64,000 nt of DNA, from the IMG/VR virus record IMGVR_UViG_3300031519_000002. One strand, given 5' to 3'. Within the stretch, counting starts at the first letter, position 1; every line of letters begins with the position of its first letter. The translations under genes and the position numbers were made by a program. The DNA comes from a virus. The notes beneath the pieces were generated by a model that made no database searches, was not told the origin of the DNA, and saw nothing but the letters and a program-made list of their open reading frames with translations. Below are positions 1 through 64,000 of the stretch, in pieces.

Positions 1-2143
1 CCGGCGCATCAGTGTCTAAGAAGTCACTAACTAATAGCTCTGCAATAGTACCTGTTGGTGCTACTGTTGCTGTTCCGCCACTTGTACCGTAACGTGCATC
101 TGCAAACAAAATACCATCTTCAGTAGTTTGATCACCTTCATCAAGTGCAATCCACTTTTGAAGATCTGCGTTATACTTGTTAACTTGTGGATAGTTTTCT
201 AAATCTGCTGTACTAACCCAAATGTCACCAGTTACTAGTGCAGATGATCCATCTTGCTGTGTAGTAGGCTCAGTTGCTGAAACAATTGGTCCTAGCGCAT
301 CGGCTGATGAATAAACACCTTGATAGCCTTTCCACGTAGTACCGTTGTGTACCATAATATCACACTCATCAACAATTGAATTGTACCATAGTGCGCCGTC
401 TGCTGTTAGTGCGGTTGGAGCATTTGTACCTGCTGTTTGTGTTAAGATTTTCCAATTTGAAGCATGGAAGTCATATACACCATCGCCTGTTGGAGCCGCA
501 TATAAGTTTGCAGTTCCTGCCTTTGTTGCATAGTTATATGCCGCAAATCCAATTAATCCTAAAGCACCGTTTGTGTCTTTAATATGAATTTCACCACCGT
601 CGTTATGTGAAACAACAAGTCTGTTACTTGCGTCTACACTTGCAACAATGTTTACAAATCCTGCCGCGTTAATTGAGTTTGCAAACAAGTCTGCATCGCT
701 TGCCGCGCCTGTTGCTGTAACACTTAATGCTTTGCCACCTGACATAGTTGCTACGCCAGTAGTACTTTCTGCCATGGTAAAGCCATATGACTGACTGTTT
801 AGTTGTGTTGCAACTGCGCTCGAAGTAATTTGCATTGCACTTGAACTATTTCTTGCAAAAATTGTAAAATCAAGTTCTTCATTTTCTGCTTCAGTAGTAT
901 GTGCTTGTACATAAAGCTGTCCTAGTGCAAGATTTAATCCGCCTTTTGCTTTATCTAAATTAAATACTGCTTCTTGGTGTGTCTTGTAAACTGGTGCTGG
1001 TTTAAGTTCCCACAATTTAGTTGTTGCGTTAAACGCTTTAACTTTCATTTGTACACCTAAGTTAGCATCAGTTGTTTTAAACCAAACACTTCCTGAAGGT
1101 CTTGACTTTGTATCAGCTACTTTAAATCCTGGAACATTTGTATGCGGAGCAATTTCTAATGCTGGAGCATAGTATGTACCTGCTGTAATTCCTAAGTCAG
1201 CTAATAGTGTGCCTGAAGCACCTGCTGTAATAGCAATCGCACCATCGTCATCAGTTGAACCATCTGTAGTTGATGAACCATCACTGTAAACATACAATTT
1301 CCCGTCAACAACTGCCGATGTTACGCCTGTAATACCTGCACCATCAATTGCTGTTTCCATTGCCGCAACGTTTACGCCACTAATAGTAACAGTAGTTCCG
1401 TTAATAACAACAGTTTGTCCAGTTGTTAGTACTGGATTACTTTCAGTAGCACTAACTGTTGGCCAACTATTGACCCATGCCGCTGTACCTACTTTGACCC
1501 ATGTGCCTGCACTATTTTTGTAGTATACTTTATTAGTAGTAGTTGTAGTTACTACTGCATAATTGCCTACTGCGCCTACTGCGCCCTTAGGAGCACCTGT
1601 GTTAACATCGCCTACTAAGTTTGTTTTTGACGTAATAACAATTGGAGTCTTGTTTGTGAATGACTGTCCACCAGTGACAGTAACAGCATTGCTGTTCCAT
1701 TCAAAAATTCCGTATTTTGTTTGAGCTGTGTCAAACCAATATGTTCCGTTTGCTGGGTTTGCCGCCGGAGCACTTGCACTTGGCATAAGTTGACTTAAAT
1801 CAATGTCTGCCCTTACAACAAACGCTCTGTTGCTTACACCCAAATATGAGTATGCCGCTTGTAGTCCGTATTCGTTAAGCTCACCGCCATTTACTGGGTT
1901 ATTGCTTGCATCTGTTTGGAAGTATGGGTCTCCAAATGTGTCTGCTAAATCTCTCTGTGAAGTAATTAAAAAAGGAACTCCTGCGTTCGCTTTTGTTGTA
2001 CCTCGTGCTGTCCCTGTTCCTGCCGCGTTTGCCTTATCTTGCTGAGAGGCAACGAACAGCATTGGGGTTGTACCTGGTTCTGCTGGTGTGTAAAAACTTT
2101 CGTCGATTACGCTTACTTGTACACCTGGTGATATTAATGCCAT
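1..2143 (-). CDS. gp18: Contractile tail sheath protein, 3'-partial (runs off the window)
   Basis: Absent from the ORF track. Manual translation from ATG 2143 gives MALISPGVQVSVIDESFYTPAEPGTTPMLFVA...FGDP...ELNEYGLQAAYSYLG, a typical sheath N-terminus. AGGAG at 2151-2155 and TATAAATA lie upstream. Confidence 0.9.
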   Translation of the reverse strand, partial: MALISPGVQVSVIDESFYTPAEPGTTPMLFVASQQDKANAAGTGTARGTTKANAGVPFLITSQRDLADTFGDPYFQTDASNNPVNGGELNEYGLQAAYSYLGVSNRAFVVRADIDLSQLMPSASAPAANPANGTYWFDTAQTKYGIFEWNSNAVTVTGGQSFTNKTPIVITSKTNLVGDVNTGAPKGAVGAVGNYAVVTTTTTNKVYYKNSAGTWVKVGTAAWVNSWPTVSATESNPVLTTGQTVVINGTTVTISGVNVAAMETAIDGAGITGVTSAVVDGKLYVYSDGSSTTDGSTDDDGAIAITAGASGTLLADLGITAGTYYAPALEIAPHTNVPGFKVADTKSRPSGSVWFKTTDANLGVQMKVKAFNATTKLWELKPAPVYKTHQEAVFNLDKAKGGLNLALGQLYVQAHTTEAENEELDFTIFARNSSSAMQITSSAVATQLNSQSYGFTMAESTTGVATMSGGKALSVTATGAASDADLFANSINAAGFVNIVASVDASNRLVVSHNDGGEIHIKDTNGALGLIGFAAYNYATKAGTANLYAAPTGDGVYDFHASNWKILTQTAGTNAPTALTADGALWYNSIVDECDIMVHNGTTWKGYQGVYSSADALGPIVSATEPTTQQDGSSALVTGDIWVSTADLENYPQVNKYNADLQKWIALDEGDQTTEDGILFADARYGTSGGTATVAPTGTIAELLVSDFLDTDAP

Positions 2144-2175
2144 TTAAGTTCTCCTGTTATAACAACTGTTAAAAG

Positions 2176-2183
2176 TATTTATA
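2176..2183 (-). promoter_or_regulatory. T4-type late promoter TATAAATA for the sheath gene
   Basis: Exact T4 gp55 late consensus, 32 nt upstream of the sheath ATG. Confidence 0.8.
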
Positions 2184-2238
2184 TGATTTGTCTAAAACCA
2201 TACGTCATAACACCTAATAAAAGGGGGCATAAAGAGTA

Positions 2239-2246
2239 GGTAAATA
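2239..2246 (+). promoter_or_regulatory. Late-promoter-like GGTAAATA
   Basis: TAAATA core, 4 nt before the ATG of the HNH-like gene. Confidence 0.5.
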
Positions 2247-2250
2247 CAAT

Positions 2251-2589
2251 ATGAGACCTTTATGCGAATGCGGATACCGCCCAGCGGCAATAAACTACAA
2301 AAAAGACAATAGAACATTCTATCGCAAGCAATGTGAAACATGCTTGCACCATGGAGAGAAGAAGTGGGGAATACCTAAATGGCATCAAGCAGGGTATCGA
2401 CAAAAAGATACATGTGAACGGTGTAGTTTTAATAGTCCGTATGTTGAGCAATTTAATGTGTATCATATAGATGGGAATCTAAACAATACACTGCCAAGTA
2501 ATTTAAAAACTGTTTGTGCTAATTGCCAGCGTGTTATGCAGAAGCTAGGCGTAAAGTGGAAACAAGGCGACCTTGTACCTGACTTTTAA
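2251..2589 (+). CDS. Zn-binding HNH-endonuclease-like protein
   Basis: Several CxC/CxxC pairs and HIDGNLNN...NLKTVCANCQ, an HNH-like motif with the last His replaced by Gln. Confidence 0.7.
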   Translation: MRPLCECGYRPAAINYKKDNRTFYRKQCETCLHHGEKKWGIPKWHQAGYRQKDTCERCSFNSPYVEQFNVYHIDGNLNNTLPSNLKTVCANCQRVMQKLGVKWKQGDLVPDF

Positions 2590-3145
2590 GATCGTCAATA
2601 GTACCTTCGTTGTAAATATTAAAATCAAACGGTATATTTGCCCAGCGCCATTCACTAGGATGGGCGTCTGTTGGTTCAATACCCAAGTCTTGATATTGTC
2701 TAAACCATACAGGATCTGGGCCACGTTTTACACACCAAACTTTGCCGTCTAGTCCTTTAATTACGTGTGCTTCATTCTCAAATCTAACATCAGGAATAAC
2801 AAAGTTTGTATCTGGGTTATCAATAACTGTCTTCTTTACAAAGCTAACCCATATTCCATCGTAAAAGCCATTGCGCATACAATCGGTACCAAACTCTTGA
2901 AGTACTAATCTAGGAGTAATTTTGCGGCCAGTTTCTTGAGTCCAAAAAGTATCTTCTTGTTCTCGCCAATAACGACTATCAGCAGTATCGCCTTCTAACA
3001 TTTCTCGCGGCCAATCGAACATTACGCTAACTGCGTCTTTAAGTTTATCTGCAAATGAAATCTTTTTAAAGCCGTGTTCGTCAACTAGAACGTCTGCTAC
3101 TGTACCTTTACCGCAACCAATTAACCCACAAACACCAATAATCAT
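2534..3145 (-). CDS. Deoxynucleoside monophosphate kinase (T4 gp1-like)
   Basis: P-loop GLIGCGKGT, SFADKLKD, TPRLVLQEFGTD, DVRFENE. Start moved to ATG 3145, downstream of an AGGAG. Confidence 0.9.
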   Translation of the reverse strand: MIIGVCGLIGCGKGTVADVLVDEHGFKKISFADKLKDAVSVMFDWPREMLEGDTADSRYWREQEDTFWTQETGRKITPRLVLQEFGTDCMRNGFYDGIWVSFVKKTVIDNPDTNFVIPDVRFENEAHVIKGLDGKVWCVKRGPDPVWFRQYQDLGIEPTDAHPSEWRWANIPFDFNIYNEGTIDDLKSQVQGRLVSTLRLASA

Positions 3146-3169
3146 ATAATACACTCCTAAGTATTATTA

Positions 3170-3198
3170 AGTATACTATAAAATTTAGGTGTTGTCAA
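3170..3198 (-). promoter_or_regulatory. Sigma70-type (early) promoter for the dNMP kinase
   Basis: TTGACA (3193-3198), 17 bp spacer, TATACT (3170-3175). Confidence 0.75.
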
Positions 3199-3205
3199 CC
3201 GTTAA

Positions 3206-3454
3206 TTAATCAAAATGTCCGCCTTTTACAGCAACATGTTTTATTTCTTCTATTAGGAGTTGTTCTTGACGTTCTGCGTATGCTTCTTCAAACCCTTCTT
3301 CGTGGATATAACTTTCATTATTTCCCCAAGCACGTTTAAAGTATGAGTTGTAAGTTTTTTCAACGTCATCATCGGACCAGCTAATGTCAATTAGTGTGCC
3401 TTTGATTATCCAGTTAAGTCGGTTAGCTTGTTTACGAACGTACGGTGAACACAT
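3206..3454 (-). CDS. Hypothetical protein (82 aa)
   Basis: ORF with an AGGAG RBS and an upstream TGTAAATA motif. Confidence 0.65.
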   Translation of the reverse strand: MCSPYVRKQANRLNWIIKGTLIDISWSDDDVEKTYNSYFKRAWGNNESYIHEEGFEEAYAERQEQLLIEEIKHVAVKGGHFD

Positions 3455-3475
3455 GAGCTTCTCCTTGTTACAATG

Positions 3476-3483
3476 TATTTACA
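3476..3483 (-). promoter_or_regulatory. Late-promoter-like TGTAAATA
   Basis: Intergenic TAAATA core upstream of the 82-aa gene. Confidence 0.55.
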
Positions 3484-3517
3484 AAATAACAAAATGTTGG
3501 CGCTAACGTTGGATCAA

Positions 3518-4279
3518 TTAGCCTATCATAAATCCGTAGCCTTGACCACCGGATATTTGCATTGATACTTCAGTTTCTAATTTGTCTAATTCCATCTGCG
3601 CTTCTGCTTTAAGCGCATCACCGTTAAGACTCGAACCGCCTTGTGGTCCTGCAATAGTAGCAAATTTAGACCTTGCTTCGCCTAACATATACTTACATTT
3701 AGCAAGTGTATAATCTTTAATCCATTGCACTGCCATGTAATCGTCTAACAGCTCAAAATCTGGTCTGTGATTGTAGCAGTAAAGAAGTAATTCTTCTTCA
3801 GCTCTTGGTCTTTGTAAGATAGTTAATTTCTTTTGTGATCTATTCCAAGCAAACTCAATGAAACTACCAAACATACGTCCTACTAATTCTTGATATCCAG
3901 CAAATGCATTGTATGTTGCTAGGCCGCCCATGTTTGAACTAGCAAGTAGATACGTGTTTGTGTAAGCCATGTTGAACGGTTCAAATAATGTTCCGCCATC
4001 GCCGCCACCGGAGCGTGATCCAATACTTCTACGGAAAATTTGACGCACTTCTTGTACTTCATTAGGAAGTATATATGCGTTTTGGTCCATTACTGTAGGC
4101 ATAAAAATATATGATTCTTCAACTGAGTTATCACTACGTTGTCTAAACCTTGTTAGTGCTGTATTAAGTGCAGTTTCATAATGAATTGGGTCTAGTTCAA
4201 CATCAATCATTCCGCCACCAAGCATTGCTTCAACGTATTTGTAAACTTCTTGTTTTTTTGTATCTAAATTTTCAGACAT
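3518..4279 (-). CDS. gp13: Neck/head-tail adaptor protein (T4 gp13-like)
   Basis: LGGGMIDVELD, WIKDYTLAKCK..LG..RSKF..I.GP.GG..LNG, C-terminal FMIG. Start moved to MSENLD (ATG 4279). Confidence 0.8.
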   Translation of the reverse strand: MSENLDTKKQEVYKYVEAMLGGGMIDVELDPIHYETALNTALTRFRQRSDNSVEESYIFMPTVMDQNAYILPNEVQEVRQIFRRSIGSRSGGGDGGTLFEPFNMAYTNTYLLASSNMGGLATYNAFAGYQELVGRMFGSFIEFAWNRSQKKLTILQRPRAEEELLLYCYNHRPDFELLDDYMAVQWIKDYTLAKCKYMLGEARSKFATIAGPQGGSSLNGDALKAEAQMELDKLETEVSMQISGGQGYGFMIG

Positions 4280-4298
4280 GTCATGTTCTCCGATATAG

Positions 4299-4320
4299 TA
4301 TTTATGCACAACGATAAATA
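4299..4320. promoter_or_regulatory. Back-to-back divergent late promoters: CATAAATA (minus, 4299-4306) and GATAAATA (plus, 4313-4320)
   Basis: Two TAAATA cores facing the divergent gp13-like and gp14-like genes. Confidence 0.7.
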
Positions 4321-4328
4321 CTATTACA

Positions 4329-5486
4329 ATGCCAAAACTTAGCTTATATAAACCCGAGAGAGGGAAAGACTACTCATTCTTAGACAAAAGTATTACCGAG
4401 ATGTTTACAATCGGTGGTACAGATGTTTTTGTTCATAAGTATCTTGGCCCTAAAAATCCTAGTGAAGCAGGCGCAACTGCTGACCAGCCTCGTTATGATG
4501 CTGTAAAAGAAACCAATATACAAGATATGTTGTTCCTTGAAAACAGGGATAGAAAATACGACCCAGACATTTACACGATGCGTGGAATTTATAGCGTATC
4601 AGATGTAGACTTTGACATGAGTCAGTTTGGATTATTCTTACAAAATGATATTATATTCATGACAATCCCAATTAATTATAGTGTTAAGACACTAGGGCGT
4701 AAGATCATGTCCGGTGATGTCATCGAGTTGCCTCACTTAAAAGACGAATATGCGGCAAATGATTTTAGCGTAGCACTTAAACGGTACTACGTAGTAGAAG
4801 ATGTGAATAGAGCAAGCGAAGGATTTTCGCATACTTGGTATCCACACTTGTACAGAGTTAAAATGAAGCAGATTGTTGACAGTCAAGAGTTCAAAGAGAT
4901 ACTTGATTTACCTGCTGAAGAGGGAAGTACACAAACGTTACGTGATGTGCTTAGTACATACGACAAAGAAATGCAAATTAATGATGCTATTCTTGAGCAA
5001 GCAGAAGCAGATGCTCCTAAGGCAGGATTTGATACTAGTCATTTGTACACATTACAGGTTGATGACGAAGGTGTTCCAGAATTAGTTACAACCGACATTA
5101 CTACACTTGATGCTAGTACAGAAAACGAATTAGCAGATCGAGTCAATCAAACTCCTGAAAGAGAAGGTTATACAGGTTACTTAATTGGTGACGGCATTGC
5201 TCCAAACGGTGAAGCGTTTGGCAGTGGTCTTAGCTTTCCACTTAGTCAAGTTAAAGGTGATTACTTCTTAAGAGTAGATATGATGCCGAACAGACTATTT
5301 AGATATGACGGACAACGTTGGGTTAAGATGGAAGATAATGTACGTATGACATTGACTAACACTACTGCTAAAGATACACAGCGTACAGGATTTATTAATA
5401 ATACAAAAACTTCAACTATTGGCGGCGAAACAGTTGTCGAAAGACAAGGACTTGGATCCGCACTTAGACCAAAGGCAGATAACTAA
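4329..5486 (+). CDS. gp14: Neck protein (T4 gp14-like) with C-terminal extension
   Basis: GGTDVFVHKY, D.LFLENRDRKY, MSQFGLFL.ND, GDVIELPHL; located between the gp13-like and gp15-like genes. Confidence 0.7.
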   Translation: MPKLSLYKPERGKDYSFLDKSITEMFTIGGTDVFVHKYLGPKNPSEAGATADQPRYDAVKETNIQDMLFLENRDRKYDPDIYTMRGIYSVSDVDFDMSQFGLFLQNDIIFMTIPINYSVKTLGRKIMSGDVIELPHLKDEYAANDFSVALKRYYVVEDVNRASEGFSHTWYPHLYRVKMKQIVDSQEFKEILDLPAEEGSTQTLRDVLSTYDKEMQINDAILEQAEADAPKAGFDTSHLYTLQVDDEGVPELVTTDITTLDASTENELADRVNQTPEREGYTGYLIGDGIAPNGEAFGSGLSFPLSQVKGDYFLRVDMMPNRLFRYDGQRWVKMEDNVRMTLTNTTAKDTQRTGFINNTKTSTIGGETVVERQGLGSALRPKADN

Positions 5487-6991
5487 TGCAACATTTTTAT
5501 GATGGTCAGATTAGGCGCTATGTTACACAGTTAGTGAGACTGTTTAGTAACTTTTCTTACAAAGACGGTGACGGGAAAATAGTTCGTGTTCCAGTAACCT
5601 ACGGTGACATTACTCGACAAGTTGGGCATATCATTAGAGATAATAGTGAGAACAAAATACCAAGTGCTCCGCGTATGGGCGTGTATATTACTGGATTAGA
5701 ACAAGACAGAACACGCACAAGTGACAGTTCGTTTGTTAGTAAAGTTAATATACGTGAACGTGCATACGATACTGACGGAGCAGAATACTTAAACACACAA
5801 GGCAAAAATTACACTGTAGAACGTATAATGCCTAGTCCGTATAACCTACAAATTAATGTTGATGTTTGGTCAACTAATACTGATCAAAAATTACAAATTA
5901 TGGAACAAATATTAATGTTGTTTAATCCTAGTTTGGAAATACAAACAACAGATAATTATGTTGACTGGAGTAGTTTAACCAGTGTTGAATTGTCTAGTTT
6001 AAGTTTTAGTAATAGATCTATTCCAATTGGAACAGAGTCTGAAATTGATATTGCACAACTTGGATTTACTACACCAATATACATTAACCTTCCTGCTAAA
6101 GTTAAAAAGCTAGGCGTTATTACAAATGTTATAATGAGTATATTTGACGAGTCAAACGGAACAATCGACTTAGGATTAAGTACTCCTGAATTACTTGCAT
6201 ACAGCGATACTGAACAAGAGCGTCCGGCAATGAATAAACAAACTACTAGAGCAGAACGACAGGGTAATAACGTACAAGTAGGTATGACTACATTTAAAGA
6301 TTACGAAATTGTTGTGTTAAATAATATAGCACAAATTATAGATAAGGGTATTGCAGGCTCTGTACAGTGGAGTAAAATTATTGATGTACAACCCGGCGAA
6401 TACAAAGCTGGATTATCACAGCTACAATTACAACGTAAGTTATTAACCGGCGAAAATACTAGTATTAGTGTTAATGGTGCTATAACAATTAACCCATTGG
6501 ACGAAACACAACTTATTATTGCGTGGGATGACGACACTATACCAACCAACTCATCGTTAAATTCACCCAGTGGCAGAAATAATACAGGATCAGTAGACTT
6601 TATTATTAATCCTGCCAAATACAATCCAACTACTGCAAAAGCCGCAGGGTTAAGACTGTTATTATTAGGGTCAATTAACACTAGTAGTAACGTTGGTGGA
6701 CTAATGGACTTTGGTCAGGATCCAAGTGATGGTAGTTCTAAGGACCCATATGATGGTCCAGATGCCTGGAAAAATACAGACAATTCAGATTTCGTTGCTA
6801 ATGAAAATGACGTTATAGAATGGGACGGCGCACAATGGCATGTAGTGTTTGATGCTAGTGCAGACGTTGGTACAACCACAAAATATCTAACAAATCTTAA
6901 CACAGGTGTTCAGTATAGATGGACTGGCACAGAATGGATATTATCGTTCGAAGGCGAATACCGAAAAGGGACCTGGCGCCTGTCACTCTAA
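5486..6991 (+). CDS. gp15: Tail terminator/sheath stabiliser (T4 gp15-like) with long C-terminal extension
   Basis: FYDGQIRRY..Q...LFS, VPVTYG, P.PYNL....VWS.NTDQ.LQI.EQIL..FNP. Confidence 0.8.
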   Translation: MQHFYDGQIRRYVTQLVRLFSNFSYKDGDGKIVRVPVTYGDITRQVGHIIRDNSENKIPSAPRMGVYITGLEQDRTRTSDSSFVSKVNIRERAYDTDGAEYLNTQGKNYTVERIMPSPYNLQINVDVWSTNTDQKLQIMEQILMLFNPSLEIQTTDNYVDWSSLTSVELSSLSFSNRSIPIGTESEIDIAQLGFTTPIYINLPAKVKKLGVITNVIMSIFDESNGTIDLGLSTPELLAYSDTEQERPAMNKQTTRAERQGNNVQVGMTTFKDYEIVVLNNIAQIIDKGIAGSVQWSKIIDVQPGEYKAGLSQLQLQRKLLTGENTSISVNGAITINPLDETQLIIAWDDDTIPTNSSLNSPSGRNNTGSVDFIINPAKYNPTTAKAAGLRLLLLGSINTSSNVGGLMDFGQDPSDGSSKDPYDGPDAWKNTDNSDFVANENDVIEWDGAQWHVVFDASADVGTTTKYLTNLNTGVQYRWTGTEWILSFEGEYRKGTWRLSL

Positions 6992-7004
6992 AATAAGTAC
7001 TTGC

Positions 7005-7463
7005 ATGACTCAAGAAATAATTTGTAGTGGTGCATTGTTTTATTCCCTTAAAACAAAAAGATTCTTACTCTTACATCGCACCCAAAGTAAACAGAAGCAC
7101 GTATGGGGACTTGTTGGTGGAACTAATGGCAAGGATGAATTGCCGTGGCCTGCACTTGAAAGAGAAATACAAGAAGAAATTGGTGGCATTCCTAATATAA
7201 CAAAAACAATTCCTTTAGAAACATTTATAAGCACTGATGAAAAGTTTAGCTTTCATACGTATCTTGTAATAATTCAAGAAGAATTTATCCCAGAATTAAA
7301 TTATGAACATGATGGATATGCATGGGTATCTTTTGGAAGATGGCCAAAGCCCTTGCACATGGGATTACGTAACACGCTCCAAAGTAAAACTAATCAAACA
7401 AAATTTGAAACAGTTTTTAATCTAATAGACTATCTAGGACAGGAAAATAATGAAGGAAATTAA
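7005..7463 (+). CDS. Nudix hydrolase
   Basis: Nudix box GGTNGKDELPWPALEREIQEEIG. The likely start is MTQEII at 7005. Confidence 0.85.
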   Translation: MTQEIICSGALFYSLKTKRFLLLHRTQSKQKHVWGLVGGTNGKDELPWPALEREIQEEIGGIPNITKTIPLETFISTDEKFSFHTYLVIIQEEFIPELNYEHDGYAWVSFGRWPKPLHMGLRNTLQSKTNQTKFETVFNLIDYLGQENNEGN

Positions 7464-8955
7464 AAATATTACCATCGTCGGTGGCGGTACGGCGGCATGG
7501 CTAGCGGCCGCATATATTTCACGCAACATGTGGGACATTAGTCTAACAGTTATTGATAAAGAAGCAGGAAATCCTATTGGTGTTGGCGAAGCTACTGTAT
7601 TAACGTTCCCTGCATTTTTAAGAGATTGCGGCATTGATTTATCTGATTGGTTTCAAGCTGTTGACGGCACTTATAAGTCTGGGATTGATTTCCCAGGGTG
7701 GAAAAATCCTAAAGGATCTATATACCATCCGTTTTATTTAAATAGATCGTATCAAGAACACAACTGCACACAGTATGATGTATGGGCACAAAAACAAAGT
7801 GTAGACTTTAAGAAATCATCATTACCAACATTTGACGTAGCAATGGATAACAAAGTTGATATATGGGCATCGTTTTCTGCGTTAGCATATCATATCGATG
7901 CTGGTAAGTTAGTGAAACAATTAGCAAAACACTGTGGACAACATCTTACTTTAATTAAAAGTGACGTAGTTGACGTTAACAGAAACGACCAAGGTGATGT
8001 TGTAAGTTTAGGATTAAAAAACGGCACAACACATACTTCAGATTTTTATATTGATTGTACAGGTTTTGCATCAGTACTAAAAAAGCCAAAGCGTGTAGAA
8101 TTATTGGGCAACGGTAGACTGTTTACTAACACTGCTGTTGCAGGACATATTCCGTACGAAGATAAAGACGCCGAATGCACCCCTTATGTAAGTTGTCCTG
8201 CGGTTGATCATGGATGGATTTGGAAGATACCAACGCAAACAAGAATTGGTAGCGGTATGGTGTTTAATAAAGATATTACTGACATCGAAACAGCAAAACA
8301 ATATTTTTGTGATCACTGGAACGGAAGAATTAAGCCTGAAGATTTAAAAGTTATTGACTGGCAACCATACTACAGTGAAAACTTCTGGGAGGGAAATGTT
8401 GTATCACTAGGCCTAAGTGGTGGATTTATTGAGCCTTTAGAAAGTACTGGCATTGCTAGTATGACTACTGGTGTTTATAAATTAGTACAACGTATTCCCC
8501 AATATGCCTATACTCAAACAGATATTGATTCATACAATAAAGAAATGGCACATTGGTATGATGATGCTGTTGACTTTGTTAACAGTCATTATGCTGACAC
8601 AAAATGGGATACTCCTTTTTGGAATTATGTAAAAGACACACACGTCAAGTCAGACAAGCATAATTTCTATCAAAGATGGCTTAAAGATCCTAGTAGAAAA
8701 TTTTACACAAACGTCGATTCAATGACATTGTTCCATGCACCTAATTGGCATCTTTGGTTAATACAAATGGGATATCCTGTTAATAAAGATATATTAAATT
8801 TAAATGCGTTACAACTCAATGATATAAATCTAGACTTTGCTCGCCATGAAAAGATCCGTGGCATTACAAGTTTGTCTCATGCGGATGCTATTGAGTCTAC
8901 TAATTTAGGGTGCGATTGGGTTGCTCGAACAGAATCAAGAAATCAAGGAATATAA
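7450..8955 (+). CDS. Flavin-dependent (tryptophan-halogenase family) halogenase 1
   Basis: GGGTAAW, IGVGEAT, catalytic Lys in DGTYKSGI, WIWKIP, FIEPLESTG. Confidence 0.9.
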   Translation: MKEIKNITIVGGGTAAWLAAAYISRNMWDISLTVIDKEAGNPIGVGEATVLTFPAFLRDCGIDLSDWFQAVDGTYKSGIDFPGWKNPKGSIYHPFYLNRSYQEHNCTQYDVWAQKQSVDFKKSSLPTFDVAMDNKVDIWASFSALAYHIDAGKLVKQLAKHCGQHLTLIKSDVVDVNRNDQGDVVSLGLKNGTTHTSDFYIDCTGFASVLKKPKRVELLGNGRLFTNTAVAGHIPYEDKDAECTPYVSCPAVDHGWIWKIPTQTRIGSGMVFNKDITDIETAKQYFCDHWNGRIKPEDLKVIDWQPYYSENFWEGNVVSLGLSGGFIEPLESTGIASMTTGVYKLVQRIPQYAYTQTDIDSYNKEMAHWYDDAVDFVNSHYADTKWDTPFWNYVKDTHVKSDKHNFYQRWLKDPSRKFYTNVDSMTLFHAPNWHLWLIQMGYPVNKDILNLNALQLNDINLDFARHEKIRGITSLSHADAIESTNLGCDWVARTESRNQGI

Positions 8956-8956
8956 T

Positions 8957-10438
8957 ATGAAAATAGTTATTGTTGGTGGCGGAACTGCTGGATGGTTAGC
9001 CGCACTTATGATTAGTAAAATCAAACCAGAACATACAGTAACATGTATTGAAAGTTCTAAGATTGGCATCATTGGTGCTGGAGAAGGTAGTACAGGCGCA
9101 CTAACAAACATTATTCAAAATGTAATGTGGGACTTTGGAATTGATGAACAAGACTTTATTAAAGAGTGCGATGCAACAATTAAATTAGGCATTAAGCACA
9201 TTGGCTGGGGTCCTGATATTAATAAATCATACTACGGTCCGATTGATGGTACTCCGACTGGTGGGCAAGAATCTGACATTATTTTTCAACATGCATTAGG
9301 GTATAGAGAACAAGAGTTACTTCACCTTTCAACAGACTTGGGTTATAAAATACATCATAATAAAAATAGTTTTGTTGAACACGAAGGTAATCATTCATAT
9401 CATTTTGATGCACACAAAGTAGGAAAATATTTTAAAAAAGTCTGCACAGACGTAAAACACATTGACAGTGAAGTAAAAGATGTTATAATAGATAGTGAGC
9501 AAGGCTGGATTACTAGCTTAAACCTTACTAACGGACAGACAATAAGCGGTGATATGTTTATTGATGCTAGTGGATTTAATCGAGTGTTAATGAATGCAGT
9601 GGGCGGCAAGTGGAAAAGTTATAAAGAACAGTTGCCAGTTAATAGTGCATTGCCATTTATATTACCTTATGAGGAAGATGAAATTATTCAGCCAGTAACT
9701 AACGCATGGGCGCAAAATAACGGCTGGTGTTGGAATATTCCAACACTTAACAGACGAGGTTGTGGTTACGTATTCAGTGACGAGTTTGTAACGGCTGACC
9801 AAGCACATGCTGAACTTGAAAAAACTATTGGACGTAAAGTTGACCCAATTAGGCATATTAAATTTGATAGTGGTAGACAAGAAAAACTTTGGATTAAGAA
9901 CGTATTATCAATTGGCCTAGCTGGATCGTTTGCAGAACCATTAGAAGCAACTAGTATTCATACTACTATATTTCAATTAAAGCATTTTATATTTGGAACA
10001 TTAGGCCAAACAAGAGAAGACACTTGTCAAGAATTTGCAATAGACATGTATAATAAAACAAATGCACACATGTATGACGGATTGCGAGATTTTTTAATTG
10101 CACACTATACATGCGGCCGCAAAGATACAGAGTTTTGGAAGTACATTGATAGTGGTGCAACTAGTACAGAATTTGTTAAAACAATGCACGAAATGTGTAA
10201 ATTGCGAGTTCCTAACTATACGTTATTTCCAAGGCACGAAGGTAGTGCAGGATGGCCACTGTGGAGTTTTGTTTTAGCAGGAACCGGAAAACTAACAGAC
10301 ATAGTTGCTCAACAAGAGCTTAAATTCAATCTAACTGATCACAAAGCTGATGCCGAATACTCGTATCATGTGCAAGGCTATCATGAGAATAGTGAAAATT
10401 TACCAGACAATACACAGTATATAAAAGGTATGCAATAA
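8957..10438 (+). CDS. Flavin-dependent (tryptophan-halogenase family) halogenase 2
   Basis: GGGTAGW, IGAGEGS, DATIKLGI, WCWNIP, FAEPLEATS. The start is MKIVIV at 8957. Confidence 0.9.
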   Translation: MKIVIVGGGTAGWLAALMISKIKPEHTVTCIESSKIGIIGAGEGSTGALTNIIQNVMWDFGIDEQDFIKECDATIKLGIKHIGWGPDINKSYYGPIDGTPTGGQESDIIFQHALGYREQELLHLSTDLGYKIHHNKNSFVEHEGNHSYHFDAHKVGKYFKKVCTDVKHIDSEVKDVIIDSEQGWITSLNLTNGQTISGDMFIDASGFNRVLMNAVGGKWKSYKEQLPVNSALPFILPYEEDEIIQPVTNAWAQNNGWCWNIPTLNRRGCGYVFSDEFVTADQAHAELEKTIGRKVDPIRHIKFDSGRQEKLWIKNVLSIGLAGSFAEPLEATSIHTTIFQLKHFIFGTLGQTREDTCQEFAIDMYNKTNAHMYDGLRDFLIAHYTCGRKDTEFWKYIDSGATSTEFVKTMHEMCKLRVPNYTLFPRHEGSAGWPLWSFVLAGTGKLTDIVAQQELKFNLTDHKADAEYSYHVQGYHENSENLPDNTQYIKGMQ

Positions 10439-11586
10439 TGAAAGTATTAGTTATTGGCGATGTAATAATCGACAAATATATCTATGGCACTTCACAACGT
10501 TTAAGCCCTGAAGCTCCTGTACCTATTGTTAAACACTTACATGAAGTCGAAACACTTGGCGGGGCAGGACTTGTTTACGAAAATTTAAAAAGTTTAGGTG
10601 TTAATGTAACACTAATGGAATCTGATCATGGATACAGAAGTGTTAAGACCCGAGTCATTTGTGATGGTCATTATGTTACACGTATTGACGATGACAAACG
10701 TGCAAGCGGTAACGCAGTATTAGCTGATGTATTGTCTAATGACTTTTCGCAATACGAATATGTAATACTCAGTGATTATGACAAAGGTGTATTAGATAAT
10801 GCAAAAGAAATTATTGCACACATTAACAAATTTAATTGTAAAATAATTGTAGATCCTAAAGAACATGCTAAACATTATAAAGATGCGTGGTTAATAAAAC
10901 CTAATCATAGTGAGTTTACTAAGTTTGGATTTACAAGCTGGCAGGGTAATATCATTACAACTAATGCAGGCAATAATGTAGTTGCCACAATAGATAATGT
11001 AGATTACGATATTCCAGTTGAGCATGTAGAAGTGTCAGATGTTACAGGTGCAGGAGATTGTTTCTTGGCCGCATTTGTATACGGATTAACAAAGCAATAC
11101 AATTATAAGCATTGTTTAGAACTTGCCGTTAGGGGTTCTAGAGAAGCAGTTAAACATGTAGGCACACACTTGCTTACAGTAACTGATATTGAGGATACTA
11201 TTGTGTTTACTAATGGAGTATTTGATATACTACACATAGGGCATTTAAAGCTTCTTAGCCATGCTAAAACACTAGGTAATCGCCTAGTAGTGGGCATTAA
11301 CAGCGATTCCAGTGTTAAGCGATTAAAAGGTGATTTAAGACCCATTAACGATCAGCACACCCGCAAGGAAAGCCTATTAATGCTTGGTTTTGTAGACGAA
11401 GTAATAGTGTTTGAAGAAGACACTCCGTTGGAAGCAATCACCAAATTAGAGCCAAGTATTATAGTAAAAGGCGGTGACTATACAGTAGAGACCGTAGTAG
11501 GAAACGAGTTAGCCAACGTGGTTATATTTCCTATACTAGAAGGACATAGCACAACTTTAATAGTTGACACACTAAACAAAAGATAG
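10438..11586 (+). CDS. hldE: Bifunctional D,D-heptose-7-phosphate kinase / heptose-1-phosphate adenylyltransferase
   Basis: RLSPEAPVP, SDYDKG and DVTGAGD (PfkB kinase) fused to FTNGVFDILHIGH...KGGDY (nucleotidyltransferase). Confidence 0.92.
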   Translation: MKVLVIGDVIIDKYIYGTSQRLSPEAPVPIVKHLHEVETLGGAGLVYENLKSLGVNVTLMESDHGYRSVKTRVICDGHYVTRIDDDKRASGNAVLADVLSNDFSQYEYVILSDYDKGVLDNAKEIIAHINKFNCKIIVDPKEHAKHYKDAWLIKPNHSEFTKFGFTSWQGNIITTNAGNNVVATIDNVDYDIPVEHVEVSDVTGAGDCFLAAFVYGLTKQYNYKHCLELAVRGSREAVKHVGTHLLTVTDIEDTIVFTNGVFDILHIGHLKLLSHAKTLGNRLVVGINSDSSVKRLKGDLRPINDQHTRKESLLMLGFVDEVIVFEEDTPLEAITKLEPSIIVKGGDYTVETVVGNELANVVIFPILEGHSTTLIVDTLNKR

Positions 11587-11592
11587 TATAAT
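11564..11592 (+). promoter_or_regulatory. Perfect sigma70 consensus promoter upstream of hldD
   Basis: TTGACA (11564-11569), 17 bp spacer, TATAAT (11587-11592). Confidence 0.8.
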
Positions 11593-11603
11593 ATATAAAA
11601 GAG

Positions 11604-12437
11604 GTGAGAATGAAAGTATTAGTTACAGGATATAAAGGATTTATTGGGAGTTATATTTCCAATTACCTAACAGAACAAGGTCACGAAGTTGAAGGTTATG
11701 ACTGGGTAGAAAACGTTGTACCGCATGTTGAAGGGTATGATTGGGTTGTGCATTGTGGTGCAATTTCAGATACTACCGAACGTGATGTAGAAAAAGTGTG
11801 GCAACACAATTATGAATTTACATTAAGATTGTTACAAATTTGTGACCACTTTGGAACAAATATCCAAATAGCAAGTACAGCCGCAGTGTATGGTAACATG
11901 ACAGAGTTTAATGAATCTAGTGCAGTGTATCCACAAACACCGTATGCATGGAGTAAGTTTTTAGTTGACAAGTTCCTAAATGATAACGGCTACGATAGCT
12001 TTAGTATGAATGTACAAACTTTTAGATATTTTAATGTGTACGGACCCGGTGAAGGACACAAAGGCGATCAAATGAGCCTAGTTAGTAAGTTTCAAAAACA
12101 GGCTTCGCAAGATGGTGTAATTAAATTGTTTGAAGACAGCGACAAGTATTTTAGAGATTGTATTTGTGTACACGATATTGCAGTAATACAAGAAAAGCTA
12201 ATGCACACAGACGAAGCTGGCTTATTTAATATGGGCACTAACAAAGCGCCAAGTGTAGAAGAAGTTGCTAGAACAATAGCTAAAAAGTATGATGCAAAAA
12301 TTGAATACATTCCGATGCCAGATAAGTTAAAATCACAATACCAAGAATACACTTGTGCTGACAATGCTAAGTTACACAATGCTGTACCGATTAGACATTG
12401 GATGACTGTAGAGGAGTATATTAATGCAACCGACTAG
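11604..12437 (+). CDS. hldD: ADP-L-glycero-D-manno-heptose 6-epimerase
   Basis: TGYKGFIG, GAISDTTE, YAWSK, RYFNVYGPGEGHKG..MS, YQEYTCAD. The start is GTG 11604 or ATG 11610. Confidence 0.9.
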   Translation: MRMKVLVTGYKGFIGSYISNYLTEQGHEVEGYDWVENVVPHVEGYDWVVHCGAISDTTERDVEKVWQHNYEFTLRLLQICDHFGTNIQIASTAAVYGNMTEFNESSAVYPQTPYAWSKFLVDKFLNDNGYDSFSMNVQTFRYFNVYGPGEGHKGDQMSLVSKFQKQASQDGVIKLFEDSDKYFRDCICVHDIAVIQEKLMHTDEAGLFNMGTNKAPSVEEVARTIAKKYDAKIEYIPMPDKLKSQYQEYTCADNAKLHNAVPIRHWMTVEEYINATD

Positions 12438-12828
12438 ACTAGAAGGTAAGGTAGATAAAGGCTGGGGTTACGAATTAATTTGGGCCACTAACGAAAAATA
12501 CTGTGGAAAGATTATGGTGTTTAATCGAGTAGGCGCTAAGTTTAGTATGCATTTCCATAGGGAAAAGGACGAGTCTTGGTTTGTAAACAATGGCAGATTC
12601 TTACTTAATTATATTGACACTGATACTGCTGAGTACAAAAGTCAAGAACTTGTAGAAGGTTCAGTATGGCATAATCCGCCATTAATGCCGCATCAGTTAG
12701 TATGTATGGAAGCTGGAAGTAGTATTACTGAAGTAAGCACTCCTGATAGTGTAGAAGATAATTATCGCATTGGTCCAGGTGATAGCCAAAAGATAAAGCC
12801 AGCAATGGAAATTATAGATCAAGAATAG
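12424..12828 (+). CDS. Cupin, phosphomannose-isomerase / sugar-isomerase-like
   Basis: KGWGYELIW, SMHFHREKDESW, PH.L, EVSTP....DNYR cupin metal motif. Confidence 0.75.
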   Translation: MQPTRLEGKVDKGWGYELIWATNEKYCGKIMVFNRVGAKFSMHFHREKDESWFVNNGRFLLNYIDTDTAEYKSQELVEGSVWHNPPLMPHQLVCMEAGSSITEVSTPDSVEDNYRIGPGDSQKIKPAMEIIDQE

Positions 12829-12846
12829 ATTTAAATTTAAGTCAAT

Positions 12847-12876
12847 AAAAAAGGAGCAATTACTGCTCCTTTTTTT
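12847..12876. terminator. Bidirectional intrinsic terminator
   Basis: AAAAAAGGAGCA-attac-TGCTCCTTTTTTT between convergent genes. Confidence 0.85.
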
Positions 12877-12895
12877 GTGGGTGATTACAGTACTG

Positions 12896-15800
12896 TTAAG
12901 CCTGCGCTTCACCCCATTTAATAATAATGTTAGCATCTAATGCTTCACCAGTCGTCTTATAAACGTTTAGTGCTAGTACGTCAGGACCATTTGGGAAAGT
13001 ACCTCTACCACCTAGTGTAGTATTTGTAAGTTCTTTCAACTGTCCTAGATCTAGTGTTGCACGTTCACCCGGTGTCGCAATAAATGAGAACACAGTTTCT
13101 CCTGGCTGTGCAAATGGTGGTTGACTAAACTCAAAGTTAAATAAATCACCTGCTGACAATGTGCCATTATAGGAGTTGTTAAACGTAACCTTATAGTATT
13201 CAATACCGCCACTGCCTTGATTACCAAACAATAAAGGTCCTTCAATATTTGAAACACTTGACGAAGCTGGAAAAGTAATATCACTTTGGTTAGTTGGAGC
13301 ACCAGCTGAATTGCCTAATGATGTACCACCTTTGGCACCTGCCGCGTCCCAAACACTCTTAGTAAAGAGTGCAAATGCTGAGTTAACAGTATCGCCGCCC
13401 TTTTGGAATGATTGTGAAGCACCGTTACTACTGTTAGCGTTTGGATTGCTTGAGAAGTAAACTAAGTATCTACCATAAACAGTTTGGTCAATAATCTGCT
13501 GGATTGTAGTTCCTGCAGGGAAAAAGTCACCACCGCCTGCGCCATCAGCAATTTGATCACCTGCTGTTAAGTTAGCTGTTTCCCAGCTATCTTGAGCAAA
13601 GTAGCCATAACTTCTGTTTGTTCTAAAGTTCCACCATGGCATCAATTGTGCCGATGTTGTAACCTGGGCCATAACTGCCGCTGTTGTATATGTTGCTGAA
13701 TCACCACTGTTCCAGTTAACACTACCACCGGAAGCAACCTGTGCAAAACTAGGTTGTCCACCTTGTGCAAGTCCTGCAAGTCCTGTCCAACCAATGTCAC
13801 CTGGGTTAAGTGGATAGTTCTGTGGGTTAAGCACACCTTCAATAACAATACCACCTCTAATTGGTGTATCGTCATCAGCCGTACCATCTGATGTAATTTC
13901 TAAGCCTTGCATAAGCAACTGAGCTCTGTTTAGTAGCTCTCTATCACCTAAGTCGCCAACAATAGCATTACTAACACTAGGTGCTAGTCTTAATAAGAAC
14001 GCTGTTTGTTTTGTTGTACTAACACTTAGTCCTGTTTCTGTGTATGAGAAAATATAACCACGGTCATCATCAAAGCCGCCATCTGTAATAAACGCACTAC
14101 CCCAGTGACTAATCAAAGGTGTAATAGTATTACTAATTAAAATAACACCTGTTCTTGCAATGTGTGAAGTTGCAGGCCCTGCATTATACTGTCTAGTAGC
14201 ACCAGCTTGGAAGTTTGTAAGTGTTGTGCCTCTAGTAACGTTTGTAAGATTTTTGTTAACATGGTCAATAGATGTATAACTAATTAACTCGTTATCAATG
14301 TAGACTGTTCCTGCATCTGGAAAGAATTTAGATTCAACTACTGGAATAATTGTTTCACTAGCTGTAATATCTGTGCGTAATGCGGAGTTAGATCCTTCGT
14401 TAGTAACTTCATAACGCACTGGTAAGTTACCTGAACGCATAAATGCTTCTGTGTTTACGTTTGAGTTACGCATTCTGTGACAGAATACAAAGTTACCATC
14501 TGCACCACGTAGCATCCAGTCAATAAAGCCTGCACCATACCAACTGTATTGAATACCAATCATCTGCATGTATCTAACATCCATATTGTATCCACTTGGT
14601 CCTGTGCCGTCTAACCTATCTAAGTTCCACTCTTCTTGCAGAACTTTTTTATCTGTAATCAAGTTAACCTTTGCCGCTAGTACGCTATTAACACCTCTAT
14701 AATCTGGTGTTACAGTCATCTGTGTTTGTGAATCAACGTTCGAAACAACGTGTGTCATTCCTTTGATAACAATTCTATCACCAGCTTTTAACTGATCTCT
14801 AAATCGTGTATTGTTTCCTATCATCAAGTTACTATCTGTATTAATTGCTACAGTTCCTGCAACTTGTTTTGTACTTGTACGCTGTGCTACACTAACGTTT
14901 GATCCATCAAACTCCCAATAAATTCCGTTTTGATCATCAAATACACCTGAACGCACTGTTGCGCCATGCCATCCAACAACGGTCATTTGTGCCGCAAATC
15001 CTAAGATTGCAGTAGTAGCGCCTAGTCGTCTAGTTGAAAGACATCTTAAACTTCTTTCATCTATAATTTGTGTAATTACATATTCGCCGTTGTAGCCTGC
15101 TGTTTCAACACCAATAAGTCTAATCTTTCCACCAACTTGGGCGCCGTGATCGTTGTCATCTGTTGTAATAGTAACAATAGCACCAATGCCTGTTCCGTCT
15201 GCTGTAATAGTTCTTACGTCATAACTCGGAGCAAAAAGTGCACCAGTTGTATACATAATACCTTTACCTGACTGATATCTAATATATTTTTTACTTTGAC
15301 GTATTGCTTGCGCTCCGTGCTGTGGACCGCCTGTACCTAGTTGTACACCACCGTCATATGGTCTGTGAATAAAGAAGCTATCTGGACGTAAGTACACGTT
15401 ACCTTGGATTCTATCTTCAGTACTGTCGCCTGCTGTAAATTCTAAAATAGAACCAGGTGCTCTTGTATTGTATCTAATTTTCTTAGTGGTTGGAATATTA
15501 ATAGCAAGGAATGATCCTGATGCTAGTGCGTGATTATTTGTTCCGCCATCATCAGAGTTAACATCAACTAAGAAAGTATCTCCTGGAACAATACCATGTG
15601 AGTAAGGCCATGTTACTTCGATAGTAGCTAGTGCCTCAAAGTTAACACTTGAACTTGAACTAATTTCTGCTGTTGTAAAGTCTGTTAGTGTAACGCCGTT
15701 TACTAAGCTAAGGCCGCCTCCACCTGCACCAGTACCTGTGATAGTAACTGTTGATAGTCCGCCACTGCCGTCTACTGATGCTACTACAATAGTTGCATCG

Positions 15801-18800
15801 TTTGCTGTAGTTGCGCCGCCTAAGCTAGTACCTACTACTGTTAAAGTGTTACCAACTTTATATCCACTACCGCTTGAGCCGATTGTGGTAGTTAGTGTGC
15901 CTGATGTTCTAGTAATATCAAATGTAGCACTTGTACCTGCATGTGCTACGTTACTACCTGCTTGACCTGTAAAGACTGTTGGTAGTGCCGGAGCAGTACC
16001 TGCAATACTTACAGTACCAATAGCACCAGTTTCGCCATTAACACTATCAATTGTAATAGTTGCATCGTTTGCTGTAGTTGTGCCGCCAATTTCTGTACCT
16101 GCTATTACAAAAGTTTGACCAACATGATAGTTTGTACCATTTGCTGTAACTGTTGTAGTAAATGTAGAACCGTCATTAGCAACATTAAACGTTGCACTTG
16201 CGCCTGCTAAATTAGCCATTACCTTTGATTCAAACGCACCACCGTTAAATGCCGCTGGTACTGATGATACATCACTTCCTTCTACACGAACATCAGTAAT
16301 AGCGCCTACGCCGTCAACTGATACTACTCTTAGATATAAATCGTTTGCTGGAGTTGCACCGCCTAATAAATTACCAGCACAAACAAGTGTGTCTGCTGTT
16401 GTATAACCTGTTCCATTATTACCCGATTGCTGGTATGTATACGTTGTTCCGTTTACATTAATTCCAAATTCAAGGGCGCTACCTGATCCACCTGTAAATG
16501 CTAAGTTTGACCCACCAAAGCTATAACTTCTTGATTGACTTGGTGGTGTACCTATACTCCATCCACTGTTATCTGGAACTATTGAACTAATTGATCCGCC
16601 TGCGGCAACTCCTGTAACTTTACCAACAAAGTCATTGCCTCCACTGGCTACGTTACCGTTTTGTCCTGTGCCGCCCAATAGCTGGCTACCTTCAATTCTT
16701 AGTCTGTCGTTAATTGCATAACCTGTACTGTCGTTTGGTGAACTAATATCAACTGAACTAAATCCAGAGCCTTCAAAGTTAATATCAAACTGCGCAGAGT
16801 TAATTGTTCCGCCTGCGTTTATATATGTTTTTGTAGGGCCAGTATAACTAATTGTTCCACTAAGTGCAGTACCTGCAATAGTTCCACCTGTTATGCCACC
16901 TGATCCATTAATTGTACTTACAGTTATTGATACATCGTTAGTCGGAGTAGTTCCGCCTAAATTGTCACCCGTAACTAGTAGTATGTCACCTATTACATAT
17001 CCACTACCTGCTTGTGTTACTGCATCAATAGTATATGTTGTACCACCTTTTGAAATTGTAAATTGTGCGTTTAGACCTGCAGGAGTAGCAATAGTACCAC
17101 TTACACCTGTATAGGTTTCTGTGTTTCTTGTAACTGCTCCAGTAAATGCACCACTCATACTAAGAGTGGTTCCTGAAATGTTGTTAACAAATATAGCATC
17201 ACCACTTCCGTTGTCTGCCGCTAGTCCTACAACAATACCTGTTGTGCTTGATACTACAATGTCAGTGTTTCCAATACTAATATCTTGTGTTAAGTTTAGT
17301 GGTAGTGCGTTACCGTCTGGTGTACTTGAAATAGCTGTAACTTGTGTTCCTGTTGGTAACGCTCCGTTAACAATCGGAGCACCAACTTCTGGAACATCTC
17401 CTGTAAATGCAAGTCTGTTCTCACTAATTTGTGCAGTAAGTGCTAAACTCATGGTACCGTTTGTACCATTACTAAACAAAGTAAATGCCGGCTGTCCAAC
17501 ACTTGCTCCTGTATAAAATGCACCCTGTCTTAGCTGTGTATACGTTGTTGAAAGAATTTGGCCATTAGTTGTACCAACTTTTGCTTTAGCATAAAATGTA
17601 AATGTAGTGTTAGTTGGAATGGATTGAATAATAAATGATCCTTCACCACGTGCCGCGCCGCCAACACTATCTTCAAGTGCTTTAATTGTAATTGGGGTAC
17701 CTGCTAAGAATCCATGGGCACCAACTGTTGTAACTGTAATTAAACTTGATCCAATGCCAGCTGTGCCAGACGATGCATCTGTTTGTACTGTTAGCACCTG
17801 TGTATCAGTGCCTGGTAGCTCGTACACACTTGGATATCCGCGCATCATACCAATAGCTGACCATTTAGTAGGCTGTAGACCGTACTCAAAGTCAGCGTCA
17901 AGCATTGACAATGGAGGTGCAATACGCATACGTTCAATAGCATCAGTACCAAAGTCATATGGTCTTGTTCTTTGCTCTGGGCTATCAATAAAGATTTGTA
18001 ATTCATCTGATTCTACGTGCGTCGAAGTATTGTAGTTTAAGTCAATAATTGTTACTGCATCAGTAACTTGTAAGTATTTTGGAAAGTCTAAGTCAGCATT
18101 TTCATTAGCCGACACACTATCATACTTTGGAACATATCCACTTGAATCTCTAGGTGTAACGTCATCAATTCTTGTTACTTTACCGCCTTTTAGAACATCT
18201 GTAAAGTTGTAAATAACTTCTGATTTAGTAGTGTTTGTTATAATTAACAAGTCACTAGCATCATAGTTACCTTGGAATCTAACATGACCTAATCCTTTGC
18301 GCTCAAAGGTCGGTAATGCACTTGTGCCTGTTGTTAGTACACTAATAACAATTCCTGACAGTAGTTGAATACGTCCAGGAGCCGCGTTTTCAACAGTCTT
18401 AGTTCCGTCAATTACTTGAGCAATGTTACCTTGATAAGGTGTAGACTGTGGCGAGTTATTAAAAACATGGTTAACAAGTAAGTCACGAGTATATTCTTTA
18501 GCTCTAATTTCTGCTATTCTGTCACCGTCGACTTGAGCAACGTCTTGCTCCCAATAAGTTTTTGAAATTCTTGTTGTTTCTTCGTTACCAGTGTAGCGTA
18601 AATCGTGCGCCCAAGCAACAAGGTTGTACCCTGTGTCTCGTTCACATCTTGCTTGATCGTAAACATACCCACTAAAGCCGTCTGCCCCGTCTGCTACTTG
18701 CTGTGCGATCCAAGCCGCCACCTCCGCTTTAATAAATGCTATGTTTGCATCTAACAATGCCCATGCATTCGGATACGTGTTGTCGTTTACTCCAATACCT

Positions 18801-18838
18801 GGATAAAACTTGTAATTATAAATCTTTTTCTTAGCCAT
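12896..18838 (-). CDS. Giant virion structural protein (fibre/baseplate-type, 1980 aa)
   Basis: G/S/T-rich beta repeats; structural-gene context. Confidence 0.7.
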   Translation of the reverse strand: MAKKKIYNYKFYPGIGVNDNTYPNAWALLDANIAFIKAEVAAWIAQQVADGADGFSGYVYDQARCERDTGYNLVAWAHDLRYTGNEETTRISKTYWEQDVAQVDGDRIAEIRAKEYTRDLLVNHVFNNSPQSTPYQGNIAQVIDGTKTVENAAPGRIQLLSGIVISVLTTGTSALPTFERKGLGHVRFQGNYDASDLLIITNTTKSEVIYNFTDVLKGGKVTRIDDVTPRDSSGYVPKYDSVSANENADLDFPKYLQVTDAVTIIDLNYNTSTHVESDELQIFIDSPEQRTRPYDFGTDAIERMRIAPPLSMLDADFEYGLQPTKWSAIGMMRGYPSVYELPGTDTQVLTVQTDASSGTAGIGSSLITVTTVGAHGFLAGTPITIKALEDSVGGAARGEGSFIIQSIPTNTTFTFYAKAKVGTTNGQILSTTYTQLRQGAFYTGASVGQPAFTLFSNGTNGTMSLALTAQISENRLAFTGDVPEVGAPIVNGALPTGTQVTAISSTPDGNALPLNLTQDISIGNTDIVVSSTTGIVVGLAADNGSGDAIFVNNISGTTLSMSGAFTGAVTRNTETYTGVSGTIATPAGLNAQFTISKGGTTYTIDAVTQAGSGYVIGDILLVTGDNLGGTTPTNDVSITVSTINGSGGITGGTIAGTALSGTISYTGPTKTYINAGGTINSAQFDINFEGSGFSSVDISSPNDSTGYAINDRLRIEGSQLLGGTGQNGNVASGGNDFVGKVTGVAAGGSISSIVPDNSGWSIGTPPSQSRSYSFGGSNLAFTGGSGSALEFGINVNGTTYTYQQSGNNGTGYTTADTLVCAGNLLGGATPANDLYLRVVSVDGVGAITDVRVEGSDVSSVPAAFNGGAFESKVMANLAGASATFNVANDGSTFTTTVTANGTNYHVGQTFVIAGTEIGGTTTANDATITIDSVNGETGAIGTVSIAGTAPALPTVFTGQAGSNVAHAGTSATFDITRTSGTLTTTIGSSGSGYKVGNTLTVVGTSLGGATTANDATIVVASVDGSGGLSTVTITGTGAGGGGLSLVNGVTLTDFTTAEISSSSSVNFEALATIEVTWPYSHGIVPGDTFLVDVNSDDGGTNNHALASGSFLAINIPTTKKIRYNTRAPGSILEFTAGDSTEDRIQGNVYLRPDSFFIHRPYDGGVQLGTGGPQHGAQAIRQSKKYIRYQSGKGIMYTTGALFAPSYDVRTITADGTGIGAIVTITTDDNDHGAQVGGKIRLIGVETAGYNGEYVITQIIDERSLRCLSTRRLGATTAILGFAAQMTVVGWHGATVRSGVFDDQNGIYWEFDGSNVSVAQRTSTKQVAGTVAINTDSNLMIGNNTRFRDQLKAGDRIVIKGMTHVVSNVDSQTQMTVTPDYRGVNSVLAAKVNLITDKKVLQEEWNLDRLDGTGPSGYNMDVRYMQMIGIQYSWYGAGFIDWMLRGADGNFVFCHRMRNSNVNTEAFMRSGNLPVRYEVTNEGSNSALRTDITASETIIPVVESKFFPDAGTVYIDNELISYTSIDHVNKNLTNVTRGTTLTNFQAGATRQYNAGPATSHIARTGVILISNTITPLISHWGSAFITDGGFDDDRGYIFSYTETGLSVSTTKQTAFLLRLAPSVSNAIVGDLGDRELLNRAQLLMQGLEITSDGTADDDTPIRGGIVIEGVLNPQNYPLNPGDIGWTGLAGLAQGGQPSFAQVASGGSVNWNSGDSATYTTAAVMAQVTTSAQLMPWWNFRTNRSYGYFAQDSWETANLTAGDQIADGAGGGDFFPAGTTIQQIIDQTVYGRYLVYFSSNPNANSSNGASQSFQKGGDTVNSAFALFTKSVWDAAGAKGGTSLGNSAGAPTNQSDITFPASSSVSNIEGPLLFGNQGSGGIEYYKVTFNNSYNGTLSAGDLFNFEFSQPPFAQPGETVFSFIATPGERATLDLGQLKELTNTTLGGRGTFPNGPDVLALNVYKTTGEALDANIIIKWGEAQA
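15730..17110 (-). repeat. About five degenerate protein repeats GxGY..GD...V.G..LGG.T..ND..I.V..V...G.I
   Basis: Visible in the translation of the 1980-aa protein; boundaries approximate. Confidence 0.65.
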
Positions 18839-18843
18839 TCTCT

Positions 18844-19401
18844 TTATGCTCCAAATGCTACTGCAAGGGCTGTGGCCGTTGCGTCTACATAACTTTTACT
18901 AGTTGCGTGTGTACCCAGTGTAGGTTGATTAACCAACAATACATTGTTACTGATATTTACGTCTCCGACGAAGCTTGCACCATTCATATTGATTGATGAT
19001 GCTGAGCTGTCTGGATTCGTTGCCATATCAATTGTGTGTACTCTTATTTGTGAAGGAGTATTATATCCAATTTCTACATTGTCTATGCTACCCGGAAGTG
19101 CTCCAACACTTTTAATAATTACTCTGCCGTTAACTACTGATAATGCAGTGTCAGACAAGTAGTTAACTTTAAAAACACCACCGGTTACAGCAAGGCTATC
19201 AAAACTATTTGATACTTGTGTTCCCGTATCGTCACCTGCATCATCTGCTGGAGGAACATAAGCAACAAACGGTGTTCCGTTGAGCAAAATGCTTTGAACA
19301 TCGATAACAGGAGTAGTTAGTTTACCAGCTGTGTCGACTGTAAAGAAAGGACTTTCAAATCCATTTTGTGCTTGGAATTTATCGTTAATTACTGTTGCCA
19401 T
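18844..19401 (-). CDS. Fibre-associated structural protein
   Basis: C-terminal P....HATSKSYVD fibre motif followed by an ALAVAFG end. Confidence 0.6.
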   Translation of the reverse strand: MATVINDKFQAQNGFESPFFTVDTAGKLTTPVIDVQSILLNGTPFVAYVPPADDAGDDTGTQVSNSFDSLAVTGGVFKVNYLSDTALSVVNGRVIIKSVGALPGSIDNVEIGYNTPSQIRVHTIDMATNPDSSASSINMNGASFVGDVNISNNVLLVNQPTLGTHATSKSYVDATATALAVAFGA

Positions 19402-19413
19402 TGTATTCCCTTA

Positions 19414-20889
19414 TTAAATTGCGCTTATCGATTTGATTGTAATAGTTCCTGCCATTGATGCATGTGATGTACATACATATCCATAGTTTCCTGAGATATT
19501 TGAAGGAATTTTCCAATACAATGTACCAGATGTTTTACCTTGTGCCGATGAACCAGTTGTTTCTGTGCCGTCTAACGCAACGTGTACTAATCCAGTACTG
19601 TATACCGATCCACCACTATTCTGAATTTGGAATGGGTGATTTGCTGTTGTAATCTTAAATGCAATAGTTGCCCCTGCCAATGCAAAGAGTGTTGGATCTT
19701 CTGTTGCACCATACTGATCAAATTTATATCCATTGTTTGAATCTGCTGTCACAGTTAATGTTGTAATTGCAGGATATGCTATTTGGTCAATAGTATGTTC
19801 ACTGTCTACCCAAGAACTTCCGTTATATACAAGTACATTACCAGTTGTAACTCCAGTAACATCAACACCACTAAGTGTTGCAAGTGTTGGAGAAGTTCCG
19901 TTAATAGTAATTGTATCACCCGTTATTGCTGTAGTAATATTTGTACCACCGGCAATAGTTAGTGTGTCAGTTGCACTGTCTGCTTCTGCAAGACCTGAGT
20001 CTGCTTGAACATTACTAAATGCATTTTGGTTTGCTTCACCACTTAGTGCATCACCTGCATAGTTAATAGTAAGCGTATCACCAACAATACTAGTTGTAAT
20101 GTTTGTGCCGCCTGCTAGTGTTAATGTGTCAGTTGCGGCATTTGCAGTTGTTGTTCCAGTATCGCCTGCAACTGTTTCGAATAAGTTCTGAATGCCAGTT
20201 GCGGCTGGTGTAATAAATGTAAATGTACCGTTGCCGTTTGCAGATAATACTTGTCCACTCGACCCATCAGTAATACTTAAACTAACAAGCGTTGTTGGAA
20301 TGGTCGGCTTGTTATTTAGGTTATTATAGTTTGTAAAGTACGAGCTATCAAAGCCATCAAGGGTGCCAGCATCAACTGCCGCGCCACCTGATGATACGTC
20401 AACCCCAGGTGCCCATTTGCCTCCGTCCCATTTAAGAACGTTACCTGCTTGCGGTGCTTGTGAAGTTGTATCAACATCAGTTAAACTATTAATAGTTCCC
20501 GTGTATGCAACTGCTGACAGTGGATCAGTGTAGTTTGGAATTGCGCCGCCACTAGCGTCTAATAGCATTTTACGCCATGCACTTGAGTGTGCAACATAAA
20601 CTGTTCCGCCTTCGTGTACATGTAGCATTGCACCATGATATGTGCTTGTACTAATTGCGTTCATTTGGTTTAACGTTGACGCATGAAATGATACTTTGTT
20701 AATTTTGTTATCGTCGTTTGGAATATCAAGTTCTAAACTTGAGTTCACTAAGTCCTTTAAGTTTGTACCGTCGCCTAACGAACTATATAGTTCGTCTGTA
20801 TTAGTATTGATCTTAGTAGCACCTGCTCTAAGACTATCACCAGTACCGTCGTTTGCGGCTGTTCCTAAATTTAAAATTGATTTTGCCAT
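19414..20889 (-). CDS. Baseplate/fibre connector-like protein (gp9/gp10-type N-terminus) with C-terminal cupredoxin-like domain
   Basis: N-terminal GTAANDGTGDSLRAGATKIN.N..ELY..LG; duplicated F..V..D.G...A....DTLT.AGGTNITT; C-terminal HPF...Y.CTSHASMAGTI. Confidence 0.7.
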   Translation of the reverse strand: MAKSILNLGTAANDGTGDSLRAGATKINTNTDELYSSLGDGTNLKDLVNSSLELDIPNDDNKINKVSFHASTLNQMNAISTSTYHGAMLHVHEGGTVYVAHSSAWRKMLLDASGGAIPNYTDPLSAVAYTGTINSLTDVDTTSQAPQAGNVLKWDGGKWAPGVDVSSGGAAVDAGTLDGFDSSYFTNYNNLNNKPTIPTTLVSLSITDGSSGQVLSANGNGTFTFITPAATGIQNLFETVAGDTGTTTANAATDTLTLAGGTNITTSIVGDTLTINYAGDALSGEANQNAFSNVQADSGLAEADSATDTLTIAGGTNITTAITGDTITINGTSPTLATLSGVDVTGVTTGNVLVYNGSSWVDSEHTIDQIAYPAITTLTVTADSNNGYKFDQYGATEDPTLFALAGATIAFKITTANHPFQIQNSGGSVYSTGLVHVALDGTETTGSSAQGKTSGTLYWKIPSNISGNYGYVCTSHASMAGTITIKSISAI

Positions 20890-20891
20890 TC

Positions 20892-21407
20892 TTACACCTT
20901 ATCAAATGTTATGTTCGTATTATCAAAATACGTACTTGTTGCATCAAAAGTATTTATTCCAGAGCCTTCCTCGACACTAGACACGTCTGCAATAATAGCA
21001 GGCGGAGTCAATTGATGTATTGTTTTTGCATACGTTGCATGATATATTAATTTAGCGCCAGAGTATATACTACTTGACGGATTAACGTGTATCTTGCAAA
21101 TGCTTTCGTCTACAGTAACCGATAATGCAATTAGTTCTTGGTTAATACTTGATCTTCCAAATACACTTGCTACTGCTCTATCAGGTCTTGCAACTACTGA
21201 AAGTTGCATAATTTCTTTTTCGTTTGAATCAAATTCAACTGTGATTTGATACGTTACACTACTGAATTCGCCAACATGCCATTGATCCATAATCGTGTTG
21301 TAGTGACAGCCGATCCAATTACCTTTATAACTAAAGCTAGATCTGTCCGGCAGATGAATTGTTTGGTTTGAGCCTTTTGTAAATAGGCCTGTTAGAAGTT
21401 TATTCAT
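20892..21407 (-). CDS. Putative virion structural protein
   Basis: Beta-rich ORF heading a late operon; GGAG RBS. Confidence 0.55.
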   Translation of the reverse strand: MNKLLTGLFTKGSNQTIHLPDRSSFSYKGNWIGCHYNTIMDQWHVGEFSSVTYQITVEFDSNEKEIMQLSVVARPDRAVASVFGRSSINQELIALSVTVDESICKIHVNPSSSIYSGAKLIYHATYAKTIHQLTPPAIIADVSSVEEGSGINTFDATSTYFDNTNITFDKV

Positions 21408-21425
21408 AGTTCATGCTCCATATTG

Positions 21426-21433
21426 TATTTATC
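21426..21433 (-). promoter_or_regulatory. Late-promoter-like GATAAATA
   Basis: Intergenic, upstream of the 21407 gene. Confidence 0.65.
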
Positions 21434-21464
21434 GTTTTATAAAGATATGCAACAGTACAGATTT

Positions 21465-22028
21465 TTATGATATATCTACTAAACTATGGGCAAATTGATA
21501 TAAATTATCAAAAATTTCAGTCTGCTTTTTAAGATCTTTGTTTGCAAACGTATTTAACTTCTTAACAGTTTCTGCTCCGTATCCTGTACGTAGTAACACA
21601 GGTCTTGCTTTTGCTTTTACTGCGGCCTTAAGGTCACTAATTTTATCTCCAACATACAAACCGTTTTTCCAATCACATCCTACTTCTGCGGCCGCACGTT
21701 TAAACATTCCTACATTAGGCTTTGCGTAAATATCGTCTTTAAGACTAGTGGTTGAATAATAAAGGCCATTAATGCTCTTGCATCCAATGTCGCCTAATAA
21801 TTTAAGCATATGATTATGTACTAGGTCAACATCAACTTCGTCCATTATTCCTTTACTGATCCCACCTTGATTAGTAAGGATAACAACGTCATACCCCTTA
21901 TCTCTAATCATTTTTACAGCTTCTAAACTACCTTCAATTGGTGTAAACTGCTCAGGGCGAGTTACATATGTTCCAATATCTACATTAATAGTACCATCTC
22001 TGTCTAATCCAATTACCGGTGTACTCAT
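21465..22028 (-). CDS. gmhB: D,D-heptose 1,7-bisphosphate phosphatase (HAD IIIA)
   Basis: LDRDGTIN, TNQGGI, KPNVGM, VGDKISD. The start is MSTPV at 22028, with GGAG upstream. Confidence 0.85.
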   Translation of the reverse strand: MSTPVIGLDRDGTINVDIGTYVTRPEQFTPIEGSLEAVKMIRDKGYDVVILTNQGGISKGIMDEVDVDLVHNHMLKLLGDIGCKSINGLYYSTTSLKDDIYAKPNVGMFKRAAAEVGCDWKNGLYVGDKISDLKAAVKAKARPVLLRTGYGAETVKKLNTFANKDLKKQTEIFDNLYQFAHSLVDIS

Positions 22029-22029
22029 G

Positions 22030-22890
22030 TTACGGTCTCCATCTATCATCTGACCAGCCTACTTGTTCTTTATTAAACCAATCTAGTTCAAAAAGTAAAA
22101 TATCATCAGTGGCTGTTAATGTTTGCTTCCATGTTTCAACAAACTCTAAAGTTTTATTATTTAATTTGCAAACGTGTTCTTGTATAAAATTTGCGGCTTC
22201 GTGTGTGAGTGGATGCACTTCGGGCTGACTCATATGTAAATGTTCTGGATTTTTACTAGGCACACTTGTTGGTCTTGTTTTAAAAAACTCGTCGTCGACT
22301 CCAAAGCCTAGTGCATTAAGTATTGGTGGACAAGTAGTTTTAATATCATCTTTGTATTTTTCTAGTATTGCTCTACAATCTTCTAATTCTAAATATTTGT
22401 TTTTAGTATTAAATTCTTTACTAAGTTCGTTCCAGCCCTCTGTTGGCTCTCTAAAGCCAGTAGATATAACATTACATCCAATATTTTCTAATGCTTTGTG
22501 TGTACTGCTTATTAATGCACAGTCTCTCATTGTTGCCCATATAGGATCTGCATAGTCCCAAGAATTTTCATAACGATAATTGTTTACAATAAATGCTTCA
22601 TCAGTATTATTAGCGTTAAAGTTACCTGGTGTCCACCAACCTCGGCCCATATGATATCTGTCTTCGCGGAAAAAACTAGACCACTGTAGTAAGATGATAT
22701 CGTCTTTATTAAATTTGTGTTCAGTGTTTGCTTCCCATAGTCGGGTTGATATGTATTGATTACCTGCACCACTACGTCCCCAGTTCTCTCCAACAGTGGC
22801 ACCTTCTTCTACGTAATGATGTATTAATACATCTGCCCAAGTGGGATAAAAATACTGTGTTAGACTGCATCCAAATGCAAATACCCTCAT
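22030..22890 (-). CDS. SGNH/GDSL-like hydrolase or acyltransferase-like protein
   Basis: FAFGCSLT (block I-like), NWGRSGAGN (block II-like), late EVHP. Confidence 0.55.
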   Translation of the reverse strand: MRVFAFGCSLTQYFYPTWADVLIHHYVEEGATVGENWGRSGAGNQYISTRLWEANTEHKFNKDDIILLQWSSFFREDRYHMGRGWWTPGNFNANNTDEAFIVNNYRYENSWDYADPIWATMRDCALISSTHKALENIGCNVISTGFREPTEGWNELSKEFNTKNKYLELEDCRAILEKYKDDIKTTCPPILNALGFGVDDEFFKTRPTSVPSKNPEHLHMSQPEVHPLTHEAANFIQEHVCKLNNKTLEFVETWKQTLTATDDILLFELDWFNKEQVGWSDDRWRP

Positions 22891-24350
22891 ACTAGATGCC
22901 TTAATAACTCTAGCATTAACTTATGTGGGATTGTTTTTGATCGATCAAAATTTATTTTGTGCTTACAAATCTCATCAATTTGCATTAGTACTTCATCGGG
23001 CAACATATTATATTGTGTTAAAATGCTATCAGTATCAAACAAATCTAATCCATGCATTACTAGTGCAACATTATATTCGTTAAACAACACTTTCTTTGTA
23101 TATGATGTAAAATCATCAGCAATGGGCAATCGCGTCTTCCACATTTTTAAATTTTCTTGTAGTGTATGTGGCAATGGAGTACTTGCTACTTTGTTCCAAA
23201 ACGGCGTATCACGCCTATTGCTAACATAGTGCAATGCAATAAAGTCTCTAACATTTTCCATTATAGCATTAACTTCTATGTTATATCGATTAATACTTTG
23301 TTCATTATAATTAATCATACGACGAGCTAATAAGAATGCTTGATTGATACTAGTACCAATACTACTTGCTTCTAAAGGTTCTACAAAACTAGCACTAAGG
23401 CCAATAGCACAAACATTTTTAATCCAAGGACGATCAACTGCACCTGGGTCAAATTTAATATGTTTTGCTACGTCAATACTATGTCCTAAATATTTTTCAA
23501 CTTCTATTTGTGCCTGTTCTGCTGTAATAAAGTTACTGTCAAAAATATACCCGTTTCCTTTACGCCCTTGTACCGGTATACGAAACATCCAACCAGCATC
23601 CATTGCTTTAGCTAGAGTCCATAACGGAGTTTCTTCTTCTTGGGGAGTAGGAAATACAATAGCTTCCTTCATTAGCAAATGATCACTATAACTATTCCAA
23701 GTTGCTCCCAGCTTTCCAATTAATAGTCTAGAAAATCCTGTACAATCAATATAAAAATCATAATTATATGTTTTAGTTTTACTTGTAATGTAATCTATAC
23801 CTTGGGTGTTGACTGCTACATCTACTATTTCATCATCAAATACATTACATCCTTTTTCAATTGCAAACTTAGTTAAAAAATTATTTAATTTTTGTGTATT
23901 AAAGTGATATTGACTAACTCCAGTATCGTTTGGACGCTCATCTATAAATTTATTAAATGGTACATTGTTATTCCAAAGATAATCACCCGTCATGTCTCTT
24001 GGATTGCATTGTTCACCAATAAGTTTTGCAAATGCGGCAGGTAATCCTAAATGTTCAAACACAAAAGGAGAATGTACACTTTGAAGATATGGTTTATCTC
24101 CCCAATCTTCAAACATAATTCCTGTTTTGAATGTTGCATCACATTCATTAATAAGTTGTGCAGTCTGTATGCCAACATGATCCATAAATACTGACCAATG
24201 TTCTGTTGTCCCTTCACCAACTCCAATAGTTCCAATTTTTTCTGATCGGATAATGTCTACTTGATAGTTTGGATAAGTGGTTTTTAGAATTAATGCTGAT
24301 ACAAATCCTGCTGTACCGCCGCCTACTACTGCTATTTTCATGTCATTCAT
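22887..24350 (-). CDS. Flavin-dependent (tryptophan-halogenase family) halogenase 3
   Basis: GGGTAG, IGVGEGT, DATFKTGI, WMFRIP, FVEPLEASS. Confidence 0.88.
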   Translation of the reverse strand: MNDMKIAVVGGGTAGFVSALILKTTYPNYQVDIIRSEKIGTIGVGEGTTEHWSVFMDHVGIQTAQLINECDATFKTGIMFEDWGDKPYLQSVHSPFVFEHLGLPAAFAKLIGEQCNPRDMTGDYLWNNNVPFNKFIDERPNDTGVSQYHFNTQKLNNFLTKFAIEKGCNVFDDEIVDVAVNTQGIDYITSKTKTYNYDFYIDCTGFSRLLIGKLGATWNSYSDHLLMKEAIVFPTPQEEETPLWTLAKAMDAGWMFRIPVQGRKGNGYIFDSNFITAEQAQIEVEKYLGHSIDVAKHIKFDPGAVDRPWIKNVCAIGLSASFVEPLEASSIGTSINQAFLLARRMINYNEQSINRYNIEVNAIMENVRDFIALHYVSNRRDTPFWNKVASTPLPHTLQENLKMWKTRLPIADDFTSYTKKVLFNEYNVALVMHGLDLFDTDSILTQYNMLPDEVLMQIDEICKHKINFDRSKTIPHKLMLELLRHLV

Positions 24351-24918
24351 CTAATGTATACCATCCCGTTACAATGTACTTACTTCCTTTGTAAATAGGA
24401 TTGCCGCGATGTGGATGGGTAAATGCTGTAGGGAAAATACTTAGCTTGCCTGGTTCGGGCTTAACTTTAACTCCTTGGTATAGGAATTCTGTTTCGCCGC
24501 CTTCTTCTACAGCATTTAAGTAAACTGTGTAAGCAAGTACCCGCGAACACGAACTTAGTGATGCGCTTTCACAATGCCAAGCATGATAACCTTGGTGCGG
24601 CATAGTCTTTTGTATACTCATTCCTTTAGGAGAATGCTGTAAAACGTTACCTAAACTTTCATACTTAGTACGATACTTTTCTGTGTACACTTTATTAAGA
24701 GTAGCATAGAAATAACGACACAAGTCATCGTCTGCATGGTATCTTGAATTATGATTTGCCCAATCCATAATAATTCTTTCGTCTTGATTCTTTGTACTGC
24801 TTTCAAGGTTTGTTAATTGACTGGCAGACATTTCTTCAAAGCGTTTAATTATTTGCTTACACCAATCAATCGGAAAAACATTCGAGTATTCTTCAAGTCC
24901 GTCAAAATTATCTTTCAT
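24343..24918 (-). CDS. 2OG-Fe(II) oxygenase (prolyl-4-hydroxylase-like)
   Basis: GYHAWHCE, YLNAVEEGGETEF, FP..FTHPHRGN, KYIVTGW. Confidence 0.85.
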   Translation of the reverse strand: MKDNFDGLEEYSNVFPIDWCKQIIKRFEEMSASQLTNLESSTKNQDERIIMDWANHNSRYHADDDLCRYFYATLNKVYTEKYRTKYESLGNVLQHSPKGMSIQKTMPHQGYHAWHCESASLSSCSRVLAYTVYLNAVEEGGETEFLYQGVKVKPEPGKLSIFPTAFTHPHRGNPIYKGSKYIVTGWYTLDE

Positions 24919-24929
24919 TTATTTTTCTC

Positions 24930-25649
24930 CTATATAAAGAATTGTTGATTAATTCTATAATTTTTATCTGTAAACATGCTTGGCTTTACATATGCCGAGT
25001 GTAGCAAGGATTGATTGTACAATACCATTCTATTATACTGCATTGGAACCATTCCAATCATTTTCCAATCATGTGAACTATCAGTTATGTATTTTGTTAC
25101 TTTAGTAGTACCAGTAACATCCATTCCGATATCTCCGTTTATTAGTTGTACTCGGTCAGTAAAGCATGTTTCGCCTCCAAACTCGTAAAAGCTAGTGCCG
25201 CCGTTACACTCGTTAGCATTGTTTAAGTAAATTGTACTAGCAAGATTTGTTCCTGAAGGATTATCTTGATGCGGCACAAGTGGCGGCAACTTATCTGACT
25301 GCATAACATTAACCATAAAGGTTGCATTCATAAAACTATTTTGCATGTATTCTTGTGGTTTATGTTCCATAATCTCTGGAAAATATGTTCTACTCAATTG
25401 ATCAAATGCCCAAGCCATACCGCTTAACTCATAAAATGCATTTACTCTCTCGGCAGGATTGCCTCCTCTAATACGTTTATTAGTTGATGCTGGAATATCT
25501 AATGCAAGTTGTCGCACCATATCTGGATTCTTATAAAAATTATCAACTACTAATACTGGAACTTTATGTTGTCCAAATCTCCATAGCCTTGCATCAAAGT
25601 CTCGGTTAATATCAAATGTTTCTACTTCGTTAATTGTATTTTTATTCAT
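24930..25649 (-). CDS. DUF6445-like 2OG-Fe(II) oxygenase-fold protein
   Basis: VVDNFYKNPD.VR, PHQD, IYLN...GGTSFY, YNRMVLYN..LLHS. Confidence 0.7.
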   Translation of the reverse strand: MNKNTINEVETFDINRDFDARLWRFGQHKVPVLVVDNFYKNPDMVRQLALDIPASTNKRIRGGNPAERVNAFYELSGMAWAFDQLSRTYFPEIMEHKPQEYMQNSFMNATFMVNVMQSDKLPPLVPHQDNPSGTNLASTIYLNNANECNGGTSFYEFGGETCFTDRVQLINGDIGMDVTGTTKVTKYITDSSHDWKMIGMVPMQYNRMVLYNQSLLHSAYVKPSMFTDKNYRINQQFFI

Positions 25650-26244
25650 TTATACGTTCCTTAATAATAAAATTAGCACTAATTGTTGCTCTTACTTCTG
25701 TGCTATTGTTAGGCGAAACATAATGTTCTAATGTGCTTGGAAAATATATAATGTCACCTTCGTCTAGTGGGGGTGTTATTCTATTGTTAAACTTAAAAGG
25801 CTGTGTAGTTAACTTTGGTAAGTCTGATTGATGGAAATAATCATATGCATTTTTGTAAAATGTAAAGTTTCCGCTATTAGTAGGCGTGTGCATCATATAT
25901 GCACAACTAATAATAGATTCTCCAGCATGATTGTGAACTTCTTGGAATTGCCCATTGGTGTATCTATTGAGCCAACATTCAATCCTGTAATCTCTTGGAA
26001 GATCTAGTTCGTAAATTTCCAAGTACTCATTAAGACCTGCAATAGCCGACTTAATAAACTGTTGCCAAGGTAAGCTATCAGCATCTCTATTACCGAAAGT
26101 TGTATCTACGTTACTATTCCATGTTGGAACTTCACTAAAGTACTCATCGCCTTTGAGTACTTCAGTAAAATCCGCTTGTATATCTACATGGTTGGCTAAC
26201 TTTGCTTTATATACCGGTACAGAATATATAGATTGATGTGTCAC
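25642..26244 (-). CDS. TIGR02466-like 2OG-Fe(II) oxygenase
   Basis: WLNRY...HNH...S..Y, EGDIIYFPSTLEHYV, R.TISAN. Confidence 0.8.
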   Translation of the reverse strand: MTHQSIYSVPVYKAKLANHVDIQADFTEVLKGDEYFSEVPTWNSNVDTTFGNRDADSLPWQQFIKSAIAGLNEYLEIYELDLPRDYRIECWLNRYTNGQFQEVHNHAGESIISCAYMMHTPTNSGNFTFYKNAYDYFHQSDLPKLTTQPFKFNNRITPPLDEGDIIYFPSTLEHYVSPNNSTEVRATISANFIIKERINE

Positions 26245-28073
26245 TAGTTCTTCATTTCGATCATTACACTATATTCTGGCAAATAGCAGTATTCCATTTC
26301 ACTATTGTAAAGTGTACGAATTGCATCATCTAGTGTTTCTACTAACGGCTCACCACCTAAGTTAAAACTAGTATTAAAGATAATTGGCACATTGGTTTGC
26401 GCATAAAATTCAGTAATAATATCATAATAGTGCTTATTTTGTTTTCTTGTTACAGTTTGTATGCGACATGTTCCATCAACATGTATAATACTAGGAATTA
26501 AATCTTGTTTACCTTCTTGGCAATCCATTGCATACATCATATGCGGACTTTCTTCCAGTCCTCGCATATCAAACCACTCACTTGCATGTTCAGCAAGGAT
26601 AGTTCCTGCAAATGGACGGAAATATTCTCTACGCTTAACACTATTAACATGATCTTTACCGTTCGGGTCAGTTGGATCATACATAATACTTCTGTTACCT
26701 AATGCACGTGGGCCGTTTTCACTTTTTCCTTGAAACATTGTTACAATGTTTTTATTACGAATTAGATCAACAACTTTTTTATTATCTGCTTCTACAACTG
26801 TTGCTCCGTATTTGTCAGCAACTTCTTTAATTTCTTCTGCGCTATAATGATATTCAAATCCTTCGTAGATTGTTTCTGCTAACGGACGTACTTTAGTATC
26901 TTTAGTTGTTTGATGGTACATCATCATTGCCGCACCGATTGCAGTGCCTGCATCGTTACTAACTGGCTCTACATACAAAGTAATACCTTCTTTTTGTAGC
27001 TTATCAAGATACCAATAGTTAGCAACACAGTTTAGTGCATAGCCACCACTTAGTACAACATTTTTGTTGCCACTCATTTCAACTGCTTTCATAATAAGAC
27101 TTAAAACTTCTTGTTGTGATTCTGTTTGTACAGCATATGCTAAGTCTCGACGGTTTTCTAGTGTAGTTAAATCAACTTTACTATTAATTACGTCTTCTGA
27201 TGTGTCAAGATAATCATATTTCCCTTCATTAATAACAGCCGCATTAGGATATGTTGGAACAACAACATTTCTATCACTTGTTCTCCACTTGCCACCATTG
27301 CCATCTGTATATATTGTTGGAATATTACTATTAGGTTTGCCATATGGAGCAAGTCCCATAGTTTTTCCTGCTTCAATTGGTTGGAAGCCACAATATTGTG
27401 TTACTGCTTCATATGCTTTTACAATACCTGCTGTATCGTCAAGTACTAGTTCGTGATATCCTTCTTCACCTTCTCTATCTGACGGAATATACGGAATACA
27501 TGTACTTGGGAACGGGCCATTTCCGCCTTGATGTTTATACAATGTTTTAAATGCATCGGGATATGCACAATTAAAAATACTTTCAGTTTCCCATGTCATA
27601 AATTCATCGTTAAAAATACCAGTATTGATATTCATAGGTATAAATGTTCCAGCACCATCAACAACTACTGCTGTTGCTGTTTCCATACCTGATCTATAAA
27701 ATGCACAAGCCGCATGTAACTTATGATGTACACTAGATAGATCAACTACTTGTCTATGTTCGTATTTTCCATCTTGCGAGTATGCGCTGTCTGAACGATC
27801 AATTAATCCTAACTTACGTGCTAGACCAGTATACATGTCTCCACCACTAAAATCAATTCTACTTGAATCTGCTAATGGTTGCGTGTGTGCAACTACCAAA
27901 TAATCAAGTTTATCAGTGTAGTCTAAAAATTTAATCATTGCGGCTAGCGGCCCACCGTCATATTTTTTACGTGTTAGTCGTTCTTCTTCGATTGCAAACA
28001 CAATCTCTCCGTCTTTAAGAAGAACAGCGCCGCCGTTATGTCCTCTTGTAATTGCTCCAATCCACTGCGTCAT
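26244..28073 (-). CDS. O-carbamoyltransferase (NodU/CmcH/TobZ family)
   Basis: EEERLTRKK, HHKLHA, VVDGAG, GKTMGLAPYG, SGGYALNCVAN, GPRALGNRS, KRREYFRPFA, NTSFNLGGEPLV. Confidence 0.93.
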   Translation of the reverse strand: MTQWIGAITRGHNGGAVLLKDGEIVFAIEEERLTRKKYDGGPLAAMIKFLDYTDKLDYLVVAHTQPLADSSRIDFSGGDMYTGLARKLGLIDRSDSAYSQDGKYEHRQVVDLSSVHHKLHAACAFYRSGMETATAVVVDGAGTFIPMNINTGIFNDEFMTWETESIFNCAYPDAFKTLYKHQGGNGPFPSTCIPYIPSDREGEEGYHELVLDDTAGIVKAYEAVTQYCGFQPIEAGKTMGLAPYGKPNSNIPTIYTDGNGGKWRTSDRNVVVPTYPNAAVINEGKYDYLDTSEDVINSKVDLTTLENRRDLAYAVQTESQQEVLSLIMKAVEMSGNKNVVLSGGYALNCVANYWYLDKLQKEGITLYVEPVSNDAGTAIGAAMMMYHQTTKDTKVRPLAETIYEGFEYHYSAEEIKEVADKYGATVVEADNKKVVDLIRNKNIVTMFQGKSENGPRALGNRSIMYDPTDPNGKDHVNSVKRREYFRPFAGTILAEHASEWFDMRGLEESPHMMYAMDCQEGKQDLIPSIIHVDGTCRIQTVTRKQNKHYYDIITEFYAQTNVPIIFNTSFNLGGEPLVETLDDAIRTLYNSEMEYCYLPEYSVMIEMKN

Positions 28074-28118
28074 AGTTTTATCTTCCTTTGTTATGTTTTA
28101 ATTTTATTAGTTCGATTA

Positions 28119-28730
28119 TTAGTCAAAAGTAGGTGTTGGATTATAATTAAAATCAACTACAAATACTTTTCTTTCATTAAGTGTAGGATATGTTCCATGA
28201 AATACCCTACCGTCCATAATTACCATTTTACCTGCTTGTGTAGGATGTGTACGGTATTGAATAGTATTATCTTCTGTAGGCTGTAATGTAAATAAATTTC
28301 CAGCATATGGAAGATTAATATCTGCGTCACAATCATCTAAAAACAATATAGCTGTTAATTGCTTTCCTAGTATATGATCATGTAGTAAACTGTATGCACC
28401 CGTTGGATATCTTACACCCCATGCTTTCTTAAACTGCCCAACATTAATCGGTAATTGTTGTAATTGAAATTTTATAAAACTTTGAAATTCTAGTCTAGGA
28501 TCAATATCAGTTGGATAATCCATATTAGGCTTATAAAATTGGACGCCACCACTGAATCCTGTATTTTTGTGTCCTTCATTTTCGTCTTTAAATAAAGCTA
28601 AAAACTTTTTCCACTTAGGATAGTAAATATCATCTATAATCCAAGTTTCAATTTGATTAGGCAATACTGCTTTAGGTAGCTCAAGCGGTTCTGTATATGA
28701 ACTATTTAAGAATTGTCCCGGATCTGACAT
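28119..28730 (-). CDS. 2OG-Fe(II) oxygenase-like protein
   Basis: LHDH...LTAILFLD, GKMVIMDGRVFHGTYP, R.VFVVDF. Confidence 0.65.
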   Translation of the reverse strand: MSDPGQFLNSSYTEPLELPKAVLPNQIETWIIDDIYYPKWKKFLALFKDENEGHKNTGFSGGVQFYKPNMDYPTDIDPRLEFQSFIKFQLQQLPINVGQFKKAWGVRYPTGAYSLLHDHILGKQLTAILFLDDCDADINLPYAGNLFTLQPTEDNTIQYRTHPTQAGKMVIMDGRVFHGTYPTLNERKVFVVDFNYNPTPTFD

Positions 28731-29789
28731 TTATTTTCCGGTCCTGCCTAAAATTTGTGCTGATTGAGAGCCGTGTGTTACACCATTTGAATGGACAACT
28801 CCGTGTGTAGGACAAACTTCACCTTCTTGTTGCTGTGCAACATAGTTACCAGTATATGATCTTGGCTTGCCTAAACGTTTGCGAACACTTGTAATAATCT
28901 TCTTAAAACTTTCATCGTTTAATTCCATTACTTCATCGTTAAATCGTTCAACTGCATCTTCCATTGTAAGTCTAATAGGACTAAACTTGCGTCTACCCTC
29001 ACCTAAATCAACAATGTCAAAGTCTGGACTATCAGGATATGAAATATTAATAGGGTAAGTACTGCCAATAACACTTGTACACGTAGTACCGAGTGCTTTT
29101 GCCATATGTTGTCCTAAACTATCGCACCCAATAAAATGATCTGCAATTTGAATAATGCTAGACCAAACTCTTACATCACTAATTTGTGGAATTGCAATCG
29201 GCACTGTCGGAGTTTCTTCGATTGTAATTGGAAATTCGCTCATTACAACAACAGCATAATCATCACGTAAGTCTTTACAAATACGAATTACATCGTTGAG
29301 GTGGAAACTTCTAGAAGTGCTATCAATTACAAAGTCTCCCATGTTCTCTGCGGTTCTACCAAATGGTTGGAATACTACAACTTTGTCTTTTTTAGTCATT
29401 GCTTTAATTTCTTCAATGACTTTAAAGCCTTGCACCATTTCTTGCTTGTTCATATGTATTGTTGGGTCTGTTAACTCTCTAAGGCCTTCGTTATTAATTG
29501 CAATATCAAATGCCTGTGCTAAACTACATTTTTGATTATAGTATTCCCAAACTCTATATGGTTCTGGTGAGAAGCAATCCCTGTCTTTAATGTAATCTTT
29601 AAACAAGTTTTTATGCCAATTGTCGTATGCTAGTTCGTGTAATACAGGATGTCCTTTATAAAAATCCATTCCTCCTTCACAAACAATAATAAAATCTTTG
29701 TCTGTTTCGTATAACTTTTCAAATGCAGGAATAGATGCAACTACTCTGCCGGCGCCACCGTTTATAAAATATGCTTTTTTGCGTGTCAA
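28731..29789 (-). CDS. GT9 (ADP-heptose heptosyltransferase)-like glycosyltransferase
   Basis: ADHFIGCDSLGQHMAKALG matches the GT9 DS-x2/3-H-x-A-x-A-L-G nucleotide-sugar motif; N-terminal GGAGRVVASIPA. TTG start with AGGAG. Confidence 0.7.
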   Translation of the reverse strand: MTRKKAYFINGGAGRVVASIPAFEKLYETDKDFIIVCEGGMDFYKGHPVLHELAYDNWHKNLFKDYIKDRDCFSPEPYRVWEYYNQKCSLAQAFDIAINNEGLRELTDPTIHMNKQEMVQGFKVIEEIKAMTKKDKVVVFQPFGRTAENMGDFVIDSTSRSFHLNDVIRICKDLRDDYAVVVMSEFPITIEETPTVPIAIPQISDVRVWSSIIQIADHFIGCDSLGQHMAKALGTTCTSVIGSTYPINISYPDSPDFDIVDLGEGRRKFSPIRLTMEDAVERFNDEVMELNDESFKKIITSVRKRLGKPRSYTGNYVAQQQEGEVCPTHGVVHSNGVTHGSQSAQILGRTGK

Positions 29790-29811
29790 GGTTCTCTCCT
29801 GTGTATAGAAA

Positions 29812-29819
29812 TATTTATT
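29812..29819 (-). promoter_or_regulatory. Late-promoter-like AATAAATA heading the GT9-to-gmhB operon
   Basis: TAAATA core between an upstream terminator and the GT9 RBS. Confidence 0.6.
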
Positions 29820-29852
29820 GGGAGAATAGATTGCTGACAGTAAACGTGGTTC

Positions 29853-29888
29853 AAAAAAAATCCCTGCATAAACTAATATACAGGGATT
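29853..29888 (-). terminator. Intrinsic terminator after the chaperone gene
   Basis: AATCCCTG...CAGGGATT stem followed by a T8 run on the minus strand. Confidence 0.75.
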
Positions 29889-29908
29889 ATAATTTTATTT
29901 AAAAAGAA

Positions 29909-30697
29909 CTATTTCTTACCAGCGGCTTTTTGACCTGCAACTGCAACATCAACAGCAAATGCGCCATCTCTGTAAGGATCTGCTGGATCACTTGATGGAC
30001 TTGGGTCTCTCATATCCTTTGGTACTACTGGAAACATCATAACTGCTTGCCACGGTTCGTATCCACGTGCAGTCATAACTGCTGGATGATCACGTAATCT
30101 CTGTCTGTAATCTAACCAAACTTGTTGTATCGAATCTGGTGCATCTGTTTGACCAACTTTCGCATCAGTAGCGTGTAATTCGTCGTCTCTTACATCTCTA
30201 ACTTCTTCCCATGTAAGATTCATGTTTGCGCCTGTTGCCGCCCAATCATGAACTCCTAATACAAATTCATTAGTTGTAAAGTCCCATGTAATGTTCCATT
30301 CGTCATAGACATCTCTTGGTTCTATATTAGATGTGTATTCAACGTCTTGATATCCGTCTGGTGCGTCCCAAAGAACTTCCCATTCTCTTTCGCGCCGCAT
30401 TTGGACACCTGATTCTTTGCCGGTGTCGTTACCAATTTCGCATAGTAACGGATTGGCTTTGCAATCAACTGTTACTCTCATGATATCAGCGCCAGCAGGT
30501 CTTTCTAAATCATTCTTGCGCCACAGGCACCATCCTGATTCTTTTCCATAGTCATCTGTCGATGGATCATTTTGTACTTCAAAAGTTAAAAATTCTGGAC
30601 CATCATATGTAAAGGTGCCAGTACGCCCTTGCGTAAAACTATTTGTTCTCCACTCATCCCATATTGGGTAAGTAAAATCTTGACTAATTATTCTCAT
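29909..30697 (-). CDS. Tail fibre assembly chaperone-like protein
   Basis: C-terminal WEEVRDVRDDEL..TD...W.DYRQRLRD.P, a phage tail assembly chaperone signature. Confidence 0.7.
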   Translation of the reverse strand: MRIISQDFTYPIWDEWRTNSFTQGRTGTFTYDGPEFLTFEVQNDPSTDDYGKESGWCLWRKNDLERPAGADIMRVTVDCKANPLLCEIGNDTGKESGVQMRREREWEVLWDAPDGYQDVEYTSNIEPRDVYDEWNITWDFTTNEFVLGVHDWAATGANMNLTWEEVRDVRDDELHATDAKVGQTDAPDSIQQVWLDYRQRLRDHPAVMTARGYEPWQAVMMFPVVPKDMRDPSPSSDPADPYRDGAFAVDVAVAGQKAAGKK

Positions 30698-30716
30698 TTT
30701 ATTCAGCTCCTAAAAC

Positions 30717-30724
30717 TATTTATC
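30717..30724 (-). promoter_or_regulatory. Late-promoter-like GATAAATA
   Basis: Intergenic, upstream of the chaperone gene. Confidence 0.6.
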
Positions 30725-30726
30725 AT

Positions 30727-31566
30727 TTACATAAAGGTTATTCGAACAACACCCGAACCACCCTGGCCTGATCCACCTGCACAACATTTTGCCCAGTTTC
30801 CACAATATGAACTAACGCCTGGCATGCCGCCACCTGATGGCCATTCAATATGGCATCCACAGTTACACCATGCTTCGTTAGTAGCACTAGTTGACATTTT
30901 TCCGATCTTTGGCGGTGAACCTGAACCCGAAAATGGATAGTTACAGTGACAGTTACCGTGTCCGTGAATCCATCCTGTTGATCCCATTGCACCAAAATCA
31001 GCGCCAAAAATTCCACATATATTACAGTTTTCACAGCTAAAATGAGTGTGCCTTGGACCCCATGCGTCTCCATTACACATCCAACCACCACAGCCGCCTA
31101 CTGTACAAAAATTCGATAAGTTATATCCGTTTACATAACTTTTACAACCCATACCTGCACCACAAGTGTGTGACTTACCACATGGCCATGAACCACCGGC
31201 GCATACACTGTATTGGCATCCTGGACTTGTATTAATTGTCTTTGAACCGTAGTTTCCACCAGCACCACCAATAGTAAACGAACAACAGTTACAGCATGTA
31301 TGACCTGGGCCACCGCCACCGCCACTCCAAACTTCAAATGTTACTGTACTTGCACCATCTGGTACACACCAATAACAACATTTACCATTTGCTTGTTCAC
31401 AACAACCTGATTGTCTAGCACACTGATGACATTGCATGCCACGTGCATTGTAGATCCATTGTACTCCTAGGTTATTGCCATTTCCGTGTGCAATATCATC
31501 ACTAGTTACTGTACCATTTACAATACTGTCTGTTGCTACTTTTTTATAACTTGCATATGTTGCCAT
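30727..31566 (-). CDS. Cys/Gly-rich fibre-tip/adhesin-like protein, paralog C
   Basis: FEVWSGGGGG, GGAGGNY, GGSGVVRITF glycine-rich domain; 30 Cys. Confidence 0.7.
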   Translation of the reverse strand: MATYASYKKVATDSIVNGTVTSDDIAHGNGNNLGVQWIYNARGMQCHQCARQSGCCEQANGKCCYWCVPDGASTVTFEVWSGGGGGPGHTCCNCCSFTIGGAGGNYGSKTINTSPGCQYSVCAGGSWPCGKSHTCGAGMGCKSYVNGYNLSNFCTVGGCGGWMCNGDAWGPRHTHFSCENCNICGIFGADFGAMGSTGWIHGHGNCHCNYPFSGSGSPPKIGKMSTSATNEAWCNCGCHIEWPSGGGMPGVSSYCGNWAKCCAGGSGQGGSGVVRITFM

Positions 31567-31581
31567 TTGTTCTCTTTCCTT

Positions 31582-32418
31582 TTAAGCGAATGTTATTTTG
31601 ACCATTCCTGATCCACCCATATTTCCAGCCGCACAACATTTTGCCCAGTTTCCACAATATGAACTCTGTGCTGATTGTCCACCACCTGCTGGCCAGTTAA
31701 CATAACATGCACAGTTGCACCACGCTTCTGCGTTTGAGCCTGCTGTACGTTTAGCTACAAAGGGTGCCGCTCCTGATTGTTGCCAGTCTGCTGATTTACA
31801 TTGGCATTGTCCTTGACCACCTTTGACGCCAGTTGATCCCATAATTCCAAAGTCTGCTCCAAATATGCCGCAAATTAAACAGTTTGCACATGATTGTGTA
31901 TGTCTTGGTCCGTGCGCATCGCCATTACACATCCAACCACCACATGCACCTGTAGTACAGAAGTTACTTAGGTTATGTCCATTAATATAACTCTTACAAC
32001 CCATACCTGGACCACATGTATGTACCTTTGAACACGGCCATGTTCCGCCGGCACACACACTATATTGGCATCCCGGGCACGTACTAATTGATTTAACAGC
32101 ATAGTTTCCGCCTGCGCCGCCTGCTGTGTGCATACAGTTGTTACAACATGTCGCACCTGATCCTGAACCGCCACCGCTCCAAATTTCAAAAATTACTTTT
32201 GATGCTCCTGCCGGAACGCACCAATAACAACATTTGCCGTTTGCTTGTTCACAACAATCACCTGCGTCAGCACACGCATGACATGCCATGCCACGTGCAT
32301 TATATACCCACTGTGTGCTGTACTTATTTCCGGCACTAGCACCTAGTTTTTCGGCAGTAATACTGTTACTGTCGAAATTATCTGCTGTTAGTGTCTTATA
32401 ACTTGCGTATGTTGCCAT
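31582..32418 (-). CDS. Cys/Gly-rich fibre-tip/adhesin-like protein, paralog B
   Basis: Same architecture as paralog C; 30 Cys. Confidence 0.7.
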   Translation of the reverse strand: MATYASYKTLTADNFDSNSITAEKLGASAGNKYSTQWVYNARGMACHACADAGDCCEQANGKCCYWCVPAGASKVIFEIWSGGGSGSGATCCNNCMHTAGGAGGNYAVKSISTCPGCQYSVCAGGTWPCSKVHTCGPGMGCKSYINGHNLSNFCTTGACGGWMCNGDAHGPRHTQSCANCLICGIFGADFGIMGSTGVKGGQGQCQCKSADWQQSGAAPFVAKRTAGSNAEAWCNCACYVNWPAGGGQSAQSSYCGNWAKCCAAGNMGGSGMVKITFA

Positions 32419-32433
32419 TATTATTTCCTTACC

Positions 32434-33273
32434 TTATACAAATGTAATCTTCACTAAACCTGATCCGCCTTGACCTGATCCACCAGCACAACATTTTGCC
32501 CAGTTTCCACAATAACTAGATGTTCCTGGTTGACCACCGCCTGATGGCCAATTAATGTGGCACCCACATGCGCACCAAGCTTCGTTAGTAGCTGTTCCAC
32601 CCATTGTTCCAATACCTGCCGCAACTCCTGAGAAACTAGTTTGTCCGTGACATCTACATGTTGTTGTACCAGCTTTCATGCCCATGCCGCCCATCATTCC
32701 AAAGTCAGCTCCAAATATGCCGCATATATTACAGTTTGCACAATCGCTTGTGGCATGTCTTTGTCCCCAAGCATCGCCATTACACATCCAACCACCACAT
32801 GCACCAGTAGCGCAGAAGTTACTTAGATTGTGTCCATTAATATATGATTTACATCCCATACCTGCACTACAAGTATGTGACTTACCACACGGCCATGAAC
32901 CACCAGCGCATACACTATATTGACACCCTGGGTTAGTATTAATTGTTTTAGTAGCGAAATTGCCGCCTGCGCCGCCAATGGCGAACGAACAACAGTTACA
33001 GCATGTATGACCTGGGCCACCACCACCACCACTCCAAATTTCAAATGTTACTTTATAAACATTGTCAGGAACACACCAATAGCAACATTTACCATTCGCT
33101 TGTTCACAACAGCCACTGGTTCTTGCACACATATGACATTGCATGCCACGTGCATTATATACCCATTGAGTTTTACGACACGCTCCTGCACCAGGTGCAA
33201 GTTTGTCTCTAGTAATGGACCCATCTGGTATACCTGCTGATGTAATTTTTTTATAACTGCTATATGTAGCCAT
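32434..33273 (-). CDS. Cys/Gly-rich fibre-tip/adhesin-like protein, paralog A
   Basis: Same architecture as paralog C; 31 Cys. Confidence 0.7.
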   Translation of the reverse strand: MATYSSYKKITSAGIPDGSITRDKLAPGAGACRKTQWVYNARGMQCHMCARTSGCCEQANGKCCYWCVPDNVYKVTFEIWSGGGGGPGHTCCNCCSFAIGGAGGNFATKTINTNPGCQYSVCAGGSWPCGKSHTCSAGMGCKSYINGHNLSNFCATGACGGWMCNGDAWGQRHATSDCANCNICGIFGADFGMMGGMGMKAGTTTCRCHGQTSFSGVAAGIGTMGGTATNEAWCACGCHINWPSGGGQPGTSSYCGNWAKCCAGGSGQGGSGLVKITFV

Positions 33274-33306
33274 TAATAGTTCCTTTAAATATTTCTTGCA
33301 CAGTTC

Positions 33307-33756
33307 TTATACAGTGAAGATTCGCCATCCATAACTATTACCCGAATACACGATATCAAATGCCGCGCCTTCTGTATTAATTGTAAGATTTGCGGCATCG
33401 CCTTGAATAAGTCTGCCGTTGCGTCCTAATGTTAAGTTATTAGAATCAAACGTTTTTCTTAGATCAAAGAATCTAATAATGTCCCCCACTGCCGGTGACC
33501 CTGGTAACGTGACAGTAAAGCCGCCGCCGTTAGTGTCACAGAACAGTTGTTGTCCTGACTGCGCCGTAAATGTTGTTGTAACTGTTACACCATTTAATAC
33601 CCCTACTGGAAGCCAAGCAGTACCGTTATATAATTCTAAGTTATTTAACTCAGTATTAAAGCGGATTGCGCCATTGCCAGCATCTGTAACTCTTTGTGCT
33701 GTAGTTCCAAAAGGGACAGTTAAACCTGGTGAACCTACTGAAATTCTTCTACCCAT
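33307..33756 (-). CDS. Tail fibre-associated structural protein
   Basis: PFGTTAQR...IRFNT...LE.YNG..W module plus a DTNGGGFTVTLP.SP..GD fibre repeat. Confidence 0.7.
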   Translation of the reverse strand: MGRRISVGSPGLTVPFGTTAQRVTDAGNGAIRFNTELNNLELYNGTAWLPVGVLNGVTVTTTFTAQSGQQLFCDTNGGGFTVTLPGSPAVGDIIRFFDLRKTFDSNNLTLGRNGRLIQGDAANLTINTEGAAFDIVYSGNSYGWRIFTV

Positions 33757-33775
33757 TGTTTTTTCCTATCCTAAA

Positions 33776-34102
33776 TTACGCCGTTGGCACGGCTGTTTCT
33801 ATACCCATAACCATCGCTGTTACAGATGCCACGCTTGCTCTTACTACAACTTTCTTAGATGTATCAAGTACAATGCCTGTACGTTCTAGTACACCGTTTG
33901 GTCCTACTGATATATCATACTCTAGATAATCAGATGCTCCTGGAGTGTCTCCAGTTCCAATTGATAACCTACAGTTTGCCGTACTCGAACTTCTATTACA
34001 GAAGTTCACTGAGATAACACTATACGTATCAGCTGGTACCGTGTAAACGGTAGTGTTTGTGTTTGCTGTTAGATCGCCTGATCCTAATATTCCTGATGCC
34101 AT
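33776..34102 (-). CDS. Small virion protein (paralog of the 44983 and 53769 genes)
   Basis: TTVYTVPA......V.FCN motif shared with the paralogs. Confidence 0.65.
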   Translation of the reverse strand: MASGILGSGDLTANTNTTVYTVPADTYSVISVNFCNRSSSTANCRLSIGTGDTPGASDYLEYDISVGPNGVLERTGIVLDTSKKVVVRASVASVTAMVMGIETAVPTA

Positions 34103-34123
34103 TTTTCTATGCTCCTATGTTAG

Positions 34124-34131
34124 TATTTAGC
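34124..34131 (-). promoter_or_regulatory. Late-promoter-like GCTAAATA
   Basis: Intergenic TAAATA core upstream of an AGGAG and ATG 34102. Confidence 0.55.
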
Positions 34132-34133
34132 CA

Positions 34134-37100
34134 TTATGATTTACTTGTTAAAAAGTAAGCAAATGCAACTGGACTTCCACTTACACCGCCATTAAAGTTC
34201 ATTCCCGTAGTTACAGTAATTGGACTATTATCGGTTGTACTAATTGTATTACCCGTAATGTTTATTTTACCTGCTGTAACTGCGTTAACGTTTAGAGAAC
34301 TACTGCCTCCACCAATTTGTGAGTTGATGTAAGTAATAATTGCTCTCTGTGTTGGAACTACATTATCTGAGTTAGCACTAAATGTTCCATCAGTACTAAA
34401 TTCATTAATAACAGCGCCGCCTTGTCCTAAGCCTACTGCACCCAGTGACAACTCTTGTAGACCTGCCAAACTAAATGCACTTGTATTTAAGCTCGCAGAG
34501 CCTGTTGACTGCTCAACGTTGAACAAGCCACCAACTCTAAAGTTACCATCTTGGTCAGTACTTGTGTAGAACACTCGTCCTCCACCTGATTCTGTAACTT
34601 CGTCTTTCGGGTCATTAGCAACTGTTGGTGTACCAGGATAATTAGTATTTGCTAAGTTACCTGTACCAATGTCTAAGAAATCGTGTCCAGTTAAACGACA
34701 TTGACTAAATCTTCTTCTAATAGTAATGTTTGTTCCATGCTCAGGTGCTGTTTCAATCCCTGTATCTGGAGATATTTGTAAGTTAGCACTGTAGTTTCCA
34801 GCACTACCTACTACTTCTCTAACAAACACAATTTTAAAGAATCTGTCATCATTATCAAATTGTATGTTGGATCCTTCAACTGGCTGATCTGTTAATCCAT
34901 AAGCATTAACATACTGTGCTGATTGATAAATGTCTGCATAACCGTCACCGTCGACTGTTGCACTAGCTGTTTCAAAGTCAGTACCTCTTGCAGTCCACGT
35001 TGGCTGATCTAGTACACCGTTACCAACTCTAACCTGCCACGGAACTTCAGTAGTTTCGCTTGGGTCAGTAATTGTTAGTGTTGGAGGACTAGTTAAGTTA
35101 TAGCCTGATCCTGGCTTAACGATATAAAACTGTGTAATTCTGCCTGTTGATACTTCTGCTCTTACAAATGCACCACTACCACTACCACCAGCAATCTCAA
35201 CAACTTGAACTCTTGGCTCAATGCTATATGCTGTTGTAGCATCTAGTGTTGAAGCAACTGCGTTATCCGGATGCCATGTCTGCCACCCTGCACTGTTATC
35301 TGATTCTTTAGCAATACTAGCAACTTTAGTACCCGAATTGTATGCACTAATAAATCCATACTGTCCTGCACCTGTACCTGCTGTAATAACAATTCTCATA
35401 CCAACGTATTTTGTATTGTTTGCTGTCTCAGTGTTTGATATTGTAATACTAGTTGCATTACCTGCCTGTGCTGTGTTAGCACTTGAACTATATCCACGTC
35501 CACCAACTGAGTCAATGTCATTAAACAATCCATCGTTGTTAGTATCTGAGGCGTTATATGATGATCCGTCTTCTGGATTGCGTAGTCTAACTTCAAATAC
35601 ACCACCGTTTCTTACAACAGCCGCGTTTACTACTGCGCCATAACCGTCACCACTAATTGTGTATGTACCTGATGAATAGTTATTACCTGCATTAGTGTAT
35701 TCTAAGTTAATAACTTTACTACCGTCAGTAAGACCACGTCCAATTTGTGCTTCAAGTTTTCTGTTTTGTACACCACCTGTAATAGGAACTTCAGTAACGT
35801 CAATAAATTCTGATACTGCGCCTCTGTCACCGTACGAACAGTTACCGTTAGTAGCACGTACTTTGCCACCATTTTCTGCTAGGTAACCAATGTGTGCGTA
35901 GTAAGAGAATACCGAAACAAGTTCTGCTCTTCCTAAGTTAGTAACCCATGCACCAATACCGTCACTTAGTACTTGTGTAAAGTCGTTAGCAACAATACTA
36001 TCGTTACCACCGTTGTGGATAGATCCATCAACTTTAATTCCTACACAACCTGTACCAAAGTTAGTAACACCTTGTACGTATGGAGAACGTGCAGTAATCC
36101 AAACTCTATCATCATCTGGACCCCAACCTGGATCAAGTGATGCATATGCGCCTGCTGTTGGACGCTTAGTTCCATATGCATTTGCACTACCTAGTGTACC
36201 ATTTAGTCCGCCCAATGTTTGGTTTCTAATACCAGTACCGTCTCTTAGTAAGTACATATTTTCTAATGTAGAACCATTTACACTATTACCATAGTACAGT
36301 CCTGCCATTAATGTAAAGTAGTTAGAACCTTCTTGGACACTGTGTACTAGATCAAGAATAAATGCATCAATATAATGCTTGACATCTGCTTCACATGCTG
36401 TTACACTAAATGAGTATGAAGGGTATTCTACTGTAATATATTTTGTTACGTCACGTGCAATAAAGTCTTTGTTAAGCAATAGTTTTCTTACAGTTGCATA
36501 CTTGTCTTGATCGTCTACTATGCCATTATTGCCTCTAAATGCCGGAGCACTAGAATCACCTGATGCACCATTAATTTGGTAATCAATTTGGTCATACAAT
36601 TCTTGAGCTAAGTCTGTAAGTATGGTGCTTGTTGCACTTGTACCATGCGGCTTAGTAACGTTCTGTGTTAGTGTATTACCAGTTTGTCTTGTAATAGCAG
36701 TACCTTCACTGATATCATCAAGTATTGATTTCATGTGCAATACACCAGCTAAACTGTATGTTGCATCACCTGCCGCCGTAACTGATCCTGCTGGCTCAAC
36801 TCGTGTTGAACGCAATTCGTCACCAACAATAGCAACTCTTTCTGGAACTCTAATCGGTAGTACTTCTGTATACGTTCCTGTTTTTACAAATACAACTTTG
36901 TGAGGTATATGTTCTTTAGGAAGTGTATATCCTGCACCTAATGAGATTGCAGATTTAGCAATAGCTATAGCCGCTGTTAGTTCTGTTAAAGAGTCTGTTT
37001 CTGGAGCTCTAGTAGCATCTTTAATTTGGAAAGTCCTATCACCTGACGCAACACTGTCTAAGTCTTGGTAGTCTGCTGGAGGAGTAGCACTGTTAATAAC

Positions 37101-38993
37101 ATCTTCTGCTAAATCTAGTACAAAAACAAGTGCCGCAACGTTTTGTGTTTCTGCGCCTGTTGCAAACCAGTCTGGAGTTTGGTTATCTTTGAATGTTTGC
37201 GCAACTCTACGTATGTTAACGTTTCCGCCTTTTTTCATATCTAAGATTATTGCGTCAATTACAAAGCCAGCTAGTCTTTGAAACTTTGCTTCAGAAAAAG
37301 CAAATCCAATAAAGAATGGACTTACTTGTGTAACAATTTGTCTCTTTGCCCACTTAGCAGTTTCAAGTGCAATAAACATTCTATTTTCTTCTAGTAATGA
37401 TACTGAACTAGGCTTCTTTGGACCTTTTTCAATTTCTTCACATGCGTAACGAATTGATTTCCAAGGACGGTCTAATGTTCCACCGTTTATTGGATAAGCA
37501 TTATTTGCTCCGTTATTAGCAACATAGTATACATCCGGAGTTGATCCAAAATCTTTCCATTCTGGTAATCCGCCTGCACTAACACTTAATACTTGTCCTT
37601 CAGTTCCAATTGGAAGTCTTGAAGGTCCTGATCCTGATTGGTAAAGTATATCACCTTCTGTAGTTAATGCACTTTCTTCTGCACCACTTGCTAGTGTATT
37701 CCAATAAGTACCATCTGTATCTGCTGATGGCTTGTTGCCACTTGCTGATGTGTGTGCTAGTATACAAACATAACTAATTAATCCTTCACGTACTGCATCA
37801 CCTGCATCGTATAGTGTAGAAGTTCCCCAAGCATTTTTCCATTCAATACCTTGGTTTAGTCTTGCCCAATATGTAGAGTTTGGGGGACGCTGTGCCGCGT
37901 TATCTGCAATAGCAACATATGTATAACCACCTAGTCTTACAACATCGCCAATTCTATAGTCTTGGTTAGATGAGTCATCTCCCCATTCACCTCTTATATT
38001 AAATCCTGATGTAACTAAGTCGTACTTAGCACTACTTGCAGGATTTTCACCATAAACGTTATCATTAGCAACATACTGGTTACCACCATAAGTTACAAAG
38101 TCACCTGGTTGATATCTTTCATAAGGGTTCCAAGAGTTTTCAAATTCCATACCCGGAACAAAGATTTCCCAATTTGCAATATCTGCTTGTAGTGTACCTA
38201 ATTGTGAATTATCATTAGTAACAACTGATGTGTGATGGGCCGTAGCAATATAAAGTGTAGCGCCGAACATTACAACATCGTTTACTTTATAACGTGTTTG
38301 GTTTGTCCATTCACCTTTATAATCAAACCCTTTGTTTAAGTAGTCCCACTTACTTTGATCAGCTTCAAGTCCACTTGCTAAAGCCGCATTAGACGTGTGC
38401 CCAGTATTACAAACATAAAGTGTGCCACCATATTTAATAATATCGTTAATTTTATAACGTGTGCTAATTGCCCAGTTTTGTTTCCAGTCTTGACCTTCGG
38501 AGAATAGGTCCCATTTTAAAATGTCAGCTTCAAGACCAAGAGCATTACTTGCCGCCGCTGTATGACCAGTATTACAAAGGTAAATATTACCGCCGTATTT
38601 GACCAAGTCATTTGCTTTGTAAACAGTAGTAGCTACCCAATTATCTTTCCAGTCAATCGATGTAGCAAACTGATCCCATTTTGATTGATCAGCTTCTAGT
38701 GTTGCTTGCGCTGTGTGGCCGCTATTACAAATATATATAATACCACCATATCTTACAATATCATTGATTTTGTAAAAAGTTGCACCTGACCAATCACTCT
38801 GCCATTTTGTACCGTCACTAAATAAGTTCCAGTGTGCCGCATCTGTGTAGAAATTAGCATCTGCTGTGTGTCCTTTAATACACACATAAGTACGTCCACC
38901 ATATCTGATGACGTCATCTTTTAGATATGCGGCTGTAGTAGTCCACGTATCTTTCCATATAAATCTAATTCTACCTAGCTTAAATTCTGCCAT
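34134..38993 (-). CDS. Large fibre/virion protein with eight N-terminal CBM5/12-like repeats (1619 aa)
   Basis: W-x5-Y-x3-D-x-V-x-Y-G-G-x2-Y-x-C-x3-H repeats; paralog of 39030..44603. Confidence 0.75.
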   Translation of the reverse strand: MAEFKLGRIRFIWKDTWTTTAAYLKDDVIRYGGRTYVCIKGHTADANFYTDAAHWNLFSDGTKWQSDWSGATFYKINDIVRYGGIIYICNSGHTAQATLEADQSKWDQFATSIDWKDNWVATTVYKANDLVKYGGNIYLCNTGHTAAASNALGLEADILKWDLFSEGQDWKQNWAISTRYKINDIIKYGGTLYVCNTGHTSNAALASGLEADQSKWDYLNKGFDYKGEWTNQTRYKVNDVVMFGATLYIATAHHTSVVTNDNSQLGTLQADIANWEIFVPGMEFENSWNPYERYQPGDFVTYGGNQYVANDNVYGENPASSAKYDLVTSGFNIRGEWGDDSSNQDYRIGDVVRLGGYTYVAIADNAAQRPPNSTYWARLNQGIEWKNAWGTSTLYDAGDAVREGLISYVCILAHTSASGNKPSADTDGTYWNTLASGAEESALTTEGDILYQSGSGPSRLPIGTEGQVLSVSAGGLPEWKDFGSTPDVYYVANNGANNAYPINGGTLDRPWKSIRYACEEIEKGPKKPSSVSLLEENRMFIALETAKWAKRQIVTQVSPFFIGFAFSEAKFQRLAGFVIDAIILDMKKGGNVNIRRVAQTFKDNQTPDWFATGAETQNVAALVFVLDLAEDVINSATPPADYQDLDSVASGDRTFQIKDATRAPETDSLTELTAAIAIAKSAISLGAGYTLPKEHIPHKVVFVKTGTYTEVLPIRVPERVAIVGDELRSTRVEPAGSVTAAGDATYSLAGVLHMKSILDDISEGTAITRQTGNTLTQNVTKPHGTSATSTILTDLAQELYDQIDYQINGASGDSSAPAFRGNNGIVDDQDKYATVRKLLLNKDFIARDVTKYITVEYPSYSFSVTACEADVKHYIDAFILDLVHSVQEGSNYFTLMAGLYYGNSVNGSTLENMYLLRDGTGIRNQTLGGLNGTLGSANAYGTKRPTAGAYASLDPGWGPDDDRVWITARSPYVQGVTNFGTGCVGIKVDGSIHNGGNDSIVANDFTQVLSDGIGAWVTNLGRAELVSVFSYYAHIGYLAENGGKVRATNGNCSYGDRGAVSEFIDVTEVPITGGVQNRKLEAQIGRGLTDGSKVINLEYTNAGNNYSSGTYTISGDGYGAVVNAAVVRNGGVFEVRLRNPEDGSSYNASDTNNDGLFNDIDSVGGRGYSSSANTAQAGNATSITISNTETANNTKYVGMRIVITAGTGAGQYGFISAYNSGTKVASIAKESDNSAGWQTWHPDNAVASTLDATTAYSIEPRVQVVEIAGGSGSGAFVRAEVSTGRITQFYIVKPGSGYNLTSPPTLTITDPSETTEVPWQVRVGNGVLDQPTWTARGTDFETASATVDGDGYADIYQSAQYVNAYGLTDQPVEGSNIQFDNDDRFFKIVFVREVVGSAGNYSANLQISPDTGIETAPEHGTNITIRRRFSQCRLTGHDFLDIGTGNLANTNYPGTPTVANDPKDEVTESGGGRVFYTSTDQDGNFRVGGLFNVEQSTGSASLNTSAFSLAGLQELSLGAVGLGQGGAVINEFSTDGTFSANSDNVVPTQRAIITYINSQIGGGSSSLNVNAVTAGKINITGNTISTTDNSPITVTTGMNFNGGVSGSPVAFAYFLTSKS

Positions 38994-39020
38994 TGTTTGC
39001 TCCGTTCTTGATATTATACA

Positions 39021-39028
39021 TATTTATC
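39021..39028 (-). promoter_or_regulatory. Late-promoter-like GATAAATA
   Basis: Intergenic, upstream of the 38993 gene. Confidence 0.65.
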
Positions 39029-39029
39029 A

Positions 39030-42000
39030 TTATCCGTTAAAGTCATCGCGTTCTGTTCTTGCCGCCATAAACATACCTAGTGCTTGTAAACCGCCACCTA
39101 GTGGTCCGTTAATAGTCATTCCTACATTAATATCAGTCATTGCAAGAGCATTATTTGAACCTGCTGTGTTTGACATTACGTTATCTTCTAAGACAACTTG
39201 TCCTGCTGTAAGTTTGTTTGTAAACAGGTTGGATCCACCACCTGTAAATCTATTTTCGATGTAGCTTGTTAAAGCCTTTTGTGTTGGAATAATATTATCT
39301 GAATTAGCAACAAATGTATTATCTGTAGTAAATTCTCTAATAACAGCTTGCGTACCACCAACTCTAATACCACCAAGTCTTAGTTCGTCTAATCCTTCTA
39401 AGTTAAAGAAGTCTGCATTTAGTGTAACACCACCTTGTGCTTGTGAAACTCTAAACAATTCACCAACTCTGTAGTTACCATCTTGGTCACTACTTGTGTA
39501 AAATACTCGTCCGCCATTTGATTCTTGTACTTCGTTAGCTTGTACAGTGTCATTTGCCGATGTCTGTCCGTCAACATATAGATTAGGATAGTTAGTGTCT
39601 GCAAAGTTACCTGTACCAATGTCTAAGAAATCATGACCTGTTAAACGACATTGACTGTAGCGTTCACGTATTGTAACACCTGTGCTGTGTACTGGTGCTG
39701 TTGTTCTACCAAGTACTGGACTAATTTGGAATGTTAATTCAATGTTAGGTGTTACACCTGATTGTGAATTCACTTTAACTAATCTGTAAATTGTAGCGTT
39801 GCCTGCAAATCTTACGTTTGCTCCTGGTCCTGGAACTGTAGTAATACCACTAATTCTCATTGTGTTACCAATTTGTAATTCTTCACCAAAACCGTTACCA
39901 GTAATTAATACAATCGCACTTTGATAACCTGTACCTCTATTATAAAATGTAGGTTGAGGTAATACGCCGTTGTTAATATCAACAGTAAAGTACGGCTCGC
40001 CATATTCTTCTGGATCTTCAACTGATATTGTCGGAGCAGTAATGTATCCACTTCCTGGATTATAAATCTTAAACAAGTTAAGTTTTCCGTTTACTACCTC
40101 AACACGAGCGTATGCTGTAGCTCCACCTGTAATAATATTACCTACTGAACCAGCTGATGACATTCCAACAAATGCTGGTAAATTATTTCTAATTCCGCCT
40201 GCGATTGTTGTTAAGTTTCCAGTAACTTCTCTAATTGTCCAACCATAACCGTTGTCTGAACTTAGTGTAGTTCCTGTATTACTTACTACCATAAACAACC
40301 CTTGAGTGTAACCAATTTTCCAATTTTCTCTACCCGAGTCACCTACTAGTCCTGAGTCTGACCATGCTGTTCCTGTATCACTATATATAATTCTATCTGA
40401 CTGATTCATTGTTGCAACCCAACAGTTACTACCAAACGCTAAGTCACTGTATACTTCTGGTGCTACTGGTGAATTTGCCGCTCCAGTTGTCCAAGTTGCT
40501 CCATTGTCAACGGAAATTACTGTAGTTCCGTTTTGTGCTAATGCAATCCATTTGCCTGCACCGTATGCTAATCCTACCCAAGTAGTATTACTGCCGCCGG
40601 TTGCTCGTGTATTCCAAGTTGAAGGTACAACAGTTGAATCGCCGTCTGTGGTAAGTGTTGCAACATATGCATTTGCATTACCTGTTGCTAGAGCAATAAT
40701 TGTATCACCGTTTGGCCCACCAATTTCAACATGCTTCCAAGTTGTACTAGCTGGCAATGTTGAGTAATCAAAGTTAATACCGTCATTGGTGTAAACTAAT
40801 TTGTCAGTACCGTCAGCAACGCCTACCATAATTGGACCAGTTTTAGCAAAGCCTGTATAGCTTAAACTATATGGAGATTCTAAGTCAGCCCAAACAGCAC
40901 CATCTGATGATGTATACCAGTCATTTGTTCCTGTTGGTGCATAATACCACTTTGCTAGTCCGTCACTGTAACCGAGGTCCTGTGCACCAGTTTGTACACT
41001 ATTGTTAGTCTTTGCAAATGTAGGTGAACTAATAGTTATTCTTGGTTCATATGTATATGTAGTTGTGCCGTCAAGCGCAGTTTCATTTAATTTACCATTA
41101 ACAATATTGTCCCATCCAGGAGTATTTGTAGATTCTTTATAAACTGTTGCAGTAAACGTAGATGGATTATAATTCTGTATCCATCCATATTGTCCTGCTC
41201 CAAGTCCTTCTGTAATGTTAATTCTCATGCCGAGCAACTGTGCTCTTGTTCTAACTTCAGAAGCCGCAAATACAAGAGTTGATAAACCACCACCTTGTCC
41301 AGTGTTACCAAAGGATTTAAATCCTCTACCACCAACGTTAGTACTATCATCAGGTAGTGCTAAATCAATTCTAGATACTGCTCCGTATCTAAATTCATCA
41401 TATCTTGCATCAAAGTCAACACCTGATGCTTGTGTAGTTGATAACGTTGCTTGTGTATATGTTTGTCCTGTGTTTTTATATGCTACTGCAAGAATTTGTG
41501 ATCCAGTAGTAAACACTTCATCTATAGTAGCTTCGCCGCTTTGGTTGTTTACTGTAGCTGTTTGTGCAGTTTCAGTTGAATCAAATCCTTCAGCAACACT
41601 ACCAAACGTGCCGTATGAGTTGTTACCGTTAGTAGCACGTAAAATACCACCGTTTTCTGCTAGGTAACCAATGTGTGCATAATATGTAAACACAGATACT
41701 AGCTCTGAACGTCCTAAGTTTGTTGCCCAATATCCAATACCGTCACTTAGTACTTGTGTAAAGTCGTTAGCAACGATTGATCTATTACCGCCGTTATGTA
41801 GTGCTCCGTCAATTTTCATACCAACACAGTTATCACCAATTGTAGTAACACCTTGTACGTATGTTGATTTACCACCCTGGATTCTCTCCATATTTACGGC
41901 GCCTGCTGTTGCACTTACAAATGTGTGTGCAGATAATTCTGAACTAATACCGACATTCATTGTAATAGTTGTACTAGAAGTACCAGTAATTACAATTTTC

Positions 42001-44603
42001 TTATTGTAATATGGATCTGTTGATCTTGGGTGTAACAGTTGTGTTGCATTACCATCACTAGCACAGGTCCATGCTAAACTATTTGCATCTATACTTACTG
42101 ATTGTCCTGGTGTAATATTGTGAGACCAATTTATTGAGTCGTTAGTAGCACTAACAAACCTGTGTTCGTAAACTCCGTCTGGATTAACTCCAACATTTAC
42201 TACAATGCTTGTAGGCGTAACTGCAATAATTTTACGTTTTTCACCGTATGCAGGATCTGTTATTCTCGGATATGTATGAGTTGTTAAAAAATCATCTTTT
42301 GCACATGTAAATGTTAAACTGTTAGGATCAAAGCTAATTTCTTCTTTTGGCTGTAATCCGTGTACTGTTCCAAATTCTATTGTCATTAACCCGTTTGCTG
42401 GATCATAAGTTGTTCCTGTTGTAGGTGTATATTCTGCAGAAGGAATAGTTAATGTCATTACACCAGATGCCGGAGCGTATGTACCTGCTGTTGGTGTATA
42501 TTGCATTTTATTAGCATCTGCAATCCAAACACTTGTGTCGTCCGGTCCTGTACCAGGATCAAGTGACACAAATGCGCCGCCTGTTGGTCGCTTAGTTCCG
42601 TATGAGTTTGGTCCTACTAGTGCTCCAGTAAGTCCTTTAAGTGTACAATTTCTAAGTCCACTTCCGTTTCTAACATAGAACATATTTGATCTAACGTTAT
42701 CATCCCCAACACTTAGTACTAATTGAGGTTGTACAACACCGTTGATGTAAGTTCTCTCACCTAATACAACATCAGTAGAAACTGCTGGACGAATCGTTGT
42801 TGTTCTTAATTCAGCACCAACAAGTGCAACTTTACTTGGAATACTAATTGGAAGAATTTCAGCAAACTCACCTGACATACATTTTACAGTAGCACCAGCG
42901 CCAACTCTGTGAGCCTGGTCTGCTAACAAGTACGCCATTGTAAATCTAATTGTTCTAAACGGAGCGTTTAATGTACCGCCTTGTGTTGCATCATCAATGC
43001 CATTAGTTGATACATAATAAAGTTTTGCTTGTAGATCAAGTGAGTCCCATGCCGGAACAGTTCCGGTAACTCTTAATGCTTGACCAGTTGAGCCAATTGC
43101 AAGACGTTGTGTGTCTATTGCAGTTGAGTCTTGATCTTCAAATGTTTTTAAGTCACCGCGTCTTGCTAACTTGTTAGTTAGTGTACCAAGGATCATTACT
43201 TTCCAGTAATTTTGATCTGGTTGGTTAATGTCCATATCGGGTCTAGAAGCCGATTCTGTTGATCTATGATATGTTAGTGCAAGATATGAAGTCCCTTGCC
43301 AAGTAACAATATCTCCTGGAAAATATTCAACATTGTCTTCCCAGAAGTTTCTGTATTGACGACCATCTATAATTTGTTCCCAATATGCAGGCCATGCATC
43401 AGGTTGTAAGTTTGTACTATCTTGAATAGCAATATATAAACTTCCTGAATGACGAACCATATCACCTGTTTTGTAATTTATAAATGAACTGTCGCCATCT
43501 TCGGCGTTCCAATCTTGCCTAAATTTATAACCTTCAAAAGTTAAATTCCAATCAGTTGTATATGTACTTGGTGCTAATGCAAAGTTAAATGTAACTGCTT
43601 TATAAATGTATCCGCCGTATAGTACAGTATCGCCTGGTTGATAGTAAACGTTATCAGCCCATACTCCTTCGTATTCACTACCTGGAAGATATGTTGTCCA
43701 GTTATTGGCCGCATAATCAGTATTAAATCCGTTTGCCCCTGTTGATGACGTATGACCTAGTATACACTGCATCAAGTTTCCGCCACGCTTTACGATATCA
43801 TTTTTCTTATATCTGTAAGATGAAACCCACTCTGATGAAATTGTTACAACACCATCTTCGTCTGTTGTTGATATAGCAACATACTCAATGCCGTCAAGTT
43901 GTATAGTCCACTTGGATTGATCTTCTTCTAAACCTAGCGTTGCGTTATCAGCTGAAGTGTGTCCTTGAACACATTGGTAAACAATGCCGCCGTATTTTAC
44001 AATATCGTTTATACGATAACGTACACCAATTGACCAGTTTGCTCTCCAAGTATCACTATCTGATAGTGTTGCCCAATCTCCTTGGTTAGCTTCTAAGCCT
44101 GAAAGTGTTGTTGCGGCAGATACGTGCTGATTAACAGCTTTGTAAACTTTACCATTGTAACGTACTAAATCGTTTGTTCTGTATAGTGTGCTAACTGTCC
44201 AGTTGTACTTCCAGTCCGCTGACGAAACAGCAACTAGTGTCCATTTTCCGATGTCAGCAACTAGTCCGTCTGTGCCTGAAGCAAATGTTGCGGCAGAAGT
44301 ATGAGACTCAGTACATTCGTAAATACTAGCACCGTATTTTACAATATTACCTACTGCGTATATCGTGCTTGTAGCCCAACCATTTTTCCAAACTTTACCT
44401 TCTGACTGTTTTTTCCATTTTGGTAATGCTGGTGTAACATCAGTACCTGCAAGATCATTATAAAATGTAGCGCCAGTGTGTGTTCGTAAAGCAACATATG
44501 TAAAACCTTCGTACTCGATCATATCATCAACAATATAGTCTGAGCCGCCTGTCCATGCGCCTTTCCAATTAAATCTTATTCTGCTTAGTTTAAATTCTGC
44601 CAT
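39030..44603 (-). CDS. Large fibre/virion protein with eight CBM5/12-like repeats and a propeller-like insert (1857 aa)
   Basis: MAEFKLSRIRF start, the same repeats, and S.DG..W (BNR-like) repeats; paralog of 34134..38993. Confidence 0.75.
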   Translation of the reverse strand: MAEFKLSRIRFNWKGAWTGGSDYIVDDMIEYEGFTYVALRTHTGATFYNDLAGTDVTPALPKWKKQSEGKVWKNGWATSTIYAVGNIVKYGASIYECTESHTSAATFASGTDGLVADIGKWTLVAVSSADWKYNWTVSTLYRTNDLVRYNGKVYKAVNQHVSAATTLSGLEANQGDWATLSDSDTWRANWSIGVRYRINDIVKYGGIVYQCVQGHTSADNATLGLEEDQSKWTIQLDGIEYVAISTTDEDGVVTISSEWVSSYRYKKNDIVKRGGNLMQCILGHTSSTGANGFNTDYAANNWTTYLPGSEYEGVWADNVYYQPGDTVLYGGYIYKAVTFNFALAPSTYTTDWNLTFEGYKFRQDWNAEDGDSSFINYKTGDMVRHSGSLYIAIQDSTNLQPDAWPAYWEQIIDGRQYRNFWEDNVEYFPGDIVTWQGTSYLALTYHRSTESASRPDMDINQPDQNYWKVMILGTLTNKLARRGDLKTFEDQDSTAIDTQRLAIGSTGQALRVTGTVPAWDSLDLQAKLYYVSTNGIDDATQGGTLNAPFRTIRFTMAYLLADQAHRVGAGATVKCMSGEFAEILPISIPSKVALVGAELRTTTIRPAVSTDVVLGERTYINGVVQPQLVLSVGDDNVRSNMFYVRNGSGLRNCTLKGLTGALVGPNSYGTKRPTGGAFVSLDPGTGPDDTSVWIADANKMQYTPTAGTYAPASGVMTLTIPSAEYTPTTGTTYDPANGLMTIEFGTVHGLQPKEEISFDPNSLTFTCAKDDFLTTHTYPRITDPAYGEKRKIIAVTPTSIVVNVGVNPDGVYEHRFVSATNDSINWSHNITPGQSVSIDANSLAWTCASDGNATQLLHPRSTDPYYNKKIVITGTSSTTITMNVGISSELSAHTFVSATAGAVNMERIQGGKSTYVQGVTTIGDNCVGMKIDGALHNGGNRSIVANDFTQVLSDGIGYWATNLGRSELVSVFTYYAHIGYLAENGGILRATNGNNSYGTFGSVAEGFDSTETAQTATVNNQSGEATIDEVFTTGSQILAVAYKNTGQTYTQATLSTTQASGVDFDARYDEFRYGAVSRIDLALPDDSTNVGGRGFKSFGNTGQGGGLSTLVFAASEVRTRAQLLGMRINITEGLGAGQYGWIQNYNPSTFTATVYKESTNTPGWDNIVNGKLNETALDGTTTYTYEPRITISSPTFAKTNNSVQTGAQDLGYSDGLAKWYYAPTGTNDWYTSSDGAVWADLESPYSLSYTGFAKTGPIMVGVADGTDKLVYTNDGINFDYSTLPASTTWKHVEIGGPNGDTIIALATGNANAYVATLTTDGDSTVVPSTWNTRATGGSNTTWVGLAYGAGKWIALAQNGTTVISVDNGATWTTGAANSPVAPEVYSDLAFGSNCWVATMNQSDRIIYSDTGTAWSDSGLVGDSGRENWKIGYTQGLFMVVSNTGTTLSSDNGYGWTIREVTGNLTTIAGGIRNNLPAFVGMSSAGSVGNIITGGATAYARVEVVNGKLNLFKIYNPGSGYITAPTISVEDPEEYGEPYFTVDINNGVLPQPTFYNRGTGYQSAIVLITGNGFGEELQIGNTMRISGITTVPGPGANVRFAGNATIYRLVKVNSQSGVTPNIELTFQISPVLGRTTAPVHSTGVTIRERYSQCRLTGHDFLDIGTGNFADTNYPNLYVDGQTSANDTVQANEVQESNGGRVFYTSSDQDGNYRVGELFRVSQAQGGVTLNADFFNLEGLDELRLGGIRVGGTQAVIREFTTDNTFVANSDNIIPTQKALTSYIENRFTGGGSNLFTNKLTAGQVVLEDNVMSNTAGSNNALAMTDINVGMTINGPLGGGLQALGMFMAARTERDDFNG

Positions 44604-44620
44604 TTTCTCAACCTTCTAAG

Positions 44621-44628
44621 TATTTATA
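44621..44628 (-). promoter_or_regulatory. T4-type late promoter TATAAATA
   Basis: Exact consensus overlapping the stop codon of the upstream gene. Confidence 0.7.
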
Positions 44629-44983
44629 CACCCGTTGGGTATGTGTAATCTTCGTTAATTCGTGCTACTAAATTTCCGCTATCGTCAATATAGTAACTAA
44701 TATTTCTGTTATCCCATCTAAATTGTTCATAATTTAAATTCTTATAAAGCCTCTCGTGGTTTACATTTCTTCCTTCAAAGAAATTTTCACCTTGATCAAA
44801 GTCTTCATAGTTATCTGTTGGATCACCTTCTGCGTTAATTGCAATACTATCATGACTTGTAAGTTGATCAACTTTACCTACATACAATTCACCATCGTCT
44901 GTTCTACGCAATCCATAAAAATATCTTGCATCTGTTTGGTCAATCATGTTTTGTATGCTTTGACCTAGAAAGTTATCTGACAT
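44624..44983 (-). CDS. Hypothetical virion-associated protein
   Basis: ORF translationally coupled to its upstream neighbour within the structural operon. Confidence 0.6.
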   Translation of the reverse strand: MSDNFLGQSIQNMIDQTDARYFYGLRRTDDGELYVGKVDQLTSHDSIAINAEGDPTDNYEDFDQGENFFEGRNVNHERLYKNLNYEQFRWDNRNISYYIDDSGNLVARINEDYTYPTGV

Positions 44984-45312
44984 TATACAATCTCCACTAA
45001 GCTAAGAATCACATCAAGTGATTCAGTTGTATCCGACGTAACGTATAATACGTTACCTGCATCAAGAACAATTTTCTCACCCTTGCCAATCGGCTTCATT
45101 GCAGTATTAGGAGGAATAGGCATCCCTTTAATTAGTACACCAATCGAACTTGCTTCGTCACCAACTTCAAGGGTAGCACTTACCATGCCACTTGTTAAAT
45201 TAGCGATATTCATTCCGATAACAGTTGCACTAGTAGCGGCAGGAGTTGTATAAACTGCTACCCGGCTTGTGCCTACTTCTTTTCCTATGATATTTTTAAA
45301 ATTCGTTGCCAT
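44983..45312 (-). CDS. Small virion protein (paralog family)
   Basis: VYTTPAA..ATVIG..IAN...GEKIVL.AG. Confidence 0.65.
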   Translation of the reverse strand: MATNFKNIIGKEVGTSRVAVYTTPAATSATVIGMNIANLTSGMVSATLEVGDEASSIGVLIKGMPIPPNTAMKPIGKGEKIVLDAGNVLYVTSDTTESLDVILSLVEIV

Positions 45313-45321
45313 CTTTTTTCC

Positions 45322-48300
45322 CTATAATAGTAATGCAAGTTTTATTGCAATTTCCTCTGCATCATTAAATGTAACAGCACCTGTAGCACCTGCAACCGAA
45401 ACCCAGTTATTGCCGACATCGTATATTTCTACTCTGTCTTCAACTGTGTTATACCGCATCATTCCAAGTTCTGGACTAGGATGCCTGTTAGCGTTGTTAC
45501 CAACAGGAATAACAAATCCGCCTGTTCCTTCAACTTTAAAGTATCCTGATCCTGCTTGTTTTAAAGTAGTAACAGCACCGTCTATAGTATTAGTTATCAC
45601 ATTTCCGTTAAAACTAAAGTTTTCAATTGTTACAAAACCACTGCCGTTTGCACGTAAAACTAAATCTTCGTTAGTAGTAATTGTTTCTAAAACATTATCG
45701 TGTATAGCAATGTCATCTACTTCAAGTCTTGCTACGTTAAATCGTTCTGTAGTTACATCAGCTACAAGCGAACCACCTGCATAAAATCTTAGTGTATTAT
45801 CGTTGGCGCCCGGTGTTAACTCGGGTGTAATGTATGTATCTCTATCAACATCGTATACTCCGCCTAGCTGGATCCAGCTTCCGTCATATGCTTCAAAAAC
45901 ACTAGTATCAGTGTTATATCTAATCATACCAGTAATTGGTGATCCAGGACGCTGTGCTGTTGTACCCTTAGGAAGTATTAATGCTCCTGTAGCATCGATT
46001 GTTACAGACTCACTACTTGGATCTAATATGATGTCGCCACTTAGGTTAGCAATAATGTTATCACTAAGTTGTAGTTGATCAATAATAACTTGACCAACTC
46101 CGTTTGGTGTAACATTAATATCGCCATTGCTTGCATTTGTAGTAATAGTATCGTTGTCAATAATAATATCATCGACAAATACCTTGCCAACATTTATTTC
46201 TGACCAATTAAGTAATGTTGTTCCTAACTTATATGTATCGTCAACATTTGGAACAATGTCACTGTCAATTCTTGCGTTGATATTAATTGTGTCAGTATCT
46301 TCGTCGCCGAGTGTAATATTTCCGCCAACTGTTACATTGCCAGTTACATCTAAGTTACCAGTAATATTAACGTTGTCTTGTAAATTAATGTTGCCTGTTG
46401 AACTGTTAATATTAATGTCGCCGCTAGTACTACTAATAGTATTTCCGCTAACTCTAATATTTCCAGCTTCAACCTTTGTGCCATCAATAATCGTTGTGTT
46501 TGTACCGTCAGTAAACGTAATACCTTGGTTGTTATTAAATAAGAATTCTGCGTTAGTAAATGTTACTTCGCCTGTTTCTTGATTAACTCTAAATAAATCG
46601 CCTACTCTAAAGTCACCTTTGTGGTCAACTGTACTAAAGTATATATTTGCATCGCTGTTAGCAACAACTTCGTTTGCTTGGATAACTTCAGTTACATCAT
46701 TAGTAACGTCTTTACCTGTGCCAATATAAGCTAAGTTCATCCCAATAGCATACACAATCGAACCACTGCCTGTTCCGTGAATACCGTAATTACCGTAAAC
46801 ACTTGCACTTGCAATACTTCTAATTTCGCCACCAAAGTCTGAGTGATCAATAAATGTTAATGCAGTAGCAGTGCCGCCTCCGCTAAACTCAACGTCTTGA
46901 ATAAATGTATCATTATCAACAAGTACTTGTGATCCACTGTCTTCGTCAAAATCTAATTTTAATACAGTGTATTGATCAACTATTGAAGCACTAGTTGGAT
47001 TAGTAAATGCAGATGCTTGACCTGCTCCTTTTCTAACACGGAAGTCGTCAATACGTCCTGCAAAACCATTTACGCCTGCGTAGTCCGAACCAATAATTAA
47101 TGGCTTAGTTGTTCCTAAATTAGTATTATTTGATGCAGTAGCTTGCTGTACTCCGTCAACAAAGAACTTAATTGTTGTACCAACTCTCGAAATCATAATA
47201 TGATAAAAAGTAGTATTAATAAGTGTAATAGCCGGAGCCATAATTGAAGTAGTACCAATGTTAATTTTTGGAACTCTATCAACTGTGTAAAAATTTAATG
47301 CATTGTCAGTAGCCGAGCCTGCTCTAAAGTCAAACATCATTTCTGTACCAGTGTCATCTGAGATATAAATTACCCCTTCTACACTAAAGTCACCTGTGCC
47401 AAAGCCAAAATCACTTGCAGAAGTTAGTGAAAATCTATCGCCTGTGCCGTCAAATAATCCAATTCCTGTTCCAAACTTTATAGGAGTTCCTGTAGAAACT
47501 TGAGCGTTACCAACTGCTGTAACAGTTTTCTTAGCTCTACTTAATGGCTTAATAAATCCAGTTGCTTTACCATCAATAATTACAGTATTAGTATCAATTG
47601 ATTCAATTGCGGCTGTTGCTAATGTTGCGCCGCCTGCGTCTTTAAGAACAATATTCTGCCCTGCGGCTACTGCTGTTCCAGCAAATCCGCTATATTTAAT
47701 TTTTGTTTTTCCATCGCCTTTAAGTCCACTAGCACCCTCAAGTATTTCAATACCCTTGTCTGCAAAGTATGTAAAGCAATTTAACCATTCTACCCTTGCG
47801 CCATTAGTAACTTTAAGTCCACTAACTCCTGGAGTAATAAATGTTACGCTGTGGAAAAGCATTGCGGCTTCTCTTGAATCTGAATGTGCAACTGCACCAT
47901 CAATGAAACAACCTTTACCTGCGTCACCACTTGCAAATCCTCTTGGATCATCAGTACTAGTTGTTGTACCTTTTGTGATTACACTAACGTTTCTTATGTA
48001 TGGTGATCTTTCATAAATTCTAACGTTGTTAGCAAAACGGAAACCGTGTCCTGTGTTTGCTCCGCTATTATAATAAAAATCTTTAAGTGTAACATCTTCA
48101 ACTGCTGAGTCGCCTTGCATTAAAAATGCATCGTTGCTTTGTGTTCCACTTGTTGGAGAAATCTCAACTGCACGTAAACTGTGCCCTCTTACTGTAACAC
48201 CTTGTGGAACGGTTAATGGAAATGCTTCTTGATATTGTCCTGGATAAATGTAAACTGTATCGTGTAAGCCAGCAAGTTCTAAACCCTTTGCAATAGTCGC

Positions 48301-49038
48301 AACCGGATCTTGCGGGTGCGTTCCTGTTCTAGAATCACTACCGTTTGTAGCAACGTATATCAAATTGCCCGGAGTACTAATTAAATCAATAGCACCAAAG
48401 TCTAGGTCATTTGTTGTTAGTGTATTTGTTGTTACGTTAGCAAAGTTACCAGTTGCCCAACGCTTAGATGATGTACCAATATTGTACGTGTTGTCAATGT
48501 CTGGCATAATATCACTAGCAATATCTGCATTAATAAAAATGTTATCAGTGTCATCACTACCAATAGTAATATTGCCGTCTGCACTAATATTTCCAGTAGC
48601 ATGTAGATTACCATTAACAGTAGTGTTACCAATAATGTTAATTTCACCAGTTCCGTTTGCACGAATAAACAAATCACTGTTAGTATTTGTGTTTTCAATA
48701 AAGTTGTTATTAAGTTCTAAGTCGCCTACAATAACTCTGTTACCAACAATAGTATTGTCAGCAGTAGCTATTGAAAATTCTTGTGCAGTAGTTGAAATAG
48801 TGCTAGTAGCACCGTTGATTGTTACATTACCTACTTGGAATGTAGTATTTGTAATTTCTAAGTCGGTAACTCTTGCAGTGCCTGCAATGTCTAATGCGTA
48901 TTGAGGACTAGTGGTTTTTACACCGATTCGACGATTTGTTACATCTAAATATAAAAGGTCTGTCTCAAAGGCCAAATCCGTCCCATTACGTAGGAGGTTT
49001 TCCTTTAAGAGAGGACCCGATATGCGACCAATTGCCAT
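45322..49038 (-). CDS. Tail fibre-like protein with LamG/concanavalin-like insert (1238 aa)
   Basis: GNLHATGNI fibre repeats; LamG-like FDGTGD...FGTGDFSVE...GRIDDFRV (about 46940-47540); two P.G..A.R. modules. Confidence 0.75.
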   Translation of the reverse strand: MAIGRISGPLLKENLLRNGTDLAFETDLLYLDVTNRRIGVKTTSPQYALDIAGTARVTDLEITNTTFQVGNVTINGATSTISTTAQEFSIATADNTIVGNRVIVGDLELNNNFIENTNTNSDLFIRANGTGEINIIGNTTVNGNLHATGNISADGNITIGSDDTDNIFINADIASDIMPDIDNTYNIGTSSKRWATGNFANVTTNTLTTNDLDFGAIDLISTPGNLIYVATNGSDSRTGTHPQDPVATIAKGLELAGLHDTVYIYPGQYQEAFPLTVPQGVTVRGHSLRAVEISPTSGTQSNDAFLMQGDSAVEDVTLKDFYYNSGANTGHGFRFANNVRIYERSPYIRNVSVITKGTTTSTDDPRGFASGDAGKGCFIDGAVAHSDSREAAMLFHSVTFITPGVSGLKVTNGARVEWLNCFTYFADKGIEILEGASGLKGDGKTKIKYSGFAGTAVAAGQNIVLKDAGGATLATAAIESIDTNTVIIDGKATGFIKPLSRAKKTVTAVGNAQVSTGTPIKFGTGIGLFDGTGDRFSLTSASDFGFGTGDFSVEGVIYISDDTGTEMMFDFRAGSATDNALNFYTVDRVPKINIGTTSIMAPAITLINTTFYHIMISRVGTTIKFFVDGVQQATASNNTNLGTTKPLIIGSDYAGVNGFAGRIDDFRVRKGAGQASAFTNPTSASIVDQYTVLKLDFDEDSGSQVLVDNDTFIQDVEFSGGGTATALTFIDHSDFGGEIRSIASASVYGNYGIHGTGSGSIVYAIGMNLAYIGTGKDVTNDVTEVIQANEVVANSDANIYFSTVDHKGDFRVGDLFRVNQETGEVTFTNAEFLFNNNQGITFTDGTNTTIIDGTKVEAGNIRVSGNTISSTSGDININSSTGNINLQDNVNITGNLDVTGNVTVGGNITLGDEDTDTININARIDSDIVPNVDDTYKLGTTLLNWSEINVGKVFVDDIIIDNDTITTNASNGDINVTPNGVGQVIIDQLQLSDNIIANLSGDIILDPSSESVTIDATGALILPKGTTAQRPGSPITGMIRYNTDTSVFEAYDGSWIQLGGVYDVDRDTYITPELTPGANDNTLRFYAGGSLVADVTTERFNVARLEVDDIAIHDNVLETITTNEDLVLRANGSGFVTIENFSFNGNVITNTIDGAVTTLKQAGSGYFKVEGTGGFVIPVGNNANRHPSPELGMMRYNTVEDRVEIYDVGNNWVSVAGATGAVTFNDAEEIAIKLALLL

Positions 49039-49157
49039 CTTCTCTCCTTAATACGGGGATCCTGTCCCTCTAGCCTAAATTTACAGCTTTCACTCTTTGC
49101 TGGCTAACCACAGTTTGTCTCTGCAAAGAGTATAGTTGGTCTTCTTTGCATTACTAT
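49039..49157 (-). promoter_or_regulatory. Structured 5' leader (candidate cis-regulatory RNA)
   Basis: Several inverted repeats between the late promoter and the RBS (see findings). Confidence 0.5.
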
Positions 49158-49165
49158 TATTTATA
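49158..49165 (-). promoter_or_regulatory. T4-type late promoter TATAAATA
   Basis: Exact consensus, intergenic. Confidence 0.75.
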
Positions 49166-49177
49166 CGATTTTGAAAT

Positions 49178-52100
49178 TTAATCTAGTATAAGGTTGAATA
49201 CGTATGCTAAATCTTCAACGTCTGAAGATTCAATACTTTCAACTTCGCCAGCCGCATTAATCCACGCAGTTCCGTTCCATGTTTCAACATACTGTACTTG
49301 TGTATTGTAACGTGTGTGTCCAACTTCGGGCGATCCAGGTCTTGCGGCCGTGTTACCTTGTGGTACAACCATACCGCTCGTATTCTCAATTTTTAAGAAA
49401 GATGTACCGCTAGGATTAGTTAAATTAATTATAAAATTACTACTAGTATTATTAAGTAACTCACCATCTCTAAATTTAAGAGTGTTAATAACAGTATGTC
49501 CTGTGCCATTAGATCGTAATATACTATTACCATTAGCATCATCTGCTGATACAATAGCACCGTCAATACTAAATTTACCCCCACTGCTAAATCCATTTGA
49601 TTCCAGCAATGTTCCGTTTAGTGTATGATTTGTTACGTTATTTGTAGTAAAGTTAAATTGGTTATTTGAAAGATCAAGGTATGTATTACGATCTGTATCG
49701 TATATTCCTGCTAAACTAATTGCGCCGGCAACTTCGAGTCCTTCAAATGTGTCAAAAGTATTATTGTATCTCAGTCCTGCTTGTATTGCCGGACGTTGTG
49801 CTGTAGTACCTTTTGGAATTCTTAAATCTTTATTTGCACTTATACTTAAATTTTCAGTTGGTGCAAAATTAACATCGCGCTTTGTTCCGCCTAGATTATT
49901 TGTTACACTTGTCCAATAATCAATTGAAGGACTGTTTGCAATAGGCAAGTAGTATGATGCAGTGTTTGCTATTGATAATCCTGTTGGGTCAGCGTCATCT
50001 AATAATACACTAGTGTAGGGGTCCCATAAAGATCCAATAGTTGCCGATCTCCAAGTTAAACTTCCTGCCATAGTCGCTGTTAGCAAATACAAATATTCGT
50101 ATACTAAGTCGTTATAACTTAGTCCAGTTGGGTCAGTATACCAAGCAAATGCTGGATAGTTATAACCAGCTTGTCCGCCACCTTGATATCCGCCGCGAGC
50201 CGTGTCTAACGCCGTCGTAAGCGTACTTGATCTAGTTGTGCTTAGTGCTGAGTACAATCCGCTTATTCTTGGAATAAGCATGGTCTTTAATATTTTTTCA
50301 CTAGCTAGGTCTCTATTAGAGCTTGCTCCGTCTCCTAAGAAATTATTCATTTCGCTTTCGTACACAGCAAACGTTCTGTTTATAGCAAACGATCCAAATG
50401 TACTTGCTAATGATGTTTTTTCTGTTGAGTTAGCATACACAACAATACCGTACAATCCATCTGCAAACGTATTAAGTAGTGCTGTGTTTTCGACAACACC
50501 GTCAAAGTTATTATCAAGATAACTTGCTAACATATTTGCGGCATGCTTAATTGCGTTGTCAGATACTGTAGCAGTTCCTAATACCGGAATTCCAAATACT
50601 GTAGTATACCTAGGTAATTGAGTTTTAAAGGATGAATAGCCATTAAAAATTGTAGGTGTTGATAGTTCATAATCGTTAACAACAAACACACCGCTTGGAC
50701 TAAACTTACCAATAATTTTATTATCTTCAAGTTCAATATTACTTACTCTAACTTTACCAGTTCCTAAAGCAGTAATATATAAGTCTGCATTTGATTCGTT
50801 TGTTGAAATTAATTGTGATGATATAGAAATGCTATTAATAACTGCTGTCGTTGCATTAAGTTCTTTCCAGCGATGTGTTGCTGTACCTAATACCAATCCT
50901 TCAGTTGACCCTGGTTCAAAGTTTTGACTAATGTTAGTATTGAAGTCAACAGTATCATTGCTATTATCGCCAATGGCACTAACTGCGCCACTTACACTTA
51001 AATTGCCTGATAATTCTACACTAGGTGCAAATACATTACCTTGGAATACAATGTTTCCTGCGCTGTTAAAGTTTATTTCGGATCTAGTTGTTTGTAAAAT
51101 GTTTCCGTTAATTACAATATTATCTAAGTTTACTGTGCCAGGATTAATTGTAACAACATCATTTCCGTTTCTAATTTGTACTTGTGAGTTATTTGCAAAA
51201 ATACTTTCAATGTCAAAGCTAGTTCTTTCGTTTTCTAAATCAACATGGAAGTTGTCACCGATTCTAAAGTTACCTTTATGATCTTGTCCTGTAAAGTAAA
51301 CCTTTGCACTATTTAATTCTACTACTTCGTTTGCTTGTATTGCCAATGTATTATCATTAGTAACACTTTTCCCTGCACCAATATATGCAAAGTTATGATT
51401 AACCATGTATGCTAAACAACTAGCACCATCTGCTTCAATGCCTTTATTACCGTATACGTTAGCACTTGCAATAGTTCGTAGTTCAGCACCATAGACTGTA
51501 GTTCCGTCTTTTGCTGTTCTACCCGAACCCTGTGATATATAAATGCCCCTGTTAGCAAAGTAAGTAAAACTGTTGAGCCATTCAACTCGTACACCGTTTG
51601 TAATTGTTAATGCATCTACACCAGGAGTAATAAATGTGCAACTATGGAATAACATACTTGCTGATATACTATTTTGATTAACAACTGCTCCGTCAACTAA
51701 TGCTCCTTTACCAGCATCGCCGCTTGCAAATCCTCTTGGGTCGCTTGCACTTGTTGTTGTGCCTTTAGTAAGAACTGTTACGTTTCTAATATAAGGGCTT
51801 CTTCCCGGCTCTTGTTCAAAAATAGTTGTTGTAAAATTAGTAACAAGTCTAAAACCGTAACCTGTATTGGCGCCACTGTTATAATAAAAATCTTTAATTG
51901 TTAAATTTTCAATCGTAACATCACTGTTAACTAAAAATGCATCATTACTTTGCGTTGCAGAAGTTGGAGAAATTTCAACTCCTCTAATGCTGTCACCTTG
52001 TATAGTAACGCCTTTTGCAACTGTTAACGGAAATGCTTCTTGATACTGTCCCGGATAAATGTAAATTAAATCACCATCGCCTGCTAGTGTTAATGCTTTA

Positions 52101-53227
52101 GCAATCGATGCAAATGGTCCACCTGGGTTTGTGCCTGTGTTAGTGTCAGCACCGTTATTACTACTAACATATATAATACCAACGTTTTTTGTTAATTCAA
52201 TACCTTGATAAACTAGCCCATTTGCTTTTATGCTGTCTGCAATTAACTCCGTGACAGCAATTTTAAATCGCTTGTTAGGCCCAGTACTATCATCGTCTTT
52301 ACCAATGTGAAATCTATCACTATCATCTGGTATTAAATCATTTTTAAATTCTGCTAAGAAACTTGCAGTGTCAGTACTATCGTCACCAATAGTAATCGAT
52401 CCGCCGCTGTATGTAATATTTCCAGTAGCATGTACATTACCTGTTACTGTTAGTGTATCGCCAGTTTCTAATTGAAGTCGTCTAGGAGCTGATGTAGGAT
52501 AATATTTTTCGATATATGCTTTAAATGCTGTTGTGTTTGCATGGTCTGCTAATGTTGAAGATGCAGGGTATGCAACTCCACCAACAAATGCTGTATTCAT
52601 TGTTCCTAGTTTAAGAACGTCATCTGCTTGTATATCACCGTCACCGTCAAAGTCTAATGCCGCAAGCTCTTCTGCGTTCCAGTTGCCTGATTGTGATAAT
52701 GATAATGCGTAATCATACAACCTATTCATGTCATTAGGAGTACTACTTGCGCTAGTTATTGGTCCTGGGCTCCAGTAATTACCGTAGTTGCTGTTTAATT
52801 CCCAGGCTACAGTTTGTCCGTCGAGCACTTCTGATCGCAGGCCAATGCCGCCGTTAGTTTGCAATGCTATAATGCCGTCGCCTTTAATTGCAAAATTATT
52901 ACTGCCAATTCCGGTAGTAGTAATATACCCTTCAGCATGTGTAGATTTTATAGTTACATCGCCACTTGCTTGACTTATACCAGTAGTTGCTAGTGTAATA
53001 TCACCAACTTTAAAACTATTGCCAAAGACAATATCAGGATCACTATTACCTGATGCTGTACGTAACGTACCTGCGATTGTTAAATTTCTAGGAGTAGTAG
53101 TTGTGTTAATACCAAGAGTGTTATCTCTTTTTACAACTAAGAGGTCTGTGTCAAACGCAAGGTCTGCAAGTTCTCTTTGTAAATTGTCTTGTAATAACTG
53201 TCCACCAATGCGGGCGACTTGTGCCAT
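49178..53227 (-). CDS. Tail fibre-like protein (1349 aa), paralog of 45322..49038, with inserted domains
   Basis: Shares DLAF.TDLL, IYPGQYQEAFPLTV, DPRGFASGDAGKG and RVEWLN.FTYFA with its paralog. Confidence 0.75.
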   Translation of the reverse strand: MAQVARIGGQLLQDNLQRELADLAFDTDLLVVKRDNTLGINTTTTPRNLTIAGTLRTASGNSDPDIVFGNSFKVGDITLATTGISQASGDVTIKSTHAEGYITTTGIGSNNFAIKGDGIIALQTNGGIGLRSEVLDGQTVAWELNSNYGNYWSPGPITSASSTPNDMNRLYDYALSLSQSGNWNAEELAALDFDGDGDIQADDVLKLGTMNTAFVGGVAYPASSTLADHANTTAFKAYIEKYYPTSAPRRLQLETGDTLTVTGNVHATGNITYSGGSITIGDDSTDTASFLAEFKNDLIPDDSDRFHIGKDDDSTGPNKRFKIAVTELIADSIKANGLVYQGIELTKNVGIIYVSSNNGADTNTGTNPGGPFASIAKALTLAGDGDLIYIYPGQYQEAFPLTVAKGVTIQGDSIRGVEISPTSATQSNDAFLVNSDVTIENLTIKDFYYNSGANTGYGFRLVTNFTTTIFEQEPGRSPYIRNVTVLTKGTTTSASDPRGFASGDAGKGALVDGAVVNQNSISASMLFHSCTFITPGVDALTITNGVRVEWLNSFTYFANRGIYISQGSGRTAKDGTTVYGAELRTIASANVYGNKGIEADGASCLAYMVNHNFAYIGAGKSVTNDNTLAIQANEVVELNSAKVYFTGQDHKGNFRIGDNFHVDLENERTSFDIESIFANNSQVQIRNGNDVVTINPGTVNLDNIVINGNILQTTRSEINFNSAGNIVFQGNVFAPSVELSGNLSVSGAVSAIGDNSNDTVDFNTNISQNFEPGSTEGLVLGTATHRWKELNATTAVINSISISSQLISTNESNADLYITALGTGKVRVSNIELEDNKIIGKFSPSGVFVVNDYELSTPTIFNGYSSFKTQLPRYTTVFGIPVLGTATVSDNAIKHAANMLASYLDNNFDGVVENTALLNTFADGLYGIVVYANSTEKTSLASTFGSFAINRTFAVYESEMNNFLGDGASSNRDLASEKILKTMLIPRISGLYSALSTTRSSTLTTALDTARGGYQGGGQAGYNYPAFAWYTDPTGLSYNDLVYEYLYLLTATMAGSLTWRSATIGSLWDPYTSVLLDDADPTGLSIANTASYYLPIANSPSIDYWTSVTNNLGGTKRDVNFAPTENLSISANKDLRIPKGTTAQRPAIQAGLRYNNTFDTFEGLEVAGAISLAGIYDTDRNTYLDLSNNQFNFTTNNVTNHTLNGTLLESNGFSSGGKFSIDGAIVSADDANGNSILRSNGTGHTVINTLKFRDGELLNNTSSNFIINLTNPSGTSFLKIENTSGMVVPQGNTAARPGSPEVGHTRYNTQVQYVETWNGTAWINAAGEVESIESSDVEDLAYVFNLILD

Positions 53228-53252
53228 GTGAATCCCTCTCTAATATTAATAC

Positions 53253-53260
53253 TATTTATA
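53253..53260 (-). promoter_or_regulatory. T4-type late promoter TATAAATA
   Basis: Exact consensus, intergenic. Confidence 0.75.
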
Positions 53261-53264
53261 GGAA

Positions 53265-53768
53265 TTACTTGTCGAAGTTATGTAGTACTTGTACTGGTTT
53301 TCCTGTAGGAACTGCTGAACCAAACACAATGTACCAACCAGTAGCATAACCTGTAGGATTTTGTTCTAACACATAGTTAGTAGTTGCTAGTTGAAATACG
53401 TTTTCGATTGTAACTAATATATTGTTTTGTGAAACAGGTACAGGATAATACGAATCACCAGAGTTAAGTGGACCAAACTTAGTTTCAGATCCGTCGCCGT
53501 TACCTAAATTCTGTTGTACAATAACAGTTGGTTCTCTAAATCTAATTGGTTTCCATGCACTATTCTGATAAACTTCAAAGTCACTAGTATCGGAATTATA
53601 ACGTAGCATGCCCTCAACACCTGTAGCAGGTCTTTGATTCTGTGTTCCTTTAGGAACAATAACAGCCTTGTTTGTATTAACACTAACTAATCCAAGTGTA
53701 TCAACGTTAATACCCTTAGTGTCGGAGTTAATTCCCCTCGATGTAGTTTGTGCTTTAATAAATCTCAT
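53265..53768 (-). CDS. Virion structural protein
   Basis: PKGTQNQRP...GMLRYN...FEVY...W module plus a GDGSET.F beta domain. Confidence 0.65.
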   Translation of the reverse strand: MRFIKAQTTSRGINSDTKGINVDTLGLVSVNTNKAVIVPKGTQNQRPATGVEGMLRYNSDTSDFEVYQNSAWKPIRFREPTVIVQQNLGNGDGSETKFGPLNSGDSYYPVPVSQNNILVTIENVFQLATTNYVLEQNPTGYATGWYIVFGSAVPTGKPVQVLHNFDK

Positions 53769-54113
53769 TTATACTTCCAAATAACTAATTGTTGCAACTA
53801 AGTTTGCAGGTGATTGGCTTGCTGTTATAATTTTGTCGCCTGCTTCTAGTACAAGTTTTTCTGTGTCAAAGGTAAAAGTGTCACCGCCTGCAATTTTAAG
53901 ATTGTTTAAAATTTGGTTTGCGTTTGGATCTGAATTACCTTTTGTTTGTCCAGATGGTACTACGTGCAAATCTAATTGCGTATCGTTAGTTCCGCCTGTG
54001 TCTTCTGGTTGCGTATTACATACTAAAATAGTTGTAATTGCATATCGCTTGGATGCAGGCACCGTTAGTAGTGTTTTGTCTGCAATCGATATTTGTCCGT
54101 TTATAATAGCCAT
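53769..54113 (-). CDS. Small virion protein (paralog family)
   Basis: LLTVPA....AITTILVCN...EKLVLEAGD. Confidence 0.65.
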   Translation of the reverse strand: MAIINGQISIADKTLLTVPASKRYAITTILVCNTQPEDTGGTNDTQLDLHVVPSGQTKGNSDPNANQILNNLKIAGGDTFTFDTEKLVLEAGDKIITASQSPANLVATISYLEV

Positions 54114-54125
54114 ATTTCTCTTTCC

Positions 54126-55076
54126 TTAAAATAACATACTAAACATTAGTGATCTGTTAGTACTTATTAACTCGTCTTCGTAGTTGTTCTTATTTGTATA
54201 ATATACTCCGGAGTTACCAAAGCCTGGATCTTTTCCGTATACTACTATATTATCTCCTGGAGTAAACGATGTAGCGTCACTCTGGATTGGCATTTTTAAA
54301 ACACCATCGATAACAACAAATGAAGTTCCCGAACTACTCAGTGTTAAGTCTGTTGCACTAGTTACTGTGGATATTGTGTTATTTTCAAATACAATGTCTT
54401 CTATTTCAGTGCTTCCGCGTTTAAATAACGCAACTTCAGTTCCGTCAATTGACACTCTAAACGCACTAACGCCCGCATCTAATCCCGAATCATACAAGTT
54501 AAGTGCAGAATCTCCACGTTGAATACTTTGAATAGTAATTGTTTGAATACCAGTTGTAACTGTGTCGTCTACATACTTTTTATTTGGAATGTCATCGTCG
54601 TCTGTTACTTGATTTTCATAGTCAGCTGTACCACTTACGCTAATTACACCCGTTCCTGAGTTAATTAAAAATAAGTCGCCGCCTGCTGTTGTAATGGCGT
54701 TTGTACGTAATCCAATAATAGCATTGTCTGCTGTTTTTAAAACAAACGTACCTGGTTTAACAGTCTGCGTAATAGGATCGTTAAAAGAAATATCTTCATC
54801 AAATACAAGTAATGCATCTGTAAGACTTCCTCTATCAATTTGAATTCCTGCTTGATTTAAGGTAACGCCTGCGCCGGATTCATTTTTATTTAATGTAATA
54901 ATATTATCAACTAGATCTAACTGTTGGGAGCTAACTGTAGTAGTTTCTCCGTTTATCTGTAGATCGCCGGTTATAACAACCGTGCCAGCTTGTGCTCCAG
55001 TGTCAAGTGTAATTGTATTACCGCTTGCTACTCTAGCTACATAGTTTCCTGTATTAACATTTAAAATCTTTGACAT
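54126..55076 (-). CDS. Fibre-like structural protein
   Basis: GDLQINGETTTV.S.....DNIITLN...AGIQIDRG; PNKKYVD. Confidence 0.65.
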   Translation of the reverse strand: MSKILNVNTGNYVARVASGNTITLDTGAQAGTVVITGDLQINGETTTVSSQQLDLVDNIITLNKNESGAGVTLNQAGIQIDRGSLTDALLVFDEDISFNDPITQTVKPGTFVLKTADNAIIGLRTNAITTAGGDLFLINSGTGVISVSGTADYENQVTDDDDIPNKKYVDDTVTTGIQTITIQSIQRGDSALNLYDSGLDAGVSAFRVSIDGTEVALFKRGSTEIEDIVFENNTISTVTSATDLTLSSSGTSFVVIDGVLKMPIQSDATSFTPGDNIVVYGKDPGFGNSGVYYTNKNNYEDELISTNRSLMFSMLF

Positions 55077-55093
55077 TTATAATTTCCTTAAAC

Positions 55094-55120
55094 TGTTGTG
55101 GGGAACTTGCCCCCACAACA
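55094..55120. other. Strong intergenic stem-loop (10-bp stem) without a clear U-tract
   Basis: TGTTGTGGGG-aacttgc-CCCCACAACA. Confidence 0.6.
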
Positions 55121-55133
55121 TTCTTATCTTAAA

Positions 55134-55751
55134 TTAAGATGCTTGTGCGTCAACTACAACACCACCAGTTTCAGTAGCCGCTTTAGTTGCGACACCAACA
55201 CTACCGTATGTAGTAAATCCACTACCGTCTACGCCTGATAATTCAAATGTGTTAGTTGCTTTGTTTGCTACTGTGTATGCAGTTTCAATGTTAAGCTCTA
55301 CCATTCCAACTACACCGCGGATAGATACTTTATCTCCGTTGCTGAAGCCGTGTCCTGTTGCTGTAATAACAACTGGATCTGCCGCCGTAGCACCTGAAAT
55401 AACTTTTTCAACTGCGGCCGAAGTACCTGTAGCTGTTCTTGCCCACTTGTGATTAGATGCACCTTCAAGTTGCATTTTTCTGTTCATTAGTTTAGTAACT
55501 TGCTTAGTAACACCGTCACTGTCAGTTACGTTAATGCAGAATTCACCAGCGCCTAATCCGCCAATTGATTTGTTAACTAGTGTAACAGTTTCTGTTTTAG
55601 ATCCATCAGTTACAATAAATTTGTTTGTTGATCTTTGTGACACAATATGTGACTCAGTAGTAATTTCCCCGCCAGCCGCAAATTTAACTGCTGTTACTTG
55701 AATTTTACCTGCTCCATCACCGATGTGCTTTTTATTAATTGGTCTTCCCAT
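55134..55751 (-). CDS. Putative head-associated/decoration protein with E1-FCCH-like beta domain
   Basis: The start is MGRPINKK at 55751, after AGGAG. ISGATAADPVVIT..GHGFSNGDKV.I.GV.GM.ELN motif. Confidence 0.6.
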   Translation of the reverse strand: MGRPINKKHIGDGAGKIQVTAVKFAAGGEITTESHIVSQRSTNKFIVTDGSKTETVTLVNKSIGGLGAGEFCINVTDSDGVTKQVTKLMNRKMQLEGASNHKWARTATGTSAAVEKVISGATAADPVVITATGHGFSNGDKVSIRGVVGMVELNIETAYTVANKATNTFELSGVDGSGFTTYGSVGVATKAATETGGVVVDAQAS

Positions 55752-55837
55752 TTGTTTTCTCCTTATGTAAGACGTTCTAGGTCTACGCTGTGGGTACAGC
55801 ATAAGTCCTCATCATTGAGGTTCTCTCTATGACAATG
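55752..55837 (-). promoter_or_regulatory. Structured 5' leader (candidate cis-regulatory RNA)
   Basis: Three hairpins plus an alternative stem touching the SD sequence (see findings). Confidence 0.55.
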
Positions 55838-55845
55838 TATTTATC
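55838..55845 (-). promoter_or_regulatory. Late-promoter-like GATAAATA
   Basis: Immediately downstream of the capsid-gene terminator. Confidence 0.65.
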
Positions 55846-55862
55846 AAAGTGGAACTCAAGTC

Positions 55863-55893
55863 AAAAAAATAGGCCCCCTAAAGGGCCTATTTT
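55863..55893 (-). terminator. Intrinsic terminator after the major capsid gene
   Basis: ATAGGCCC...GGGCCTAT stem with a T7 run on the minus strand. Confidence 0.85.
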
Positions 55894-55917
55894 AATTTCT
55901 ATCTACTAAGAAACAAC

Positions 55918-57081
55918 TTAGCTGAATGTTACGTTGGAAATACTTACTCTTCCAAGGTAGTCAGCCGCGTTACCAAGTGAACTAGCAACGTTTGATAATT
56001 CAACGTAGCCGTAACGTGTCATGAACGATACAACAGGCTCAAATGTGCCTGGATCCAATACAACACCACTTGACATTAGTGGAATATAAGGAGCGTAGAA
56101 CGCTGGTGCGTCTGATTCGCTTGATCCTTTAAATCCAACTAGTACGTCAGTTGCGTCTGAAGCATATGCGTCAACGTATACTTTCATTGCACCGTTTAAA
56201 GTACCAACCATTTTAGTGTTAGTTGGAGCTTCAAAAGTACCTTCAGTTGTACGTGCAAATGCACTTGTTGTTGCAGACTGTAGGATAGTTAATGCAAATG
56301 GTGAAACCACTGCATAGTTACCTGCACCGCGACGTGTACGTGCCGCAATCTTGTTAGCAACTCTGTTGATCATAACAGCTAATGCCGCATGCTCATCACC
56401 AACAAAAGTAGCAGTGCCACTTACGCCAGCTTGGTCGAATTGCACGTCTGATTCTGCAGAGCCAGCTAAACTACGTAAAGAAGCTAAGATTTCTTGGTCG
56501 ATTTCAGCAGTAATTTCTTGTGCTAATGCCGCCATGATTTCAGCTTCGATGTCGATGCCTTGCTGTGCTTGTGCATCTTGAGCCGCTTCAAATGTCCAAC
56601 GAGCACTTAACTTACGTGTCTTCGCTTCCACTGTCTGCTTCAAGATTTGAATTGACAAACGCTTGCCTGCCGCACCTTCAAGTGTTGCTGTTGCATCTGC
56701 TTTGTCGGTAGAACCGCCGCCACTGTAGCCAACACCAATTTTGAACGGTGATAGTGCTTCTTCGCCTGCAACTACATCATCTAATGTATCCGCATAACGA
56801 ACTCTTAATGTGTGGATCTGACCCACGGGACCTGTCATAGGCTGTACACCAACTAATTCGTTGGCAATAACAGTCGGCATAACACGTCTGATTACTGGTA
56901 GGATAACTCTGTTAAGAGTTGCAACATTACCTGCTGAAGATGCACCCGCTGTAGCTGTCTCTGCTAAATACCTTTTGGTATTCTCAAGAGTCACGCCCAT
57001 TACGGCTTTCTTATTGCCTGTTAGGCCTTCAAGAAGTGCAGTCTTTGTATCCTGCCAGCGACTTTCTAATAGTTCTGACAT
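55918..57081 (-). CDS. gp23: Major capsid protein (T4 gp23-like, 387 aa)
   Basis: RRVMPTVIANELVGVQPMTGPVGQI, VEAKTRKLSARWTFEAAQD, EITAEIDQEI, YAPYIPL, TRYG. Confidence 0.95.
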   Translation of the reverse strand: MSELLESRWQDTKTALLEGLTGNKKAVMGVTLENTKRYLAETATAGASSAGNVATLNRVILPVIRRVMPTVIANELVGVQPMTGPVGQIHTLRVRYADTLDDVVAGEEALSPFKIGVGYSGGGSTDKADATATLEGAAGKRLSIQILKQTVEAKTRKLSARWTFEAAQDAQAQQGIDIEAEIMAALAQEITAEIDQEILASLRSLAGSAESDVQFDQAGVSGTATFVGDEHAALAVMINRVANKIAARTRRGAGNYAVVSPFALTILQSATTSAFARTTEGTFEAPTNTKMVGTLNGAMKVYVDAYASDATDVLVGFKGSSESDAPAFYAPYIPLMSSGVVLDPGTFEPVVSFMTRYGYVELSNVASSLGNAADYLGRVSISNVTFS

Positions 57082-57091
57082 TTCATTCTCC

Positions 57092-58195
57092 TTATTTCAA
57101 TCCTGCAAGGCGTCTAATATCAACTACGTTATCCGTAGCTAATGGGCTTGCATCTATGTCATTTGTTTGTTTATTGCCTGTGATTTGTGTGCCTTCAGTA
57201 AGTGTTGTTGCCTTGGTCTTCTTCGCTGGAGTGCTTCCTGCAATTACGCTAGGCATGTACTTATCGAACGACTTTTGTAGTCTATCGGTTTGTACAGATT
57301 CCAGCAAGTCCGCCATGATATCTCTTTGACCTTCGTTTAAAGGTGAAAGTAATTCATTCATAGTTTCCTTACGTACCGCGCTGTTAGTAGCTTGTTTAAT
57401 TTCAGCATTTTTGCTTTCAACTAGACTTACTGCCTGTCCTGCGATCTTTTTAGCTTCAGCTAATTGTTTATCTTTCAACCCAACTACTTTAAGTAGTTTT
57501 GCAGATTCAGATTTTTCATTAAGATAGCTGTTAGTATATTCTGATGCAAAAGATTCAAAAATCTTACGTCCAAAATCATTCTTACGTGCTGTATCAATGT
57601 CCTCTTTAAGTTGAGTCATTTCTTTGTTAAGACCTTTCTCAACTGTCTCTGCAACAATCTTTGTTGCGTCTGTGATAAACTTAGTTTTAACTTTAGCTAG
57701 ATGTGTTTTAGCTTCACGTACAAGTTTTACCTTGGTTTCAGCTAAATCTTTCTTATCTTCGTAAAACTCTGCAATTTCTTTTGATAATCCATCAATAACA
57801 AAATTCTCAAGTTTGGAAAATTTACTTGCCATAGCTTTCTGATCTTCGTGTAGCTCGCCAATTTCTTTGCCCAACTGTTGCGTCACAAATTTTTGCATTA
57901 GTCCTGCGTTTTCACGCATTGCTACTGCATATTTTGCTCTTGCTTCAGCTAGTTTTTGACGGTCATCTGCGAATTCAGTAATCTCTTCGCCGAGTTTTTC
58001 TTCTAACATTGTATCAATAGCTTCCACCATTGATGCTTTGTCATGCTCATATTTCTGAGCGAACTCTTCGCGAAGTTCAGCAGTAGCTTGCATACGATTC
58101 TCTTGAATCTTCTGCTCCCAAGCTCCTTCGATTTCTGCTCTGATTTCTTCTGAAACAACATTGTTTTCAAAGAGTGTCTTCAGTGCATCTAACAT
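57092..58195 (-). CDS. gp22: Prohead scaffolding protein (gp22-like)
   Basis: Glu/Lys-rich coiled-coil protein between the protease and capsid genes. Confidence 0.8.
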   Translation of the reverse strand: MLDALKTLFENNVVSEEIRAEIEGAWEQKIQENRMQATAELREEFAQKYEHDKASMVEAIDTMLEEKLGEEITEFADDRQKLAEARAKYAVAMRENAGLMQKFVTQQLGKEIGELHEDQKAMASKFSKLENFVIDGLSKEIAEFYEDKKDLAETKVKLVREAKTHLAKVKTKFITDATKIVAETVEKGLNKEMTQLKEDIDTARKNDFGRKIFESFASEYTNSYLNEKSESAKLLKVVGLKDKQLAEAKKIAGQAVSLVESKNAEIKQATNSAVRKETMNELLSPLNEGQRDIMADLLESVQTDRLQKSFDKYMPSVIAGSTPAKKTKATTLTEGTQITGNKQTNDIDASPLATDNVVDIRRLAGLK

Positions 58196-58208
58196 TCTTT
58201 TCTCCTTG

Positions 58209-58850
58209 TTAGCGGAGACCGCTGATAATATTCACCAACGATTCCTTTAGGTATTTCTGTGCCTTTGCATCGCCCTGTAATTCTTGAGCCATATTGATTG
58301 CCTTATACCCACCACGAGTATTCATTAAGTGTTCGTAAATTGGAGTTGGGTACGCTCCAGGAGCACTTGGTTGGGCAACGGCGTCAACTGTAATAATTTC
58401 AAATTCGCTGACCTCGCCACTTCCATCGTCTTTCACATTTCCTGAACCCCTAGATGAAACACCTAGTTTAACGTTGCTCTCAAGCATTGTTTTAACTAGC
58501 TGTCCCATCGGAGTTGGAATTACTTTCAACTTACCATAACCATTTGGGCCATCCATCCACATTTCTGTAATCATATGACTTACACGGTCAAGGTTAATAT
58601 TAAGGCCTTCAGGATGATCAACTTCACCTAGTACACTATATCCACCTTTGATTTGATCGTTGAGCGTGTTGACAGCTCTACTAATCTCACTTACAGGATA
58701 AACACGTTGGTTGGCGTTACGAACACCTCCCTGAATGCAAATACCCTTGAGATACAAGTCTTTTCCACCTGCATCATTTTCAGTAGTCTCGACGACCATC
58801 TTTGCCTGGTCGAATGATAGTGTTTCAGTTAAATTAAACATCTTATTCAT
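58209..58850 (-). CDS. gp21: Prohead maturation protease (gp21-like)
   Basis: NANQRVYP, GEVDHP, LDRVSH, GVSSRGSG, DAVAQPSAPGA. Confidence 0.93.
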   Translation of the reverse strand: MNKMFNLTETLSFDQAKMVVETTENDAGGKDLYLKGICIQGGVRNANQRVYPVSEISRAVNTLNDQIKGGYSVLGEVDHPEGLNINLDRVSHMITEMWMDGPNGYGKLKVIPTPMGQLVKTMLESNVKLGVSSRGSGNVKDDGSGEVSEFEIITVDAVAQPSAPGAYPTPIYEHLMNTRGGYKAINMAQELQGDAKAQKYLKESLVNIISGLR

Positions 58851-58862
58851 CTGAGTTCCTTA

Positions 58863-59765
58863 TTACTTGCCAACAACACTTTTAGTGTTAGCGGCCTTTT
58901 CACCTGTAGCAGGTGCTTTAGCGTTTGACATTGACTTAGAAGCTTTTCCGCCTGGTACGTTTACGTTCCCTGCATTATCTTCTTTAGCTGACATTGCTGA
59001 GCCTGCTTCACTACCTGTACCGCCTTTTGCGATATTAGCAGTTGTGCCACCCATGTCATTTTTGCTTGCAACTGGTGATGTAGCTTTGTTATCTTCACCT
59101 GTTGGTGCTGATACTTTTTCTACGTACTCACGCATTTGTTCGCCTTCAGTCTTTGTACCTTCATAAGCCGGTACTTCATCGCTAAGTTCGGAAGTTTCAT
59201 AAGACTCTTCCTGCTCATCTTCATCACCTTCTTCATCATCCATATCCATGTCAGCTTCGTCGTCGCCAGCTTCTTCGCTGTCGTCTTCACCGCTCATCAT
59301 TTTTTCAAATTCTGCTTTAAGGTCATCAAGTGCATCTTCTAGGTCAACTACACGATCTTCAACATCTGCATCGTCCATTTCGTCGCCCATATCCATTTCA
59401 TCGCCATTAGCTTCAATGTCATCGATAAAGTCATCTGCTTTGTCGCCGCCCATTGGGTCTGCTTCTGGTGTGAATTCTCCGAAGTTTTCTTCAACTTCTT
59501 CGTCGGTAGTTTCGTCAAGATCTTCGTCATCTGAAGCTTCATCAACTTCTTCGTCAGTTGCTTCATCTACTTCTTCATCTGTAGTTTCATCAACTTCTTC
59601 GTCAGTTGCTTCGTCTACTTCAAGATCTTCTAAATCTGTTTCTAGCATCTTTTCGTAGATACCACGTGATTTTTCAATCACAAATTCGTGGAAAAGCTCA
59701 TCGGCTCCCGCACGATCGTTATTAACTAATTTTTCAAGCATTTGCTCGAGTTTGTTATCCGCCAT
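58863..59765 (-). CDS. Highly acidic prohead core protein (gp67/gp68-like position)
   Basis: D/E-rich low-complexity protein directly upstream of gp21. Confidence 0.65.
   Translation of the reverse strand: MADNKLEQMLEKLVNNDRAGADELFHEFVIEKSRGIYEKMLETDLEDLEVDEATDEEVDETTDEEVDEATDEEVDEASDDEDLDETTDEEVEENFGEFTPEADPMGGDKADDFIDDIEANGDEMDMGDEMDDADVEDRVVDLEDALDDLKAEFEKMMSGEDDSEEAGDDEADMDMDDEEGDEDEQEESYETSELSDEVPAYEGTKTEGEQMREYVEKVSAPTGEDNKATSPVASKNDMGGTTANIAKGGTGSEAGSAMSAKEDNAGNVNVPGGKASKSMSNAKAPATGEKAANTKSVVGK
59533..59621 (-). repeat. 24-bp tandem repeat encoding EVDE(A/T)TDE
   Basis: About four copies, visible in both DNA and protein. Confidence 0.75.
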
Positions 59766-59808
59766 TTGTTCTCTCCTATAATTTAAGTTTCGTAAGGCTG
59801 TCTAATAT

Positions 59809-59816
59809 TATTTACA
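59809..59816 (-). promoter_or_regulatory. Late-promoter-like TGTAAATA for the core-protease-scaffold-capsid operon
   Basis: Intergenic TAAATA core. Confidence 0.65.
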
Positions 59817-59875
59817 TAATGATTAGAAAATACACGGTAAACGGCCTCATTACGAGTCGTTTTGAAATAAACCGT

Positions 59876-60475
59876 CTAAAAATCATAATATCTTTTAAAT
59901 TCGCTAACTGTTATGTGTGACAAATTCGTACATTTTTTTAATTGCTTAGGTACAAAGTCGTCGTTATCTGATACTATTCTAATAAATTTCTTGCCTTGAT
60001 GTGCATCACAAGTTGATGCTGTTTGCCTTTCCCAGTTACCAAAATAAGTTGCAGGCTCACCTTGTTTTTTATAATTGTGTGTTCCTGCGTATAAGTTATT
60101 TACCTTTGTGCGGTTCCCCACATCGTCCTTTGTGCCATGAAAGTCAAAACCTAAGATGTATATAGTATCATGTGCGTGTGTACTTGCTAACCATAATGCT
60201 GTAGGACCACTGCTCCATCCTTTTGCTGGTTGAAAAAAATTAAATCCTTGCATGCCACTGTATTGCTTATTTGGATTTGTCCATACTGGATGATTCATCT
60301 GATACTTAGCATGGTTAATTTCTAAAATCATCTTTACATCTACAGCAACCAAGTAGTCAGGCTCAAATGTACGAAATACTGCATTACATGCATATACTTT
60401 TCCGTATTTTTTTAAAGAGTGCAGTTCAAGGTCTTTACGGCTAGTGCCATTACCTATTACGAAAGCAACGGTCAT
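59876..60475 (-). CDS. Maf/DUF115/sialyltransferase-fold glycosyltransferase-like protein
   Basis: FVIGNGTSR, YACNA...PDYLVAVD, SSGPTA, IYILGFDF. Confidence 0.65.
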   Translation of the reverse strand: MTVAFVIGNGTSRKDLELHSLKKYGKVYACNAVFRTFEPDYLVAVDVKMILEINHAKYQMNHPVWTNPNKQYSGMQGFNFFQPAKGWSSGPTALWLASTHAHDTIYILGFDFHGTKDDVGNRTKVNNLYAGTHNYKKQGEPATYFGNWERQTASTCDAHQGKKFIRIVSDNDDFVPKQLKKCTNLSHITVSEFKRYYDF

Positions 60476-60483
60476 TTAAAATC

Positions 60484-60723
60484 CTATATTTCAGGCTGTG
60501 CTTGGATACCATACATTTGGCGTACAAATGATAATTCTTTTTGTTTCTCTTCGGCGTGCATTTCTGAACCCCTACGTGCTTTATTGATCTGTTTTAATGT
60601 AAGCCGTGTTTTACGTGTGTCGTCACGATTAACAATGCTCTTGTCATCAGTAGCATCGTAGGACTTGTCCTCAGTAGGCTCAAGTGTTTCTTTATCAAAA
60701 TAAAATAGTTCACGTAGTATCAT
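60484..60723 (-). CDS. Small hypothetical protein in the head module
   Basis: ORF directly after the portal gene; RKTRLTLKQINK. Confidence 0.65.
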   Translation of the reverse strand: MILRELFYFDKETLEPTEDKSYDATDDKSIVNRDDTRKTRLTLKQINKARRGSEMHAEEKQKELSFVRQMYGIQAQPEI

Positions 60724-60728
60724 AATGT

Positions 60729-60736
60729 TATTTATG
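60729..60736 (-). promoter_or_regulatory. Late-promoter-like CATAAATA
   Basis: Overlaps the portal stop codon, 5 nt before the next ATG. Confidence 0.55.
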
Positions 60737-62459
60737 CCTCTGCCGGGGCTTCTGGTGCCGGGGTGGTTACTGAGTCAGGACCTTCGCCTGCTCCAACAAT
60801 TTCGCCGCCTTCGCCGCCTTCAAGTTCATCAACGCTTGCATCTAGGTCTGCATCCATACCAGCACCTGTAATACCTGCGCCACGCATTTCGCCTGCCGCA
60901 TCAGTAGGTGATGTTGTGATTAACTCATCGTTCTCTTCTTTCCAGTAACGTTCATTTTCTGCAACTTCTGAATCGCTCATTCCTAAGAAACGTTTCATTG
61001 CATATCTATTACTAATAAACGGAATAGTTTGTATTTGTGCAAATGTACCAATACGCTGATTATCTAATTCACTTTGTCTGTAACTTGCAAAGTTTTGTGG
61101 TGGTTGGAATAAAAGATCAAACATTGCAATATCAACGTTAATACCCTTTTCTATTAGATAGCGTTTAAACTCTTGGTTAAACACTTCTGCAATTAGATTT
61201 TGTAAACGTTCGCAATACTTGTTAAAGCGTAGTTCTTGAATATATGCTGTACCTACTCTACCATCACTAATTTGTGCGCCAACGTCATCTTGCGCCGCGG
61301 CTGGTAAGTAACTACTTGGAATACGCAATCCTCTAACAAGTTTGTTAGTAAAGTATTTTAGATCGTCAATCTCACCTAAGTTAGTTCCGCCTGGCAGTGT
61401 TTCAACTTTAGAACCTCTACCTTCAGCAGTTTGTGGGAAGAAGTAATCTTCGTTAGTTGACAAAGGGTTATAAGCTGAGTCTATGACTGATGTTCCGCCG
61501 CCTGTCTTCGATGGGATTCGCCTTTGATGAATTTCCGTTTTAACACGCTCAACAAATTGCATAGCAAGGTGTGATGGCATGTTGCCCACATCAACGTAGA
61601 ATACTCTTCTTTCCGGAGCTCGTTGTGTACGATAGATAATAATCGCATCTTCAAGCAATTCTTTTTGTTTGTATACTTTAAAGATACCTTCAAGTAAACT
61701 GTTACCAAAGGGTGCATTGTTGTCTAACCCTTCTGATAAACTTAGGTGTACCATATGTGCGGCATCAACTGCAATTTCTTTTGTTTTGTCATGCCCAAAT
61801 CTACCAGCACTTGAACCAGAGGTTTGTGTGTTGCCAACCATACCTCTAACGCCACCTGTTAAATATCCGTCTCCACCACCAGTTGCATTACCGTTTGTTT
61901 GGAAAGGAGTTGTAGCTACGTTGTCAATAAAATTTAAGTTAATATCTCTTACAATATATTGCTCAGGAGTTTTACCTTCTGATTCATTAACAATAATACT
62001 TGAAACTTTTGCAGGATCAACGTGATGCCATTTTGCAGTTTCTGGATCTCTAATAAAAAATGCATCGCCGTATTTAAAAACATTACGAACAATTCTAAAC
62101 ATACGTGTACCAAAGTTATTCATTTTAGTCCACTGTTGTAAGTATTGCTCAAGTACTTTAACTTCTGAGTTAGTTGCTATTTTCTTAAAATCAATACTAA
62201 AACTTGTTTTATTGATTGGATTCTGTTGTGAGCAAAATTCAGCAAGAATATCTAGTGCCGCATTTACTTCACTATCTTGATCCATAGTATTGTATTGACC
62301 GTAACGCTCAACTCTGTTAGGAGCGCCTGTGTAAACATCTGGAAGGAAACTGGAGTAATTAGACCTTGCTGGTCCGGGTTGCTGGCCTTGTCCCATACTT
62401 AGCGGGCTACGTGTACCTGCGTCACCTTCAACTGGTGTAAAATATCTTTTCCAACTCAT
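60732..62459 (-). CDS. gp20: Portal protein (T4 gp20-like)
   Basis: LLEDAIIIYRTQRAPERRVFYVDVGNMP, EDYFFP...EGRGSKVETLPGG.NLGEIDD, ELRF.KYCERLQ. Confidence 0.95.
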   Translation of the reverse strand: MSWKRYFTPVEGDAGTRSPLSMGQGQQPGPARSNYSSFLPDVYTGAPNRVERYGQYNTMDQDSEVNAALDILAEFCSQQNPINKTSFSIDFKKIATNSEVKVLEQYLQQWTKMNNFGTRMFRIVRNVFKYGDAFFIRDPETAKWHHVDPAKVSSIIVNESEGKTPEQYIVRDINLNFIDNVATTPFQTNGNATGGGDGYLTGGVRGMVGNTQTSGSSAGRFGHDKTKEIAVDAAHMVHLSLSEGLDNNAPFGNSLLEGIFKVYKQKELLEDAIIIYRTQRAPERRVFYVDVGNMPSHLAMQFVERVKTEIHQRRIPSKTGGGTSVIDSAYNPLSTNEDYFFPQTAEGRGSKVETLPGGTNLGEIDDLKYFTNKLVRGLRIPSSYLPAAAQDDVGAQISDGRVGTAYIQELRFNKYCERLQNLIAEVFNQEFKRYLIEKGINVDIAMFDLLFQPPQNFASYRQSELDNQRIGTFAQIQTIPFISNRYAMKRFLGMSDSEVAENERYWKEENDELITTSPTDAAGEMRGAGITGAGMDADLDASVDELEGGEGGEIVGAGEGPDSVTTPAPEAPAEA

Positions 62460-62483
62460 GTTTCGTTTTCCTAAATTAGTATA

Positions 62484-64000
62484 CTATTGCAAATTGCCTT
62501 TAAGCTCTCTAGTTGCTGTAGTGTTCTTTTTAAATTCGTCTTTTAACTCGTCTATCTTAGTACTTAGCTTATCCCACCAACTATCACCCTCTGCTTCTGG
62601 AGTAGTTGTTGATCCGCTAGTATCTGATGATGTTGTTGATCCGCTTGTATCTGGTACTGTTACTGGTACTGTTACTTCTGGATTAGCTGTAGTTGTACTT
62701 GGTTCTGAAGCTGTTGGGCCTGCCGCTAACTTATTTTTAACCCAGTCTGGGGTCCAGCTAGGTAATGACTTTAATAGCCAGGCTTTAATATTTTCCCAAT
62801 TAAATATACTCGAAATGCCTGCTACTATAGTGTTAAACTTCTTACTAATACTTTTACCTAGTTCAGATGCGCTAAATTTGTCTTTGATTCCTTCCCAATC
62901 AAACACTGAAGCAATACCTGCAAATAGCAAAGTAGCTATTTTAACCCAAGGATTTAACGTGGCTAACATTTTAACTATTAACGTAGTAATTCCTAATCCA
63001 ATAGCTACCCATCCTAAGTTTTCAAATATTGAGCTAAACGCACTACTCAGTAATGGCTTTATTGTATCTATGAATAACTTTTTAGGATCAGTGAATAACT
63101 TTTCAAAGAACTCTACAATAGCAGGTTTGTATTTTGTCCACAGATCACTAAGTGTTGAAAACATACTTGACATTGTTGATATTATGCCGCCTTCACGTTG
63201 ACCGCCTCGAGAGCCGCCTGGTTCGTTTGGTATTTTTTCGCCCATAAACAAATCAGTTATAGATGCTATGAATTTAGTAACTCCATTTTTCATCATAGTT
63301 AAGCCATCACCCTTTAGCCATTCCCATGTTTTTGTAATAGATGGTAATACGTTGTCTGTAAATTCTGTAGATAATTTATCAAACATAGTTTTAGCTTCTT
63401 CACCTGACGGAATTAGATTAGCAATCATATCGCTTGCATCTTTAAAGATTCCACTGTCAACAAACGCGGCTTGTATTTTGCCTTGAATAGTTGCAACTGT
63501 TTCAGCAAAGGTCATTAGTTTTGCGGTAAGTGCATCACGTGCGCCTTGTTCTTTATCTGTGGCACCTTCTTGTGTTGTTTGTGCTCTTTGAAGTTGACCA
63601 GTCACCTGAAGGTATTCTGCCGCACTTCCGCCTGCCGCCATTGCGGCTTGTACACCAGCATCGCCCAGTGTTTTGGCAAATTTCATACCGTCCTTGCCAA
63701 CATTTACAGCAAACTCCGCGGCTTGTTCAGCCGTCATATTCTGTATGTTTTGTGCTTGTGTTCTAAACGTTTCGTTGTTGGCCATTAACTGTTGTGTAAG
63801 TGGATCGTTAGCAACTCCGTCAGCCATATCTAATAGTGCGGCTTCAAGTTGTGGAGATGTTGCAGACAGTGACTGTAAATTGAGGGCAAACTGTTCACCG
63901 TGTTTATTAATAGCCATTTGTCTACGAATGTCTAAATTCTTTGACTTCATTTCTGCTTCTAAATCTTTACGACTCTTACCAGTAAGTCTAGATATTTTAT
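62484..64000 (-). CDS. Tape-measure-like protein, 5'-partial
   Basis: The frame stays open to the window edge (KISRLTGKSRKDLEAEMKS...). Ala/Gln-rich helical sequence with a hydrophobic segment and W/F periodicity. Confidence 0.6.
   Translation of the reverse strand, partial: KISRLTGKSRKDLEAEMKSKNLDIRRQMAINKHGEQFALNLQSLSATSPQLEAALLDMADGVANDPLTQQLMANNETFRTQAQNIQNMTAEQAAEFAVNVGKDGMKFAKTLGDAGVQAAMAAGGSAAEYLQVTGQLQRAQTTQEGATDKEQGARDALTAKLMTFAETVATIQGKIQAAFVDSGIFKDASDMIANLIPSGEEAKTMFDKLSTEFTDNVLPSITKTWEWLKGDGLTMMKNGVTKFIASITDLFMGEKIPNEPGGSRGGQREGGIISTMSSMFSTLSDLWTKYKPAIVEFFEKLFTDPKKLFIDTIKPLLSSAFSSIFENLGWVAIGLGITTLIVKMLATLNPWVKIATLLFAGIASVFDWEGIKDKFSASELGKSISKKFNTIVAGISSIFNWENIKAWLLKSLPSWTPDWVKNKLAAGPTASEPSTTTANPEVTVPVTVPDTSGSTTSSDTSGSTTTPEAEGDSWWDKLSTKIDELKDEFKKNTTATRELKGNLQ

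Follow-up and report, generated by a model that had tools for sequence, protein, structure and literature searches.

A conserved heptose, GT9-like and carbamoyltransferase gene set at the tail-fibre genes of a large marine phage

Why would a phage carry genes for ADP-heptose synthesis among its tail genes? The question is raised by a 64,000-nucleotide stretch of viral DNA (IMG/VR record IMGVR_UViG_3300031519_000002, hereafter the window), whose source is a large marine phage. An earlier note, made from the sequence alone, had proposed that hldE, hldD, gmhB and a GT9-like transferase act together with a carbamoyltransferase, halogenases, oxygenases, an SGNH-like protein and a Nudix hydrolase in the decoration of virion proteins.

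The three heptose genes were confirmed by Pfam/NCBIfam, PDB and RfaD matches. On the plus strand, a fused HldE-like heptose-7-P kinase/heptose-1-P adenylyltransferase (382 aa, 10438-11586) contains PfkB and CTP_transf_like domains and carries GAGD and HxGH motifs; its best NCBIfam model is HldE (E 2.4e-79), with a score of 267 bits that falls below the equivalog cut-off of 521 bits. The HldD-like ADP-heptose 6-epimerase (277 aa, 11604-12437, plus strand) has a shortened N-terminal domain, is 35% identical to E. coli RfaD (E 3e-45), finds its best PDB matches among ADP-heptose 6-epimerases (1eq2, E 5e-40) and keeps the S, YxxxK and later K residues. It is followed by a metal-binding cupin of family T4-GC307 (12424-12828, plus strand; phrog_7851, E 5.7e-35), annotated as 'cysteine dioxygenase', with an HxHxxxE...H motif. 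The GmhB-like heptose-1,7-bisphosphate phosphatase (21465-22049, minus strand; NF006506, E 5.8e-39; DxDGT motif) is encoded by the last gene of an operon of nine overlapping or abutting genes. No gmhA was found in the window or in a 262-kb relative contig. HldE, GmhB and the HldD-like epimerase would convert heptose 7-phosphate into ADP-heptose; the cupin may help donor synthesis and is possibly a sugar-phosphate isomerase, which may supply the step normally done by GmhA.

The first gene of the same minus-strand operon encodes a 352-aa protein with a TTG start (28731-29789), a member of T4-GC302/phrog_8954, which we identified as a GT9-like GT-B glycosyltransferase and putative heptosyltransferase by AF2 modelling, Foldseek and hhalign. 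A Pfam search gave no match, PF01075 included, which left a weak match to RfaQ (E 2.6e-4). The name 'GT9-like transferase' used in the earlier note was therefore upheld by the fold (Z 17-21) and not by Pfam. Foldseek on the AF2 model (pLDDT 76) placed 3tov, TibC, WaaC and WaaF at the top, and the VIA Z scores were 21.0-16.8 for GT9 structures, whereas other GT-B enzymes did not exceed 11.7. The heptose-binding motif D-S/T-x-x-x-H is kept: hhalign paired D223-S224...H228 with WaaC D261-T262...H266. The roles of the motif residues have been described in HepI (bioRxiv 10.1101/2021.06.16.448588). In contrast, the catalytic Asp conserved in WaaC (D13) and TibC (D110) is replaced by an Arg, R15 occupying the position of D13, so that the parallels drawn previously with LPS and AAH/TibC heptosyltransferases do not extend to this residue. 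The protein may have lost activity, or may work by another chemistry or on another acceptor.

We found the family in phages only: a search of 185,579 species genomes gave 15 matches, all on MAG contigs with phage fibre genes, and none in cellular genomes. N4-like vibriophages harbour a distant homolog, truncated to 244 aa, which carries the same motifs and is flanked by tail-fibre and tail genes; the stretches that we inspected have no annotated heptose genes. The hosts of these vibriophages are expected to make ADP-heptose.

The Arg substitution and the truncated vibriophage homolog between tail proteins could also be read as signs of a non-transferase, a structural or assembly factor of tail fibres with a retained nucleotide-sugar-binding fold, the heptose and carbamoyl genes then serving another glycosyltransferase or purpose. 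GT9-like NDH subunits are indeed among the best structural matches of the model (Z 17-18). PnsB1 of the chloroplast NDH complex offers a parallel for a GT9-like fold retained in a structural role. Nevertheless, 510 clusters at 50% identity show no variation at the donor-binding D223, S224 and H228 or at further residues of the lobe interface, and it would not explain why the gene is so closely tied to an ADP-heptose pathway and a sugar carbamoyltransferase; we consider this reading very improbable.

The predicted carbamoyltransferase was borne out by the presence of both Carbam_trans_N and Carbam_trans_C domains in a 609-aa NodU/TobZ/NovN-type O-carbamoyltransferase (26244-28073, minus strand), whose PDB relatives are 7xb6, NovN, TobZ and GdmN (E 1e-42 to 4e-51). 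The structural context was likewise as described, with gp15, a gp9/10-like connector, giant fibres with CBM_5_12 repeats and a fibre-assembly chaperone all present. Upstream of the operon, all on the minus strand, lie a tail-fibre assembly chaperone-like protein of 262 aa (29909-30697; Phage_tail_APC, E 8e-7; phrog_9740, 8746 and 4912), three paralogous Gly- and Cys-rich fibre proteins of 278-279 aa with 30-31 Cys each (30727-33273), and a fibre module with p149, p108 and the two giant fibres of 1619 and 1857 aa (33307-44603). The AF2 model of a Gly/Cys-rich fibre protein (pLDDT 71) matched in Foldseek the cyanophage Pam3 fibre (E 6e-7), Bxb1 tail-tip proteins and then ALK Gly-rich domains, and the Atlas neighbours of these proteins carry Gly_rich_2. 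A second minus-strand structural block (12896-21407), with a 1980-aa fibre-like protein, a 185-aa protein, the gp9/10-like baseplate-fibre connector (19414-20889; T4_gp9_10_N; phrog_677, E 1.5e-91) and a 171-aa protein, splits the two enzyme blocks, which are 8.6 kb apart.

The operon is framed by its own signals. A late-promoter-like ATAAATA (29812-29818, minus strand) precedes the GT9-like start codon by 28 nt, and a terminator-like hairpin with a 12-bp stem followed by TTTTTT (29859-29888, minus strand) separates the operon from the chaperone gene. ATAAATA is depleted overall (14 found, 26.7 expected), with most copies just upstream of gene starts, and also precedes the chaperone, p171 and fibre genes. 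The plus-strand enzyme block has no ATAAATA of its own, and hldD is preceded by a sigma-70-type promoter (TTGACA-17-TATAAT, 11564-11592, plus strand) matching the consensus at 12/12 positions. The late promoters previously ascribed to both blocks are thus confirmed for the minus-strand genes only. This late-type motif and terminator count for virion decoration, whereas the early-type consensus at hldD weakens it.

We compared about 175 related viral loci, with subsets of 82 close and 80 distant ones (30-52% identity). The conserved core consists of fibre genes, a fibre-assembly chaperone, the GT9-like gene, the carbamoyltransferase and nearby HldE, HldD, cupin and GmhB genes. In the available flanks, 79/82 close and 63/80 distant loci have a carbamoyltransferase gene close to the GT9-like one, usually as the next gene downstream. 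Of the 80 distant loci, whose flanks are limited, 23-32 have HldE, HldD, cupin and GmhB genes at most 8 kb away, and the cupin co-occurs with HldE/HldD in 30/80. The heptose genes are contiguous with the GT9-like/carbamoyltransferase pair in several lineages (L067, L075 and L127, as examples). Fibre paralogs and the chaperone lie upstream of the GT9-like gene in 73 of the 82 close loci, and chaperone families are its commonest recognisable upstream neighbour in distant loci. The synteny check named beforehand thus gave a core that stays together in close and distant loci, and supports the heptose genes, the GT9-like gene and the carbamoyltransferase as one conserved, functionally linked set.

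The window backbone resembles Rak2/Atu_ph07-type jumbo phages rather than cyanomyoviruses, the best matches of its portal being phages of this type (46-51% identity). Since the GT9-like protein and the carbamoyltransferase are in contrast cyanomyovirus-like (60% and 66% identity, respectively), the module appears to move together with fibre genes. Furthermore, HldE is fused in the window and present in a split, permuted version in published cyanophages; that both forms serve one module argues for selection on function. These observations bear on the possibility that there is no single system at all, the locus being a hypervariable island that lies between structural modules and gathers unrelated auxiliary genes, several acting independently. 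'Stuffer DNA' was raised as a possibility by Sullivan 2010 (PMC3037559), halogenases, 2OG oxygenases and carbamoyltransferases are each widespread in cyanophages outside this context, and the two enzyme blocks of the window are distant and have different promoter types. We nevertheless find such an island decidedly unlikely, as the GT9-like/carbamoyltransferase/heptose core stays together down to 30% identity across two phage backbones and the nine operon genes overlap or abut.

The Nudix hydrolase (6906-7463, plus strand; profile match) is unrelated to the module, a point in favour of an island. Its identity was correct, and its best homologs adjoin the gp15 gene in GAP32-, PA5oct- and Rak2-type jumbo phages without heptose genes; we therefore rejected it as a member. 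The 'SGNH-like' protein did not hold: this 286-aa protein (22030-22890, minus strand) has no Pfam, NCBIfam, PHROG or PDB-profile match, resembles the SGNH family only in an N-terminal G-C-S-L-T motif and belongs to a virus-only family, its Atlas neighbours all being viral.

All three flavin-dependent halogenases were recovered with the Trp_halogenase model. Halogenases 1 (7450-8955, plus strand; E 2e-88) and 2 (8921-10438, plus strand; E 2.7e-94) contain a WxWxIP motif and are 30% identical, whereas halogenase 3 (22887-24350, minus strand; E 3.4e-95) has GxGxxG, a variant WMFRIP motif and the Lys, and matches Trp halogenases and VirX1 in the PDB; the three are mutually 28-35% identical. Three of the four proposed oxygenases were recognised by Pfam, on the minus strand: a 2OG-FeII_Oxy_3 protein (24343-24918), a DUF6445 protein of double-stranded beta-helix oxygenase type (24930-25649) and a 2OG-FeII_Oxy_5 protein (25642-26244). 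They are mutually unrelated in sequence, and a pattern search gave candidate metal-binding HxD/E motifs in the first two and an HxH-type motif in the last. The fourth, a divergent 2OG-oxygenase-like protein of 203 aa (28119-28730, minus strand) encoded between the GT9-like and carbamoyltransferase genes, is weaker (phrog_81, E 1.8e-8; Pfam, E 0.11). Halogenases occur in 4/80 distant loci and oxygenases in roughly 10/80. They are lineage-specific extras outside the conserved core, and we regard them as accessory.

This distribution also bears on a small-molecule product, a halogenated, hydroxylated and carbamoylated heptose-bearing antibiotic, toxin or signal comparable to septacidin/hygromycin-type uses of ADP-heptose. 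All solved relatives of the carbamoyltransferase act on secondary metabolites, and the halogenase and oxygenase genes of the window operon are translationally coupled. However, where distant loci retain the GT9-like, carbamoyltransferase and heptose genes they mostly lack halogenases and oxygenases, the conserved core includes no scaffold-forming enzyme (NRPS, PKS, ligase or precursor peptide), the late promoter and structural context would be unusual for a metabolite acting during infection, and the vibriophage homolog sits by itself among tail genes. A small molecule is therefore, in our opinion, an unlikely product.

Another possible target is the host envelope, carbamoyl-heptose being added late in infection to a surface glycan (LPS core, O-chain or other polysaccharide), which would block superinfection or keep progeny from sticking to debris; linkage to fibre genes would then reflect co-evolution of receptor-binding and receptor-masking functions. 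The cluster was named 'LPS genes' by Sullivan 2005/2010 (PMC1079782; PMC3037559), and this historical reading can be followed to the cluster description in Iyer 2021 (PMC7824862), which has 'secondary-metabolite or capsule-decoration cluster'. WaaC and WaaF are among the closest folds of the GT9-like model, and GT9, carbamoyltransferase and heptose are the exact combination of the Pseudomonas inner core. On the other hand, the LPS of marine Synechococcus, WH8102 included, contains neither heptose nor Kdo (PMC4515613), and phage Sf-FS3, isolated on WH8102, carries the module. A classical GT9 acceptor is therefore missing in such hosts, and a phage infecting them has reason to bring the donor pathway along. 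A flippase, polymerase, ligase or lipid-carrier enzyme is moreover missing from the core module, and the GT9-like protein lacks the catalytic Asp of LPS heptosyltransferases, has a non-basic N-lobe (net charge -2), belongs to a family not found in cellular genomes and has its vibriophage homolog between tail genes. Envelope remodelling thus appears unlikely to us.

The best reading of the module is O-heptosylation and carbamoylation of fibre proteins, which we favour tentatively, putting its chances somewhat short of even. The phage-only GT9-like family, the invariant fibre-chaperone neighbour and the vibriophage homolog between tail genes are best accommodated by virion decoration. We infer the sugar product, its carbamoylation and the acceptor as follows. 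The GT9-like enzyme would transfer heptose to an acceptor, and the NodU/TobZ-type enzyme would then O-carbamoylate the transferred heptose. The acceptors would most likely be the phage's own tail-fibre or adhesin proteins encoded immediately upstream, either the Gly/Cys-rich paralogs, which are candidates, or the giant fibres; modification would take place in the cytoplasm, before fibre assembly or in the course of it. As accessories in this lineage, with genes placed within the operon or next to it, the three halogenases, the four oxygenase-like proteins and the 286-aa protein may modify that product further. Both steps have precedents: TibC/AAH for protein heptosylation (PMC4358343) and, in chemical terms, the putative Pseudomonas WapO, which 7-O-carbamoylates HepII of the core (PMC8005017). 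This reading is weakened by the Arg in place of the catalytic Asp, the absence of gmhA from the window lineage and the presence of heptose genes without this GT9-like gene in S-SM2, S-T4 and P-TIM68. In addition, the slot between fibre and neck modules could be an inherited insertion hot spot, and NodU/TobZ-type enzymes act on small molecules or oligosaccharides and are not known to act on glycoproteins. Of the virion decoration proposed in the earlier note, the linked core at fibre genes with a late-type promoter is thus retained, whereas halogenase and oxygenase tailoring is not part of that core.

How does the module compare with known systems? Like WaaC/WaaF, the GT9-like protein has a GT-B fold (Z 17-21) and the D-S/T-x-x-x-H heptose/phosphate-binding motif, but it differs by the PF01075 result, the Arg at Asp13, the N-lobe charge and the phage restriction, and the known hosts of module-bearing cyanophages offer no Kdo-lipid A acceptor. 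The Pseudomonas core (WapO) likewise pairs ADP-heptose with a NodU-family carbamoyltransferase. TibC/AAH (BAHT family) share the GT9-type catalytic core (Z 16.9), and their cytoplasmic O-heptosylation of adhesins is the mechanism proposed for the module; the GT9-like protein has no N-terminal beta-barrel, four-Cys iron finger or Asp110 equivalent, and no evident beta-hairpin thumb. In mycobacteriophages, glycosyltransferase genes beside structural genes modify capsid or tail proteins, reportedly with hexose-type sugars and other glycosyltransferase families; we know of no heptose donor pathway or carbamoyltransferase in these systems. The carbamoyltransferase has the two-domain architecture of TobZ/NovN/GdmN/NodU, whose known substrates are antibiotics or Nod factors, whereas here it is paired, within a phage structural module, with a heptosyltransferase-like enzyme. 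The cyanophage halogenase VirX1 (PDB 6qgm) is of the same family as halogenase 3 (E 7.7e-42), for which bacterial Trp halogenases give higher scores than VirX1.

The closest counterparts are the 'LPS gene clusters' and the second cluster, for sugar/amino-acid modification, of the cyanomyoviruses P-SSM2, S-SM2, S-SSM7 and S-SSM6a. The arrangement is not new: the gene set is already described in cyanophages (PMC1079782, PMC3037559 and PMC7824862). In the parts of the cyanophage records and literature consulted, T4-GC302 appears as a hypothetical protein with no glycosyltransferase family assigned. The window differs by its fused HldE, its three halogenases, the lack of a gmhA-like gene, heptose genes moved across the fibre/baseplate block and a jumbo-phage-like backbone. 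Gene families and order are otherwise as in these cyanomyoviruses, with T4-GC302 (GT9-like), 303 (carbamoyltransferase), 304/305 (adenylyltransferase, kinase), 307 (cupin) and 308 (epimerase) shared, halogenase and 2OG genes interspersed, and the whole located after the fibre genes.

The layout of the window was established from the ORF listing and from Pfam, NCBIfam and PHROG scans. On the plus strand, genes for a virion protein (4329-5486) and a gp15-type tail-sheath stabiliser (5486-6991) are followed by those for a Nudix hydrolase (6906-7463), two flavin-dependent halogenases (7450-8955 and 8921-10438), an HldE-like fused kinase/adenylyltransferase (10438-11586), an HldD-like epimerase (11604-12437) and a metal cupin (12424-12828). 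Convergent with this block, minus-strand genes encode a 1980-aa fibre-like protein, a 185-aa protein, a gp9/10-like baseplate-fibre connector (19414-20889) and a 171-aa protein. The minus strand also carries a nine-gene operon whose members overlap or abut. In transcription order, it starts with the GT9-like gene (28731-29789), a divergent 2OG-like gene and a carbamoyltransferase gene (26244-28073), continues with 2OG-FeII_Oxy_5, DUF6445, 2OG-FeII_Oxy_3 and third halogenase genes, and ends with those for a 286-aa protein and GmhB (21465-22049). Upstream of the operon are located a fibre-assembly chaperone gene (29909-30697; Phage_tail_APC), three Gly/Cys-rich paralogs (30727-33273), the p149 and p108 genes of the fibre module and two giant fibre genes with CBM_5_12 repeats. 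The giant fibre proteins (1619 and 1857 aa; 34134-44603) each contain 4-5 of these carbohydrate-binding repeats near the N-terminus. The scans thus recover most of the gene set listed in the earlier note, but its SGNH protein is not supported by any profile and its fourth oxygenase is a weak assignment.

Kinase and adenylyltransferase domains were both found in the HldE-like protein, with GAGD and HxGH motifs; its substrate is presumptive because the scores are below equivalog cut-offs. The GmhB protein matches NF006506 (E 5.8e-39, 133 bits versus a 178-bit cut-off) and has the DxDGT motif. The HldD-like protein is 35% identical to E. coli RfaD over its full length and keeps the S, YxxxK and K residues, with an N-terminal domain shorter by ~30 aa. 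No GmhA (SIS fold) was detected among the scanned proteins of the window or in the incomplete 262-, 146- and 124-kb contigs of relatives, and the host or the cupin may supply this step. The cupin gives weak matches only, to oxalate decarboxylase and WbuC; its motifs presumably resemble those of type II phosphomannose isomerase. In cyanophages S-SSM7 (28708-29043 of locus L001) and P-SSM2 (24024-24368 of locus L002), the products annotated as 'phosphoheptose isomerase' are only ~111-114 aa long, roughly 60% of the usual GmhA length. A cupin gene (T4-GC307) always adjoins these short genes, and its product may be the working isomerase. The fused HldE of the window (kinase then adenylyltransferase, 10438-11586) is ~35% identical to the split form of published cyanophages, where two genes occur in the order adenylyltransferase then kinase (L001 26648-27875; L002 22912-24046). 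Either the two versions were acquired independently or one gene replaced the other, as this difference suggests. One module is thus served by two forms of the donor pathway.

The carbamoyltransferase combines a Kae1-like N-terminal domain (PF02543) with a YrdC-like C-terminal domain (PF16861), the architecture of NodU/CmcH/TobZ enzymes, among which it also has PDB relatives. All three halogenases (FDH1 to FDH3) have the catalytic Lys of Trp-type halogenases in a K-x-G-I context; FDH1 reads GGGTAA at the GxGxxG site, and FDH3 has WMFRIP instead of WxWxIP. For the 286-aa protein, labelled SGNH-like in the earlier note, no match to SGNH/GDSL families was obtained with Pfam, NCBIfam or PDB profiles; S9, N44 and H226 are invariant, but the block V spacing is atypical for SGNH/GDSL.

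The GT9-like protein (family T4-GC302) was modelled on 23 homologs (pLDDT 76). The model has a two-lobe GT-B fold whose nearest solved structures are GT9 (PF01075) members: VIA Z scores are 21.0 for 3tov, 18.6 for WaaF, 17.4 for WaaC and 16.9 for TibC, versus 11.7 at most for the next unrelated GT-B family, and Foldseek gives E 5e-9 against solved GT9 members. Sequence profiles do not place the protein in GT9. No Pfam match was obtained even at E 1, NCBIfam RfaQ scores 19.9 bits for a cut-off of 467 bits, and a PDB search with the family profile returned only chance-level sirtuin matches. A WaaC profile alignment (hhalign) nevertheless spans the C-lobe, with D223-S224...H228 falling on WaaC D261-T262...H266. 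The family motif D-S-x-G-Q-H is thus aligned to the heptose/phosphate-binding D-T-G-L-S-H of WaaC, and its D and H are invariant in 29 diverse members. In HepI, D261-T262...H266 bind heptose and the alpha-phosphate (bioRxiv 10.1101/2021.06.16.448588). On the donor side, the protein is thus predicted to work like a heptosyltransferase. The N-lobe is different. After strand 1, the GT9-like protein reads G-R-V-V-A-S-I-P-A versus G-D-V-L-H-T-L-P-A in WaaC, so that in this short, gapless motif, aligned by eye, the invariant R15 falls at WaaC D13. Asp13 is the catalytic base after strand beta-1 and is described as 'strictly conserved' (bioRxiv 10.1101/2021.06.16.448588). From the gapless match, we infer that an invariant Arg replaces the catalytic Asp13 of WaaC and Asp110 of TibC.

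Gene neighbourhoods were compared in a close set (80 IMG/VR loci with close homologs, S-SSM7 and P-SSM2) and in a distant set of 80 loci collected through a diverse alignment (30-52% identity to the GT9-like protein of the window; flanks of up to 8 kb). In the close set, gene order hardly varies (fibre, p108, p149, Cys-rich paralogs, chaperone, GT9-like, (2OG), carbamoyltransferase), with the carbamoyltransferase present in 79 and the chaperone in 73 of the 82 loci; HldE, HldD, cupin and GmhB genes come directly after the carbamoyltransferase in several lineages. Near the distant GT9-like genes, the carbamoyltransferase was found at 63/80 loci, HldD at 32/80, HldE and the cupin at 30/80 each and GmhB at 23/80. 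Of 61 genes located immediately upstream, more belong to fibre-assembly chaperone families than to any other recognisable class. Halogenases occur at 4/80 distant loci and 2OG-type oxygenases at roughly 10/80 (2OG_a 6, 2OG_b 5). From these counts, we conclude that the core combines the GT9-like and carbamoyltransferase genes with those of the ADP-heptose pathway, and that halogenases, oxygenases and the 286-aa protein have an accessory status. The synteny anticipated in the earlier note therefore holds for a smaller core than was proposed, without the halogenases and oxygenases. The Nudix gene, also counted in the system at that time, was excluded because it adjoins gp15 in jumbo phages lacking the module (GAP32-, PA5oct- and Rak2-type). 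At some distant loci (e.g. within L085-L164), FkbM-type methyltransferases, sulfotransferases and GT2-family glycosyltransferases replace halogenases and oxygenases beside the GT9-like gene; from one lineage to the next, accessory tailoring genes appear to be exchanged.

The GT9-like protein is 60% identical to that of S-SSM7, the module proteins are nearest to those of cyanomyoviruses, and the carbamoyltransferase is 66-67% identical to those of Sf-FS3 and S-SSM6a. The structural genes point elsewhere. The best matches of the portal (60732-62459; 46-51% identity) are Phosso, Atu_ph07 and Rak2/GAP32-type jumbo phages, gp15 (5486-6991) is nearest to PA5oct and Phosso, and the Nudix-gp15 adjacency is that of GAP32-, PA5oct- and Rak2-type jumbo phages, not of cyanomyoviruses. 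No psbA was found in the 262-kb contig of a relative (estimated 73% complete). An assignment to T4-like cyanomyoviruses was rejected on the portal, gp15 and psbA results, and we assign the window to an uncultured myovirus of the marine jumbo type. A block of fibre, GT9-like and carbamoyltransferase genes is common to this phage and Kyanoviridae, and its higher identity compared to the portal suggests that it moves together with fibre genes.

The GT9-like family alone comprises some 3,955 protein clusters at 90% identity; at 50% identity, 510 clusters were found in a whole-library profile search. Only 15 loci were recovered from 185,579 prokaryote species (one genome each) in a pattern-based scan that could miss distant cellular homologs. 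All 15 (L166-L180) are MAG contigs flanked by the same phage fibre genes, and are therefore mis-binned phage DNA. These MAGs are labelled Methanobacteriota, Actinomycetota, Marinimicrobia, Flavobacteriales and others, and their source contigs include one of 335 kb and one of 153 kb. N4-like vibriophages (vB_VspP_SBP1, K479 group) encode distant homologs that share both the N-lobe and the C-lobe motifs, in a position flanked by a tail-fibre gene on one side and the gene of a large tail protein on the other. These homologs are shortened (244-283 aa) and annotated as hypothetical (L083 6998-7732; L165 5887-6738); no heptose genes are annotated in the vibriophage stretches inspected.

ATAAATA is depleted across the window (14 copies for 26.7 expected). 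Twelve of the 14 copies are on the minus strand, and most lie in short intergenic gaps, 14-41 nt upstream of structural-gene starts, a pattern that reads as the signature of a putative T4-type late promoter avoided inside genes. One copy is located 28 nt upstream of the GT9-like gene, and a strong hairpin with a T-run separates this promoter from the chaperone gene. Late promoters had been assigned to both enzyme blocks; this stands for the operon but not for the plus-strand block, where no separate late motif is present. At 11564-11592, within the 3' end of hldE and just upstream of hldD and the cupin gene, the sequence matches the sigma-70 consensus perfectly (TTGACA, 17 nt, TATAAT), so that early expression of some donor-pathway genes by the RNA polymerase of the host seems possible. 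DNA hypermodification was set aside as a target because of the late-type promoter and structural context. At least nine metagenome studies of marine and brine samples contain nearly identical operon DNA (98-99% of sampled words); the module is cosmopolitan as well as abundant. Metatranscriptome contigs (four runs, two studies) cover 21-29 of 30 bins of the region, but carry no strand, end or level information, so that they can neither rank genes nor prove transcription, and DNA carry-over may contribute.

The arrangement itself is already in the literature, and since 2005 the module has been proposed to be LPS genes, stuffer DNA or a metabolite system (PMC1079782, PMC3037559, PMC7824862). In the description by Sullivan et al., the genes form LPS clusters, and the co-occurrence of T4-GC 304, 305, 307 and 308 is noted (PMC1079782, PMC3037559). 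Remodelling of the host surface would agree with this description, and with the 7-O-carbamoyl group on Pseudomonas core HepII, attributed to WapO (PMC8005017); heptose and Kdo are absent from marine Synechococcus LPS (PMC4515613), and we consider this explanation improbable. Iyer et al. 2010 and 2021 (PMC7824862) predict secondary-metabolite or capsule-decoration roles for cyanophage halogenase/oxygenase arrays, and the same roles for the S-SSM6a carbamoyltransferase cluster. Synthesis of a small molecule would fit the former prediction; the halogenases and oxygenases are accessory in our comparison and the core adjoins fibre genes, and a small-molecule product seems to us just as unlikely.

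Heptosylation and carbamoylation of virion fibres is the best-supported mechanism, and we infer it tentatively. Plausible acceptors are the three tandem paralogs at 30727-33273 (278-279 aa, with 30-31 Cys and 16-20% Gly each). A paralog model (pLDDT 71) best resembles the fibre of cyanophage Pam3 (E 6e-7) and the tail-tip proteins of Bxb1, with ALK glycine-rich domains next, and we therefore regard the paralogs as virion fibre proteins. A predicted complex of the GT9-like protein with a Cys-rich paralog scored 0.01, for a mark of 0.32, a value that counts neither in favour of binding nor against it. Many of the Cys positions are kept in homologs down to ~35% identity, and 30 Cys in a fibre protein could serve in metal binding or in disulfides formed after release. 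The fuller proposal, that a phage-only GT9-fold branch with Arg for the catalytic Asp heptosylates its own tail-fibre adhesins and that a dedicated carbamoyltransferase caps the sugar, is rather doubtful. If true, it would represent the first case of virion glycosylation based on heptose, found widely in marine myoviruses and also in N4-like vibriophages, with further chemistry from halogenases and oxygenases in some lineages. With such an atypical active site, the linkage might be unusual too, and involve for example the numerous Cys residues in the neighbouring fibre paralogs. Should fibres be the target, decoration of receptor-binding proteins with glycans would introduce a new variable into marine phage host range and decay, and the enzymes new tools for protein heptosylation and carbamoylation. 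A host-surface or metabolite target would imply a new form of phage-driven ocean chemistry. Either way, the GT9-like gene and carbamoyltransferase form a compact, directly testable pair. New here is that T4-GC302 is assigned a fold, with an atypical active site, that the core is delimited, that the family is restricted to phages and has a second context in vibriophages, and that the block also occurs on a backbone other than that of cyanomyoviruses.

A functional precedent is TibC, which heptosylates adhesins in the cytoplasm (PMC4358343). Features of the TibC/AAH group (BAHT), namely the N-terminal beta-barrel, beta-hairpin thumb and four-Cys iron finger, were not found in the GT9-like protein. 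Its model opens directly on the GT-B N-lobe, TibC being aligned from residue 91, and the family has only three invariant Cys, without the CxxC pair pattern. The GT9-like protein therefore fits neither the LPS branch nor the autotransporter branch as a canonical member: TibC carries a beta-barrel and an iron finger that are both missing from the phage protein, and its catalytic Asp110 is an Arg in the phage family.
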